Position numbers and translations under genes: made by a program
The notes under the pieces: generated by a model
What the model was told of the DNA's origin: nothing
What the model saw: the letters and a program-made list of their open reading frames with translations, nothing else
Databases searched by the model: none
Shown: positions 1-64,000 of the stretch, in pieces
How positions within the stretch are numbered: position 1 is the first letter of the stretch
Layout: every line of letters begins with the position of its first letter
DNA from: Octopus vulgaris
Taxonomy: Eukaryota
DNA: 64,000 bases
Assembly (NCBI GenBank): GCA_951406725.2
Contig: OX597827.1
Span: 80,476,001-80,540,000, forward strand
Reading direction: 5' to 3'

Positions 1-1680
1 TCTTCTTTGAAAATTTCTGTGTTAGCAAAGTAGTGACTCTTGACAGAGGCAAGAGACTTAGGCATGGGAACTCATTGGAAAAAGAGGCCATGCAAGGACT
101 GCACTCATTTATGACAACTTGCATTGGAGGATGTGAACCTCAGGGTAAGGTTTTCTCTTTGTAAGAAAGAAAGAATCTTATGTTTTCTCCTATGCATATA
201 TATAAAAAGAACTGCTGTATGTATAACACTCTCAATGTTCTGGTACATTAAAATAACTCCCTATAATTACGAGTGTGAAGTTTTGTTCTGAAACTAATTG
301 TGTTATTGGTGATTATATTTAAAAGATAAAGAAGTAATTAACGTATAATTAAAACCAGGTCTAAATAGAAGTAATAATCATGAAAATAAAATCACAATAA
401 AAGCCCATATCTAAAGAAATGAATTCAGAAATAAACTATAAAATTTAATATAGTTTCATGTAATTAAAAGTATGCTTGCAATAGCTTTCTTAAACATAAG
501 TATTTATCCTTGTTTCTCAGAAATAGGATTGCCAACTAATAAAGATTAGAAAATGACATGTATTGACTAATATTGAAGATTAAAGATCTTATGACAAATA
601 AAAGACTAATGTGTTATAGATTAAGTAAATTTTGATGACTACAGATTATAAAAAGTTGCAGTTTATGCAAATTATATAAAAACATGTTTATACATAGAAC
701 ATTATGATCTAAATAGAAACGTTACAATGGGTCATAGAATACAATAATAAAAAAAAAGCACCAAGTCCTTCCGTAATAACTAAGCAAAATTAGAAATTTC
801 CAACTCGTCAGATTGCCTTATAATGATGAAAATCCTCCTAAAGACAGATTGCTTTCAATATGATCTATTAAATTGGTATTGAAAATACACTTGATGTTTA
901 ACTTCTGTAAAATATTGGCTTTAAATGTTCACATAATCTAACAGAATTTCACTATTGGAAATATTTGACAAAAAATATATATAACTGAAATTTTAGACAG
1001 AAATTACACAAATAATTAAATCACACACATACAAAAAAATTAAGTTTAAAAACATTAAAAATTACTATGATTTACACATAAATATATTTTAAGGAAACAT
1101 ATACAAAGATATTGCTAGCATTCTGCCTTTTCTACACAAAACTAGTCCTTGTCTTTTCTACAAGCCACCATTTCTATTCACTAATTTCCTTTGCTATTGA
1201 TCATTATTCCACATTAAAAATCTGTAACACAATGTTACTGCATCAATGCTATGAATCCACAAATTATAAAACAGATTTAAAAAGACTATAGTATATTTCT
1301 TCATATACTATATCAAACAACTTTTTGTAACTTTCCATAAATACAGACACAAAATTTCATCTTCTGAACAAAAACACTGCTACACTACGTTATACAGACA
1401 GCTGCCTACTGTTATTAGTCTGTTCATGCATCAAATATTATACAGCCATGGACGTTAGTGTTTCAACTGAATAAAGTTGAAATATGAAATACTTTTATCA
1501 ACGTCATCCAATTAATTATGGCATAAAAAAATATGAACAACACTACCATAAAATATGAGTGTATTATATTAATTCTTTTATTCTCTTGTCAACATCAAAT
1601 ATGTTAGAACAATATTGTTTCAAGTTCAGTGAGATTTATTGCATCAAATGAGGTTATAAAAAAATTAACTAGAAACTTAC

Positions 1681-1925
1681 CTTTTTGATAATTATATCAT
1701 TGGTTATTCAGTGAGAAAGAGAAAGATGTATTGTTGTAGAAAGATCCATTGTAAGTGCTGCTGTAATGGTGTGACAATGGCTGTTATGGTGATGGAGTAG
1801 TGTAGCACGTCAGGCAGAGAGTCTGCTGCTAGGAGAGGGTTGCATGTGTCACTGAAGTTGTATGTTTTGTGGGAGTACGTCCATCTAATAATATTCTGTG
1901 CATGTATTTATCCTCAAAGATGATG
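1681..1925 (-). other. Conserved non-coding leader (5'UTR) exon, copy A; belongs to a protocadherin gene left of the window
   Basis: ~180-bp core near-identical in 7 copies; ends at AAAAAG|GTAAGT donor (plus-strand acttac 1675-1680); 5' end approximate. Confidence 0.7.
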
Positions 1926-2036
1926 TTTGTTTACTGTTATTCACACACACACACACATCTATATTCAAAGAGCTTCAATATTCAATAGTTAAACATAACT
2001 GCTTGGTTTAATGGCACCAGTAGTGTGAATGTTTCT

Positions 2037-2107
2037 CTTTGTTAGTGATTTTATTCTATATTTCAGTGGGAATCTGATTGGCTGAATGACTTAAGCAGAA
2101 GACCAAT
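2037..2107 (-). promoter_or_regulatory. Candidate promoter module A (CTTTGTTAGTGA motif + ATTGG-N21-CCAAT)
   Basis: ctgattgg 2074-2081 and ccaat 2103-2107; same spacing in all units, just upstream of the leader exon. Confidence 0.6.
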
Positions 2108-2865
2108 GGCAATCTTCTCTTTGATATTGATTTGGTTAACTAAAACAGATTAGAAATTATTTAATCATTGAAGAAAGTGAGATAGTGTGATGTTGATCCA
2201 TTTCCATGTGGATTACTGGCATTAATAAACAGTTTTTATGCTGAAATATATTACTCCTAGAAATTCAGTGTTAGTAATTCTAAATTTGTGTTTACATGAA
2301 TGTTTCAATATGAAAACTTCTACTTTGTCACGAGAATATATAAGATTGAGATTTGTAATTTAGTAGAAATATTGTTCATTGTTAGGTTTTTATGAAATAA
2401 AGAATTATTATCGATTAAACATTATAATTTCATTTCAAGAAACAGCCACATACTAATGATTTGTATATTAAATCACAGATTCTGAGGTAGTAAAAATGAG
2501 AAAGATTATTTTGAAGCCAGGTCCCTAACTGGTACTTACATTAAGAATGAAAGCAAAAACGGTTTTGATTAGACTGATTTCAGAATGTAAAGGGTTGCAT
2601 CTAAAAACTGCAGGGTTTTATGTCCTAGCAACCAGTAGATTCTGCAAATCCTCTACCTTAATAAGGATTTCTAAATTCAGCACAAAACTTCAGAATTTTG
2701 GTATGGAGTATAGTCAATTACATCAATCCCAATATTAGAATGGTACATAAACAAAAATCAGAAGGAAGAGATCTAAAGTTGATGTAGTCAGGATTTGAAC
2801 TCAGATTGTAAGGGGATGTAACTAAATACATATAAACACTATTCAGAAGCATTTTGCCAATCCTT

Positions 2866-3070
2866 TCATCATCATCCTCATTATCATCATTATATGTCTG
2901 TTTTCCATGCTGGCATGAGTGGATAGTTTGACATGATCCAGCAAGCTGTAGGGCTATGCTGAGCTTCAGTATCAGCTTTGGCAGGGTTTCTGTGACTAGA
3001 TGCCCCTTCCTAAGATCAACCAATTTACCATGTGTACAGGGTGCCTTTTTTGTGCCACTGGCATGAGTGA
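2866..3070 (-). mobile_element. Retroelement 3' tail fragment ((CAT)n + TTTCCATGCTGGCATG family)
   Basis: Matches copies at 11237, 38200, 39965, 41245, 42345; the copy at 38200 runs into RTE-like coding remnants. Confidence 0.6.
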
Positions 3071-3982
3071 GGTTGCTAAATGACTCACAAAGTAGATAAA
3101 AAAGAACAGAAAAAGAAAAAGGAAAAGCTCTTGCTACCAAGTAAGGAAGAGTATTCAAAAGTGGTGGTGGGGGTGGCTTTATGCCAAAACTAAAGGGACA
3201 AACATAGGTGTCTTGGTACAGAAGGGATAAGTGGCTGCCCAACAATATACTGGAAGGGGTAAGAGTGGTTGAGAAGGAAAGCTGATGGTACGCTGTTTCA
3301 GAGCAAACTCTCAAATAATAGTAATAAAAATACTGGTTTCTAATTTAGGCAGAAGGGAAGGAGTTAGTCAGTATCATCAACTCCAGGACTGGACTGCTAC
3401 TTTATTCTATCAACACAAAAGAATGAAAGGCAAAGTTAACCCCAATGGGATTAAGAGTAAGAACAAATATTGTAGGGGCAATTTTTTTCCAGTTCTCTAA
3501 GGATTCTGTCAGCACATTGCCTTAATAACAAAAATATTAATAATAACAACAACGTCTAGCATATTGACAAAAGCATAAATTTGATGAAACAGCTGACTGA
3601 ATGAAACCCAGAACATGACTGGTACTATTTCATTGAGAACTGATAGTGATGATGATGATGATAAACTATTGTTATAAACAATATATTTGTGTTTAAAATA
3701 AGGCATGGTTTCAAGAAGTGTAGATATATATTTCTAGTAATTCATGTAAAATAAATATAATTACAGTACAGAAGCTTACATTGATTCGAAGAGAAGTTAA
3801 TGGTTTGCAGAACTTTGTGTTTATTTATCCAAATTATTGCTAATTCATCAACAGCCTGTCTTTACTATATAGCACAGATTAATAAGTAATGAGTGTGTTA
3901 AGTCTGTGTGTGTGTGTGTACTAATATGACTGTTCATCTATTCACATAGCAAAAGGTCGTCGTTGCTTCAACAGCTGTATAA

Positions 3983-4059
3983 TTAGACATGTTTCACTGG
4001 TGTCTCTTCACTGGAATCTTTTGATTTAGATGTATCATTGTTTTTATATATATTTTGAT
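3983..4059 (-). CDS. Pcdh: Protocadherin gene 1, terminal coding exon (DQNIYKNNDTSKSKDSSEETPVKHV*)
   Basis: TTTCAG acceptor, phase 1 matching the upstream donor, homologous exon in all 7 units with mostly synonymous or conservative changes. Confidence 0.8.
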
Positions 4060-5169
4060 CTGAAATTTCAATACAAAGTCAATTTTACAAAATACTTTAA
4101 ATGTTTGGTCTGTAAGAAGCACATGGAAAAAAGAATATAATAAAAACTGAATTCTGAGTACTTATATTTTTAACAAACTGAATATAAATGTAAACTGATT
4201 ATAAAGTATTGGTAACATTATTATATTTATTAATCCTGGTATCAGAGAACACAATATTAGCTTACTTGAACTTTCTGATATTCCTCATCAGTTCTGCCAA
4301 GCCAGATGTTCCTAAGACTGGTGATATACTTTCACTTTATGAAGATATGGACAATAACTTGTCCAGATTCTAAAGCCATACAAGAGAGTCAGCACAGTAA
4401 CTGTGTCATAAGTTCAGTTATTTGTCCCAGCTCATGGTTTTCATGTACCCATCTTCTGAGACAACCAAAAGCTGCACTGACTCAATTTATTATCAATACT
4501 TGTTTTGTGGTAGGTGACTACCTAACTACCGAAAGTGTTCTGCATCTTCCACCATTTATCCATAGATCTGAATAACTGGGCCATGTTTACACTTGTTGAA
4601 GTAAAAACTTTGGTTTCACTTAGGTTGAAATTTAGCCTATCTTCTTATGAGCATGGGACATATCTTTAGTTCTTTGGCTAAAAATGCACAAGTTTTGGAA
4701 TCATGTGTGCATTTAAGCCCACCTACAGAAACAATTGTTCAGTGAAGTTATGTAAGGAGGAGAAAGTTGTCCAAAGATGTACATAAAGTAAATCTCAATA
4801 AAAATGTGCCATCACTAGGTTCTAGTAGGAAATGTAAGCAAATACTCAACAAAAGTGTGGATGGATCATCTATGATGGAGCCCCAATATTAAGACAATCA
4901 CAAACTGAACAGCTCAGTGATGAATGTAAGTATACAAAGCAGTACAAAGTGAGGTACACAATGCCTCATTTTCCTCTCGGCAATAAACACCTGTTTTACG
5001 ACTGGGTGCTGGATTCTACATTGCCCTACATATATAAAGGATGGTCAATAGAAGTTGAAACTAATGGACAATGTAAGGGATTACCAATGACAATGATATT
5101 TACCGTAAGCAAATAAATATCTGCTTATGAAATGATATCAAAGAGAAATGTTGTCAATATAGTATTAAC

Positions 5170-5323
5170 CTGAAACTCCTGGTATTTCTTCGTAATGTTT
5201 CAAGTCTCCTTGTCTACCACTTCTCTTGGATGACATTGTATCTGATGTATAGTTACAAACCATAGTAGCATTATCTTCCACAGCATCATCACTTGATGTC
5301 ACCACAACAGGTTGACAGTATTT
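5170..5323 (-). CDS. Pcdh: Protocadherin gene 1, cytoplasmic exon (KYCQPVVVT...KHYEEIPGVS)
   Basis: TTTGTTTGTCAACAG acceptor, phase 0 in, CAG|GTTAAT donor; 154 nt in all copies. Confidence 0.85.
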
Positions 5324-5493
5324 CTGTTGACAAACAAACGATAAAGAAATGTGAGAAAACACCAAACAATGGAAGTTACAATCAACATGGATAGAGAACA
5401 ATTTAATATTGGAATGTATTATTGAAGTTAAACATATTCAAAGAGATTTCATTGTTCACTTTTACAGAGAGAAAATGTAATGTTTCCACTTAC

Positions 5494-7869
5494 TGGGGTA
5501 GGTTTTGGTAAAGTTCTCGACTGAACTGAAGATTCATATTTGTTCTGTAGCTGACCTTCTGCATAACATTCACTCTTGGATCTCTCAGAATAGATATTCC
5601 GCTTCACCATCTCTTCTGCATTCCTCGACATAGCAACAGAAGTGTTAGTCTGGTACAACAATTGTTTCATCTCTGCTCTACCTTGGTAGGCTGTATTCTT
5701 TGTGGCAGCAGCTGTGTTATCTCTGTGTTTAATACATTTCATAATACACAGCGTTATAGAAACAACAATAGCCACTGATATTATTACTGCTGATGATACA
5801 ATGATAATAACCCATGTCATATGGACCCGACCTGAAGATTGTAAAGGTCCACTTTTCGACATTGGTGAAGTCTCGTTACTAACAGCCAACACCAAAGTGA
5901 CACTAGTTGTTGACGACTGAACTGGACTACCACTGTCCTTCACAACAAACACCAGCTCATAACTTCCAGCATCATTTAGATAAACTTGTCTGGAGAAGGA
6001 TAAAGCACCACTGTGTGAGTTCATACTAAACAACTGTTTATCATTTCCTTGTATGATTGCATATCTGAGGAAAGCATTGTTTCCACTGTCCCCATCAGAC
6101 GCTCTCAAAACTGTGATGTCACTCTTACTCTGCGGATGGTACTGCACATTTAGCGTGTAAGGGTCACTACTAGGATATGTAAAATACGGAGCATTGTCAT
6201 TTTGATCTAGAATCTCAACAACAACATTCGCCGTGTCATTCAGAGATGGGCTTCCATTATCTTTGACAAAAACCTCAAACTTATACACATCTTGTTTCTC
6301 TCTGTCCAATGACATGGTCGCTGAAATGAAGCCATAACTGGTGATGAGAAACGGGAGATTGGATTTTTCTTTACGCAGCAGAGAATATGTGAGTTGTCCA
6401 GCAGATCCAAGATCAGGGTCAGTGGCATTGACAAAACCAATAGGGAAGTCTTTATCTTTGTTTTCGTAGGTGAGGAATTGGAATGTATCTTTGGTAAACT
6501 GTGGTTGTACATCGTTGATGTCAGTCACTTGGATAGAGAGGCTTTTAACACTTTTAAGAGGAGGTAATCCTTTATCTTGACAGGAGACAGGAATGTTATA
6601 GTGTCCTTGTGTTTCTCTGTCCACTGGTTTGTTTAGAATGATTTTATATTCTTTAGATCCCATTGACTGTAGTTTGAATGTATCATGTTTGATATCACAG
6701 CTGACCTCTCCATTTTGTCCCACATCATTGTCAGTGACCATCACATAAGCAATGAAACTACCAACTTTGATGTTTTCAGAGATGGTACCTGTGTTATAAT
6801 TGAGTGCAGAAACATAATCTATATCCATAGAAGGAGGATTGTTGTGCTGGTTGATAACATTTACGAGGACTGTTGCTATGGAACTGAGAGGAGGGTTGCC
6901 TCTATCTCTAGCCTCTATGAACAATTCGTAAGTTTTCTTTTTCCCTAAGTTTGAATATTCCCTTAAGAAAATACTTCCACTGGTTTCATTTAACTGAAAA
7001 TAGCTTTTTGTTACATCTGATGTCTTTCGGCTGAAATGGAAAGTAATTTTACCATTTTCACCAGCATCAGCATCAGTCACAGACAAAACAATGATGGGTT
7101 TAGACTTGTGATGTGCACTTTGTATGGATATATTGTATAGAGGTTTAGAAAATACAGGTGGGTTGTCATTAACATCTGTCACAGAGATATTTATATTCAA
7201 AATACCTTGTTTTGCTGGCGAACCTCCGTCTTTAGCTATGACTTGTAATAAATATGTATCTTTGATTTCTCTGTCCAATGTTTCTTTTAAAACTATTTTA
7301 AGAGAAGAAATACCGTCAGCTCTTTTAGACACTGATAAAGAGAATGGTTCTCCATTCTTTGATTTTAATTTATATTGTATTAAGGAATTTTGAAATCCAA
7401 CATCTTTGTCCATGGCATTTGGTATTGATTGTTTTGTACCTTTAGCTATATTCTCATAAAACTGTATGTTGGTGTTCTTTATGAGAAACTCCGGTTCATG
7501 GTCATTAATATCTTCTATCACTATTTTGACTTTTAATATTTTTGTGAATGATTCCATTTTCTTTATAATAACTTTGACAGTTCTGGAACATTCTTTGTTG
7601 AATGTGCAGAGATCTTCTGCATCCAGTGTCTGAGCAGTGTACAGTTTACCTGTTTTGGTGATGTTAAATAACTGTGCCACCTTTCGTTTGAATTGACTGA
7701 ATGTTATCAAATGTTGGTCAGATGGTTTAACATTGTCTAAAAGTTTAGAATCGGCAGCAATGTCTGCTACATATGTTCCTGGACTTCTCTCTTCTTCCAC
7801 ATGGTAGGTAAGGTCTATGGTCAGGACACAGTGGACCAGTGACAATACAATAGAAAATGACAGGAACAT
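5494..7869 (-). CDS. Pcdh: Protocadherin gene 1, main exon: signal peptide, EC1-EC6, TM, juxtamembrane
   Basis: Cadherin motifs DINDHEP, LDRE, DVNDNPP, DXD; EC1 C-x5-C loop (LDAEDLCTFNKEC); TM WVIIIVSSAVIISVAIVVSITLCIM; donor CCA|GTAAGT at 5493; acceptor TTTCAG|GTTCA with exon start at 7922. Confidence 0.95.
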
Positions 7870-9829
7870 GTTGTTGAAGCTATATGTTTGTTAATGATGC
7901 ACATGTATGTAGAGGATTGAACCTGAAAATGAAATATATTTTCATGAATTATTATAAGACATAAAATCATTTAAAATACTGTAATGTACATTGCTATTGC
8001 AAAATACTTTGCTGACAAGTTGACCTTCTGACCTTAAGACCATTCATCCAAATTCCAAATATCCTTAATCCAGCTTTATTGTGCAAGGAGAACCAAAGTA
8101 AGGAATAAAAATGGTTCCAAAAGCACCTTATCTTTATGGGGTATGGCAATTGCATTCAGCTGTTTGAATGATGACGATTTGGCATAGATGACGGAACCCA
8201 AGACATGACTGTAATTTTTGGCACTGGAGGCACTCACACACACACACATGTGCATGTAACACAGAAATATACACTTACAGACAGACAGATAGATCATAAC
8301 TTATTACTTGAAACAGACTGATATAAACACTTTCCCTCTCCCCGTACACCTAAAGAGAAATATACTCACACACATAAATAGAGAGAGAGAGACAGAGAGA
8401 GAGAGAAGGGGGAGGGAAAGAGATGTGTTTGTGTAATTGGGGTAATTTAATACATTTTCATTCTTCTCTCCCCCACTGTCCTCTCTCCCCAGTTTTTCTG
8501 GTTAAAGGGCTAAAATTGAAATTCTGAGTTAACTCCACTTAGTCAAAGACATATAGGAATCTATTGAGAGAAAATTCTCTCTTTCCCATGTTTCGTCAAT
8601 ATTTCACTTGCTATCATCTACACAAAATGAAGCAGAAAGTTTAATAAAGGTTAGTGGTTATGATTATAAATTAGTTGCCGAGCCAGAATAAAAACGAAAT
8701 TTTCACGGTGTCAGAAGGTCCTGGAGACAAAGTGTCTGATGCCATATAAGTGAGCATCAAATTACTGATGCCAAACAGGCAGGCTCAAAACATCTCATAC
8801 CCTCTTCCTGAATTCTTAAAGAATTGATTCATTGTTACTAACAATCTACACACACATCATCATCATCATCATTTAACATTTATTTTTTGACAGGACTTCC
8901 TGAACCACAAATTTGCATCAAGCTCCAATGTTGGCTCTTGATATGGCTTCTACCGATGGATGCTCTTCATGATGCCAACCACTTTGCAGCCTGTACTGGG
9001 TGCTATTTTCGAGCCACTTTCACCAGTGAAGTCACAAGTAATTTGCACGGCAGATAAGGAAAAGGGGAAAAAGTTTCCATGTCTAATTGTGGGACGGGGA
9101 GTTTTTGAGACGATGGGTGGCTTTATGCTAGTTGTTAAGCTAAAGGATGAATGAGGGACAAGCACAGATGTCTTGCTAATGAGGAGATACATAGGTACCC
9201 TGCATTATATAAGGGTGGGCGGGAGAAGTTGGGAAGAACATAAAGATGGTAGTGACTGTGTGTCAGAATGAACTCAAGGTACAAGATTTAGGTGTGGTTG
9301 AAGTGAAATACCTGTATGTAAAGTGGGTGAGGTGTGAAAGAGAAGCTGTTCAGGACAGATGATAGAAGAGGAGGAAGGGAAATGTTGTGCAAGTTGTATG
9401 AGCATTGAGGAGGGAGATAGAGAAGGACATAATGGTGGGGGACTATAGTGAGTGGGGTATGATGGAGGATATGAGAGAGCATTGAGAATGATAGCAGATA
9501 TGTGAGGTGTCAAGATGGAGTATGTCAGAGGAGATGACTGATGGTACAAAAAAGGTGATGAGTGAAAATATTGTGGGAAGAAATAATAATGAGAATAAAG
9601 AATGGAGGTGGTTCAAGTGGGAGAGAGATAACTGGTGGTGCAAAGAAATGGGGCTGAGTGACATGTATCACTTCTGTTCTCAAGTGATTACAGTCACAGA
9701 ATAGTGCCATGAATAGAGGAGTGATGAGGAAGGCTGGGTGTTGAGGGGAATAAGATGTGAGGGCTGCTTGATAGGGCATCATGGGTTACAAGCATGAACA
9801 GAATGCTTTTAGGACATCATCTTCTCGTT

Positions 9830-10645
9830 GTGATTGACAGGTCTTTTCGAGCACAATGAATCATCAATCATTTTGGTCCCTTTTGTCATATGATCCACGA
9901 GTCTTTAACACCTTCAATATTTCTTCTCGTGTCTTTCTAGGCCTCTCTCTTCCACAAGTTCCAACCACTTGGAGTAATCAGCATTCCTTTATGCAGCTGT
10001 CCACATCTATATGTTTCACGTGGCCAAAAGCCAGCGCCGTCTTCTTTCTTACGCTCTACATTGGATTCCTTTTATCTTCGTTTTTCTCTCAATAACATTA
10101 TTCTACATACACACTGACATCAAAAATACAACAGAGCTCACTAGCTTCCCTCCTCTATAATCTTTATAATATATCTTTTGCATTCAGGGTCCACATCTCA
10201 CTCCCATGTAGCATTTCTATTCGTACACAAGCATAATACAATCTGCCTTTCACTCTGAAAGAATGAGCCTTCATTGGCAACAAAGGCAGGAGCTCTCTCA
10301 AGTTCTTCCATCCTACTCTTATTCTACTAACTATATTTTCAGAATATCCTCTTCTACTGCTACTTAGGTCACCTTGGTAACTAACTCTATCTACTACCTT
10401 GAGGTAGTCTCTGGGGCACCTGAGAAAATATATTTCCCATGAGTCCCTCAGCGTTTATTACCCCTGTACACTTTCCACATCCAAACACTACTTTCTTTGT
10501 TAACCTTCTTGTATTCTACTGCATCTTTTGCGTACCCATAGCTTGCATTTGGCACACCATATGAAATTCCTCCCTGACTCTTCTCACAACATTTAAACAT
10601 ACTGTAGACTACTTCTTCCAAACATCTTGACCTATTTTGCATACC
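9830..10645 (-). mobile_element. Degenerate RTE-like non-LTR retrotransposon fragment
   Basis: Homologous to 29560-30370, whose translation shows RT C-terminal-type motifs; broken frames. Confidence 0.65.
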
Positions 10646-11236
10646 ATTTACTATACAGATGCAACATTCAGTCTTACTTACAACAAAATGAAATGAACGT
10701 TATAACAATACGTTTTTAGACAATAGTTATTGATCGATTCATTTAACAAATATTACACAAACACAGATAATATTGCCTTAACTCAATATAGTCAAAGAAT
10801 AAAACATTTCAATCTACATCATCCAATTAAATATATAAAACAACAAGGACAACATTACTGAAATTACACAGGGATTATTATTTTCTTGTTAACATTAAAT
10901 GTGTTAGAATAATGTCTCAGAAATTCAATGAGATTTAGTAAATCAACATGAGACTTTTGTTATTTATCCCTGAGAAAAGATTTGCAATTTGATTTTGGTG
11001 ATGATGAAGTCACAGCAATCATCAAAAAAGAGTGGTTCTTTATACAGTCTGATTAATTCGGTGACACTATTCCAGTTTTATACTTTCAGTAACTCAGAAA
11101 CCAGTCTTGAATATCTAACACGTATCCTATTATCATATCTTCTGTCACCTCATCTCTCTCCATTGGTTCTTGTCACATTAGGTTTCCTGTTCAATGCCGA
11201 CATGTAGTGATATTTCTATCTATTTCAGAAATAGCA

Positions 11237-11548
11237 TCATCATCATCATCATTTAATGTCCATTTTCCATGCTGGCATGGGTTGGACGGTTTGATTGAGG
11301 ACTGGCAAGCCCAGAGGCTGTACCAGGCTCCAATCTGATCTGGCAAGGTTTCTACAGCCGGATGCCCTTCCTAATGCCAACCATTCCGCCAGTGTAGTGG
11401 GTGCTTTTTACGTGACACTGGAACAAGGGCCAGTCAAGCACTACTGGCATCGACCATGCTTGAATGATGCTTTTTACGTGCCACCGGCACAGAAGCCAGT
11501 CAGGCACTGGCAATGACCACATTCGAATGGTGCTTTTTATGTGCCCTC
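11237..11548 (-). mobile_element. Retroelement/SINE-like 3' tail with internal TTTTTACGTGCCAC repeats
   Basis: (CAT)n tail and family consensus shared with 38200-38520 and 42345-42560. Confidence 0.7.
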
Positions 11549-12194
11549 TTATAGAATCCAAACCTATTGTTCTCTTGATTCCCATCTTTCATCCTCATCA
11601 CAAACTTCTTACACCATCTGTTACACCAATGCTTTTGACATCACAAAGCTATTTCCAAAGTTGAAGGTTCTCTATTGTTTCCTACTCTTGCTTTTTGTTT
11701 ACCCCCCACCCCTAACGTATTACTTTTACAGATGCATTGGCAACATTCATCATCAGCATCATCATTTAGCATCCATTTTCCATGAGTTGGATGGTTTGAC
11801 TGAAAACTGGTGAAGTGGGGAGCTGCCTCAGGCTCCAATCTGATTCCCATTATAATCTTCTCAAATGCTTGAGTTTCTGAATCACACATAAAAGTAGGGA
11901 CCTGCAACCAGTTTCCCCAAAAGTCTCCCTAGTCAGCATCTTTGCTAATATGAGTTACCTGTTCTTATGTACATATCATTTATTAGACTTCTGTGGAAAC
12001 TGGTTCACAAAGAGGCATACTTCCACTGCCATATCTCCCTGCCTTCCGATTATCTTTCATGTCTCTATGAAAAGTTACAGGTTTTAAAAAATTGTCTTTA
12101 CATCTTTTCCAGTAATAATACATAAAATAAAAAAGAAATTCTCCCATAATACCTAATATCTCTTTATAGGCATAGGACAAAAGGGTGAAGACCC

Positions 12195-12522
12195 CCTTCA
12201 GTCATGACTGACCATAGGACTGCACCTAGAAACTTCCCCTCCATGGCACAAGTCCAGGCAAGGTTGTTTATGGAAGACCAGCAGTCGCCCATGCACACCA
12301 GCCTCCCCTTCCCACACTGCTAATGTTATCCAAGGGAAAGGCCAAGGGACCATGATACAGCTTGGCACCATTGATGTCACAATTCATTTCTACAACCGAG
12401 TGAACTGGAGCAACGTGAAATAAAGTGCCATGCCCAAAAACACAACACACAGCCTGGTCCGGGAATCGAACTCTCTACCTTATGATTTTGAGCCCGTCGC
12501 TCTAGACATTGAGCCATGCACC
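12195..12522 (-). mobile_element. SINE-like interspersed repeat
   Basis: GC-richer island ending in GGGAATCGAACTC (reverse B-box-like GAGTTCGATTCCC) typical of a tRNA-derived head. Confidence 0.55.
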
Positions 12523-13379
12523 TATAGATAATTACTTCAAAAATCTAGACCATAATTTAGATATGAGTATGTTAAAAATAATCTAACATTCATAAAAGAA
12601 AATCTAAAGCAAGACTGAGCAAAAATTGTGTTGAAAGAAATCATAAAAAGATTAGAAAAAAATTTCTATGTAAAAACAATATTGTCTTTATGTCCTGATA
12701 AGAATTGAAATGTGACTATTTGTATATTTTAAAATGATATATATTTCTACAATTCGACTTAAGTATGTTACTAACATTAAAACTGAAATCTTCATTTGCA
12801 TTAGATTAATTAAAGATTCGTTACAACATTCTGCCATTTGCATTAATAGCTCAGCAACTCCGACTCTCAACCTGTCCTCCATTATTCCCAACTAGAAATG
12901 TCTACACACATCCAACATGTCACTGCTAACAATCTATGCACTGTAACGATGTTTAAACATATTGTATCGTGTTTCTTAATATTTTATACCCAAAATTTCA
13001 TATGCCATCAACCATACAAAGAGATCAACTATATATTTATAAAGCAAAAAATCTTAAAGTAAAATGATTAGACATTCTACATTTACAGACTGCTTTCTAT
13101 TGTTATTGATCAATCTATGTAACAAATATCATACAGAAACAAAGCATACTGTTCCAGTTGAATAAAAGATATGTAATAAACATTTCAATCAACATCATAC
13201 AATCAATTAATCATGGTATAAAACAATAAAGGAAGCATTTCTGAAAAATACGTGTGGATTATTGTTCAATGTCTTTGTTCTCTTGTTAATACCATATGTA
13301 TTAAGTAAATACTGTATGTATTAAATCAGTGAGATTTATTACAAAAATGAGATTATAAAAAAATTAAATGGAAACTTAC

Positions 13380-13612
13380 CTTTTTAATAATTATATCATT
13401 GGTTATTCAGTGAGAAAGAGAAAGATGTATTGTTGTAGAAAGATCCATTGTAAGTGCTGCTGTAATGGTGTGACAATGGCTGTATGGTGATGGAGTAGTG
13501 TAGCACGTCAGGCAGAGAGTCTGCTGCTAGGAGAGGGTTGCATGTGTTGTATGTTTGCAGAAGTACATCCACCTAATAATATCCTGTATGTATTTATCCT
13601 TAAAGATGATGT
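13380..13612 (-). other. Leader exon copy B (for gene 1)
   Basis: Conserved core, AG|GTAAGT donor at 13379; carries 1-nt and ~10-nt deletions relative to other copies, so non-coding. Confidence 0.7.
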
Positions 13613-13709
13613 TTGTTATTTAGGTATATATTTTGAGCAGTTACAATATTATAGAGTGAAACAGAACATAATTGTCTGGTTTAAAAACATCAGCAATGTG
13701 AGTGCTTAG

Positions 13710-13781
13710 CTTTGTTAGTGAATTTTTTTCTATGTTTTATTGTGGATTTGATTGGTTGAATGATTGTGACAGAAGACCAAT
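13710..13781 (-). promoter_or_regulatory. Candidate promoter module B
   Basis: ctttgttagtgaat; ttgattgg 13748-13755; ccaat 13777-13781. Confidence 0.6.
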
Positions 13782-14279
13782 GAAGAGGTTCTCTTTTTAC
13801 ATAGATTTGTTTTGAAGGGGCAGAAAAAAAGAATCTGGTGTTAATCATGCCTTCCTCCAGGTTAATGCTGTTAACTAGATATTGTTTTCACTTTATTTTT
13901 GGTAAAGTTGTAGAAAACATCAGTGCTTAGGTTTTAATCAAATTTACCAAATTTTTAAATCACAGAACAATAATTGTTCTGCTTGTAACCTTATATCAAT
14001 TTATAGAATTATACTATTTGGAGCGTACATTTCAGAATTACAATAAAAATCTGATTATTCTGATTTTTCATTTACTAACTTAAAAATATTATAATAATAA
14101 TCCTTATGAATTACATTAATTATTTCAGTTGAATATGAAACTCTCTAAGTCTGTTGAATTACAGAATATCATATTTAACTGGAGAAATGTTGATGCTTTT
14201 TAGCAAACTGTTATTTGGAATCTGCAGTTTTATATACAGTAAAGAAAAAAACAAAAAAATGGGTGTAACAATAAAAACA

Positions 14280-14356
14280 TTAGACATGTTTCACTGGTGT
14301 TTCTTCACTAGAATCTTTTGATGTTGATGCATCATTGTTTTTATAAATACTTTGAT
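14280..14356 (-). CDS. Pcdh: Protocadherin gene 2, terminal coding exon (DQSIYKNNDASTSKDSSEETPVKHV*)
   Basis: TTCCAG acceptor, 77 nt to stop, homologous in all units. Confidence 0.8.
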
Positions 14357-14675
14357 CTGGAATGAAGATAGAAAATATTTTTAAAGTTATTCATATAATC
14401 ATGTTTGAATTATATTGATTCTCAAAATTTAAATCGAAAATGATAAAATAAGAATGTTTTTGAATATGTAACTATGCAAAATAAATATTGGAAGGGATGA
14501 GAAAGCAAAGTTTCAAAATAGGAATTCTTACAGGAATGAGGATCAGAAACAGAAATGTAATTAGTAATTTGTACTCATAGACAACTTTGTATAGTTTAGA
14601 AATAGTTCTGAAGACTATTATATATTTGAGGTGATAAAAAGATTAATAAAAAAAAGAATCAATGTACTTGTTAAC

Positions 14676-14829
14676 CTGATACTCCTGGTATTTCTTCATA
14701 ATGTTTCAAGTCTCCATGTCTACCACTTCTCTTGGATGACATTGTATCTGATGTATAGTTACAAACCATAGTAGCATTATCTTCCACAGCATCATCACTT
14801 GATGTCACCACAACAGGTTGACAGTATTT
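14676..14829 (-). CDS. Pcdh: Protocadherin gene 2, cytoplasmic exon
   Basis: Same 154-nt exon; donor GTTAAC. Confidence 0.85.
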
Positions 14830-15000
14830 CTGTTGACAAACAAACGATAAAGAAATGTGAGAAGACACCAAACAATGGAAGTTACAATCAACATGGAAAG
14901 AGAACAATTTAATATTGGAATGTATTATGGAAGTTAAAACATATTCAAAGAGATTTCATTGTTCACTTTTACAGAGAGAAAATGTAATGTTTCCACTTAC

Positions 15001-17376
15001 TGGGGTAGGTTTTGGTAAAGTTCTCGACTGAACTGAAGATTCATATTTGTTCTGTAGCTGACCTTCTGCATAACATTCACTCTTAGATCTCTCAGAATAG
15101 ATATTCCGCTTCACCATCTCTTCTGCATTCCTCGACATAGCAACAGAAGTGTTAGTCTGGTACAACAATTGTTTCATCTCTGCTCTACCTTGGTAGGCTG
15201 TATTCTTTGTGGCAGCAGCTGTGTTATCTCTGTGTTTAATACATTTCATAATACACAGCGTTATAGAAACAACAATCGCCACTGATATTATTACTGCTGA
15301 TGATACAATGATAATAACCCATGTCATATGGACCCGACCTGAAGATTGTAAAGGTCCACTCTTCGACATTGGTGACGTCTCGTTACTAACAGCCAACACC
15401 AAAGTCACACTAGTTGTTGACGACTGAACTGGACTACCACTGTCCTTCACAACAAACACCAGCTCATAACTTCCAGCATCATTTAGATAAACTTGTCTGG
15501 AGAAGGATAAAGCACCACTGTGTGAGTTCATACTAAACAACTGTTTATCATTTCCTTGTATGATTGCATATCTGAGGAAAGCATTGTTTCCACTGTCCCC
15601 ATCAGAGGCTCTCAAAACTGTGATGTCACTCTTACTCTGCGGATGGTACTGCACATTTAGCGTGTAAGGGTCACTACTAGGATATGTAAAATACGGAGCA
15701 TTGTCATTTTGATCTAGAATCTCAACAACAACATTCGCTGTGTCATTCAGAGATGGGCTTCCATTGTCTTTGACAAAAACCTCAAACTTATACACATCTT
15801 GTTTCTCTCTGTCCAATGACATGGTCGCTGAAATGAAGCCATAACTGGTGATGAGAAATGGGAGATTGGATTTTTCTTTACGCAGCAGAGAATATGTGAG
15901 TTGTCCAGCTGATCCAAGATCAGGGTCAGTGGCATTGACAAAACCAATAGGGAAGTCTTTATCTTTGTTTTCGTAGGTGAGGAATTGGAATGTATCTTTG
16001 GTAAACTGTGGTTGTACATCGTTGATGTCAGTCACTTGGATAGAGAGGCTTTTAACACTTTTAAGAGGAGGTAATCCTTTATCTTGACAGGAGACAGGAA
16101 TGTTATAGTGTCCTTGTGTTTCTCTGTCCACTGGTTTGTTTAGAATGATTTTATATTCTTTAGATCCCATTGACTGTAGTTTGAATGTATCATGTTTGAT
16201 ATCACAGCTGACCTCTCCATTTTGTCCCACATCATTGTCAGTGACCATGACATAAGCAATGAAACTACCGACTTTGATGTTTTCAGAAATGGTAGCTGTG
16301 TTGTCATTGATTGCAGAAACATAATCAATATCAATATTTGGAGGGTTGTTGTGTTGGTTGATAACATTTACCAAAACTGTTGCTATAGAACTAAAGGGTG
16401 GGCTGCCCCCATCTCTGGCTTCTATAAACAATTCATAAGTTTTTTTTTTACTCAGACTTGAATATTTGCTTAATGAAATGTTCCCGTTGTTTTCATTTAA
16501 CTGAAAATAGCTTTTTGCTAAATCTGATGTTTTTGGACTGAAATGGAAAGTAATTTTACCATTTTCACCTGAATCAGCATCAGTTACAGATAAAACAATG
16601 ATGGGTTTAGACTTGTGATGTGTACTTTGTATGGATATATTATATAAAGGTTTAGAAAACTCTGGTGGGTTGTCATTTACATCTATTATCGAAATATTTA
16701 TATTCAAAATCCCTTGTTTTGCTGGTGAACCTCCATCTTTAGCTATGACCTGTAATAAATATGTATCTTTGATTTCTCTGTCTAATGATTCTTTTAAAAC
16801 TATATTAAGAGAAGAAATACCATCAGCTCTTTTAGACACTGACAGAGAGAATGGTTCTCCATTCTTTGATTTTAATTTATATTGTATCAATGAATTTTCG
16901 AATCCTACATCTTTGTCCATAGCATTTGGCAGAGATTGTTTTGTGCCTTTTCCATCTGTCTCAGAGAATTTCAAAGAAATTTGAGCTTTTGGAAATTCAG
17001 GGTGATGGTCATTGATGTCCTCTATTACTATTTTGATTTTTAATATTTTTGAAACACTGGTTCCTTTATTAACCACAACTTTCATAGTTCTGGAACATTC
17101 TTTGTTGAATGTGCAGAGATCTTCTGCATCCAGTGTCTGAGCAGTGTACAGTTTACCTGTTTTGGTGATGTTAAATAACTGTGCCACCTTTCGTTTGAAC
17201 TGACTGAATGTTATCAAATGTTGGTCAGATGGTTTAACATTGTCCAAAAGTTTAGAATCGGCAGCAATGTCTGCTACATATGTTCCTGGACTTCTCTCTT
17301 CTTCCACGTGGTAGGTAAGGTCTATGGTCAGGACACAGTGGACCAGCGACAATACAATACACAATGATAATAACAT
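15001..17376 (-). CDS. Pcdh: Protocadherin gene 2, main exon
   Basis: Six cadherin repeats + TM; start MLLSLCIV at 17376 (in-frame ATG also at 17388); acceptor TTTTAG|GTTCA with exon start at 17431. Confidence 0.95.
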
Positions 17377-17744
17377 GTTGTTGTTCATTGACAGTTCACC
17401 AAAGGATGTCCAGATATGCCTATATATGAACCTAAAATAAAAATATATAATCAATTTTTATTAATAATGAATTTTTTTTTCATAATTTATCAGGCAGGTA
17501 CATTGAAATATATACACACTCAAATTCTTTCCTAGAAGTAGTCGATAGTTTCTATTAACTAGGTGACTTACTTTGCTGTGGTGGGGGGTGCTCTAAAATT
17601 AGAGTATCTATGTTAAATAATGATCAGGATGCTATAATCTCTGCTGGCACCAAAGAGCTTCTCTTCAGAGTGATAGGCAGAGTGCATGGTGCTTGTGTGC
17701 CAAGTGCAATGCTGCATGGCAGTGGGCTATAAAGTTTGCATAGA

Positions 17745-17975
17745 GAGGCAGTGAGCTGGCAGAAACGGAGCTCGACAGCCGAAATGCTTTGTGGTATTTT
17801 GTCTGCTGTTACGTTCTGAGTTCAAATTCCATCAAGGTTGACTTTACCTTTCATCCTTTCGGAGTCGATTAAATAAGTACCAGTTATGCACTGGTGTCAA
17901 TGTAATCAACTTAATCCCTTTGTCTGTCCTCGTTTGTCCTCTCTATGTTTTGTCCCATGTGGGCAATAAAGACAT
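17745..17975 (+). mobile_element. SINE-like repeat (GAGTTCAAATTCC...GACTTT(A/G)CCTTTCATCCTTTC family)
   Basis: Related copies at ~19390-19595, ~31290-31410 and reversed at ~44940-45020. Confidence 0.65.
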
Positions 17976-19389
17976 AAATATAGAGGATTTTCAAAAACCA
18001 GAAAAGAAATAAAACAAACATGCTCTTTTGGATATATTATGTTAATATGTATGGACACCAAAGTAGAAACGAGCTGAGAGAAAAGCTGAGTAGAAGAGAA
18101 ATCAGATGTAATTTGCACGTGAAACAACTGCACTTGTATGGGCCAGCAACGAATATGGAGGACAGATGTATGAGAAAGTACTGAGAGCTCAAAGTGAGCG
18201 GAGCCTGCAGATTTGGAAGATCATGATGTTGCATTTCACAGAGATGACAAAGGACTGTGTTGCCTGGCAACGTGCAATGCTGGAGAAAATCCAACCACTT
18301 GTACAAGCTTGGCAAAATCTATATTAAGATGGATTTGGAGCAATGGAAGTTGAGATATGTAATACATTTAGATCTTTTGCCCGTTTTGTTTCTGCTAAGC
18401 CTCCATCTGATATCATTTGAATTCTCTCATCTCTGTTACTCTCTCTCTTGTTCCTTTCATTATGCCACCCATCACACTTACCAATTACCATTTCTACAAC
18501 TACACCCATACTTTCTTATCAGTAAACATACAGTGCCCCTCGTGGTTCAGTGTTTCACTCCCATCATGATGCATAAGTAGTGAGGACTTACACTGGGCCT
18601 ATTGGGGTTATGTATCTCTCCATTTACCTTCTTGTGCTATCTACCGTCTCTCCCTCTACCTCTCGTCAATCTTTTATTAATGTTCATCAATCTCTTTCCA
18701 TCACTCTCTCAACTATTCATCACTCATGCTCTCCCCCTTGCACTACCACTCCTTTCATCTACTTGCTATCCATCACACTCCCTTGCCACTGGCCACTTCT
18801 TTGACTCTCCATCACCTGTGCTTTCCTTTTGCTGGCAAACATATACCTCTGTCGTTAAATCCTACCTTTACTATCTTTCCTCGTTACTCCTCTCATCCTG
18901 TCACTTCCATCTCTACCCATTCCCCCACAACATCACCCCAACCACTATTTTCCTCCAATCAAACTCTCTTTTCTTTCTTCCTCTCACCCTGATTCATTTG
19001 CAATCACCCTCTCATCATCCCACTCGGTCACATTGCCCTCAACAAACAGAGACAACATAGTGTAGTGAAGATCCCTTCTTGTTTTGCAGGGTACAAGGCA
19101 ATCTCACTTTTGCTGGTGCCTGCCATGATAAAATACAATCTGCACACAGTAAACCTGTTGGCTGATGAGTGGGAACATTACCGGTTGGAGAAGCTGCCTC
19201 AGTCTTGTCTTATCATGCATATAACAACTTCTCTAGCGCTTCTACCATGAAAAATGCACCAGAACACTTTGTGAAGTGGCTCATGAATGAGAAGCAACAT
19301 TGCTTGATCAAGAAAACATTTTAGTTTTGCCTTATCGTTCATATTTTATGACTAGTAATATTCTCTCTCCTTATGATTCTTCATTAAAA

Positions 19390-19595
19390 TGGTAAGCTGG
19401 CAGAATTATTAGAATGCCAGACAAAATGCTTAGAGGCAGTTCATTCATGTTTACATTCAAATCCAACAAGGTTGACTTTGCCTTTCATCCTTTCAGAGTT
19501 GGTAAAATGAGTAGCAGTCAGGTACCGGGGTTGATGGAATTGACTTCCTCCTCCCTTCAAAAACTGCTAGCCCTGTACCAAAATTTAAAACCATT
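19390..19595 (+). mobile_element. SINE-like repeat, same family as 17745
   Basis: agctggcagaa...ttcaaatcc...gttgactttgcctttcatcctttc. Confidence 0.55.
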
Positions 19596-20205
19596 ATTCT
19601 TATTCCTCATTTTATAACAACTGGTGACCTGATGCTTCACTCTCACAGCAACCTTCTGAGAGCTGAGTCAGAACTTCACATGTTTTAGCAAACAACAATA
19701 AGTGCTGTTAGATACCAGTAATGTGTCTTTCATTTTGGCTAAATAGATATATATATGTGAATGTAAATGTGTAAATACGTGTGTACTTTCCTGCTTAGTT
19801 AATGTATGAAATTAGCATAATTTATTTGATTAGATATTTAAATTTTGTATATTTCAAAAGTCAATCACACATCTTAAAGATTTTCTCTACATTAACTCAG
19901 GATGCATTTGTGTTGTTTTCTTGGTTTTACATACATATACATATATATATATATATATATAATATGAGGGAATATTATTCCAAACTTACAGGGAAAAACT
20001 CAATTTAGAAATAGTAAATCAAATTTCACAAAATATAATATATATATATATAAATTAGAAAAAAAACCCCATCTTTTATCAATTCAAAAGAAAAATTAAA
20101 TTACACCATCTCGAAAATTACATATAACAGAAAGATTAAATATAAGATAGAAAATATAATGATGATTAAGTAATGTGCAAAATGATAAATAAAACGTATA
20201 TATTT

Positions 20206-20250
<45 letters not shown>

Positions 20251-20796
20251 AATTTACACAAAAATAGATGAAGACAGGTGTATAAACAACATATAGGTGT
20301 ATTCATTTAACATATGGGAAGATGAGAAAGTCTTTTATGTTTCAAGCCTATGCTCTTCAACAGAAAGGAACATGAGAAAAAAGTCCTATAATATAAACTT
20401 TTCAACTCATCCTCGTAGCATAGATAATGATGCAGGCATGATCATAGCATTTTCTTTAAAATCAGAAAATATATTGGTCCTGAAAAGCTAGCTTTTCATT
20501 TCCGTACAGCAAATATTCTCTCTATCTGAATATCAATGTTACTCTACAGAATTACATACTAAATCATATTGAAAGCTGCCAATTAATTAAGCAGCAAATT
20601 TTTTTAAGGCACTAAGGCCATTATTCACAAGAACTGTCCCAAAAATAATGCAAGGGGAACAGCATGATTAAATGAATTAAGTAGCAAAATTTCTTTTTTT
20701 TTTTTAAGACACTAAGGCCTATTAATTACACATGTTCATCAACACAAATACTGACCATCATCAAATAATATCCTCACCCAACTACTTATGCTCCTT

Positions 20797-20882
20797 CTGC
20801 TACTGCTGCAACTACTACTACTACTACTACTACTACTGCTGCTGCTGGTGGTGCTACTACTACTACTACTACTGCTACTACT
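20797..20882. repeat. (TAC/TGC)n trinucleotide microsatellite
   Basis: Direct reading. Confidence 0.9.
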
Positions 20883-21718
20883 TGTCTTTCTCTATCTCCC
20901 CTTTTTATTACCACTCTATTTCAATTCTTAGACACTATTCTAAACATTATAACTAATTGTTTACCTCAACTAATTCTTGCAGAAATTTCTTTGCCATGTG
21001 TTCCCAACTTTTATTAAGCTACAACCAAGGTATACATATTACCATAAGATAGAGAAGAATCTGAAACTCAGAGAAAATAACTAGACCTTGAATAAACAGA
21101 ATCATCTAACTAATGATTGTGTTCTTTGCTCGTTTATGTAACGATGAGAAAACGCAATAGAATATCTATTATCTAAGAACCAAAATTTAAGGACTGAAGA
21201 ATGAAAAAGAATTTTCAGAAAATAAGCATAAACAATGGCAACACTGAAATAAAATCTAAATATTTAAATCTATGTTTCCAAATGAAAAAATATCATTAAA
21301 CTGCATTTTCCTTCAGCACTTTATTTAGGTTTCCATTTATTTATTTGATAGACGTGACTCCTAGTCTGTTCACCATTTACTCAGATTAAAATCATTAACA
21401 CACCATTACTTCATAATTACTAACGGATTTAATGACACTGTAGCAAATTTATAACAGTTTATGTCAACCATCTTAACATATCTTTCACATACGACCTACT
21501 GTGGAGACACAACATAACATCTTATAATAAAAACAAACACTATAAAACTACATTATGTAGACAGACACAATATTGTTTCTGTAAGAGATAATGTTTAAAA
21601 ATTAAACACAGTCTCTTTGTCCTCTTGATAGTATTAAATATGCTAGAACAATATTTTACAGATTCAGTAAGATTTAATATATCAGACGAGATTATAAAAA
21701 GACTAAATATAAACTTAC

Positions 21719-21965
21719 CTTTTTAATAATTATATCATTGGTTATTCAGTGAGAAAGAGAAAGATGTATTGTTGTAGAAAGATCCATTGTAAGTGCTGCT
21801 GTGATGGTGTGACAATGGCTGTTATGGTGATGGAGTAGTGTAGCACGTCAGGCAGAGAGTCTGCTGCTAGGAGAGGGTTGCATGTGTCACTGAAGTTGTA
21901 CGTTTTCTGAGTGTACGTCCACCTGATATTATTCTGTGCATGTATTTAGCCTTAAAGAAGATGTT
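21719..21965 (-). other. Leader exon copy C (for gene 2)
   Basis: Conserved core, AG|GTAAGT donor at 21718. Confidence 0.7.
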
Positions 21966-22066
21966 TACTATTTACATGGATATATATTTAAATAGCTAGA
22001 ATTATGTTTATACTGAAACAGAACATAATTGTTTGGGATAATAACATTAGTGATGTGAAGGCTTGG

Positions 22067-22136
22067 CTTTGTTAGTGAATTGTTGTGTGTTTTATCCCGA
22101 ATCTGATTGGTCGAGTGATCGAAACAGGAGACCAAT
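22067..22136 (-). promoter_or_regulatory. Candidate promoter module C
   Basis: ctttgttagtgaat; ctgattgg 22103-22110; ccaat 22132-22136. Confidence 0.6.
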
Positions 22137-22583
22137 GAAGCTGCTCCCTTCATATTGATTTCTTTCCCTGATGAACATGGTCATATATTTAGGAGGTTGT
22201 GATGATCATGCTTTCCCACAGTGGCTGCCGGCTTAAGTTATAGCATTTATAGTTAATAATAATACTCCAAAGATGTCAGCTAACTTCATCTCATGGATAA
22301 ATAAAAAATCTCCCTTATGTACTTTTACACCATCAGAAGGAGAATTACACAAGCCCTGCAAAGGACACAGTAAACATGGCAAACCATATAGAATATAATC
22401 TCTGGTTATTGTTATCAAGAACACATAGAAAATTTGGTGTACTATGGAGTGCAATAAACATTCTTTCATTATATTAAAAACCTGACCTATTTTGCAATCA
22501 AAGGATAATTAAAAAAAAATGACTTATCTATATTATCTTTTTGCCTTTGATAATCTGTATTCTTATATAGAGTCTATAGCAAA

Positions 22584-22618
<35 letters not shown>

Positions 22619-22650
22619 GAAGAGTCTATATCTTGTATTTACAGGGAGTA

Positions 22651-22727
22651 TTATACATGTTTGATTGGAGTTTCTTCACTGGAATCTTTCGACGTAGTTG
22701 CATCATTATTCTTATATAAATTTTGAT
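22651..22727 (-). CDS. Pcdh: Protocadherin gene 3, terminal coding exon (DQNLYKNNDATTSKDSSEETPIKHV*)
   Basis: TTCCAG acceptor, 77 nt to stop. Confidence 0.8.
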
Positions 22728-22958
22728 CTGGAATTTAGATTGGAAACATGCATTACAAAATCACAGACTGCAGATTTCCTTAATTAATTGCTTAATGAGA
22801 AAGATGTAAAAACAATTCTGGAGGTTATAATCACAAAAAGTCAGTAAAAATCACTTAAGCAAAAAAGTAAATGAATTCTTTGTCAGAAAATGGAACTAAT
22901 AAAATGTTGATCATTCACAAGATACAAGATTTAAAATATTGCTAATGTAATTATTAAC

Positions 22959-23112
22959 CTGATACTCCTGGTATTTCTTCGTAATGTTTCAAGTTTCCTT
23001 GTCTACCACTTCTCTTGGATGACATTGTATCTGATGTATAGTTACAAACCATAGTAGCATTATCTTCCACAGCATCATCACTTGATGTCACCACAACAGG
23101 TTGACAGTATTT
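22959..23112 (-). CDS. Pcdh: Protocadherin gene 3, cytoplasmic exon
   Basis: 154-nt exon; donor GTTAAT. Confidence 0.85.
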
Positions 23113-23282
23113 CTGTTGACAAACAAACGAAAAGAAATGTGAGAAGACACCAAACAATGGAAGTTACAATCAACATGGATAGAGAACAATTTAATATTGG
23201 AATGTATTATTGAAGTTAAAACATATTCAAAGAGATTTCATTGTTCACTTTTACAGAGAGAAAATGTAATGTTTCCACTTAC

Positions 23283-25658
23283 TGGGGTAGGTTTTGGTAA
23301 AGTTCTTGACTGAACCGAAGATTCATATTTGTTCTGTAGCTGACCTTCTGCATAACATTCACTCTTGGATCTCTCAGAATAGATATTCCGCTTCACCATC
23401 TCTTCTGCATTCCTCGACATAGCAACAGAAGTGTTAGTCTGGTACAACAATTGTTTCATCTCTGCTCTACCTTGGTAGGCTGTATTCTTTGTGGCAGCAG
23501 CTGTGTTATCTCTGTGTTTAATACATTTCATAATACACAGCGTTATAGAAACAACAATAGCCACTGATATTATTACTGCTGATGATACAATGATAATAAC
23601 CCATGTCATATGGACCCGACCTGAAGATTGTAACGGTCCACTCTTCGACATTGGTGATGTCTCGTTACTAACAGCCAATACCAAAGTGACACTAGTTGTT
23701 GACGATTGAACTGGACTACCACTGTCCTTCACAACAAACACCAGCTCATAACTTCCAGCATCATTTAGATAAACTTGTCTGGAGAAGGATAAAGCACCAC
23801 TGTGTGAGTTCATACTAAACAACTGTTTACCATTTCCTTGTATGATTGCATATCTGAGGAAAGCATTGTTTCCACTGTCCCCATCAGAGGCTCTCAAAAC
23901 TGTGATGTCACTCTTACTCTGCGGATGGTACTGCACATTTAGCGTGTAAGGGTCACTACTAGGATATGTAAAATACGGAGCATTGTCATTTTGATCTAGA
24001 ATCTCAACAACAACATTCGCTGTGTCATTCAGAGATGGGCTTCCATTATCTTTGACAAAAACCTCAAACTTATACACATCTTGTTTCTCTCTGTCCAATG
24101 ACATGGTCGCTGAAATGAAGCCATAACTGGTGATGAGAAATGGGAGATTGGATTTTTCTTTACGCAGCAGAGAATATGTGAGTTGTCCAGCAGATCCAAG
24201 ATCAGGGTCAGTGGCATTGACAAAACCAATAGGGAAGTCTTTATCTTTGTTTTCGTAGGTGAGGAATTGGAATGTATCTTTGGTAAACTGTGGTTGTACA
24301 TCGTTGATGTCAGTCACTTGGATAGAGAGGCTTTTAACACTTTTGAGAGGAGGTAATCCTTTATCTTGACAGGAGACAGGAATGTTATAGTGTCCTTGTG
24401 TTTCTCTGTCCACTGGTTTGTTTAGAATGATTTTATATTCTTTAGATCCCATTGACTGTAGTTTGAATGTATCATGTTTGATATCACAGCTGACCTCTCC
24501 ATTTTGTCCCACATCATTGTCAGTGACCATCACATAAGCAATGAAACTACCAACTTTGATGTTTTCAGAGATGGTACCTGTGTTATAATTGAGTGCAGAG
24601 ACATAATCAATATCAATAGATGGAGGATTGTTGTGTTGGTTGATAACATTTACCAGAACAGTTGCTATGGAACTGAGAGGAGGGTTGCCCCCATCTCTGG
24701 CCTCTATAAATAGATCATATGTTTTCCTTTTACCCAAATTAGAATATTTACCTACAAAAATGTCCCCATTGCTTTCATTTAATTGAAAATAGCTTTTAGC
24801 TATATCTGATGTCTTTGGACTGAAGTGGAAAGTAATTTTACCATTTTCACCAGAATCAGCATCTGTCACAGACAAAACAATGATGGGTTTAGACTTGTGA
24901 TGTGCGCTTTGTATGGATATATTATATAGAGGTTTAGAAAATACAGGTGGGTTGTCATTTATATCTATTATGGAAATATTTATGTTTAAAATACCTTGTT
25001 TTGCTGGTGACCCTCCATCTTTAGCTATGACTTGTAATAAATATGTATCTTTGATTTCTCTGTCTAATGATTCTTTTAAAACTATTTTCAGAGAAGAAAT
25101 ACCATCAGCTCTTTTAGACACTGACAGAGAAAATGGTTCTCCATTCTTTGATTTTAATTTATATTGTATTAAGGAATTTTGAAATCCAACATCTTTGTCC
25201 ATAGCATTGGGTATTGATTGTTTTGTGCCCTTTCCATCCGTTTCTGAAAATTTTAGAGAAATTTGTCTTTTGGGAAACTCTGGTTCGTGGTCATTAATAT
25301 CTTCTATTACAATTTTGACTTTTAATATTTTTGTGAAACTATCCATTTTCTTTATAATTACTTTCACAGTTCTGGAACATTCTTTGTTGAATGTGCAGAG
25401 ATCTTCTGCATCCAGTGTCTGAGCAGTGTACAGTTTACCTGTTTTGGTGATGTTAAATAACTGTGCCACCTTTCGTTTGAATTGACTGAATGTTATCAAA
25501 TGTTGGTCAGATGGTTTAACATTGTCTAAAAGTTTAGAATCGGCAGCAATGTCTGCTACATATGTTCCTGGACTTCTCTCTTCTTCCACATGGTAGGTAA
25601 GGTCTATGGTCAGGACACAGTGGACCAGCGACAATACAAAGGTCAATGGCAGTAACAT
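23283..25658 (-). CDS. Pcdh: Protocadherin gene 3, main exon
   Basis: Six cadherin repeats + TM; acceptor with exon start at 25711; donor GTAAGT at 23282. Confidence 0.95.
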
Positions 25659-25934
25659 ATTGTTGTTGTTGTATGTTTGTTAAAGATGCACAAGTGTGTT
25701 GAGGATTGAACCTGAAAAAGGAAATATATTTTCATCAATTATATAATATTGCAAAATATTTCTTACATCTCTCTATCAATTTTGATCCTAGAATCTCTCA
25801 TCTTAGAAACAACTAGTCTCAGTGGTATGAGGAGGAATTCATGTCTGCTATGATCTTCCACTTCTTGAACCACTCAGCTTTTGCATCAATAAATAGGTTT
25901 TCATCTATTAATCATCCATTTACATGATGTACCC

Positions 25935-26350
25935 TTTACTCTTTTGTTTCAGTCATTTGACTGCGGCCATGCTGGAGCACTGCCTTTAGTCGAGCACATC
26001 GACCCCAGGACTTATTCTTTGGATGCCTAGTACTTATTCTATCGGTCTCTTTTGGCAAACCGCTAAGTTACGGGGACGTAAACACACCACCATCGGTTGT
26101 CAAGCGATGTTCGGGGGACGAACACAGACACACAAACATATACATACACACACACATACACATATATATATACATACAAACATATATACGATGGTCTTCT
26201 TTCAGTTTCCGTCTACCAAATCCACTCACAAGGCTTTGGTCGGCCCGAGGCTATAGCAGAAGACACTTGCCCAAGGTGCACCGCAGTAGGACTGAACCTG
26301 GAACCATGTGGTTTGTAAGCAAGCTACTTACCACACAGCCACTCCTACAC
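25935..26350 (-). mobile_element. SINE-like repeat with internal (CA/TA)n
   Basis: CpG-rich island; partial second copy at ~26950-27092 (ttcagtttcc(g/a)tctaccaaatc...aggctatag). Confidence 0.6.
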
Positions 26351-27859
26351 CTATATAATCTACATTAATAGATTCCTCAGTGTTATTTTAACATCCAAGT
26401 GCCCATACTTGCATAGGTTGGGAGAAGGTTATTGTGACAGACGTTTTGCAGCCAGATAACCTTCCTGTTGCCAGTCTTCTTCACCCGTCTCCAAGCAAGG
26501 CAACATCTCCCCCGTTGCCAGACATGTTTTACTGAATATTGGAAATGAATGACACTTCTTTTCGACTGTGACACTCACAACTGTCATGTAACGTCCATGT
26601 GAAGACAAGGAGGCACAAACACATGCGTACGTATATCAACCTTGTTTATTATCCACTTTGCCATGGGTTGGATGGAGTTTGTTGAAACAGATTTTCTGCT
26701 GTTGGATGCCTTTCCTGTTGAGTGAGAGAGAGAGAGAGAGAGAGATGGAAGGAAAGATAGAGAGGGAGGGAAGGGGGAGAGAATGAGAGAAACAATGAAA
26801 ATGTTTTAAATGACCCTAATTGCCACAAACATGTCCCCTTACTTCACCTATGCCTAAAGAAAATAAACACATAAATGGAGACAGAAAGATGTTTGTAGCA
26901 TTCGGGGTCATTTAATACATCTTATATATATATATATATATATACAACAGGCTTCTTTCAGTTTCCATCTACCAAATCTACTCACAAGGCTTTGGTTGGC
27001 TCAAGGCTATAGTAGAAGACACTCAAGCTGCTACGCAGAGGGATTGAACCCAGAACCATGTGGTTGAGAAGCAAGCTTCTTACAACACAGCCTGTGTCTA
27101 TTTATACAGAAATCCATTGTGAAAAAGTCTTTCTTTTCCATGTTTCATTACTGTTTCACCAGCCATCATTTATAAAAAGTGAAATAAAGTTTAATGAAGT
27201 TTAGTAGTTGAATAATTAAGTTATTGTGATTACAAATTAGTTGTCAGCCAGAATAAAAACAGAATTTTCACAGTGCCAGATGGTCCTGGAGACAAAGTGT
27301 CTGATGCCATATAAGTGAGCATCAAATTAATGATGCCAAAGAGGCAGGCTCAAAACATCTCATACCCTCTTCCTGAATTCTTAAAGAATTGATTCAAAAC
27401 CCAAAATAAAGATAATAATGAGGAAAACAGTTTTAATTGACGTTTAATTTCGTTGACACCTTAGTAAAAATCTTCCCTGAGCTCATTGCCATTCCTCACA
27501 CTATTTCCACTCTGACTCCCAACTGAAGCAGCTTTAAAATGGTATTCCTTTACATTTCATTCTTTCAGCTTGTGACTCTTTGAAAGACTTTACTCTTTAA
27601 GATTAAACTCTCAATTCATCAGCAATGCATCTTACCACTTTGTAAAAAACAATATTTATAAAATACTGAGAAATCATTCTTTCTACAAATGACAGAATTC
27701 CAAAGTTACACCCAGTCAGCATCCGTGCTAAGAGGAGTTATCTGTCCTTACATTAGTTAGTATTGTGTGGAAGCTGTTTGTTTGTTTGTTGAGCAAAGCG
27801 GTCTTCGTCACAGAGCTCGCAAGATCGTGCCTCTGTATTGGGAGAAGTCCGAAACGTGG

Positions 27860-28175
27860 TCCTTTGCTATTCGTAAGACCCGCAGAAGAGAAAGCAGGTC
27901 AACCCCACTGACACTGAGAGCATTGATGGATGGATGAATGCGCATCCAGGCTCAGGGGTTGCATAGGAAGTTGGGGACAAGAAACAGGAAGAAAGAGTGA
28001 GAGAAAGTTGGAGCAAAAGAGTACAACAGGGGTTGCCACCACCCCCTGCCGGAGCCTCGTGGAGCTTTAGGTGTTTTTGCTCAATAAACACACACAACGC
28101 CCAGTCTGGGAATCGAAACCGCGATCCTTCGACTGCGAGTCCGCTGCCCTAACCACTGGGCCATTGTGCCTCCAC
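27860..28175 (-). mobile_element. Young-looking SINE-like insertion
   Basis: CpG-rich, GGGAATCGAAAC (reverse B-box-like); tgtggaagctgt occurs on both sides (~27767, ~28179). Confidence 0.55.
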
Positions 28176-29559
28176 TTGTGTGGAAGCTGTCTCACACAGA
28201 AGCATACTTCATCTTCCTGCCTTCAACGGATTATGCTTTATCTTTCTACAGTTAATACTACAAATTAAGTAGAAAATCTTCACTCGCATTATATTAATAC
28301 TTCATTTGTATTCTATTACAGATTCTATACAACATTCTGCCATTTCAATTCATTTCTCTGCAGCTTTACTCTTTGTCCATCGTCATCCCTAATTAAAAAT
28401 ATATCCATAACTTCACCTGATTGCTGCTAACAGTCTCCACACTCATCCTCATTTAACGTCCGTTTTCCATGCTGGTATGGGTTGGATGGTTTGACAAGAC
28501 CTGCTGAGCTGCAGGACTGAATCGAGCTCCAATGTTAGCTTTGACATGGTTTCTGTCACTAAATGACCTTCCTAATGTCAACCAATGTACACTAGGAGCT
28601 ATTTTCGTGCCACTGGCGCTAGTGAGATACGCAAGTAACTTGAAAGACAGAGAAAGAAGAGGGGAAAGGAAAAAGCTTCCATGACTAAGTGTGAGAGAAG
28701 GTGTATTTGAGGGGAGGGGCTGGCATTATATGCTAGGTGTTGAGAGGCTGAAGTATGACAGAGGGACAAACACAGGTGTCTTGCTGTGGAGGAGATACAT
28801 CACTACCTGACGTGATATAAGAATGGGTAGGAGAAGCTGGGAAGAAGATAGAAATAGTAGTGATGGGATACCAGAGCAAACACAAGGCACAAGGTGAACA
28901 TAAAAGAGGTTACAGACAGTGGATCAGCAGGGAAGGGGAGGGTGGGTAGATTCATAAAAGTCTGAGGAGGGAGAGAGAGAGAGAGTAATAAATGGCTTTC
29001 GATAGCGGTAGAGGTGAGTGTAATGAGTGATGAATAAAGGGTAGGTGTGGTTGATGGGAAATCCCAGTATGGAAAGGGGCTAAGGTGAAAGAGAAGTAGC
29101 TAAGGAAAGATGATAGATCAGAAGGCAGGGGGATATTGTGCAAGTTGTAGGCATGCATAAGGTAATTATGGTGAGTGGGACTTGAAAGCTGATGAGAGGC
29201 CATTGGAGAATGGTAGCAGATATGCAAGGTATCAAGATGGAGAATGCCAGAGGAGATACAGAAAGGAGGTGATCAGTGAAAATAGTGAAGGGAGGATAAT
29301 GTAAGAGAAAGGATGGAAGTGGTTCAAGGGGGCAAAGGGATAATTGGTAGTACAAAGAAATAGGGCAGAGTAACATGTGTCAGTTCTGCTCTCAGAGGTT
29401 TACAGTCGCAAAGTGGCATCAAAGACAGAGGAGTGATGGGGTAGGCTGGGTGTTGGGGGAATAAGATGTGAAGACTGCTTGCTGGGGCAAAATGAGTTAC
29501 AAGCATAAACAGAATGCTTTTAGGACATCATATTTTTGTTGTGATGGGCAAGCCTTCTC

Positions 29560-30370
29560 AAGCTCAATTATTCATCAATCATCTGAGTCTTTTGTCATAT
29601 GATCCACGAGTCTTTAACACCTTCGATATTTCTTCTCGTGTCTTTCTAGGCCTCTCTTTTCCACAAGTTCCAACCACTTGGACTAATCAGCATTCCTTCA
29701 TGCAGCTGTCCACATCTATATGTTTCACGTAGCCAAAAGCCAGCAAAGTCTTCTCTCTTACGCTCTACATTGGATTGCTTTTAAGTCCATTTGTCTCTCA
29801 ATACCTTAACATATTGTCACACATGCACACTGACATCAAAAATACAACAGAGCTCACTAGCTTCCCTCCTCTATAATCTTTATAATATATCTTTTGCATT
29901 CAGGGTCCACATCTCACTCCCATGTAACATTTCTATTCGTACACAATCATAATACAATCTGCCTTTCACTCTGAAAGAATGAGCTTTCATTGGCAACAAA
30001 GGTAGGAGCTCTCTCAAGTTCCTCCATCCTACTCTTATTCTACTAACTACATTTTCAGAATATCCTCTTCTACTGCTACTTAGGTTACCTTGGTAACAAA
30101 CTCTATCTACTACTTCGAGGTAGTCTCTAGGGCACCTGAGCAAATATATTTCCCGTGTGTCCCTCAGCGTTTATTACCCCTGTACACTTTCCATATCCGA
30201 ACACTACTTTCTCCATTAACCTTCTTGTGATTCAACTGCACCTTTTCTCTGTCCATTAACTTGCACTGGGAACACTGTATAGAATTCTTCCCTAACTCCA
30301 ACAACATTTAAACATAGTCGAATTCTTCTTCATATTGTATACCAAAACATCTTAACCTATTTTGCATAGC
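29560..30370 (-). mobile_element. Degenerate RTE-like LINE fragment
   Basis: Translation EVVDRVCYQG...RIRVGWRNLRELLPLL...KGRLY..CVR..MLHGSEMW resembles the RTE-clade region C-terminal of RT. Confidence 0.7.
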
Positions 30371-32990
30371 ATTTAGTAGACAGATAAAACATCCTATCAA
30401 ACATTATAGCACTACCACCCATGCCAGCATGGAAGGCAGGCGTGAAACAATGATGATGATTTTTAGACTACTGTTATTGATCAATATATCTAACAAATAT
30501 TATATAGGCAGATATTATTGTTCTAACTGAATATAGTCTTAGTATAAAACATTTCAATCAATATCACCCAATCAATTATGATATGAAATGATAGGGAAAA
30601 CATTACTGAAATTACAAGAAAATTATTATTCTCTTGCTAATATTGGATATATTAGGATAATGTCTCACAAATTCAGAGAGATTTAGTAAATCAATTTGAG
30701 ATCTTTGTCATTAATCCCTGAGAAAAGATTGACTGCTTAAATTTGGTGATGGTGATGAAGTCACAACAATCATCCAAGAGTGGTTCTTTATTTAGTCTGA
30801 TTAATTCACTGGCACTGTTCTACTTACTTTTATGTTTCCATTAACTGAGTAATCAATCCTGAACATTTAACAAGTATTCTATTGTCAAGGCATCCGTCAC
30901 TTTATCTCTCTCTTGGCTCAAGTGGCATTAGGTTTTCTATATTTTAGTCATTTTTCTTGGAGTTATATTTTTATCTAATTCAAAAATATCTTATACAATC
31001 CAAACACATTTTTCTCTTGATTCTAAACATTTCACATTTCTCATATGCATTTCGTTTTAATCAATGCTTTTGACATACAGCTTTTTTCAAACTTGAAGGT
31101 TAGCTATTATTCCTCACTATTGCCTTTTATTTACCTCTAACAAACTTTCCACTCTTACAGTTGTACTGGCAACATCACTCCATAATAATCTTGTCAAATA
31201 TTTGAGTCTCTGAACCATAAAATTAGTCAATGACTAGCAACCAGATCTCCCAAAGGTGTCCCCAGTCAGCAACTTTGTAAATACAAGTTATGAGTTCAAA
31301 TTCCGCTGAGGTCGACTTCCCCTTTCATCCTTTCAAGGTCGATAAATTAAGTACCAGTTTCGTACTGGGGTCGATCTAATTGACTAGCCCCCTCCACCAA
31401 AATTTCAGTAGAAAAAAGAAAAGTTGTCTGTTCTTATGTACATGTTGTACATATAATGCTTCGTTAGAGGTTTGTGGAAGCTGCTCACACAGGGGCACAC
31501 TTCAACTTCCACATCTGCCAAACTTTTTCCGATTATTTTTCATGACTGCGTTTTCATTATCTTTGCATTAAACTTTGTCATCACTAAACTATGTTTGGAA
31601 TTACTCACCCAGGAGAAAATTTAAAGGTTTTAAAAAGTTGTCTTTATCACTTCCTCAGTAATAGCAAATAAAGTAAAAAAAAGAAAAACAAAACAAAACA
31701 AACAAAAAACCCTCCTATAATGCCTAATATCTACTTATAAACATTATAACTTTAAAAATTTAACACACTCACCAGTAAAATTTCCACTTATTTATTTTTA
31801 TTTACCTAAAATTTTCTTTGTGTCTTGCAACCTTTTCAATAGTCTTGACTATTGAAAAGGTTGCAAGACGCAAAGAAAATTTTAGGAAAATAAAAATAAA
31901 TAAGTGGAAATTTACCAGTGATTGCGTTAAATTATAAGGCACAAAAAGAAAATGACTCTCCCCAGACACAACAGAATATGCTTCAACACACGAACTCATA
32001 TAAAGAATTTTGCAAACCAAATCCAAAAACGAAATTGTAAAATTTAGTTATCAATATATTAAAAATAATCAAATATTTATAAAACAAAATATAAAGCAAA
32101 GTTGAGCAAAATTTATGCTGAAGGAAGTCACACAAAGACCAGATGAAAAAAAATATTAAAAATTTTTAAAAAACGCTAATTTCTGTGTAAAAAATATTGT
32201 CGTTATGACCACACAAAAATTGAAATGTGATCAAATATATATATTTTAAAATCAACTTATATATATATATATATACATATATTTATTATATATTTATTAT
32301 ATATACATATATATATACATATATACACACACACATACATACATACATATGTATATTCAACTTGAGTATATATATATATTTAAGTATATAAGTATTTTAC
32401 TTACATTAAAACTGAACACTTCAACTGTATAATATTAATTAAAAATTCTACACTATTTTCCATTTCCGTTCATTTCACAACAACCCTGAATCTGTGTCTG
32501 ACCTCCATTATCCCCAACCACAAATGCATACACATCTTCACCACGTTACTGCTAATAATATATATATTCTGTAATATATTATAGCATTAAACATATTATG
32601 GCCTGTTTCTTAATATTTTATACCATCAACTACATGGAAACAGTTACATCACTAAAGATCTTACAAAAAGCAAAAATGATTAAACGTTATAAAACTACAT
32701 TTAAAGATTGTTCCCTATTGTTATTGATCAATATATGTAACAAATATTATTCAGACACAGAGGATATTGTTTCAACCGAAAGCAGACAAAGCATTAGATA
32801 TTTCAATCAACCTCATCCAACTGATTGTAATATAAAACAATATGGGCAACATTACTAAGAAAATACTTGTGACTTATTGTTCAATGTCTTTGTTCCCTTG
32901 TAAATATCAAATGTGTAAGTACAATGTCTTATAGACTTAGTGAGATTTATTATATCAAATGAGATTATAAAAGATTAAATAGAAACTTAC

Positions 32991-33235
32991 CTTTTTAGTA
33001 ATTATATCATTGGTTATTCAGTGAGAAAGAGAAAGATGTATTGTTGTAGAAAGATCCATTGTAAGTGCTGCTGTAATGGTGTGACAATGGCTGTTATGGT
33101 GATGGAGTAGTGTAGCACGTCAGGCAGAGAGTCTGCTGCTAGGAGAGGGTTGCATGTGTCACTGAAGTTGTATGTTTTGTGAGAGTACGTCCATCTAATA
33201 ATATTCTGTATGTATTTATCCTTAAAGATGATGTT
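32991..33235 (-). other. Leader exon copy D (for gene 3)
   Basis: Conserved core, AG|GTAAGT donor at 32990. Confidence 0.7.
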
Positions 33236-33355
33236 TACTATTTACAAATATATATTAGATAGATAGATAGATAAATATTAAAATAGCTAAAAAATTAGTC
33301 AGTGAAACATAACATAATTGCTTAATTTGATAACACTAGTAATGTGAAAGCTTAT

Positions 33356-33423
33356 CTTTGTTAATGAATTTTTCTGTTCTTGTGAGAATCTGATTGGTTG
33401 AATGATTACGACCGAAAGCCACT
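33356..33423 (-). promoter_or_regulatory. Candidate promoter module D (second box is CCACT)
   Basis: ctttgttaatgaat; ctgattgg 33390-33397; ccact 33419-33423. Confidence 0.55.
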
Positions 33424-33925
33424 GAAGAGTTCTGTTTTTACAGTGATTTGTTTTGAAGAGGCAAGAAACCCCACAAAAACAAACAAACAAACAAAAGAAT
33501 TTGGTATTGATCATGTCTTCCTCCACCTTAATGCTAATAACTAGAATAAGTTTTCAGTTTATTTTTTTGTAAAGCATTATAAAATATTAGTGCTAATGAT
33601 TTAATTAAAATTACTAAGTTTTGAACACTATTTGTTTTGTTTGTAACCCGGTTTTAGTTTAGAGCATTATATCAGAATTGCAATAAAAATCTGGTAATTT
33701 TGGTTTTTCATTTGAACTAACTTAAAAATAGAGTAAGAAGCCTTATAAATTACATAAAACCTTCAATTAAATTTGAAATGTTTCAGAAAACTCTGTCCTT
33801 TGGAAATCTGCAATACTATGTAGAGTTCAGAAAACACAGAATGTGTGTCAATAGCGTTTGTGTATTTATCACATTGTCTTTACATTTACATAGAGAAATG
33901 TAGTTATGTCTCATTGATAAAATAA

Positions 33926-34002
33926 TTACACATGTTTCACTGGTGTTTCTTCACTGGAATCTTTTGATGTAGAGGTGCCATTGTTTTTATATATATTTTG
34001 AT
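33926..34002 (-). CDS. Pcdh: Protocadherin gene 4, terminal coding exon (DQNIYKNNGTSTSKDSSEETPVKHV*)
   Basis: TTCCAG acceptor, 77 nt to stop. Confidence 0.8.
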
Positions 34003-34362
34003 CTGGAATTTAGATACAAAAATATTATGTGTTTTTCTTTTTTTAATTTTGATTTGGAATAACAATAGAAAATATGTTTTTGAGTTCTTCATATCATAAT
34101 ATTAGAATCAAATTGATAAAAACACATTTCAAATGGAACTAATAAGATAATCATGTTCTGGAATATGTCAAGGCAAACTTAATAATGATGGAAATGATGT
34201 AAAATATAAGTTTAAGAATGACTTCTTGCATGCATGAGAATCTGGAATATAAATGTAATACTTATTCATTAACAAATTTATATATATTTTAGTAATTCTT
34301 CATAATACAGGTCTATCTTTCAGGTGATATCCAGGTAGAATATAGCAAATGGAGTTACTAAC

Positions 34363-34516
34363 CTGATACTCCTGGTATTTCTTCGTAATGTTTCAGGTCT
34401 CCTTGTCTACCACTTCTCTTGGATGACATTGTATCTGATGTATAGTTACAAACCATAGTAGCATTATCTTCCACAGCATCATCACTTGATGTCACCACAA
34501 CAGGTTGACAGTATTT
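34363..34516 (-). CDS. Pcdh: Protocadherin gene 4, cytoplasmic exon
   Basis: 154-nt exon; donor GTTAGT. Confidence 0.85.
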
Positions 34517-34687
34517 CTGTTGACAAACAAACGATAAAGAAATGTGAGAAGACACCAAACAATGGAAGTTACAATCAACATGGAAAGAGAACAATTTAAT
34601 ATTGGAATGTATTATTGAAGTTAAAACATATTCAAAGAGATTTCATTGTTCACTTTTACAGAGAGAAAATGTAATGTTTCCACTTAC

Positions 34688-37060
34688 TGGGGTAGGTTTT
34701 GGTAAAGTTCTCGACTGAACTGAAGATTCATATTTGTTCTGAAGCTGACCTTCTGCATAACATTCACTCTTGGATCTCTCAGAATAGATATTCCGCTTCA
34801 CCATCTCTTCTGCATTCCTCGACATAGCAACAGAAGTGTTAGTCTGGTACAACAATTGTTTCATCTCTGCTCTACCTTGGTAGGCTGTATTCTTTGTGGC
34901 AGCAGCTGTGTTATCTCTGTGTTTAATACATTTCATAATACACAGCGTTATAGAAACAACAATAGCCACTGATATTATTACTGCTGATGATACAATGATA
35001 ATAACCCATGTCATATGGACCCGACCTGAAGATTGTAAAGGTCCACTCTTCGACATTGGTGATGTCTCGTTACTAACAGCCAATACCAAAGTGACACTAG
35101 TTGTTGACGACTGAACTGGACTACCACTGTCCTTCACAACAAACACCAGCTCATAACTTCCAGCATCATTTAGATAAACTTGTCTGGAGAAGGATAAAGC
35201 ACCACTGTGTGAGTTCATACTAAACAACTGTTTATCATTTCCTTGTATAATTGCATATCTGAGGAAAGCATTGTTTCCACTGTCCCCATCAGAGGCTCTC
35301 AAAACTGTGATGTCACTCTTACTCTGCGGATGGTACTGCACATTTAGCGTATAAGGGTCACTACTAGGATATGTAAAATACGGAGCATTGTCATTTTGAT
35401 CTAGAATCTCAACAACAACATTCGCTGTGTCATTCAGAGATGGGCTTCCATTATCTTTGACAAAAACCTCAAACTTATACACATCTTGTTTCTCTCTGTC
35501 CAATGACATGGTCGCTGAAATGAAGCCATAACTGGTGATGAGAAATGGGAGATTGGATTTTTCTTTACGCAGCAGAGAATATGTGAGTTGTCCAGCAGAT
35601 CCAAGATCAGGGTCAGTGGCATTGACAAAACCAATAGGGAAGTCTTTATCTTTGTTTTCGTAGGTGAGGAATTGGAATGTATCTTTGGTAAACTGTGGTT
35701 GTACATCGTTGATGTCAGTCACTTGGATAGAGAGGCTTTTAACACTTTTCAGAGGAGGTAATCCTTTATCTTGACAGGAGACAGGAATGTTATAGTGTCC
35801 TTGTGTTTCTCTGTCCACTGGTTTGTTTAGAATGATTTTATATTCTTTAGATCCCATTGACTGTAGTTTGAATGTATCATGTTTGATATCACAGCTGACC
35901 TCTCCATTTTGTCCCACATCATTGTCAGTGACCATCACATAAGCAATGAAACTACCAACTTTGATGTTTTCAGAGATGGTACCTGTATTGTCATTGATTG
36001 CATTAACATAATCAATATCAATAGATGGAGGATTGTTGTGTTGGTTGATAACATTTACCAAAACAGTTGCTATGGAACTGAGTGGTGGGTTACCTCCATC
36101 TCTGGCCTCTACAAATAATTCAAAAGTATTTTTTTCATTCAAACTAGAAATTCTAGATAAAAATACTTTGCCAGTCTTTTTATCCAATTCGAAATATTTC
36201 TTTGCTAAATCAGAAGTTTTGGGGCTGAAATGGAAAGTAATTTTACTGTTGGACCCTGCATCTTTGTCTGTCACTGACAAAGTAAGAATGGGTTTTGTCT
36301 TGTCGTGTGTGGTTCTAATGGAAATGTTATAAAGGGGTTTTGAAAATACAGGTGGATTATCATTCTCATCTTCAACAACAATCTCAACATTTAACACACT
36401 CTGTTTAGATGGAGAACCTCCATCTTTAGCAATTACTTCTAAATTGTATTTTTCTTTTAACTCTCTGTCTAATTTTTCTTTTAAAACAATCTTTAACGAG
36501 GAAATACCATCAGCTCTTTTAGACACTGTCAGGGAAAATGAGTCATCAGATTTTTTAAGTTTGTATTCAATGAAAGAATTTTGATAACTCACATCTTTGT
36601 CTATGGCATTTGGAATTGATTTTTTCATTCCTCTCCCATCACCTTCTTCAAAATGTAGATTGATTTGTTTTTCTGGAAACTCTGGTTCATGGTCATTGAT
36701 ATCTTCTATTACTATTTTGACTTTTAATATTTTTGTGAATGTTGCCACTTTCTTTATAATAACTTTCATAGTTCTAGAACATTCTTTGTTGAATGTGCAG
36801 AGATCTTCTGCATCCAGTGTCTGAGCAGTGTACAGTTTACCTGTTTTGGTGATGTTAAATAACTGTGCCACCTTTCGTTTGAATTGACTGAATGTTATCA
36901 AATGTTGGTCAGATGGTTTAACATTGTCTAAAAGTTTAGAATCGGCAGCAATGTCTGCTACATATGTTCCTGGACTTCTCTCTTCTTCCACATGGTAGGT
37001 AAGGTCTATGGTCAAGACACAGTGGACCATTGACAATACAATAGACAATGACAGGAACAT
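34688..37060 (-). CDS. Pcdh: Protocadherin gene 4, main exon (most divergent EC2-EC3)
   Basis: Six cadherin repeats + TM; one codon shorter in EC2; acceptor with exon start at 37116. Confidence 0.95.
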
Positions 37061-37399
37061 TTCGTTGCTGCTGCCTGTTGTTACTGGTTAAAGAATTGTA
37101 GATATGTAGATTGAACCTAAAAGAGAAATATATTTCATAAATTACTACAATCTCATTTCAAAATAGATTAAAACACTCATAGGTCTGTTATCTCTGATAC
37201 ATAATACTATTTTAAGAAAATATATAGAAATAATTATCATAAAAGTAAACATAAAATAATTAAGCCAAGGTTAATTACAAAGAAAATAGCAAATAAAATA
37301 ATTAAGCTTCAGCTAATCATAGACAAGACAACAGCAGTTATACTCCACACACTGGTCTGCCAAATGAAAGGATCATTTCTAAGAGGTATTCCTACTAAC

Positions 37400-37830
37400 G
37401 CTCTTGGTAACGAATGATGGTGACCTCATAATTACAAGTGGAGATTATAATGGAAAATTGGGTAATACCATGATCGCTTCTGTGGTGTACATGGAAGCAA
37501 TGGGAATGCTGTGAGAAATGAGGATGGATGAAGAGTTGTAGAGTTCTTTGATGTAAACGGCCAAACCACTTTCCTCATTAACTTCAGGAAAGTGATTTGT
37601 TACCTGGTAATTTACCAATCATGTGAACACACAAACCAGAAAGACTTTATTCTGATCAAGAAACAGGATAGGCAGATGGTTCTAAATAAATGCTAAGTCT
37701 TTTTTTGATGAAGAATATATCCCCAAGTAGAGATGAGTGATTGTGAGTTCAGAGCAAGAGCTTGATGGACCAAGAAGCAAAAGACAATTTAAAGAAGGAA
37801 GACATGCAAGCTGAGAAAGTCTTTGGATGG
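37400..37830 (+). mobile_element. Degenerate LINE endonuclease (APE) remnant
   Basis: Broken frames reading GDYNGKLG..GNAVRNEDG..VVEF..NQKDFILIKK, resembling RTE endonuclease GDFN/RNxxG/QIDYIL motifs. Confidence 0.5.
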
Positions 37831-38199
37831 TTGTAAATGGACACTTTTGATACAAAAGTTAGAGAATGATGGAGTACAAATGAAGTGAGGAAAATAACTA
37901 GATATAAGAATGATCAGATGTAGCAAGCAGGAGAGAAGCCCACACTGGTACAGGAATATAATGCATATGGAGTTTGACAGCTGTATAAAGAAGTTCAGGA
38001 TGGAACCTGGGGACAAGGCGAAATGTAGAAAGGTGTGGTGTGATGAAGTCTAATCTCAGGATGTTGAAGCTCATAGAGGAGATGACATAAAGGACTGGGA
38101 TGATTAGAGACATGTGAAACTGGAGAAGACACACATATTCATGCAAGCATGACAGAATCAATGTTCAAATGGTGAGAGTGATGATACAGGATGGGAGGT

Positions 38200-39350
38200 T
38201 TAACGTCTGCTTTCCATGCTGGCATGGGTTGGATGGTTTGACTAAGGACTGGCAAGCCGGAAGGCGGCACCAGGCTCCAATCCGATCTGGCAAGGTTTCT
38301 ACAGCTGGATGTCCTTCCTAATGCCAATCGCTCTGAGAGTGTAGTGAGTGCTTTTTATGTGCCACAAACACAGGCGCCAGTTGGGCAGTACTGGCATTGA
38401 CCATGCTCGAATGGTACTTTTTATGTGCCACCAGCACAGGGGCCAGTCCAGTGGGACTGGCATCAACCACGCTCAAATGGTGCTTTTTTATGTGCACCGG
38501 CACAGGGGCCAGTCAGATGGCCCTGGCATCATCCACAACAATGATTTCACTTGACTCAACAGGTCTTCTCAAGCACAGGATATTGCCCAATGATTGAAAG
38601 GTACTCTTAAATGGGCCAGTTATGCAACACTAGCATAGGCCACAGCTACTGTCTCACTTGGCTTGCCGAGTCTTCTCAAACACAATATATCTCCAAAGGT
38701 CCCAGTTGCTTGTCATTGCCTCCCTGAGGCCCGACGTTCAAAGATCAGGTTTCACCACCTCATCCCATGTCTTCCTGGGTCTACCTCTTTCACAGGTTTC
38801 TTCCACAGTTATGGTGTGACACTTTCTCACACAACTGCTCTCATCCATATACAGCACTTGTTGTCTCTCTTGCACACCACATCTGATGTTGTGCAGTTGT
38901 CTCTCTTGCACACCACATCTGATGCTTCTTATGTCCAACTTTTCTCTCGGGGCACTTACACTCTGTCGTGTGTGCACACTGACATTACACATCCAGTGGA
39001 GCATACTAGCTTCATTTCTTGCAAGCTTACGTATGTCCTCAGTAGTCACAGCCTATGTAGCATGGCTATTTGTACACATGCATCATACAGTCTACCTTTC
39101 ACCCTGAGCTAGAAGTCCTTTGCTACCAGCAGAAGTAGGAGCTCTCCAAACTTTGCCCAGGCTATTTTTATTCTAGCAGCTACACTTTCAGAGCATCTAC
39201 CCCTGCTACTGGATTGGTCCCCTAGGTAACGGAAGCTATCAACTACTTCTAGTTTTTCTCTCTGGCATGTAACGGAAGCTGTTCTCTGCACATTTTCAGT
39301 GTTTCTTGTCCCTGTGCATCTGCCACACACAAAAACTACCCAGTTCCCAG
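38200..39350 (-). mobile_element. 5'-truncated RTE-like LINE with 3'UTR
   Basis: Translations LEVVDSFRYLGD..RIKIAWAKFGELL, RNEASMLHWMCNV, RGRPRKTWDEVVK; frameshifted; continues into the common tail family. Confidence 0.8.
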
Positions 39351-39964
39351 TTCCAACTGACATAAAAAGATAAAAATAATGCATAAGAAATAATTAGAAT
39401 ATAAAAGGTTAATTTTGTAACATAATTTCACTTTCTATATCATCATCATCATCATCGTTTACTGTCTGGCTTTCATGCTGACAACTGGGGTACGATTTGA
39501 TAGGAGCCAGTCAGGCAGAAACCTGCACCAAATTTCTGTCTGTTTTGGCAGTATTTTTACGGCTGGATGCCATTCCTAATACCAACCACCCAGCTGATAT
39601 ATTGTAATAGTTATCATGCATAAAACAGAGGAAAGAATAATTCAACACATCAACTAATGGCTTATTACGAATCCACTTGAATGAAGATATCAATTCAAAA
39701 ATCAAGAAAAATCAATTGATGTTAATATCTATTTAGATGCATATAAGTTATGTCCCTTATCATCGCAAATATTTGAAGAAGAAATAGCAACGTTGAATTT
39801 ATGAGTACAATTCTTGCAAGTTTGCACCAAAGAATCCTTCTTACAGTCTGTATTCCTGGAACAGGAGTCTCAGATTCATTTGGGTTTGTGGGCTGGACCA
39901 GTTATAACAGGCTAGAGTGAGAATTTTTCCAAGAAACTCTATTCATATTGTAGGTCAAAGGCAC

Positions 39965-40200
39965 CATCATCATCATCATCATTATGATTTAACGTCCGTT
40001 TTCCATGCCAGCATGGGTTGGACGGTTTTGACTGAAAACTGGTAAACCCGGGGGGGGGGGGGGGTCCAGTTTGATTTGGCAAGGTTTCTACAGCTGGATA
40101 CCCTTCCTAACACCAACCACTGCAATAGTGTAGTAGGTGCTTTTTACGTACCACCAGCACAAGCACCAGTTACAAAACACAGGCATCAGCCACGACTATT
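39965..40200 (-). mobile_element. Retroelement 3' tail copy containing a G-run
   Basis: (CAT)n + tttaacgtccgttttccatgc consensus. Confidence 0.65.
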
Positions 40201-41016
40201 CAATCATACATTTTAACTTTATAAAGAATAAAGAAGGGAAAGAACATGAGGTGTTCACTAGGAACAACTCATCCACATGCTATATATATATATATATATA
40301 TATATTCTTATTGTTTAAGAATCTTTAGAGTGACAAGAGGAATAGAAGTTATCTCAATGAATGCCTAGAGTCCTTCAGAAAAGAAATGTTTGATAGAAAG
40401 CTTGCATAGTTTCAGATGTAAAACTTTTCAATATCATTCCCCTATCATTTAGAATCCACTTGGACAAACATGTGTAAACTTAAGGGGAACAAATACAGCA
40501 AAAACTGAAGGGAAAAAAACCCCTAAAATTAAAAAAGACTTCTATTTAGTTTGGTGTATACAAAGTGAAGGAAAAATAGGTCCCAACTTTCTGTACATTA
40601 ATTCATAAAATTCGTTTCTGGTATCACCCAAGGTCCACTGATTCCACTAATCAGATCTGGAATCACAACTCTAGTCAGACTCCGACTCTAGAATCATGAT
40701 TCTAATTAGACTCCATCTGTGAATGAATACTAATGAGATATATATGTATATATATATGTAATTTAATTAAACAATGACTTTAAAACACCAATGATCCTCT
40801 TCTCGTTATTAATTATTGCTCCATTTCTTATCCTCTCTCTATATATTAAACCACAGTTTTACCTTTAAATTACCTACTACCTTTTAATATATATACCTTT
40901 TAATAAGGATAAGGACTATACATACTGAGTGCCTACAGATATATCTATCCCTTAGACAGTTGCATAACCAACCCATGCTAGCATGGAAAGCGGACGTTAA
41001 ATGATGATGATGATGA

Positions 41017-41050
<34 letters not shown>

Positions 41051-41172
41051 AGATTAATCAGCCAAAATTGCGAGGATGATCCGGTTCTTTACTGAAGATT
41101 AAAGGCTTCGAATGACCCGTCTGTGTTTTTTGTATCGTCTAACTGGGTGTTTTGCATTCTTGTCCCATTTTG

Positions 41173-41175
<3 letters not shown>

Positions 41176-41232
<57 letters not shown>
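41176..41232. repeat. (TA)n/(CA)n microsatellite
   Basis: Direct reading; other (TA)n tracts at ~20208-20264, 32260-32380, 41019-41048. Confidence 0.9.
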
Positions 41233-41233
<1 letters not shown>

Positions 41234-42344
41234 GTTTTACAAAACATCATCATCATCACTTAACATCTGTTTTCCGTGCTAGCATGGGTTGGATGGTTTG
41301 ACAGAAGCTGACGAGACCAGGAGCCACACCAGTTTCCATTGTCTGTTTCGATATGGTTTCTACAGCTGGATGCTCTTCCTAACACCAACCACTTTACAGA
41401 GTGTACTGGGCGCTCTTTATGTGGCACCAGCACCAATGCTTTTTACTTGTACCAGCTCTGGAAATGTTTATGTGGTACCAGCATCAACAGGGTCATCAAG
41501 TACCTTGAAAAGCAAAACCACCTCAACTGAGAGCTGGGAGTAATATTGAGGGGTCGTAGCTTTGTGCTAGTTGAAAGATTTAAGGTATAATGGGGACAGA
41601 TATAGGTGTTTTGCTGTAGAGTAGATACATGGCCACTCCAGCTGGAAAACAAAGGAGTGTGAGATAAAGAGAATGATAGAGAGAGAGGTGATGGCAAAGA
41701 TGCATCAGAACAGGGCCGTTGAGGGACATTGTGGGTGGTGAAAATAGGTGAGGTGATGTAGAGGGTTAGGCTGAGTGAATTGGCAAGATGAAGTAACTGT
41801 AGCAAATGAAGGAGAAAAATATGGGAGAGGCTTAGGGGGTAGGGGTTGCAGTAGAGGAGGGCATAGGGCATTGAGGGTGATAGCAGGTAAGCGAGGAGTT
41901 GATGACGGAGAGCAATAGAAGGAAGGGACAGGAGGTGCAGAAAGGAGGTGGTTTGTGGGGGAAGTAAAGTAACGGGAGGAAGAGAGCCTGGCTGAGACTA
42001 AACACTGCAGGCAAGATCCAGCCATGCCAGACACCTCTGGTCTTTTGAAATTGATGCAACCCCACCTCTTTGTTAAGCATCTTAACAAAAAATAACAGTA
42101 TTTTAAGTTGGTTATTTAGAGAGTTAAATATAAAACATATTAACTTTGGTAGAATTAATAGTTTATACAGAACAACATCTTTAATCTGTATACAACAACT
42201 TTAATCTTTTAATCTATCTATATTATTGAGATATTGAGATATACAACTGTGTACAGTGGTGGGGATTCTAAATTAAATAGCATTAAAAGACAAGAGAGAT
42301 TTCTTTCATTGGATATGAGACAATCTATTACTACCTTTGCACAT

Positions 42345-42562
42345 ATCATCATCATCATCGTTTAACGTCCGCTTTCCATGCTAGCATGGGTTAGATGGTT
42401 CGACTGGGGTCTGGGAAGCCAGGAGGCTGCACTAGGCTCCAATCTGATCTGGCAGAGTTTCTACAGCTGGATGCCCTTCCTAACGCCAACCACTCTGAGA
42501 GTGTAGTGGGTGCTTTTTATGTGCCACCAGCACAGGGGCCAGAGTGGGCTGGCAATGGCCAT
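42345..42562 (-). mobile_element. Retroelement/SINE-like 3' tail copy
   Basis: Same family as 11237 and 38200. Confidence 0.7.
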
Positions 42563-43859
42563 AATTGGTTGGTGCAAAATCTTACACTGATCCTCTGTTT
42601 TAAATATGAATACTTGTACTTCACAGCTTTCAAGACAGTTTTAACAGTCACTCTATACTGTTCAATAATTCAAATTTTATTTGTTTGTATGTAAACATCA
42701 TCTCTTTAAAGGGAGTCACACTAGAACAGTCTGTCTGAATCTTAAGTATATTTTATCAATAACCACTAACCTCATATTTATATCTGTTTGCAACACACAA
42801 TTTGTAATATTTCTCAAGTTTTAAGACAATTCATAGAAATATTTGTAGCTTTTATATTAAAGAAGAATGTTTCTGCTTCCTGAAAAGTATGAGTTTGACT
42901 CTAGTTTCTATAAACCCCTATCAAATATAAGCAATCAGTGAATCACTGCACGTATCATTCAATGTTCATGTATATCAAAAAAGTTCCTAAAATTCTGAGA
43001 TTTATGGCAAAAGTTATTGTTCTGAAACTATCACATTTGATAATGTTTGTAAAGACAGTTCAGTAATAAAGATTTGAATAGGACCAGGTTGGAATTGAAA
43101 ATAGAACCATTTTAAAGATTCAGAAAGAAAGGTAATGATGAAAGAAAAGAATATCAAAAAAGGTTCACAATGGTCATTTTATAAATATGCTTTTTATACT
43201 AGCCTCTGTGGAGTAGCACTGTTAAATAATGAATCTCTCAGATCAGAAGAATGGCAAGAGAATAATTATGTTGATGATGGTGATAATGGTAATAATCATA
43301 ATGATGATGATGATGAATAGCTTTCAATTTTAATTGTAGACATAATATTCAAAATACACATCAACTTCCATTTCTGTAAAATTATAGCTTTAATCTCAAA
43401 AAAAACCCCAAAAATTCATAACTAAATATTGGAATGGACAGCATAAAAAACAATTCAAAATTGTGACTACAAAGAATTTATAAGGGGAAGAAAAATAGGA
43501 GAGTCATGTTTAAAAAGAAATAAAATGTTACTCTGACTTACAAATATGCTTTGGACACAAACACATGCAATATCAATATTTTCTACATTAAGTCTTTGTA
43601 ATTTTACAGTCACTTACAACATGCCAACATTTCTAGTCACTGCTTGGCAGCTGTGAATCTTAATTTGTCCACCATTACTGTTCACTAAAATGTATACCCC
43701 ACCATTATTACACCACTGCTCGCAAGTGATAGATTATACCCAAATTTAAAGATACTGTAGAATACTTCTGCATATTTTATATCTAACACCTTGACATAAC
43801 TTTCATTTAACCATCTACTATATAAACAATATAACATCTTCTGCACAACAAAAAAAAAC

Positions 43860-43890
<31 letters not shown>

Positions 43891-44140
43891 TCGCAGCACT
43901 ATGTTATAAGCATACAAATAGTATTGTCTAACTACGGGACATTTTAACCAATTTCATTTAAGTAATTGGGGTATAAAACAATATTCTCAACATTACTGAG
44001 AAATATGTGTGAATTATTGCTTTATGTCTTTGTTCTCCTGTTAATATTAAATATGCTAGAATATCTTAAAGATTAAGTAATATTCATCATATAAAATAAA
44101 AACATTATAAGATTATAAAAGAGATTAAAGAGAAACTTAC

Positions 44141-44378
44141 CTTTTTGATAATTATATCATTGGTTATTCAGTGAGAAAGAGAAAGATGTATTGTTGTAGA
44201 AAGATCCATTGTAAGTGCTGCTGTAATGGTGTGACAATGGCTGTTATGGTGATGGAGTAGTGTAGCACGTCAGGCAGAGAGTCTGCTGCTAGGAGAGGGT
44301 TGCATGTGTCACTGAAGTTGTATGTTTTCTGGGAGTACGTCCATCTGATAATGTATTTATCTTTAAAGATGATGTTTG
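44141..44378 (-). other. Leader exon copy E (for gene 4)
   Basis: Conserved core, AG|GTAAGT donor at 44140. Confidence 0.7.
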
Positions 44379-44497
44379 TTTCCTGGTATCAATGATTATT
44401 TAAATATTTGTATATATATATATGTTTGTGTAAATGCAATATTCTATTGTTAAACATTAGTGACTGGTTTAATAACATCAGTAATGTGGATGGTAAT

Positions 44498-44568
44498 CTT
44501 TGTCAGTGATTTCTTTCTATGTTTCAGTGAGAATCTGATTGGTTGAATGATCGTGACAGAAAACCAAT
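44498..44568 (-). promoter_or_regulatory. Candidate promoter module E
   Basis: ctttgtcagtgat; ctgattgg 44535-44542; ccaat 44564-44568. Confidence 0.6.
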
Positions 44569-45633
44569 GGAGATACCCTATTTAATATTGATTTCAGTAA
44601 GCAAAGCACTTCAGACAAGGAAGAAAGTGAGATTGTGTGATGTTCATCTTTTCACATGATGATTATAGAGAATTATAATTATCTTAATGTTTAATTATAT
44701 TTTCTTGAGTCTAATGTTAATTTCCTTATTTAAATTCTTATATATTTATACTTACATATTGCATATAGTTAAATTAAATGAAATAAAGAAGCTGCGATTA
44801 CTAACATTTACAAAAGATTTATAGCATCATATCTATATTAATATATAATAATAGTAATAATAATAATAATACTAAATCTTTTCTGCTATAGGAACAAGGC
44901 CTTAAATTTGTGGGGAGGAGGCGAGTCAATCAAACCCCGTAGCAACTGGTACTTAGTTCATCAAGCCCGAAAGGATGAAAGGCAAAGTAGACTTCAGTGA
45001 AATTTGAACTCAGAATGTAGAATAGCAATAACAGAAATAATAATACTGGACATGGGCAGAGAGATACAAATTTGTGATGAATGTGTAATAAATTAACCAG
45101 ATTACTCTACTTAACTGGTAATATATTTTATAAACATCAAAAGAATAAAAAGAAAAGTAAATTCTGAGAGTATTTAAATTAAGATCTATCAGGATTGACT
45201 TTGATTTTTATGGTCTACACAAGAAGTGCCATACAAATCCTGGGGGAGATTAGATGAACTATATCTATCTTCAAGGAGCAATAATCGTGTGGTAATCTCA
45301 GAATTCCTAAATAAATAACATTTGTCAAAAACAGAAAAGAACACAGTTTTGCCGTTTAATATAAGGTATTTTCAATTAAGTATAAAGATATATTGCTTGA
45401 TACTGATATAAACCAAACCTAATACGATGATAAAACAGGAACATATAGACATATAGGAAATCTATTCATTAACGTAACTTCTGTTTACTTATCAGAATAA
45501 CAGCTTAATTGTTGACAACCCTGTCATTACATTTATATAGCACTATTCAGTATGTATAATAATGAGTGTTCATTTTGAGATTGCATGTGTAATGATTGGA
45601 ATATGTTGTAGTCAGATGAGTTCAGTATTTGGA

Positions 45634-45710
45634 TTAGACATGTTTCACTGGTGTTTCTTCACTGGAATCTTTCGAAGCAGATGCATCGTTGTTTTTATAT
45701 AAACTTTGCT
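45634..45710 (-). CDS. Pcdh: Protocadherin gene 5, terminal coding exon (EQSLYKNNDASASKDSSEETPVKHV*)
   Basis: TTTCAG acceptor, 77 nt to stop. Confidence 0.8.
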
Positions 45711-45850
45711 CTGAAATTCAAATGAAAGTAGATTTTGCCAGGATATCAATATGTTAATACATGGAAAAAATTGTGACATTATGTTTACAGTGTACAGCAA
45801 TTTGTACTTCTTAAAATTATTTGCAAAGTATTGCTAATACAGCTATTAAC

Positions 45851-46004
45851 CTGATACTCCTGGTATTTCTTCGTAATGTTTCAAGTCCCCATGTCTACCA
45901 CTTCTCTTGGATGACATTGTATCTGATGTATAGTTACAAACCATAGTAGCATTATCTTCCACAGCATCATCACTTGATGTCACCACAACAGGTTGACAGT
46001 ATTT
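45851..46004 (-). CDS. Pcdh: Protocadherin gene 5, cytoplasmic exon
   Basis: 154-nt exon; donor GTTAAT. Confidence 0.85.
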
Positions 46005-46176
46005 CTGTTGACAAACAAACGATAAAGAAATGTGAGAAGACACCAAACAATGGAAGTTACAATCAACATGGAGAGAGAACAATTTAATATTGGAATGTAT
46101 TATTGAAGTTAAAACATATTCAAAGAGATTTCATTGTTCACTTTTACAGAGAGAAGAATGTAATGTTTCCACTTAC

Positions 46177-48552
46177 TGGGGTAGGTTTTGGTAAAGTTCT
46201 CGACTGAACTGAAGATTCATATTTGTTCTGTAGCTGACCTTCTGCATAACATTCACTCTTGGATCTCTCAGAATAGATATTCCGCTTCACCATCTCTTCT
46301 GCATTCCTCGACATAGCAACAGAAGTGTTAGTCTGGTACAACAATTGTTTCATCTCTGCTCTACCTTGGTAGGCTGTATTCTTTGTGGCAGCAGCTGTGT
46401 TATCTCTGTGTTTAATACATTTCATAATACACAGCGTTATAGAAACAACAATAGCCACTGATATTATTACTGCTGATGATACAATGATAATAACCCATGT
46501 CATATGGACCCGACCTGAAGATTGTAAAGGTCCACTTTTTGACATTGGTGATGTCTCATTACTAACAGCCAATACCAAAGTGACACTAGTTGTTGACGAC
46601 TGAACTGGACTACCACTGTCCTTCACAACAAACACCAGCCCATAACTTCCAGCATCATTTAGATAAACTTGTCTGGAGAAGGATAAAGCACCACTGTGTG
46701 AGTTCATACTAAACAACTGTTTATCATTTCCTTGTATGATTGCATATCTGAGGAAAGCATTGTTTCCACTGTCCCCATCAGACGCTCTCAACACTGTGAT
46801 GTCACTCTTACTCTGCGGATGGTACTGCACATTTAGCGTGTAAGGGTCACTACTAGGATATGTAAAATACGGAGCATTGTCATTTTGATCTAGAATCTCA
46901 ACAACAACATTCGCTGTGTCATTCAGAGATGGGCTTCCATTATCTTTGACAAAAACCTCAAACTTATACACATCTTGTTTCTCTCTGTCCAATGACATGG
47001 TCGCTGAAATGAAGCCATAACTGGTGATGAGAAATGGGAGATTGGATTTTTCTTTACGCAGCAGAGAATATGTGAGTTGTCCAGCAGATCCAAGATCAGG
47101 GTCAGTGGCATTGACAAAACCAATAGGGAAGTCTTTATCTTTGTTTTCGTAGGTGAGGAATTGGAATGTATCTTTGGTAAACTGTGGTTGTACATCGTTG
47201 ATGTCAGTCACTTGGATAGAGAGGCTTTTAACACTTTTGAGAGGAGGTAATCCTTTATCTTGACAGGAGACAGGAATGTTATAGTGTCCTTGTGTTTCTC
47301 TGTCCACTGATTTGTTTAGAATGATTTTGTATTCTTTAGATCCCATTGACTGTAGTTTGAATGTATCATGTTTGATATCACAGCTGACCTCTCCATTTTG
47401 TCCCACATCATTGTCAGTGACCATCACATAAGCAATGAAACTACCAACTTTGATGTTTTCAGAAATGGTAGCTGTGTTGTCATTGATTGCATTAACATAA
47501 TCAATATCAATAGATGGAGGATTATTGTGTTGGTTGATAACATTTACCAAAACTGTAGCTATAGAACTAAAGGGTGGACTGCCTCCATCCCTGGCTTCTA
47601 TAAACAATTCATAAGTTTTTTTTTTACTCAGACTAGTATATTTATTTAATAAAATGCTTCCACTGGTTTCATTTAAGTGAAAATAGCTTTCTGCTATATC
47701 TGATGTCTTTGGACTGAAATGGAAAGTAATTTTACCATTTTCACCAGCATCAGCATCAGTTACAGACAAAACAATGATGGGTTTGGATTTGTGATGTGTA
47801 CTTTGTATGGATATATTATAGAGAGGTTTAGAAAACTCAGGTGGGTTATCATTAACATCTATTACAGAAATATTTATATTCAAAATTCCTTGTTTTGCTG
47901 GTGACCCTCCATCTTTAGCTATGACCTGTAATAAATATGTATCTTTGATTTCTCTGTCTAATGATTCTTTTAAAACTATGTTAAGAGAAGAAATACCATC
48001 AGCTCTTTTAGACACTGACAGAGAGAATGGTTCTCCATTCTTTGATCGTAATTTATATTGTATTAAGGAATTTTGAAATCCTATATCTTTGTCCATAGCA
48101 TTGGGTATTGATCTTTTTGCACCTTTACCAATGTCTTCATCAAACTCTATGTTGACATTTCTCATAGGAAACTCTGGTTCATGGTCATTGATATCTTCTA
48201 TTACTATCTTGATTTTTAATATTTTTGAAACACTGGTTCCTTTATTGACAACCACCTTCATAGTTCTGGAACATTCTTTGTTGAATGTGCAGAGATCTTC
48301 TGCATCCAGTGTCTGAGCAGTGTACAGTTTACCTGTTTTGGTGATGTTAAATAACTGTGCCACCTTTCGTTTGAATTGACTGAATGTTATCAAATGTTGG
48401 TCAGATGGTTTAACATTGTCTAAGAGTTTAGAATCGGCAGCAATGTCTGCTACATATGTTCCTGGACTTCTCTCTTCTTCCACGTGGTAGGTAAGGTCTA
48501 TGGTCAGGACACAGTGGACCATTGACAATACAATAGACACTGACAAGAACAT
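46177..48552 (-). CDS. Pcdh: Protocadherin gene 5, main exon
   Basis: Six cadherin repeats + TM; acceptor with exon start at 48604; donor at 46176. Confidence 0.95.
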
Positions 48553-51500
48553 GCTGTTCTGGAGTGATTGTACACTTCAGGCTATCAAGAAATGTTGTTT
48601 GAACCTAAAATAGAAATAAAATTCATTGAACAATTGTAACATGAAATGAACTAAAGATTAAAATATACAGTTATTGTTGAAATAATAGGAAATAAGAATG
48701 TATTACTTCATGATGGTATACTGAAAGCATAAATCAAATAACTTGTTTCAATGTATTTACAAGATTGAAAAACACATTAGCAGCTAGGTAATCCATGAAG
48801 CTGGGATGAGATAACTACATTCTTTAATATGAAAACAATTATCGATAAAACCTTAAAAAAGAATATGCTCCAAAAATGTAGAGCTTATATTTAGGTCTGA
48901 TCTGTACACAGTAGGTATTTTGCGCTTGGATTTCTGCAACTGAATAAAGAAGCAAAAGCTGATATGAGATTAGAACATGTCTTATTTTGGTGTCAATGTT
49001 GAAATACTGTTTGTTCTGAGACCCATGAAATTTAATGGTGTGAGGACTGGAGAGCAGACTACTCTGACATACACAATTTTTGATTGATAAGGTAATAAAA
49101 GCAAAGTATCCTACTCTGGAATGCACAACATCATCCAATCTCTCTCTTGTCTTGTTTTGAGACAGCATTCACCCGGGGTGGGTTGAGCTGGATTCATTCC
49201 TCCTCAATGCTGCTTCTCTCACAAACACCGACTAGACATGGCAATTTGAGGCTAACAACCGTGTGATCGCCAACCACTCCTTATTCCAGCGGCGAACACC
49301 GTAGATATGGGGGCCTAAGTTGGGTTCCAGATCTGGAACCAGCAATCTCTCTCTCTCATTATGAACCATCTATAACTTTACACAGTCCTCTTCAGCTGAT
49401 ATCAAATTGTTCATCATACTCATACTTCACTTAGGCCTAATCCATAAGCAGCCACAAAATTTCGAAGCAGACATGTATTTCCTTCATGATTAAAAACTTT
49501 GAAACCCTCCTGAAAAACAGTAACCTGTGTTTGATGACATGGGGGATAATGTGAACTTGTACATACAATTTTACTGAATATGTGAATTAATCAAATTAAT
49601 TCTCACCTAATCAACTACTAGTGTGCTAATATATTAACCAGCATACTTAATCAGTGATAATTCTGATTACACAAAAACTAAGACCCCTTTCTATAATTTG
49701 ATACTTGCACATCAGTTCTACGAATGCCGTCGTGAACAGAAGGGACCATTCAACATATAATGCCACATAAAGAACATCTACTTAAATCATTATCAATACA
49801 ACAATTCAGTCTACACATGGAGACCATTCCATTATATATTTGTTGCTACATGAAGAACAGAAATCCACCACCTTTCAGTTAGCCTTCAGCTTTTAACTTC
49901 ACAACACTCTCGTATACTCTCATGAACAGTATAAGTACAGACTTAACTTTTATAGATACACACATGTATACTTATATACAGATGCCACACATATTCACAA
50001 TTAGTGGCCGGTGATCAAGGAGAAAATGTATTCCATCTGCTATTTTCTACAAATCAAAAGTTCTTAAATTAAACGTGCATCTTTCTAGAATACTATGAAT
50101 ATATATTTTATACAACCTCAAAGTCCTCAGAGCCTGACAAAATTACAAATATGTATTTGAAACATAAATGGCCAGAAGAGGTGGTTGCCATCTCCAGCAT
50201 CTTCAACTATTTATACCAACACTACTAATACTCCAGCATGTAGAGACTGGGTAGAATTATAATCCAATCTAACAGAAGAAACATTACACAGATTTACTCT
50301 TCTCAGATGCAAACCTAAAAACAAACAGATTCCTTATTGTCTCTACTGAAACATTTTTCTTTCAAACTTACAACATGCATTTCAAACACTACACTGAACT
50401 CCTCCACTCTCAAACCTCACATGGTGTCTGATGATTTAAGCAACAGTAATCAAAACACATTATGATCACCACCACTAATTTAAGCAAAACATTTGAATCA
50501 AAGAATTATTTTTATAACTATTATCTTTGGTAAAAGAGAAATAAACTTCAGTTTAGTCTGACATTCTCATTTCATAGTTTTTCTTTGAAGCATCTTGGTG
50601 ATACTGCTTTAACAGAGATTAAGTCAGAGGTATGTTCTTTATCACAGGAAATGTTATCCTTAACAATAATAATAGTTTCAATACTTCAGAAACCATTCCA
50701 AAAGGTTCCACAGCATCGTCCTTAACCATAGACTAACTTCATATACCTTACTTCTATAGCTGTCTTGATTCTCGTCTGTTCAATTCGACGAAGGATCAAA
50801 TTGATCCATTCATATTTCTTACCATTTTCCACTGATTAAAATTAGAGTGATAAGGATGATGGGGTGGGTTGAACAGGAAGGACTCAGTACTGTCTCATGT
50901 TACAAGGGTGCATACGGCCAGATAAATAGGGTGGAGAGTGGATGAAGGAGAAATAGCTTGAGATGGACCGTATCAGTGAAATAAAGAGAGGTGAGGGGTG
51001 TCATGGAAATGAAGAGGAACCAGACGAAGGGTGTTGAAGTGGTGAAGAAGCTACCAGGGCTGGGCAAAATATTTGTATAAATGCTTGGATGATTGGGTTT
51101 GTGTAATTGTTTGTACTTATGGCACATTTGTGCACCTAAATAGGCGCCTGGCATCTTGCAGGGATTTTTCTCAACCAGTAAGACAAACTTTCTCCATATT
51201 TCGTGACTTCTAACACATTATTTTACACATCTAGAGCATTTCTTTCCTTTTCTTCCTTCAAAACCATTTTAAATGAAGAAATTTATGCCATCTCCTTTAA
51301 TCCATTGTCAAACACAAATCTCAGTCAAGCTTTCAGTTTCCACATAATGTGAGATTAAAGATTATCTCTTTGTTCCGAAACTACTTGTGATTATGTTTAG
51401 AAAGCAAAGTCACTAATGAAGATATGACTGATCCTAATCATAAACTGGAGTCACATTTGCTTTAAGAATCACAGACAAAGTAAAAGTCTTCAGAGAATAT

Positions 51501-52640
51501 ATTAAAGGAATTAAATTGTAGAATCTAACTTAATAACAAACAATTTAAACCAATGTTTACAATTAGGGCTGCCAAATGATAACGAGCAACTCTGATTGCA
51601 ATTGAATGACAAGAAAATAAGTAACAAAAGCTGGTTAAGACGTGAATTAAATATCTTATGAGAATCAAGGCTAAAGTGAATTAGTTTAAGATTTCCATGA
51701 CTAGAAATTATTAATAGTTAGAGTTTAAGTATTTCATACAAGAAGCTATATGTTTAAATATTATTACGAAAGATATCAGACAATACAGTGATGATGATGA
51801 TGATGTTGATAGGTTGCTTTTAATTTGATATGCAAATCGAATTTATAAATTAAATACACTCTACTTTTAATTAAAGTCACATATTTATAACATTATCAAA
51901 ATATCTGATAAATACTAAGGATGCAGTATAGAATATGTTAGAAAATTTATACAGAAATTATACACAAAAAAAAAATAAGAAGCAGCTGAATTAAGATGAC
52001 ATGTTTGAAATTCCAATTTCCTGACAAACACAGATACAAATAATAATGAAAGATATGCAACATATAATGGTATTGTCTATATACATACATAAATATATGT
52101 ATATATATATTCAGTTACAAACATAGCTAGTCCTTTTATTGTCTTCTGCAGCACGACACCATTGTTGTTCACTCGTCACACATTTTAATCTTAATACGTC
52201 TGCCATTATCCCTGAGCAAAATTTCTAACACATCACTTCATCATTTCTAATAATCTACACACTTACAGCCATTTCAAACTCTTGGCAAAATATTGTTTAA
52301 TATCTCTTTATTTAATATCTTCACATCTCTTTCGCATACTATTTGCTATATATTCACAACAAAAAGACGCACTCCATCACTACATTATATACACAGTTGC
52401 TTATTGTTACTGACCAATATATAAAACAAATATTATTTAGGAACGCATAATATTGTTTCAATGAAGTAAAGTCTAAATATTAATCATTTCAAACAGCATT
52501 TTCCAATTAATTTTCATATAAAACAATATGGACGCTATTATATTGTCTGTATTAGTTATTGTTTGTGGAGTAATATCTCACAGATTTGGTGAGTGATAAT
52601 AAATTAAAATGAGATTATAAAAGATTAAATAGAGACTTAC

Positions 52641-52888
52641 CTTTTTAATAATTATATCATTGGTTATTCAGTGAGAAAGAGAAAGATGTATTGTTGTAGA
52701 AAGATCCATTGTAAGTGCTGCTGTAATGGTGTGACAATGGCTGTTATGGTGATGGAGTAGTGTAGCACGTCAGGCAGAGAGTCTGCTGCTAGGAGAGGGT
52801 TGCATGTGTCACTGAAGTTGTATGTTTTGTGGGAGTACATCCACCTAATAGTATTCTGTGCATGTATTTAGCCTTAAAGAAGATGTTT
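52641..52888 (-). other. Leader exon copy F (for gene 5)
   Basis: Conserved core, AG|GTAAGT donor at 52640. Confidence 0.7.
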
Positions 52889-52988
52889 ACTATTTACATG
52901 GATATATATTTAAATAGCTAGAATTATGTTTATACTGAAACAGAACATAATTGTTTGGGATAATAACATTAGTGATGTGAAGGCTTGG

Positions 52989-53058
52989 CTTTGTTAGTGA
53001 ATTGTTGTGTGTTTTATCCCGAATCTGATTGGTCGAGTGATCGAAACAGGAGACCAAT
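52989..53058 (-). promoter_or_regulatory. Candidate promoter module F
   Basis: ctgattgg 53025-53032; ccaat 53054-53058. Confidence 0.6.
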
Positions 53059-53572
53059 GAAGCTGCTCCTTCATATTGATTTCTTTCCCTGATGAACATG
53101 GTCATATATTTAGAGGTTGTGATGATCATGCTTTCCCACAGTGGCTGCCGGCTTAAGTTATAGCATTTATAGTTAATAATAATACTCCAAAGATGTCAGG
53201 TAACTTCATCTCATGGATAAATAAAAATCTCCCTTATGTACTTTTACACCATCAGAAGGAGAATTACACAAGCCCTGCAAAGAACAGAGTAAACATGGCA
53301 AACCATATACAATATAATCTCTGGTTATTATTATCAATAAAACATAGAAAATTTGGTGTATTATGGAGTGTAATAAACATTCTTTCATTAAGTTAAAAAC
53401 CCCACCTATTTTGCAATCAAGGGATAATTAAAAAATAAAAAAATAATAACTTATCTATATTATCTTTTTGCCTTTGATAATCTGTATTCTTATATAGAGT
53501 ATATAGCAAAATGTGTGTGTGTGTGTGTGTGTACTGAAGAGTCTATATCTTGTATTTACATAATGCAAAGTA

Positions 53573-53652
53573 TTATACATGTTTGACTGGAGTTTCTTCA
53601 CTGGAATCTTTCGACGTAGTTGCATCATTATTCTTCTTATATAAATTTTGAT
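53573..53652 (-). CDS. Pcdh: Protocadherin gene 6, terminal coding exon (DQNLYKKNNDATTSKDSSEETPVKHV*)
   Basis: 80 nt; in-frame 3-nt insertion relative to other copies. Confidence 0.8.
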
Positions 53653-53939
53653 CTGGAATTTAGATTGGAAACATGCATTACAAAATCACAGACTTGCAGA
53701 TTTCATTAATTAACTGCTTAATGAAAAAGAAAAAAATATGCTATAACAAAACATATATTCTGGAGTTTATAAACAGAAAATTTGAGCAACTTGTTATCTC
53801 ATTAGTCAAGAATAGATAAATAATAAATAAAACAGATTTATTCCAGAAATTGTTGACACAAAATATTCCCCCAAAAGTATGAGGGAAAACTGTTGAAATG
53901 AATTCTTCACAACCGACAGTATATTTAATAGTTACTAAC

Positions 53940-54093
53940 CTGATACTCCTGGTATTTCTTCGTAATGTTTCAAGTCTCCGTGTCTACCACTTCTCTTGGA
54001 TGACATTGTATCTGATGTATAGTTACAAACCATAGTAGCATTATCTTCCACAGCATCATCACTTGATGTCACCACAACAGGTTGACAGTATTT
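53940..54093 (-). CDS. Pcdh: Protocadherin gene 6, cytoplasmic exon
   Basis: 154-nt exon; donor GTTAGT. Confidence 0.85.
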
Positions 54094-54264
54094 CTGTTGA
54101 CAAACAAATGATAAAGAAATGTGAGAAGACACCAAACAACGGAAGTTACAATCAACATGGAAAGAGAACAATTTAATATTGGAATGTATTATTGAAGTTA
54201 AAACATATTCAAAGAGATTTCATTGTTCACTTTTACAGAGAGAAAATGTAATGTTTCCACTTAC

Positions 54265-56640
54265 TGGGGTAGGTTTTGGTAAAGTTCTCGACTGAACTGA
54301 AGATTCATATTTGTTCTGTAGCTGACCTTCTGCATAACATTCACTCTTGGATCTCTCAGAATAGATATTCCGCTTCACCATCTCTTCTGCATTCCTCGAC
54401 ATAGCAACAGAAGTGTTAGTCTGGTACAACAATTGTTTCATCTCTGCTCTACCTTGGTAGGCTGTATTCTTTGTGGCAGCAGCTGTGTTATCTCTGTGTT
54501 TAATACATTTCATAATACACAGCGTTATAGAAACAACAATAGCCACTGATATTATTACTGCTGATGATACAATGATAATAACCCATGTCATATGGACCCG
54601 ACCTGAAGATTGTAAAGGTCCACTCTTCGACATTGGTGATGTCTCGTTACTAACAGCCAATACCAAAGTGACACTAGTTGTTGACGACTGAACTGGACTA
54701 CCACTGTCCTTCACAACAAACACCAGCTCATAACTTCCAGCATCATTTAGATAAACTTGTCTGGAGAAGGATAAAGCACCACTGTGTGAGTTCATACTAA
54801 ACAACTGTTTAGCATTTCCTTGTATGATTGCATATCTGAGGAAAGCATTGTTTCCACTGTCCCCATCAGACGCTCTCAAAACTGTGATGTCACTCTTACT
54901 CTGCGGATGGTACTGCACATTTAGCGTGTAAGGGTCACTACTAGGATATGTAAAATACGGAGCATTGTCATTTTGATCTAGAATCTCAACAACAACATTC
55001 GCCGTGTCATTCAGAGATGGGCTTCCATTATCTTTGACAAAAACCTCAAACTTATACACATCTTGTTTCTCTCTGTCCAATGACATGGTTGCTGAAATGA
55101 AGCCATAACTGGTGATGAGAAATGGGAGATTGGATTTTTCTTTACGCAGCAGAGAATATGTGAGTTGTCCAGCAGATCCAAGATCAGGGTCAGTGGCATT
55201 GACAAAACCAATAGGGAAGTCTTTATCTTTGTTTTCGTAGGTGAGGAATTGGAATGTATCTTTGGTAAACTGTGGTTGTACATCGTTGATGTCAGTCACT
55301 TGGATAGAGAGGCTTTTAACACTTTTAAGAGGAGGTAGTCCTTTATCTTGACAGGAGACAGGAATGTTATAGTGTCCTTGTGTTTCTCTGTCCACTGGTT
55401 TGTTTAGAATGATTTTATATTCTTTAGATCCCATTGACTGTAGTTTGAATGTATCATGTTTGATATCACAGCTGACCTCTCCATTTTGTCCCACATCATT
55501 GTCAGTGACCATCACATAAGCAATGAAACTACCAACTTTGATGTTTTCAGAAATGGTAGCTGTGTTGTCATCGATTGCATTAACATAATCAATATCAATA
55601 GATGGAGGATTGTTGTGTTGGTTGATGACATTTACCAAAACAGTTGCTATAGAAATGAGAGGAGGGCTGCCCCCGTCTCTGGCTTCAATAAACAATTCAT
55701 AGGTTTTCTTTTTACCCAGATTTGAATATTCCCTTAACAGAATATTTCCACTGGTTTCGTTCAATTGAAAATAGCTTTTTGCTATATCTGATGTCTTTGG
55801 ACTAAAATGGAAAGTAATTTTACCATTTTCACCAGCATCAACATCAGTCACAGACAAAACAATGATGGGTTTAGACCTGTGATGTTTACTTTGTATGGAT
55901 ATATTATACAGAGGTTTAGAAAATACAGGTGGGTTGTCATTTTCATCTGTTACAGAAATATTTATATTCAAAATCCCTTGTTTTGCTGGTGACCCTCCAT
56001 CTTTAGCTATGACCTGTAATAAATATGTATCTTTGATTTCTCTGTCCAATGATTCTTTTAAAACTATTTTAAGAGAAGAAATTCCATCAGCTCTTTTAGA
56101 CACTGACAGAGAGAATGGTTCTCCATTCTTTGATTTTAATTTATATTGTATTAAGGAATTTTGAAATCCTATATCCTTGTCCATTGCGTTTGGTAGTGAC
56201 ACTTTGGCTCCATCACGATCATGTTCACCAAACTGTATATTAACTACCCTCATAGGAAACTCTGGTTGATGGTCATTAATGTCTTCTATGATTATTTTGA
56301 TTTTTAATATTTTTGAAACACTGGTTCCTTTATTGACAACAACTTTCATAGTTCTGGAACATTCTTTGTTGAATGTGCAGAGATCTTCTGCATCCAGTGT
56401 CTGAGCAGTGTACAGTTTACCTGTTTTGGTGATGTTAAATAACTGTGCCACCTTTCGTTTGAATTGACTGAATGTTATCAAATGTTGGTCAGATGGTTTA
56501 ACATTGTCTAAAAGTTTAGAATCGGCAGCAATGTCTGCTACATATGTTCCTGGACTTCTTTCTTCTTCCACGTGGTAGGTAAGGTCTATGGTCAGGACAC
56601 AGTGGACCAGTGACAATACAATGGACAATGACAGGAACAT
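54265..56640 (-). CDS. Pcdh: Protocadherin gene 6, main exon
   Basis: Six cadherin repeats + TM; acceptor with exon start at 56692. Confidence 0.95.
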
Positions 56641-59600
56641 ATTGTTCTGGAGTGATGGTACACTTCAGGCTATCAAGATATGTTGTTTGAACCTAAAACA
56701 GAAATATAGTTCATTAAACAATTTTTATCAAAAATAAACTACAACTTAAAATCCACAGGTAACATTGAAATAATAAGAGGATATGAGACTCATCCTTTAT
56801 GGCAGTTTACTTATAGATTGAAACATATATAAAATGGCTTCAATGTACTCAACATGACTGAAAAAAAATCAAAAACTAGTTGTCAGGGAAAGTGGTATTA
56901 GATAAGGTTCTTCAATACCAAAAACATTTTCCATACGAAGAATTTCAGAGATGTATATACACATGAAGGGTTTTGATCTGAGATCATGTTCTGTAACTAA
57001 AATGATTGCAGTGTCAAAGACATTTGTTGACTCAAAAGTAAACTACAAATGCATGCTTCATTTAAACATTTATTTGATAGCTGTTCAGTGAGATGCAGAG
57101 GGAAAAATGAAAAAGAAATGTCTGTTAGAATTGCAACATGATGCAGTTGTGAGTAATGGAAATTTTGACAGCATATTAAAATAGGGATTTAAGTGAAGTT
57201 TCTTAGCCTGAGTGTTTCTTAGTAACTAACTTGTCTTCCAAGCTGCAATTGCATAAGAAAGTATATGTTCCAAAAATGGATGCATACAAAGCTATGAATT
57301 CATGTGTCAACTGAAAACAGCAAGATGCACACCTACCAAGACCATGAAATATGAACCATTATTTTCATTATACAAAAGAAGTACAAATGGGTCATCAAAA
57401 GACTTGTAATGGCTACTTTAAGTGGTAGAGAATGTTCCATGGTTGGTGTTCTATCACTTAAAGGACTGAATATCTAATTCCATTGCAAATTATATCAGAC
57501 TGCAATTTGGTTACACTACATTTCACTGGCCGGCTGCCATGTACTTTGTTCACCAACCAATGAGGGATTAGCAGTGCATAACTTACTTTGGAGTTCATAA
57601 GCAGAGGAGCATAACTTTGCTTTTTCATGGGCTTTCAAGATGAAACAACTTAAACAAATGCACTCTTACATCAGAGATGAATTCAATCGTACATCAAGAC
57701 ATATACGTACTCACTGGTATGCATAACCATGCATACATATGTGCACATGCACAAGCATGTGTACAGCTATACACACTCATACGGATATATTCTTCTGCAC
57801 ACACACACACACACACACTTATACATGTGTGCACAGGCAAAGCCTTTCTAACTGGAATTTTCTGTCACAAAAGTCATACGAAAATACCAAGTCCACGAGA
57901 GTCTATTATTTATTATTCGAGGAAATAATCTTTTCAGATTATGTGGCTTACTTAACCAGAGCTAACATTTTGTAACACCAACATAAAGGCCTTTTTACCA
58001 CTAGCTTAGCTGGAGTGTGTGCTGCCTGGGGCACCCCTTCAGTTTTCCACCCGTGGGCCGCCATAAAAGTGTCACCTGGGGTTGCCCACCCCATCTGCCC
58101 ACCATCTATGCTAGGGCTTTTTACCAAATATAATATTCTTTTACTGTTCACAATGGTAATAATTAGTGGCCGGTGATCAAGGAGAAAATGTATTTCATCC
58201 GTTATTTTCTACAAATGAAAAGTTCTTAAATTAAATGTGCATCTTTCTAGAATACTATGAATATATATTTTATACGACTTCAAAATCCTCAGAGCCTGAC
58301 AAAATTACAAATATGTATTTGAAACATAAATGGCCAGAAGAGGTGGTTGCCATCTCCAGCATCTTCAACTATTTATACCAACACTACTAATACTCCAGCA
58401 TGTAGAGACTGGGTAGAATTATAATCCAATCTAACAGATGCAACATTACACAGATTTACTCTTCTCAGATGTAAACCTAAAAACAAACAAAAAAAATACA
58501 AAATCATAGGAAGATTCCTTATTGTCTCGACCGAAACATTTTTCTTTCAAATTTACTACATGCATTTCGAACACTACACCGAACACCTCTACTCTCAAAC
58601 CTCACACGGTGTCTGATGATTTAAGCAACAGTAATCAAAACACATTATGATCACCACCACTAATTTAAGCAAAACATTTGAATCAAAGATTTATTTTTAT
58701 AACTTTTATCTTTAGTAAAAGAGAAATAAACTTCAGTTTAGTCTGACATTCTCATTCCATAGTTTTTCTTTGAAACATCTTGGTGAAACTGCTTTAACAG
58801 AGATGAAGTCAGAGGTATGTTCTTTATCACAGGAAATGTTATCCTTAACAATAATAATAGTTTCAATACTTCAGGAACCATTCCAAAAGGTTCCACAGCA
58901 TCGTCCTTAACCATAGACTACCTACATATCCCTTACTTCTATAGCTGTCTTGATTCTCGTCTGTTCAATTCGAAGAAGGATCAAATTGATCCATTCATAT
59001 TTCTTACCATTTTCCGCTGATTAAAATTAGAGTGGTAAGGAAAATGGGGTGGGTTGAACAGGAAGGACTCAGTAGTGTCTCATGTTACAAAGGTGCATAC
59101 GGCCAGATAAACAGGGTGGAGAATGGGTGAAGGAGAAATAGCTTGAGATGGACAGTATCAGTGAAATAAAGAGAGGTGAGGGGTGTCATGGAAATGAAGA
59201 GGGACCAGTGAGAGGGTGTTGAAGTGGTGAAGAAGCTACCAGGGCTGGGCAAAATATTTGTATAAATGCTTGGATGATTGGGTTTGTGTAATTGTTTGTA
59301 TTTATGGCACATTTGTGCACCTAAATAGGTGCCTGGCATCTTGCAGGGATTTTTCTCAACCAGTAAGACAAACTTTCTCCATGTTTCGTGACTTCTAACA
59401 CATTATTTTACACATCTAGAGCATTTCTTTTCTTTTCTTCCTTCAAAACCATTTTAAATGAAGAAATTTATGCCATCTCCTTTAATCCATTGTCAAACAC
59501 AAATCTCAGTCAAGCTTTCAGTTTCCACATAATGTGAGATTAGAGATTATCTCTTTGTTCCGAAACTACTTGTGATTATGTTTAGAAAGCAAAGTCACTA

Positions 59601-60826
59601 ATGAAGATATGACTGATCCCAATCATAAACTGGAGTCACATTTGCTTTAAAAATCACAGACAAAGTAAATGTCTTCAGAGAATATATTAAAGGAATTAAA
59701 CTGTAGAATCTAACTTAATAACAAACAATTTAAACCAATGTTTACAATTAGGGCTGCCGAATGATAACGAGCAACTCTCGTTGCAATTGAATGACAAGAA
59801 AATAAGTAACAAAAGATGGTTAAGACGTGAATTAAGTATCTTATGAGATTCAAGGCTAAAGTGAATTAGTTTAAGATTTCCATGACTAGAAATTATTAAT
59901 AGTTAGAGTTTAAGTAATTCATACAAGAAGCTATATGTTTAAATATTATTATGAAAGATATCAGACAATACAGTGATGATGATGATGTTGATAGGTTGCT
60001 TTTAATTTGATATGTAAATCGAATTTATAAATTAAATACACTCTACTTTTGATTTATGTCACATATTTATTACAATTATCAAAATATCTGATAAATACTA
60101 AGGATGCAGTATAGAATATGTTAGAAAATTTGGACAGAAATTATACAGAAAAAAATAAGAAAAAGCAGCTGAATTAAGATGACATGTTTGAAATTCCAAT
60201 TTTCGGACAAACACAGACAAATAATAATGAAAGATATGCAAAATATAATGGTATTGTCTATATATACATACATAAATATATATATATATATATTCAGTTA
60301 CAAACATAGCTAGTCCTTTTATTGTCTTCTGCAGCACGACACCATTGTTGTTCACTCGTCACACATTTTAATCTTAATATGTCTGCCATTATCCCTGAGC
60401 AAAATTTGTAACACAACATCACTTCATCATTTCTAATAATCTACACACTTACAGCCATTTCAAACTCTTGGCAAAATATTGCTAAATATCTTTTTATTTA
60501 ATATCTTCACATCTCTTTCGCATACTATTTGCTATATATTCACAACAAAAAGACACACTCCATCACTACATTATATACACAGTTGCTTATTGTTACTGAC
60601 CAATATATAAAACAAATATTATTTAGGAACGCATAATATTGTTTCAATGAAGTAAAGTCTAAATATTAATCATTTCAAACAGCATTTTCCAATTAATTTT
60701 CATATAAAACAATATGGACGCTATTATATTGTCTGTATTAGTTATTGTTTGTGGAGTAATATCTCACAGATTTGGTGAGTGATAATAAATTAAAATGAGA
60801 TTATAAAAGATTAAATAGAAACTTAC

Positions 60827-61075
60827 CTCTTTAATAATTATATCATTGGTTATTCAGTGAGAAAGAGAAAGATGTATTGTTGTAGAAAGATCCATTGTAA
60901 GTGCTGCTGTAATGGTGTGACAATGGCTGTTATGGTGATGGAGTAGTGTAGCACGTCAGGCAGAGAGTCTGCTGCTAGGAGAGGGTTGCATGTGTCACTG
61001 AAGTTGTATGTTTTGTGGGAGTACGTCCACCTAATAGTATTCTGTGCATGTATTTAGCCTTAAAGAAGATGTTTA
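60827..61075 (-). other. Leader exon copy G (for gene 6)
   Basis: Conserved core, AG|GTAAGT donor at 60826. Confidence 0.7.
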
Positions 61076-61174
61076 CTATTTACATGGATATATATTTAAA
61101 TAGCTAGAATTATGTTTATACTGAAACAGAACACAATTGTTTGGGATAATAACATTAGTGATGTGAATGCTTGG

Positions 61175-61244
61175 CTTTGTTAGTGAATTGTTGTGTGTTT
61201 TATCCCGAATCTGATTGGTCGAGTGATCGAAACAGGAGACCAAT
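61175..61244 (-). promoter_or_regulatory. Candidate promoter module G
   Basis: ctgattgg 61211-61218; ccaat 61240-61244. Confidence 0.6.
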
Positions 61245-61758
61245 GAAGCTGCTCCCTTCATATTGATTTCTTTCCCTGATGAACATGGTCATATATTTAG
61301 AGGTTGTGATGATCATGCTTTCCCACAGTGGCTGCCGGCTTAAGTTATAGCATTTATAGTTAATAATAATACTCCAAAGATGTCAGGTAACTTCATCTCA
61401 TGGATAAATAAAAAATCTCCCTTATGTACTTTTACACCATCAGAAGGAGAATTACACAAGCCCTGCAAAGGACAGAGTAAACATGGCAAACCATAGAGAA
61501 TATAATCTCTGGTTATTATTATCAAGAACACATAGAAAATTTGGTGTACTATGGAGTGCAATAAACATTCTTTCATTATATTAAAAACCTGACTTATTTT
61601 GCAATCAAGGGATAATTAAAAAAGAAAAAAATAACTTATCTATATTATCTTTTTGCCTTTGATAATCTGTATTCTTATATAGAGTCTATAGCAAAATGTG
61701 TGTGTGTGTGTGTGTGTGTGTGTACTGAAGAGTCTATATCTTGTATTTACATGGAGTA

Positions 61759-61835
61759 TTATACATGTTTGACTGGAGTTTCTTCACTGGAATCTTTCGA
61801 CGTAGTTGCATCATTATTCTTATATAAATTTTGAT
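61759..61835 (-). CDS. Pcdh: Protocadherin gene 7, terminal coding exon (DQNLYKNNDATTSKDSSEETPVKHV*)
   Basis: TTCCAG acceptor, 77 nt to stop. Confidence 0.8.
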
Positions 61836-62169
61836 CTGGAATTTAGATTGGAAACATGCATTACAAAATCACAGACTTGCAGATTTCATTAATTAATTAA
61901 TGGAAAAGAAAAAAAATATGCTATAACAAAACATATATTCTGGAGTTTATAAACAGAAAATTTGAGCAACTTGTTATCTCATTAGTTAAGAATAGATAAA
62001 TAATAAATAAAATACATTTATTCCAGAAATTGTTGACACAAAATATTCCCCAGAAACATGGGGGTAAAACGTAGAAATGAATTCTTCACAACTGACAATA
62101 TATCTGTTAGAAATGGCTGTTACTAAAAATCCACACTTGAGGTGAAAAAACAACATAATAGTTGCTAAC

Positions 62170-62323
62170 CTGAAACTCCTGGTATTTCTTCATAATGTTT
62201 CAAGTCTCCATGTCTACCACTTCTCTTGGATGACATTGTATCTGATGTATAGTTACAAACCATAGTAGCATTATCTTCCACAGCATCATCACTTGATGTC
62301 ACCACAACAGGTTGACAGTATTT
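62170..62323 (-). CDS. Pcdh: Protocadherin gene 7, cytoplasmic exon
   Basis: 154-nt exon; donor GTTAGC. Confidence 0.85.
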
Positions 62324-62496
62324 CTGTTGACAAACAAACGAAAAGAAATGTGAGAGAAGACACAAAACGATGGAAGTTACAATCAACATGGATAGAGAAC
62401 AATTTAATATTGGAATGTATTATTGAAGTTAAAACATATTCAAAGAGATTTCATTGTTCACTTTTACAGAGAGAAAAATGTAATGTTTCCACTTAC

Positions 62497-64000
62497 TGGG
62501 GTAGGTTTTGGTAAAGTTCTCGACTGAACTGAAGATTCATATTTGTTCTGTAGCTGACCTTCTGCATAACATTCACTCTTGGATCTCTCAGAATAGATAT
62601 TCCGCTTCACCATCTCTTCTGCATTCCTCGACATAGCAGCAACAGAAGTGTTAGTCTGGTACAACAATTGTTTCATCTCTGCTCTACCTTGGTAGGTTGT
62701 ATTCTTTGTGGAAGCAGCTGTGTTATCTCTGTGTTTAATACATTTCATAATACACAGCGTTATAGAAACAACAATAGCCACTGATATTATTACTGCTGAT
62801 GATACAATGATAATAACCCATGTCATATGGACCCGACCTGAAGATTGTAAAGGTCCACTCTTCGACATTGGTGACGTCTCGTTACTAACAGCCAATACCA
62901 AAGTGATACTAGTTGTTGACGACTGAACTGGACTACCACTGTCCTTCACAACAAACACCAGCTCATAACTTCCAGCATCATTTAGATAAACTTGTCTGGA
63001 GAAGGATAAAGCACCACTGTGTGAGTTCATACTAAACAGCTGTTTATCATTTCCTTGTTTGATTGCATATCTGAGGAAAGCATTGTTTCCACTGTCCCCA
63101 TCAGACGCTCTCAAAACTGTGATGTCACTCTTACTCTGCGGATGGTACTGCACATTTAGCGTGTAAGGGTCACTACTAGGATATGTAAAATACGGAGCAT
63201 TGTCATTTTGATCTAGAATCTCCACAACAACATTCGCTGTGTCATTCAGAGATGGGCTTCCATTGTCTTTGACAAAAACCTCAAACTTATACACATCTTG
63301 TTTCTCTCTGTCCAATGACATGGTCGCTGAAATGAAGCCATAACTGGTGATGAGAAATGGGAGATTGGATTTTTCTTTACGCAGCAGAGAATATGTGAGT
63401 TGTCCAGCAGATCCAAGATCAGGGTCAGTGGCATTGACAAAACCAATAGGGAAGTCTTTATCTTTGTTTTCGTAGGTGAGGAATTGGAATGTATCTTTGG
63501 TAAACTGTGGTTGTACATCGTTGATGTCAGTCACTTGGATAGAGAGGCTTTTAACACTTTTAAGAGGAGGTAATCCTTTATCTTGACAGGAGACAGGAAT
63601 GTTATAGTGTCCTTGTGTTTCTCTGTCCACTGGTTTGTTTAGAATGATTTTATATTCTTTAGATCCCATTGACTGTAGTTTGAATGTATCATGTTTGATA
63701 TCACAGCTGACCTCCCCATTTTGTCCCACATCATTGTCAGTGACCATCACATAAGCAATGAAACTACCAACTTTGGTATCTTCAGAAATGGTAGCTGTGT
63801 TGTCATTGATTGCAGAAACATAATCAATATCAATAGATGGAGGATTGTTGTGTTGATTGATAACATTTACAAGAACTGTTGCTATGGAACTAAAGGGTGG
63901 GCTGCCCCCATCTCTGGCTTCTATAAACAATTCGTAGGTTTTCTTTTTACCCAGACTTGAATATTTACTTAACAAAATAGTGCCACTTGTTTCATTTAAT
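62497..64000 (-). CDS. Pcdh: Protocadherin gene 7, main exon (partial, mid-EC3 onward)
   Basis: Frame open to the window edge (LNETSGTILLSKY...); EC4-EC6, TM; donor at 62496. Confidence 0.93.

What the first reader, a model, noticed from the sequence alone, without database searches (positions are those of the whole stretch)
1681..64000. Tandem protocadherin array: self-contained units with constant and hypervariable regions
Seen: seven head-to-tail minus-strand units 8-11.5 kb apart. Each has its own candidate promoter, leader and cytoplasmic exons. aa ~12-97 (EC1) and EC4-to-cytoplasm are almost invariant, while aa ~98-365 vary. Known: vertebrate clustered Pcdh-alpha/gamma splice variable exons to one shared set of constant exons, and coleoid cephalopods expanded Pcdhs independently in tandem arrays. 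Inference: here the variable/constant logic is achieved by keeping the constant parts identical in every copy, a convergent design for a neuronal identity code. The expansion itself is known; this fine architecture is the part worth examining.
Basis: partly seen in the sequence, partly recalled or inferred. Interest (0 to 1): 0.8.

Follow-up and report, generated by a model that had tools for sequence, protein, structure and literature searches.

The report
Octopus protocadherins homogenised around variable cassette
Twenty-seven neighbouring octopus protocadherin genes are nearly identical in DNA except for one middle stretch, most likely because they keep copying each other around it, and that stretch is predicted (untested) to give each protein its own binding identity, as the same region does in vertebrate neurons.

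Summary
Observation confirmed and extended. The window holds 7 of 27 head-to-tail, self-contained protocadherin genes (octopus, G000:C14). EC1 (aa 17-97) and EC4-to-exon-2 are near-identical even at synonymous sites (dS 0.02-0.06) and in intron 1. The stretch aa 98-368 has dS about 0.5-0.7 in EC2-EC3.

Against the Argonauta array, the constant part shows 40 fixed differences and no shared polymorphism. The variable part shows none fixed and 88 shared. This points to regional gene conversion rather than protein constraint. Four neighbouring sub-arrays share the EC3/EC4 boundary.

The pattern is known from fish clustered protocadherins, and conversion was suggested for cephalopods at whole-gene level. 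I did not find the domain-level map in print.

Two additions. (1) The published 8-14 Ma 'second expansion' is reproduced by averaging converted and unconverted parts, so it may be an artefact. (2) The EC3-EC4 calcium motif is absent from 116 of 116 octopod protocadherins but present in 39 of 39 vertebrate units.

The neuronal identity code is untested: dN/dS is below 1, and there are no binding or per-copy expression data. The scan noted similar conversion in a receptor array of another genome.

The parts
3983..13800 (-). Unit 1 (g19): promoter/leader block (leader exon ends at 13378), large exon 7922-5494 (ATG 7869), exon 2 5323-5170, exon 3 about 4069-3983
   Evidence: (joints 5323-5494, 4066-5177, 7875-13378)
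14280..22160 (-). Unit 2 (g18): leader ends about 21717, ATG 17376, large exon ends 15001, exon 2 14829-14676, stop about 14280
22651..33410 (-). Unit 3 (g17): leader ends about 32989, ATG 25658, large exon ends 23283, exon 2 23112-22959, stop about 22651
33926..44600 (-). Unit 4 (g16), carrying the ancient 'class B' variable cassette: leader ends about 44140, ATG 37060, large exon ends 34688, exon 2 34516-34363, stop about 33926
   Evidence: (joints 34516-34688, 34002-34363)
45634..53080 (-). Unit 5 (g15): leader ends about 52639, ATG 48552, large exon ends 46177, exon 2 46004-45851, stop about 45634
53573..61270 (-). Unit 6 (g14): leader ends about 60826, ATG 56640, large exon ends 54265, exon 2 54093-53940, stop about 53573
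61759..64000 (-). Unit 7 (g13), 3' part only: large exon ends 62497, exon 2 62323-62170, stop about 61759. Its start (outside the window) has a 1-base insertion at codon 3 in this assembly
1380..2140 (-). Promoter/leader block of the next gene (g20, outside the window); leader exon ends about 1680
7579..7821 (-). Homogenised EC1 tract, aa 17-97 (unit 1 coordinates); dS 0.055, dN 0.0008 over 26 copies
6766..7578 (-). Variable cassette, aa 98-368: EC1 strands F-G, EC2, EC3, EC4 strand A; dS 0.53-0.68 up to the end of EC3 (0.19 in EC4 strand A); mosaic among copies
7429..7482 (-). Variability hotspot, aa 130-147 (EC2 strand A, AB loop, start of B); predicted specificity surface
6832..6852 (-). 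EC3-EC4 linker NQHNNPP, lacking the DxNDN calcium motif (EC3 also lacks its DRE-type motif)
5170..6765 (-). Homogenised tract from EC4 strand B through EC5, EC6, transmembrane and juxtamembrane segments, the 170-nt intron 1 and exon 2; dS 0.016-0.046, intron diversity 0.019
13378..13547 (-). Homogenised non-coding leader exon (diversity 0.01-0.05 per 30-nt bin) with TGACGT; CCAAT boxes upstream

Best explanation
This is part of a 27-gene tandem array of self-contained octopus protocadherins in which the leader exon, most of EC1 and everything from EC4 to the end of exon 2 are near-identical in DNA, most likely through repeated regional gene conversion, while the EC1(F-G)-EC2-EC3 cassette escapes, is reshuffled between copies and is predicted to set each protein's binding specificity. 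Shown: the architecture, the DNA-level homogeneity, genus-specific fixation of the constant part, the age and mosaicism of the cassette, and the missing EC3-EC4 calcium motifs. Inferred (about 0.9): the identical tracts act as homology arms for conversion and unequal crossover, which sweeps new mutations through all copies and swaps cassettes between promoters. Inferred (about 0.55): selection removes conversions that erase differences in the cassette, because EC2 strand A/AB loop/B is the specificity surface, giving a common stalk and cytoplasmic tail with different recognition heads. Untested: homophilic binding, stochastic or sparse neuronal expression, and a bend at EC3-EC4.
For: (1) Over 26 copies dS is 0.055 (EC1 aa 17-97), 0.58, 0.53 and 0.68 (EC1 end, EC2, EC3), and 0.016-0.046 (EC4b to cytoplasm); intron 1 diversity is 0.019 against 0.47 in intron 2. 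(2) The divergent neighbour g28 differs from the 26 at pS 0.85 (signal peptide) and 0.52 (EC1) and has its own exon 2, yet pS is 0.009-0.073 in EC4b-cytoplasm. (3) 27 Octopus vs 22 Argonauta hians array proteins: constant part 40 fixed differences and 0 shared polymorphic columns of 420 (0.7-0.9% within, 10.6% between genera); variable part 0 fixed and 88 shared of 271. The non-array neighbour gene diverged 12.5% over the same constant region, so that region is not unusually constrained. (4) Trees: Argonauta monophyly is rejected for the variable part (p-AU 3e-49). The variable-part clades are rejected for the constant part (p-AU 4e-75 and 2e-7; these groups were taken from the variable tree). 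(5) Mosaicism: PHI-type statistic 0.297 vs 0.403, 0 of 1000 permutations as low. Cassette identity is uncorrelated with promoter or intron-2 identity; g13/g14 share 96-97% flanks but only 86% of the cassette. (6) Four more sub-arrays (18 of 21, 11 of 12, 23 of 25 and 9 of 12 fetched copies intact and used) all have EC4-EC6 homogenised and EC2-EC3 variable. GC3 is 0.07-0.17 higher in the converted part, against 0.04 in 21 dispersed genes. (7) Specificity hint: aa 130-147 is the most variable element in both genera (site variability rho 0.54). In 12 non-array orthologue pairs it differs 8.3% between orthologues and 52.9% between paralogues; windows starting at 130-135 are the top 6 of 631 on a score chosen afterwards. 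In vertebrate delta-protocadherin structures the EC2 A-B-E-D face is the trans interface (PMC7082078, passage).
Against: dN/dS is below 1 everywhere, also in the hotspot (pN 0.31, pS 0.54 in 22 class-A copies), so positive selection is not shown. The variable region may be simply too diverged to convert, with EC2-EC3 also the less conserved domains among dispersed genes (52-56% identity vs 72-75% for EC5-EC6). By the paralogue/orthologue ratio the window at 130 ranks only 39 of 631. Much variation in EC3 lies on strands D-E and the EF loop, off the vertebrate C-F-G interface face. The EC3-EC4 calcium motifs that rigidify the vertebrate EC1-4 unit are missing, so the vertebrate dimer geometry may not apply. 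Published single-cell data give about 21 PCDH genes per neuron, some ubiquitous and some cell-type-enriched (PMC9712504, passages), which is not sparse stochastic choice. No good CTCF-like site lies in the promoter blocks (3-4 mismatches of 14 to a recalled consensus). Argonauta was compared at protein level only, from annotated models. 6 of 27 copies carry 1-2 nt frameshifts in this assembly.
Confidence: 0.8

Rival explanations
1. Recent tandem duplication followed by purifying selection on EC1 and EC4-cytoplasm and rapid adaptive change in EC2-EC3 (the published reading of a recent 8-14 Ma expansion).
For: Whole-exon JC distance among the 27 copies averages 0.069, about 9.6 Ma at the rate 0.0036 quoted, matching the 8-14 Ma burst in PMC9795677 (passages). 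Some units did duplicate recently (g13/g14, g01/g02 flanks 93-98% identical), and many variable-region clades are genus-specific.
Against: Selection on protein cannot equalise synonymous sites and an intron. dS, not only dN, is about tenfold higher in the cassette. The cassette classes predate the Octopus-Argonauta split, whose fossil minimum is about 29 Ma (PMC12682272, passage). Introns and intergenic DNA between most copies are barely alignable.
Confidence: 0.05
2. Conversion is real, but the variable cassette is a neutral by-product: once divergence passed a threshold it stopped converting, and the proteins act as redundant adhesion molecules or cell-type markers, not as an identity code.
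For: dN/dS below 1 in the cassette. EC2-EC3 are less conserved among dispersed paralogues too. EC1 is homogenised in only 2 of 5 sub-arrays. Neurons express many PCDHs, some by cell type. The closest copies differ by only 10 residues in EC1-4.
Against: The EC3/EC4 boundary recurs in all five sub-arrays and in vertebrates (PMC4978886, PMC1852091). The cassette does recombine yet stays diverse. The hotspot is conserved between orthologues and divergent between paralogues. Mouse beta6/beta8 are strictly homophilic at 92% identity (PMC8901172, passage), and the median here is 90%.
Confidence: 0.35
3. Assembly or polishing artefact: reads from similar copies overwrote each other in the constant tracts.
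For: 6 of 27 copies have small frameshifts, a sign of local assembly trouble. An O. bimaculoides gene model (P0157) lacks the constant stretch, as if collapsed.
Against: Separately annotated O. sinensis and Argonauta proteins show the same layout, Argonauta with its own constant sequence. In two intron-covering runs (kind not on record) the constant tract assembles as single contigs with depth about 965 vs 20-40 and about 155-161 vs 6-8 for unique intronic contigs; this fits roughly 20-25 copies sharing the same words, though depth is not a copy count.
Confidence: 0.02

Closest known systems
Regional gene conversion in teleost clustered protocadherins (fugu Pcdh2 alpha/gamma subclusters, PMC1852091; zebrafish and Xenopus, PMC4978886; passages read)
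   Same: Paralogues in a subcluster share a 3' part that is about 99% identical with a sharp boundary in EC4-EC5; EC2-EC3 escape; each subcluster has its own converted sequence; GC3 is raised in the converted part.
   Different: Here the genes are complete units. The converted tract runs through an intron and a cytoplasmic exon and so replaces the shared constant exons. A second tract covers EC1 and a third the non-coding leader. The family expanded independently of vertebrates.
Coleoid clustered protocadherins (PMC9068888, PMC9795677, PMC6339937; passages read)
   Same: Chromosome-14 sub-arrays of head-to-tail multi-exon genes made by full gene duplication. A 27-gene subcluster is listed for O. 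bimaculoides (whether it is the orthologous one was not tested). Homogenisation by gene conversion is suggested at whole-gene level.
   Different: The passages I read give no domain-level map, no cross-genus test and no mention of the EC3-EC4 linker. PMC9795677 reads the high similarity as an 8-14 Ma expansion.
Mammalian Pcdh-alpha/gamma and Pcdh-beta clusters (PMC7811963, passages read)
   Same: One promoter per gene; one large exon from signal peptide to juxtamembrane region; 6 EC domains; beta genes are self-contained.
   Different: Alpha/gamma splice to one shared set of constant exons and beta has none, whereas each gene here carries its own two cytoplasmic exons. No good CTCF-type promoter site was found. 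The EC3-EC4 calcium motifs are absent.
Cadherins with calcium-free linkers (Drosophila DE- and DN-cadherin; PMC8325961, passages read)
   Same: An inter-repeat linker lacking calcium ligands next to the repeats that carry specificity.
   Different: Different family and linker (EC2-EC3 or EC7-EC8 there, EC3-EC4 here); bending is shown there and only predicted here.

Membership tests
Coleoid clustered protocadherins | Signal peptide, 6 cadherin repeats, transmembrane segment, short tail; closest relatives are cephalopod protocadherins | tested here: met
   (best hits Octopus and Argonauta protocadherins, 79-94% identity)
Coleoid clustered protocadherins | Head-to-tail multi-exon genes from full gene duplication, no shared exons | tested here: met
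   own exon 2 in 28 of 28 units and own exon 3 in 26 of 26 core units, own leader block in 27 of 27. Splicing to a neighbour's exons cannot be excluded with contigs
Vertebrate clustered protocadherins (alpha/gamma) | Variable exons spliced to one common set of constant exons | tested here: not met
   cytoplasmic exons repeat in every unit
Vertebrate clustered protocadherins (alpha/gamma) | Conserved promoter element that binds CTCF | tested here: inconclusive
   best match 3-4 mismatches of 14 to a recalled CTCF consensus in 28 blocks; conserved CCAAT and TGACGT instead; no binding data
Vertebrate clustered protocadherins (alpha/gamma) | Canonical calcium-binding linkers through EC1-EC4 | tested here: not met
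   EC3-EC4 DxND in 0 of 116 octopod proteins (other four linkers 116 of 116) vs 39 of 39 in-register vertebrate units
Vertebrate clustered protocadherins (alpha/gamma) | Strictly homophilic antiparallel EC1-4 trans dimers | not testable with these tools
Vertebrate clustered protocadherins (alpha/gamma) | Stochastic combinatorial expression in single neurons | not testable with these tools
   only merged contigs available; PMC9712504 reports about 21 PCDH per neuron
Regional gene conversion of protocadherin clusters | Synonymous (and intronic) homogenisation limited to part of the gene, with EC2-EC3 escaping | tested here: met
Regional gene conversion of protocadherin clusters | Lineage-specific fixation in the converted part and discordant trees | tested here: met
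   (protein level for Argonauta)
Regional gene conversion of protocadherin clusters | Raised GC3 in converted tracts | tested here: met
   +0.07 to +0.17 in five arrays vs +0.04 (sd 0.04) in 21 dispersed genes; weakest array overlaps the control spread

The most novel reading that the evidence does not exclude
Coleoids built a neuronal barcode independently of vertebrates, using gene conversion in place of shared constant exons. Homogenised DNA arms keep one stalk and tail per sub-array and shuffle ancient EC2-EC3 recognition cassettes between promoters. A calcium-free EC3-EC4 hinge, lying at the conversion boundary, separates the variable head from the common stalk, so these proteins pair in a geometry unlike the vertebrate straight EC1-4 dimer. 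The 'recent burst' of octopus protocadherins is then largely an old array disguised by conversion.
Probability: 0.3. Interest if true: 0.85.

Novelty: new variant of a known kind. Interest (0 to 1): 0.62.

Why it matters
Whether cephalopod protocadherins work as a self-recognition code is an open question that so far rests on gene counts. This map names the testable parts: an 18-residue candidate specificity segment in EC2, natural pairs that differ only in the cassette, and a linker whose calcium motifs are missing, which predicts a different structure. It shows vertebrates and octopods converging on the same evolutionary pattern (C-terminal half homogenised, EC2-EC3 spared) with a different gene layout. 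It warns that whole-gene distances misdate these arrays, and that reads from the constant tracts cannot be assigned to single genes.

Tried and rejected
Complex prediction of an EC1-4 homodimer: tool not available, nothing folded, so no verdict on binding.

AlphaFold monomer model (pLDDT 87.7, pTM 0.58; lower confidence, 72, at the EC3-EC4 linker block vs 91-93 at the other two) matches vertebrate EC1-4 structures with TM about 0.6-0.7 and rmsd 6-10 A. I used it only for strand positions; it is no evidence of a bend.

Positive selection: not found by pairwise counts; no site model was run.

Conversion declining with genomic distance: no clear trend (rho 0.09, p 0.08).

mRNA-mediated conversion: rejected because intron 1 is homogenised.

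Run search: no RNA holder listed on record. Contig depth was not used to rank expression.

Representative search was dominated by long Fat/Dachsous-like proteins and gave only one bivalve and a few cephalopod relatives.

Literature: 10 searches found no paper whose title, abstract or read passages describe domain-level conversion or the EC3-EC4 linker in cephalopods. Albertin 2015 was not held, Wang and Ragsdale 2017 and Noonan 2004 were not read, and the real supplement of PMC9068888 was not available as text; any of these may bear on novelty.

An early count double-entered one Argonauta unit; corrected.


Full report
OBSERVATION. The window contains six complete minus-strand ORFs of 802-806 aa and the 3' part of a seventh, each a signal peptide, six cadherin repeats, a transmembrane segment and a tail. 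ATG spacing is 8.1-11.5 kb. The best protein hits are annotated Octopus vulgaris, O. sinensis and Argonauta hians protocadherins, so the animal is an octopus, most likely O. vulgaris.

THE WHOLE ARRAY. The window lies at G000:C14:80476001-80540000. 27 copies (g01-g27) share EC1 at 97-100%, followed by a divergent terminal gene g28 and a more distant g29. Each unit has a promoter/leader block 2-10 kb upstream (27 of 27), one large exon of 792 codons, a roughly 170-nt intron, a 154-nt exon 2, a variable intron 2 and an exon 3. Contigs from runs guessed to be RNA join 5323-5494 (CT..AC, three of three such runs), 4066-5177 (one run) and leader to coding exon (three runs, with 44 letters of another copy's UTR between). 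The intron-covering run X15 shows none of these joints; one search gives the same picture for unit 4. These contigs merge paralogues, so they support the exon structure, not expression of single copies. 6 of 27 copies have small frameshifts in this assembly.

THE CONSTANCY IS IN THE DNA. Over 26 copies (g27 and g28 set aside) dS is 0.055 for aa 17-97, 0.58 for the end of EC1, 0.53 for EC2, 0.68 for EC3, 0.19 for EC4 strand A and 0.016-0.046 from there to the cytoplasm. Intron 1 has diversity 0.019 and exon 2 0.017; diversity jumps to 0.47 just past the exon-2 donor. The non-coding leader exon is a third homogenised tract (0.01-0.05). Selection on protein cannot do this, and an mRNA template would not carry intron 1. 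Gene g28 is the clearest internal case: pS 0.85 in the signal peptide, 0.52 in EC1 and its own exon 2, yet 0.009-0.073 in EC4b-cytoplasm.

CROSS-GENUS TEST. I compared 27 Octopus copies with 22 Argonauta array proteins (plus 14 O. sinensis and 1 O. bimaculoides units in the trees; 15 of the 24 members of the main Octopus cluster were listed). The constant part has 40 fixed differences and 0 shared polymorphic columns of 420; the variable part has 0 fixed and 88 shared of 271. The single-copy neighbour g29/P0015 diverged 12.5% over the constant region and 8.5% over the variable one, so the constant region changes at an ordinary rate between genera while staying uniform within each. In the variable-region tree two ancient classes each hold both genera, and Argonauta monophyly is rejected (p-AU 3e-49). 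In the constant-region tree the genera separate, and the class-B group and the terminal orthologues are rejected (p-AU 4e-75, 2e-7; quick trees, LG+G4, groups read from the variable tree). This is concerted evolution confined to part of the gene. Within each class many clades are genus-specific, so duplication and partial conversion also continued in the cassette.

SHUFFLING. Nearest neighbours change from segment to segment of the cassette, and incompatibility rises with distance (0.27 to 0.50; PHI-type 0 of 1000 permutations). Cassette identity does not follow promoter or intron-2 identity (Mantel r -0.07 and -0.09), and units with 93-98% identical flanks have cassettes only 86-91% identical. 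I infer that exchanges resolve in the identical tracts and move cassettes between units.

GENERALITY. An EC5 search (150 of 1177 candidates scored) revealed four more sub-arrays. In all four, EC4-EC6 is homogenised and EC2-EC3 is not; EC1 is homogenised in two of the five arrays (copies without a long open frame were dropped: 3, 1, 2 and 3). GC3 is 0.07-0.17 higher in the converted part, against 0.04 in 21 dispersed genes. An assembly artefact is unlikely: Argonauta and O. sinensis models show the same layout, and in two intron-covering runs the constant tract forms single contigs at about 25 times the depth of unique ones (depth is only a rough guide).

DATING. Whole-exon JC distance averages 0.069 (constant 0.010, variable 0.191). 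With the rate 0.0036 quoted in 10.1101/573493 and PMC13282606 (passages) this gives about 9.6 Ma. PMC9795677 reports an 8-14 Ma second expansion of the clustered group by whole-gene JC/2r (passages; its r is not printed there, I assume the same value, and it used other octopus species). The cassette classes predate a split with a fossil minimum of about 29 Ma (PMC12682272, passage). The recent burst is therefore likely, at least in part, an averaging artefact. This step is inference.

FUNCTION. On the predicted strands the cassette spans EC1 F-G, EC2, EC3 and EC4 A. Variation peaks at aa 130-147 (EC2 A, AB loop, B) in both genera (rho 0.54). In an independent set, 12 non-array Octopus-Argonauta orthologue pairs, that segment differs 8.3% between orthologues and 52.9% between paralogues, ratio 6.4 against 2.8-3.8 elsewhere. 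Windows starting at 130-135 are the top six of 631 on a post-hoc score, though the window at 130 is 39th by plain ratio. In vertebrate structures the EC2 A-B-E-D face binds the EC3 C-F-G face (PMC7082078, passage), and 92%-identical isoforms are strictly homophilic (PMC8901172, passage); the copies here are 80-98% identical in EC1-4, median 90%. Against: pN/pS is 0.31/0.54 even at the hotspot, EC3 variation lies partly off the vertebrate face, neurons are reported to express about 21 PCDHs with some cell-type enrichment (PMC9712504, passages), and no good CTCF-like site was found (recalled consensus). I put the specificity role at about 0.55 and a vertebrate-like stochastic code lower.

A DIFFERENCE FROM VERTEBRATES. 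The EC3-EC4 linker reads NQHNNPP. The DxND motif is present at four other linkers in 116 of 116 octopod proteins but at this linker in 0 of 116, and EC3 has a D-x-E motif in 4 of 116 (motif definitions recalled). One cuttlefish protein agrees, two bivalve units are partly degenerate, and 39 of 39 in-register vertebrate units are canonical. Calcium-free linkers bend in Drosophila cadherins (PMC8325961, passages). The linker sits at the conversion boundary, which suggests a variable head on a common stalk.

WHAT IS KNOWN. PMC9068888 (passages) states that coleoid diversity arose by full gene duplication and suggests homogenisation through gene conversion; PMC6339937 (passages) says the same. PMC1852091 (passages) describes fugu paralogues with over 99% identical 3' parts and a sharp EC4-EC5 boundary, and PMC4978886 (passages) reports EC2-EC3 escaping conversion. 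PMC7811963 and PMC5106212 (passages) give the vertebrate layout and interface. PMC13218726 (passages) adds only counts. Ten searches showed no domain-level analysis for cephalopods, but Albertin 2015, Wang and Ragsdale 2017, Noonan 2004 and the main supplements were not seen. The scan's own notes held two unrelated receptor-array cases of regional conversion and nothing on this genome.

VERDICT. The feature is real and its cause is well supported. It is a new variant of a known kind: the vertebrate pattern of regional conversion, recurring in an independently expanded family, extended through cytoplasmic exons so that it stands in for shared constant exons, and combined with a lost calcium site. 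Interest 0.62; 0.85 if the barcode and hinge readings hold (probability about 0.3).

Noticed in passing
window 6832-6852 and all octopod protocadherins fetched: The EC3-EC4 linker lacks DxND in 116 of 116 octopod proteins and an EC3 D-x-E motif is present in only 4 of 116. One cuttlefish protein (P0249) is the same; two bivalve units (P0400) are partly degenerate; 39 of 39 vertebrate units are canonical.
   Followed up: partly
G000:C14 79.17-79.43, 79.46-79.60, 80.01-80.26 and 81.37-81.50 Mb: Four further sub-arrays, each with its own homogenised EC4-EC6; EC1 is homogenised only in the first of them.
   Followed up: yes
leader exon, e.g. window 13378-13547: An upstream ATG context that opens a short reading frame (13 codons in the copy read) is present in 27 of 27 leaders, with TGACGT in 27 of 27 and 2-5 CCAAT boxes; possible translational control.
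   Followed up: no
window 49999-55765 vs 58161-64000: A 5.8-kb, 95%-identical block whose edge falls inside a coding exon; a recent unit duplication or long conversion among g13-g15.
   Followed up: partly
G000:C14 80540869, 80550695, 80560253, 80606417, 80615800, 80627535: Six array copies in two runs of three carry 1-2 nt frameshifts without in-frame stops; pseudogenes or assembly errors. g01 has a 108-nt in-frame deletion in its tail.
   Followed up: partly
G000:C14 80369-80371 kb, 80387-80388 kb, 80682 kb, 80695 kb: Broken or partial protocadherin pieces at both ends of the array, some with near-identical constant sequence.
   Followed up: no
G000:C14 80401468 (g27) and 80381266 (g28): Terminal genes with their own divergent exon 2; Argonauta P0006 and P0013 have similar tails, suggesting fixed terminal members reminiscent of vertebrate C-type genes.
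   Followed up: partly
G000:C14 80546265-80547074, 80678467-80679780, 80709763-80710548: ORFs that look like LINE reverse-transcriptase fragments (from the sequence only); very high-depth SINE-like repeats at window about 11230-12700 and 38100-42800.
   Followed up: no

Follow-up and report, generated by a model that had tools for sequence, protein, structure and literature searches.

Seven tandem octopod protocadherin genes lie on the minus strand of the window, the 64,000-nucleotide stretch of Octopus vulgaris DNA analyzed here; six have complete open reading frames (810-833 codons) and the seventh is cut by the window edge (Table 1). Residues and codons are numbered on gene 3, with its ATG at 25658, and positions 24570-25370 correspond to codons 97-363 of that gene. 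The original prediction held that new specificities arise by swapping an inner EC2-EC3 cassette within a fixed outer EC1/EC4 pair, and the motif strings it quoted for genes 1-6 were all found, on the minus strand. The encoded proteins have five inter-repeat linkers (six EC repeats), a Cys pair in EC1 (CTFNKEC) and a TM segment, traits of the protocadherins. The EC1 hairpin comes in two classes in Octopus and Argonauta, IIKK..FT (K) and VVNKG (N), which are referred to below as the outer classes.

The nearest relatives are found in O. vulgaris, O. sinensis, O. bimaculoides, and Argonauta hians; PF08266 is annotated on these relatives and a fold search also gives protocadherins. As same-strand, full-gene tandem copies close to annotated octopod protocadherins, the genes belong to the octopod clustered protocadherins, and genes 4 and 6 match proteins named for Octopus vulgaris without any difference in their cores. 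Every one of the seven carries a splice donor and a pair of downstream coding exons of its own, thus they are full-gene duplicates, which matches the description of the coleoid arrays in the accessible text of PMC9068888.

Several other features accompany the genes. A 5.8 kb block that includes intergenic DNA is common to genes 6 and 7 at 95% identity (49999-55765 vs. 58161-64000), and this duplication is younger than those of the other units, though residues 328 and 366 differ between the two genes. A segment of ~500 bases, 77-94% alike between copies, recurs once per gene unit 3' of the last coding exon and could represent a 3' UTR or help regulate the next gene. Intergenic repeats present in some units only are probably remnants of mobile elements. 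An N-glycosylation sequon lies in the EC3 D-E loop (24771-24779, codons 294-296) of genes 1, 3, 5, 6, and 7, is shifted in gene 2 and is missing in gene 4; residue 294 couples to 300 in the DCA described below.

Table 1. Genes and features of the window, with codons numbered on gene 3.
Feature	Position	Strand	Remarks
Gene 1, large first coding exon	5494..7869	-	Signal, EC1-6, TM, part of tail; outer class K, Y358-G361; inner pair K191-L328
Gene 2, first coding exon	15001..17388	-	Outer class N, D358-A361; inner pair N191-F328
Gene 3, first coding exon	23283..25658	-	Outer class K, Y358-G361; inner pair K191-L328
Gene 4, first coding exon	34688..37060	-	Outer class K, D358-G361; divergent EC2-EC3 type; K191-L328
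Gene 5, first coding exon	46177..48552	-	Outer class N; N191-F328
Gene 6, first coding exon	54265..56640	-	Outer class N; K191-L328
Gene 7, 3' part of first coding exon	62497..64000	-	F328, D366
Gene 3, EC1 F strand, F-G hairpin, and G strand (codons 98-114)	25317..25367	-	Dimorphic K/N block; K99, I101, D106, K113 in gene 3
Gene 3, EC2 A-A'-B block (codons 125-153)	25200..25286	-	Highest variability of all segments
Gene 3, codon 191 (EC2 strand E)	25086..25088	-	K/N; co-varies with 328
Gene 3, EC3 D-E and E-F stretch (codons 293-312)	24723..24782	-	Hypervariable; DRE motif missing; off the canonical interface
Gene 3, codon 328 (EC3 F-G loop/start of G)	24675..24677	-	L/F/I; co-varies with 191
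Gene 3, EC3-EC4 linker	24627..24641	-	NQHNN replaces DxNDN
Gene 3, EC4 loop within strand A (codons 353-361)	24576..24602	-	L356-Y358-G361 vs. I-D-A
Gene 3, EC4 codons 366-368	24555..24563	-	366 is D/N/K, charge-coupled to EC1 106 family-wide
Gene 3, downstream coding exons	22654..23112	-	Gene 3's own pair (matches at 23112-22960 and 22734-22654)
Recurrent segment of ~500 bases	1646-2133, 13344-13812, 21650-22119, 32887-33406, 44107-44595, 52607-53082, 60793-61269		Once per gene unit
Intergenic repeat	9289-11233 vs. 29042-30988		Some units only
Further intergenic repeats	11235-11434, 38198-38404, 39972-40169, 41239-41433, 42345-42542		Some units only

Homogenized flanks and a mosaic interior

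The paralog sample comprised 48 genes, with 14 from O. vulgaris (the six full window genes and eight records), 12 from O. sinensis, and 22 from Argonauta. Left out were the database records that duplicate genes 4 and 6, a pair of redundant O. sinensis units, all O. bimaculoides records, the distant paralogs P0004, P0013-15, P0019, and P0152-56, and the last unit of P0144, and the closest cluster was sampled through 15 of its 24 members. O. sinensis is too near O. vulgaris for independence and was therefore kept out of the pooled main tests, and a pooled two-species Mantel r was discarded because species differences inflate the values. All sites were scanned against all, stratified by species and inner type (5,240 site pairs). 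A monomer model of gene 3 (pLDDT 87.5) was the source of strand boundaries only; a complex prediction of its EC1-4 homodimer, run without an alignment, scored 0.01 and carries no weight for or against a dimer. A search among 50% representatives returned nearly exclusively giant multi-repeat cadherins and was set aside.

Among the six full genes variation is restricted to the signal peptide and codons 98-367, with ~1% difference in EC1 18-97 and in the region beyond codon 368. In the five genes other than gene 4, pS is ~0.04 in EC1 18-97 and EC4b-EC6 and 0.40-0.69 in the EC1 F-G, EC2 A-B, and EC3 D-G blocks. The variable blocks are best taken as old alleles that resist homogenization. Positive selection (pN > pS) was sought block by block, and pN was below pS in every block. 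Four positions (53, 388, 443, and 275) are near-fixed per species across paralogs, with H53 in 14/14 vs. Q53 in 22/22, which is the usual mark of concerted evolution. Exons are ~95% alike and most flank matches 70-85%. Signal peptides (25608-25658 and equivalents) differ at ~10% of bases between paralogs and the next 240 bases at ~1%, thus homogenization ends at the mature N-terminus.

The recombination-type shuffling that had been proposed is borne out by the window genes. At 88 biallelic informative sites, 54% of site pairs are incompatible and adjacent sites are more compatible than in shuffled order (p = 0.0006). The incompatible fraction is 0.26, 0.41, and 0.56 at distances of ≤10, 10-30, and 30-100 bases and remains on a plateau of 0.53-0.58 from 100 out to 600 bases, a pattern that points to exchange in tracts of tens of bases, beyond homoplasy alone. 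With tracts this short the EC2-EC3 cassette does not stand as the unit of exchange, and the six genes display 15 distinct partitions in EC2 and 15 in EC3. Block trees are not congruent either; window DNA trees join genes 2 and 3 in EC2 A-B (86/82) and genes 2 and 5 in EC3 (99/98), and both EC1 F-G (81/84) and EC4 A (97/97) join genes 1 and 3. Families of EC2 A-A'-B alleles are common to both outer classes and several species, four of the eight multi-member families being found with both classes. Mixing of the outer class with this EC2 block is therefore real, at the scale of ~25 codons and not of two domains. Gene 4 has a divergent EC2-EC3 type (23-35% base difference) between ordinary homogenized flanks; this inner type is also found in O. 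sinensis and Argonauta genes, always with a K-class EC1 as its partner. Genes 2 and 5 are near through late EC2 and EC3 (4-10% base difference).

The inner linkages originally described did not hold up. With the window genes excluded, none of the five marker pairs associates (p = 0.15-1): QISLKFSETD occurs with ISIID in 1/5, with DADSG in 3/5, and with NExNG in 1/5, and NIQF occurs with ISVTD in 2/8 and with LREYSNLG in 2/8. Genes 1 and 6, which had been named as sharers of inner blocks, show a 32% base difference over codons 123-160 and so do not have that block in common. Two of the markers, NExNG and LREYSNLG, map to the EC3 D-E/E-F stretch, away from the shared interface motifs of vertebrates. 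This stretch and EC2 A-A'-B are the two most variable; the site-pair scan gave no strong partner for the former and no strong EC3 partner for the latter's A-B block (best ranks 71-88). The location of variable residues weighs against an interface reading, as the vertebrate motifs hold only 34% of the variability in 26% of the positions.

Coupled residues and a degenerate calcium linker

The outer pairing, of the EC1 hairpin class with the EC4 loop, extends beyond six genes and to three species but falls short of family-wise significance. G361 is present in 5/6 K-class vs. 0/8 N-class genes of O. vulgaris (p = 0.003), in 6/6 vs. 0/6 of O. sinensis, and in 4/8 vs. 0/14 of Argonauta; among genes with the common inner type, Y358 and G361 are seen in 5/6 K vs. 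0/22 N genes (p = 6e-5). The Mantel r of EC1 F-G with the EC4 A-loop is the highest of 45 segment pairs in all three species (0.47, 0.78, and 0.68; p = 0.005-0.011). It should be noted that the pair fails the family-wise test over the 5,240 site pairs (p = 0.11) and gives four independent pairs on the tree (p = 0.25). In O. vulgaris alone, EC3 sites 301 and 325 follow the EC1 class as closely as the EC4 loop does, late EC3 partly tracks the outer class, and inner distance also follows it in O. sinensis (p = 0.027). Few lineages may underlie the K-class/Y358 genes. On codons 125-342, a clade of the four O. vulgaris K genes with the common inner type is rejected (p-AU 0.011), and in Octopus the EC1 hairpin is coupled to a site 250 codons away and not to blocks at a distance of ten codons. 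The model puts the coupled segments in the EC1 F-G hairpin and the EC4 strand-A loop, both among the shared interface motifs in the accessible text of PMC5115871. In vertebrate dimers the EC4 loop after beta1a stands against the EC1 beta6-beta7 loop (PMC5001838, accessible text), so the co-variation does sit, as proposed, at loops that touch there. Overall, the data are suggestive of an EC1 hairpin class that co-travels with the EC4 strand-A loop 750 bases away, the intervening DNA being scrambled.

For EC2:EC3, the single pair above the family-wise threshold of the scan is 191-328 (p = 0.001). N191 is found with F328 or I328 in 16/17 genes and K191 with L328 in 19/19 (35/36 genes fit); the pair holds in both inner types, in Octopus and in Argonauta, and is weaker in O. 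sinensis (2/3 vs. 1/9, p = 0.13). It assorts without regard to the outer class (p = 0.74), with 11, 11, 8, and 5 genes in the outer x inner states plus one mixed gene. All four combinations, as had been roughly described for six genes, are thus present among 36, and the six window genes display three. What persists of the two-module code is a pair of independently assorting modules, and the antiparallel idea gains support from other residues; the inner markers named for it, and its cassette scale, do not persist. The model places 191 on strand E of EC2 and 328 at the F-G loop of EC3. Both adjoin interface motifs listed in the accessible part of PMC5115871, and they map to gamma 163/297, which adjoin and do not coincide with the pairs 159-302 and 162-302 of the vertebrate coupling list. 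The coupling is possibly an intramolecular effect near the EC2-EC3 junction. A clade of N191 genes in O. vulgaris is not rejected (p-AU 0.22, three rows). At segment level, the EC2 A-B x EC3 Mantel test gave no signal in either Octopus species (p > 0.14) and a single positive result, for Argonauta, amid a general background (r = 0.47, p = 0.011).

Mean-field DCA was applied to a shallow alignment of 192 EC1-4 sequences (of 214 collected at at least 42% identity, from the named octopods plus further records; effective depth 73-141). The inter-domain leaders were 106-366, 106-368, 191-328, and then 62-351, 113-407, 99-377, 99-407, and 101-361, with 106-366 and 106-368 at ranks 2-5 and 191-328 at 2-8; EC1:EC4 pairs form 21 of the top 50. 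Residue 366 is acidic in 79/81 sequences with K/R106 and basic in none, and with acidic 106 (n = 55) it is basic in 14, neutral in 37, and acidic in 4. Once the window subfamily is removed (133 rows), 106-366 becomes rank 1 of 93,528, 62-351 stands at 17, 113-407 at 27, 99-377 at 37, and 99-407 at 46, and 191-328 and 101-361 fall to 21,488 and 41,530. Within the subfamily D366 accompanies R106 in 7/7 vs. 4/29, and all six full window genes have N366. Independent-pairs tests, on a tree built without the tested columns and with pairs selected from the DCA beforehand, gave a median p of 0.002 for 106/366, 0.016 for 191/328, 0.5 for 99-407 (two pairs), and 0.125 for 62-351 (seven); three crossed control pairs gave p = 1. 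A reversed-charge group at 99, 113, 377, and 407 (~15 sequences) is probably a few lineages, and several top inter-domain pairs of the EC2:EC4 and EC1:EC2 types, as well as the high-scoring pairs 209-416, 73-209, and 53-388, look like shared ancestry. In the accessible vertebrate clustered coupling list, 99-407 maps to gamma 77-371 (row 8) and 62-351 to about gamma 39-41:320 (39-320 is row 31); neither 106-366 nor 191-328 has an exact counterpart among the listed rows. The octopod EC1 F-G hairpin is ~four residues longer than the vertebrate one. As far as so shallow an alignment allows, coevolving EC1:EC4 and EC2:EC3 residue pairs appear to be present, as in vertebrate clustered and delta protocadherins.

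The calcium motifs, named as in the accessible text of PMC5115871, depart from the canonical set at one junction. DxND is found at the EC3-EC4 linker in 0/204 octopod-type sequences, at the EC1-2 and EC2-3 linkers in 212/212, and at EC4-5 in 178/186. The EC3 xEx glutamate occurs in 26/213 and EC3 DxE in 7/203, and EC4 retains DxD and xDx in octopod-type relatives; all seven window genes have the same junction, without EC3 xEx, DRE, and linker DxND. The EC3-EC4 motif is kept in 22/25 distant comparison proteins. A degenerate linker is also seen in the distant (~33%) protocadherin-like records P0204, P0205, and P0209, so the loss may reach past octopods. We predict a low- or no-calcium, non-canonical hinge inside the recognition unit, and as the motif is missing, its geometry may differ from that of vertebrates.

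Proposed short-tract conversion and selection, and the alternatives

The reading that best fits these results, and that we hold to be probable if well short of certain, is short-tract gene conversion combined with selection for self-compatible antiparallel EC1:EC4 and EC2:EC3 contacts. Gene conversion between paralogs would move short shared segments, the shuffling unit would be a patch of tens of bases and not a domain cassette, and selection would keep together residues predicted to meet across an antiparallel EC1:EC4, EC2:EC3 homodimer, conversions that break self-binding being purged. Since one gene encodes both partners of a self-binding antiparallel dimer, a one-sided conversion would be tolerated only with a matching other side. 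Short tracts should erase all distant association alike, however, the coupled sites are 137-260 codons apart and blocks ten codons apart assort freely, which argues for selection on the pairs. The patch combinations may set the binding specificity of the predicted homophilic dimer. Much more tentatively, and with more doubt than confidence, conversion might mix at least three independently assorting patches (the EC1 hairpin with the EC4 base, strand E of EC2 with the F-G loop of EC3, and the A-B block of EC2) into an octopod neuronal recognition code, on an antiparallel dimer set apart from that of vertebrates by an EC3-EC4 hinge free of calcium and by the 106-366 charge switch.

Alternatively, the couplings could be leftover shared ancestry, with old haplotypes randomly eroded by conversion and the pairs unselected. 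Few independent K-class lineages, the family-wise result for the outer pair (p = 0.11), linkage running from EC4 into late EC3, and the fact that DCA also yields pairs fitting no interface would all be expected under such a history. It is nonetheless an unlikely one, as 106-366 is charge-complementary through ~30 state changes on the tree with essentially no contrary pairs, 191-328 holds across both inner types and in Octopus and Argonauta, the crossed controls are null, and near blocks are uncoupled in Octopus where a site 250 codons off is coupled.

It could also be that the contacts are real and belong to another assembly, such as a bent or shifted dimer that uses the calcium-free EC3-EC4 hinge, heterophilic pairing of paralogs, or an intramolecular effect behind 191-328. 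Degeneration of the EC3-EC4 linker alone among otherwise canonical linkers is in keeping with this, as are the longer hairpin, the position of the hypervariable EC3 D-E/E-F stretch off the canonical face, and the strongest pair, 106-366, having no vertebrate counterpart among the listed rows. However, within-gene coupling is what homophilic binding predicts, and 99-407, 99-377, and 62-351 map onto or beside vertebrate trans positions. A calcium-stiffened EC1-EC3 rod would, moreover, keep EC1 from reaching EC4 of the same chain, and such assemblies seem quite unlikely.

That double crossover or long conversion swaps whole EC2-EC3 cassettes inside a constant EC1/EC4 frame is very unlikely and as a mechanism largely refuted; the full-length distinctness of the gene-4 type between ordinary flanks and the nearness of genes 2 and 5 through late EC2 and EC3 would suit it, but the EC2 A-B and EC3 trees conflict, both domains are finely partitioned among six genes, the markers dissociate elsewhere, and the gene-4 inner type is restricted to the K class, so swapping is not free. 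An assembly artefact of near-identical tandem copies has in its favor the ~95% likeness of the exons and that no listed contig spans the whole variable region or bridges the EC1 hairpin to the EC2 block, but it is hardly credible given that other species contain counterparts of genes 6, 4, 2, and 5 with 2, 9, 14, and 17 differences out of 438, that runs X1, X2, and X3, from three studies of which X1 is perhaps the source, hold mismatch-free pieces specific to gene 3, and that the same couplings recur in separate species.

Relation to known protocadherin systems

Gene conversion that homogenizes cephalopod protocadherin arrays has already been suggested (PMC9068888, PMC6339937); the accessible text of PMC9068888 is silent on function, interface, tract structure, and calcium linkers, and PMC9795677 and PMC10084454 cover, in theirs, expansion and exon layout only. 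In the open literature we found no study that deals with binding, structure, coevolution, or calcium linkers in cephalopod protocadherins, and subscription papers (Wang and Ragsdale, 2017) may bear on this. The selection-and-conversion reading speaks to cephalopod protocadherin recognition, on which the genome papers, in their accessible parts, make no functional claim. The sequences would be evidence that cephalopods reuse the antiparallel EC1-4 mode despite an independent expansion, an ancestral mode of this type having been proposed by parsimony (PMC5001838, accessible text). Conversion would be able to diversify a recognition region and not merely homogenize it, and one calcium junction within the recognition unit is flagged as lost throughout the family. 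The mode can be tested with few mutants through the single residue pairs 106-366, 191-328, and 99/113-407; in vertebrates specificity resides in both interfaces and can be switched by exchanging residues (PMC5106212; 10.1101/493106, accessible parts).

The window itself belongs to the coleoid cephalopod arrays of full-gene tandem duplicates (Albertin et al., 2022, PMC9068888, accessible text). The vertebrate clustered protocadherins (alpha, beta, and gamma) are alike in having six EC repeats, one large ectodomain exon, and a tandem array, in their conversion-homogenized EC4-6 and diverse EC2-3 (PMC4978886), and in their coevolving EC1:EC4 and EC2:EC3 pairs (PMC5001838; 10.1101/493106), as far as the accessible text of these papers goes, and the predicted octopod fold matches vertebrate EC1-4 structures. 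They differ in that the octopod expansion is independent, that alpha and gamma variable exons are spliced to shared constant exons whereas 7/7 octopod genes have their own tail exons, and that the canonical EC3-4 calcium motif is missing in octopod proteins. They differ further in what conversion does; it spares EC2-3 in vertebrates, with Xenopus EC2-EC3 reportedly escaping it (PMC4978886, accessible text), and shuffles patches inside EC2-EC3 in octopods. The best sequence and fold matches among solved structures are the delta-2 protocadherins (Pcdh8, 10, 17, 18, and 19), at ~30% identity only. These are single-copy genes, unlike the octopod array, the calcium sites of Pcdh19 are canonical at all three EC1-4 linkers, and they form the antiparallel EC1-4 dimer (PMC5115871, accessible text) that we infer for the octopod proteins.
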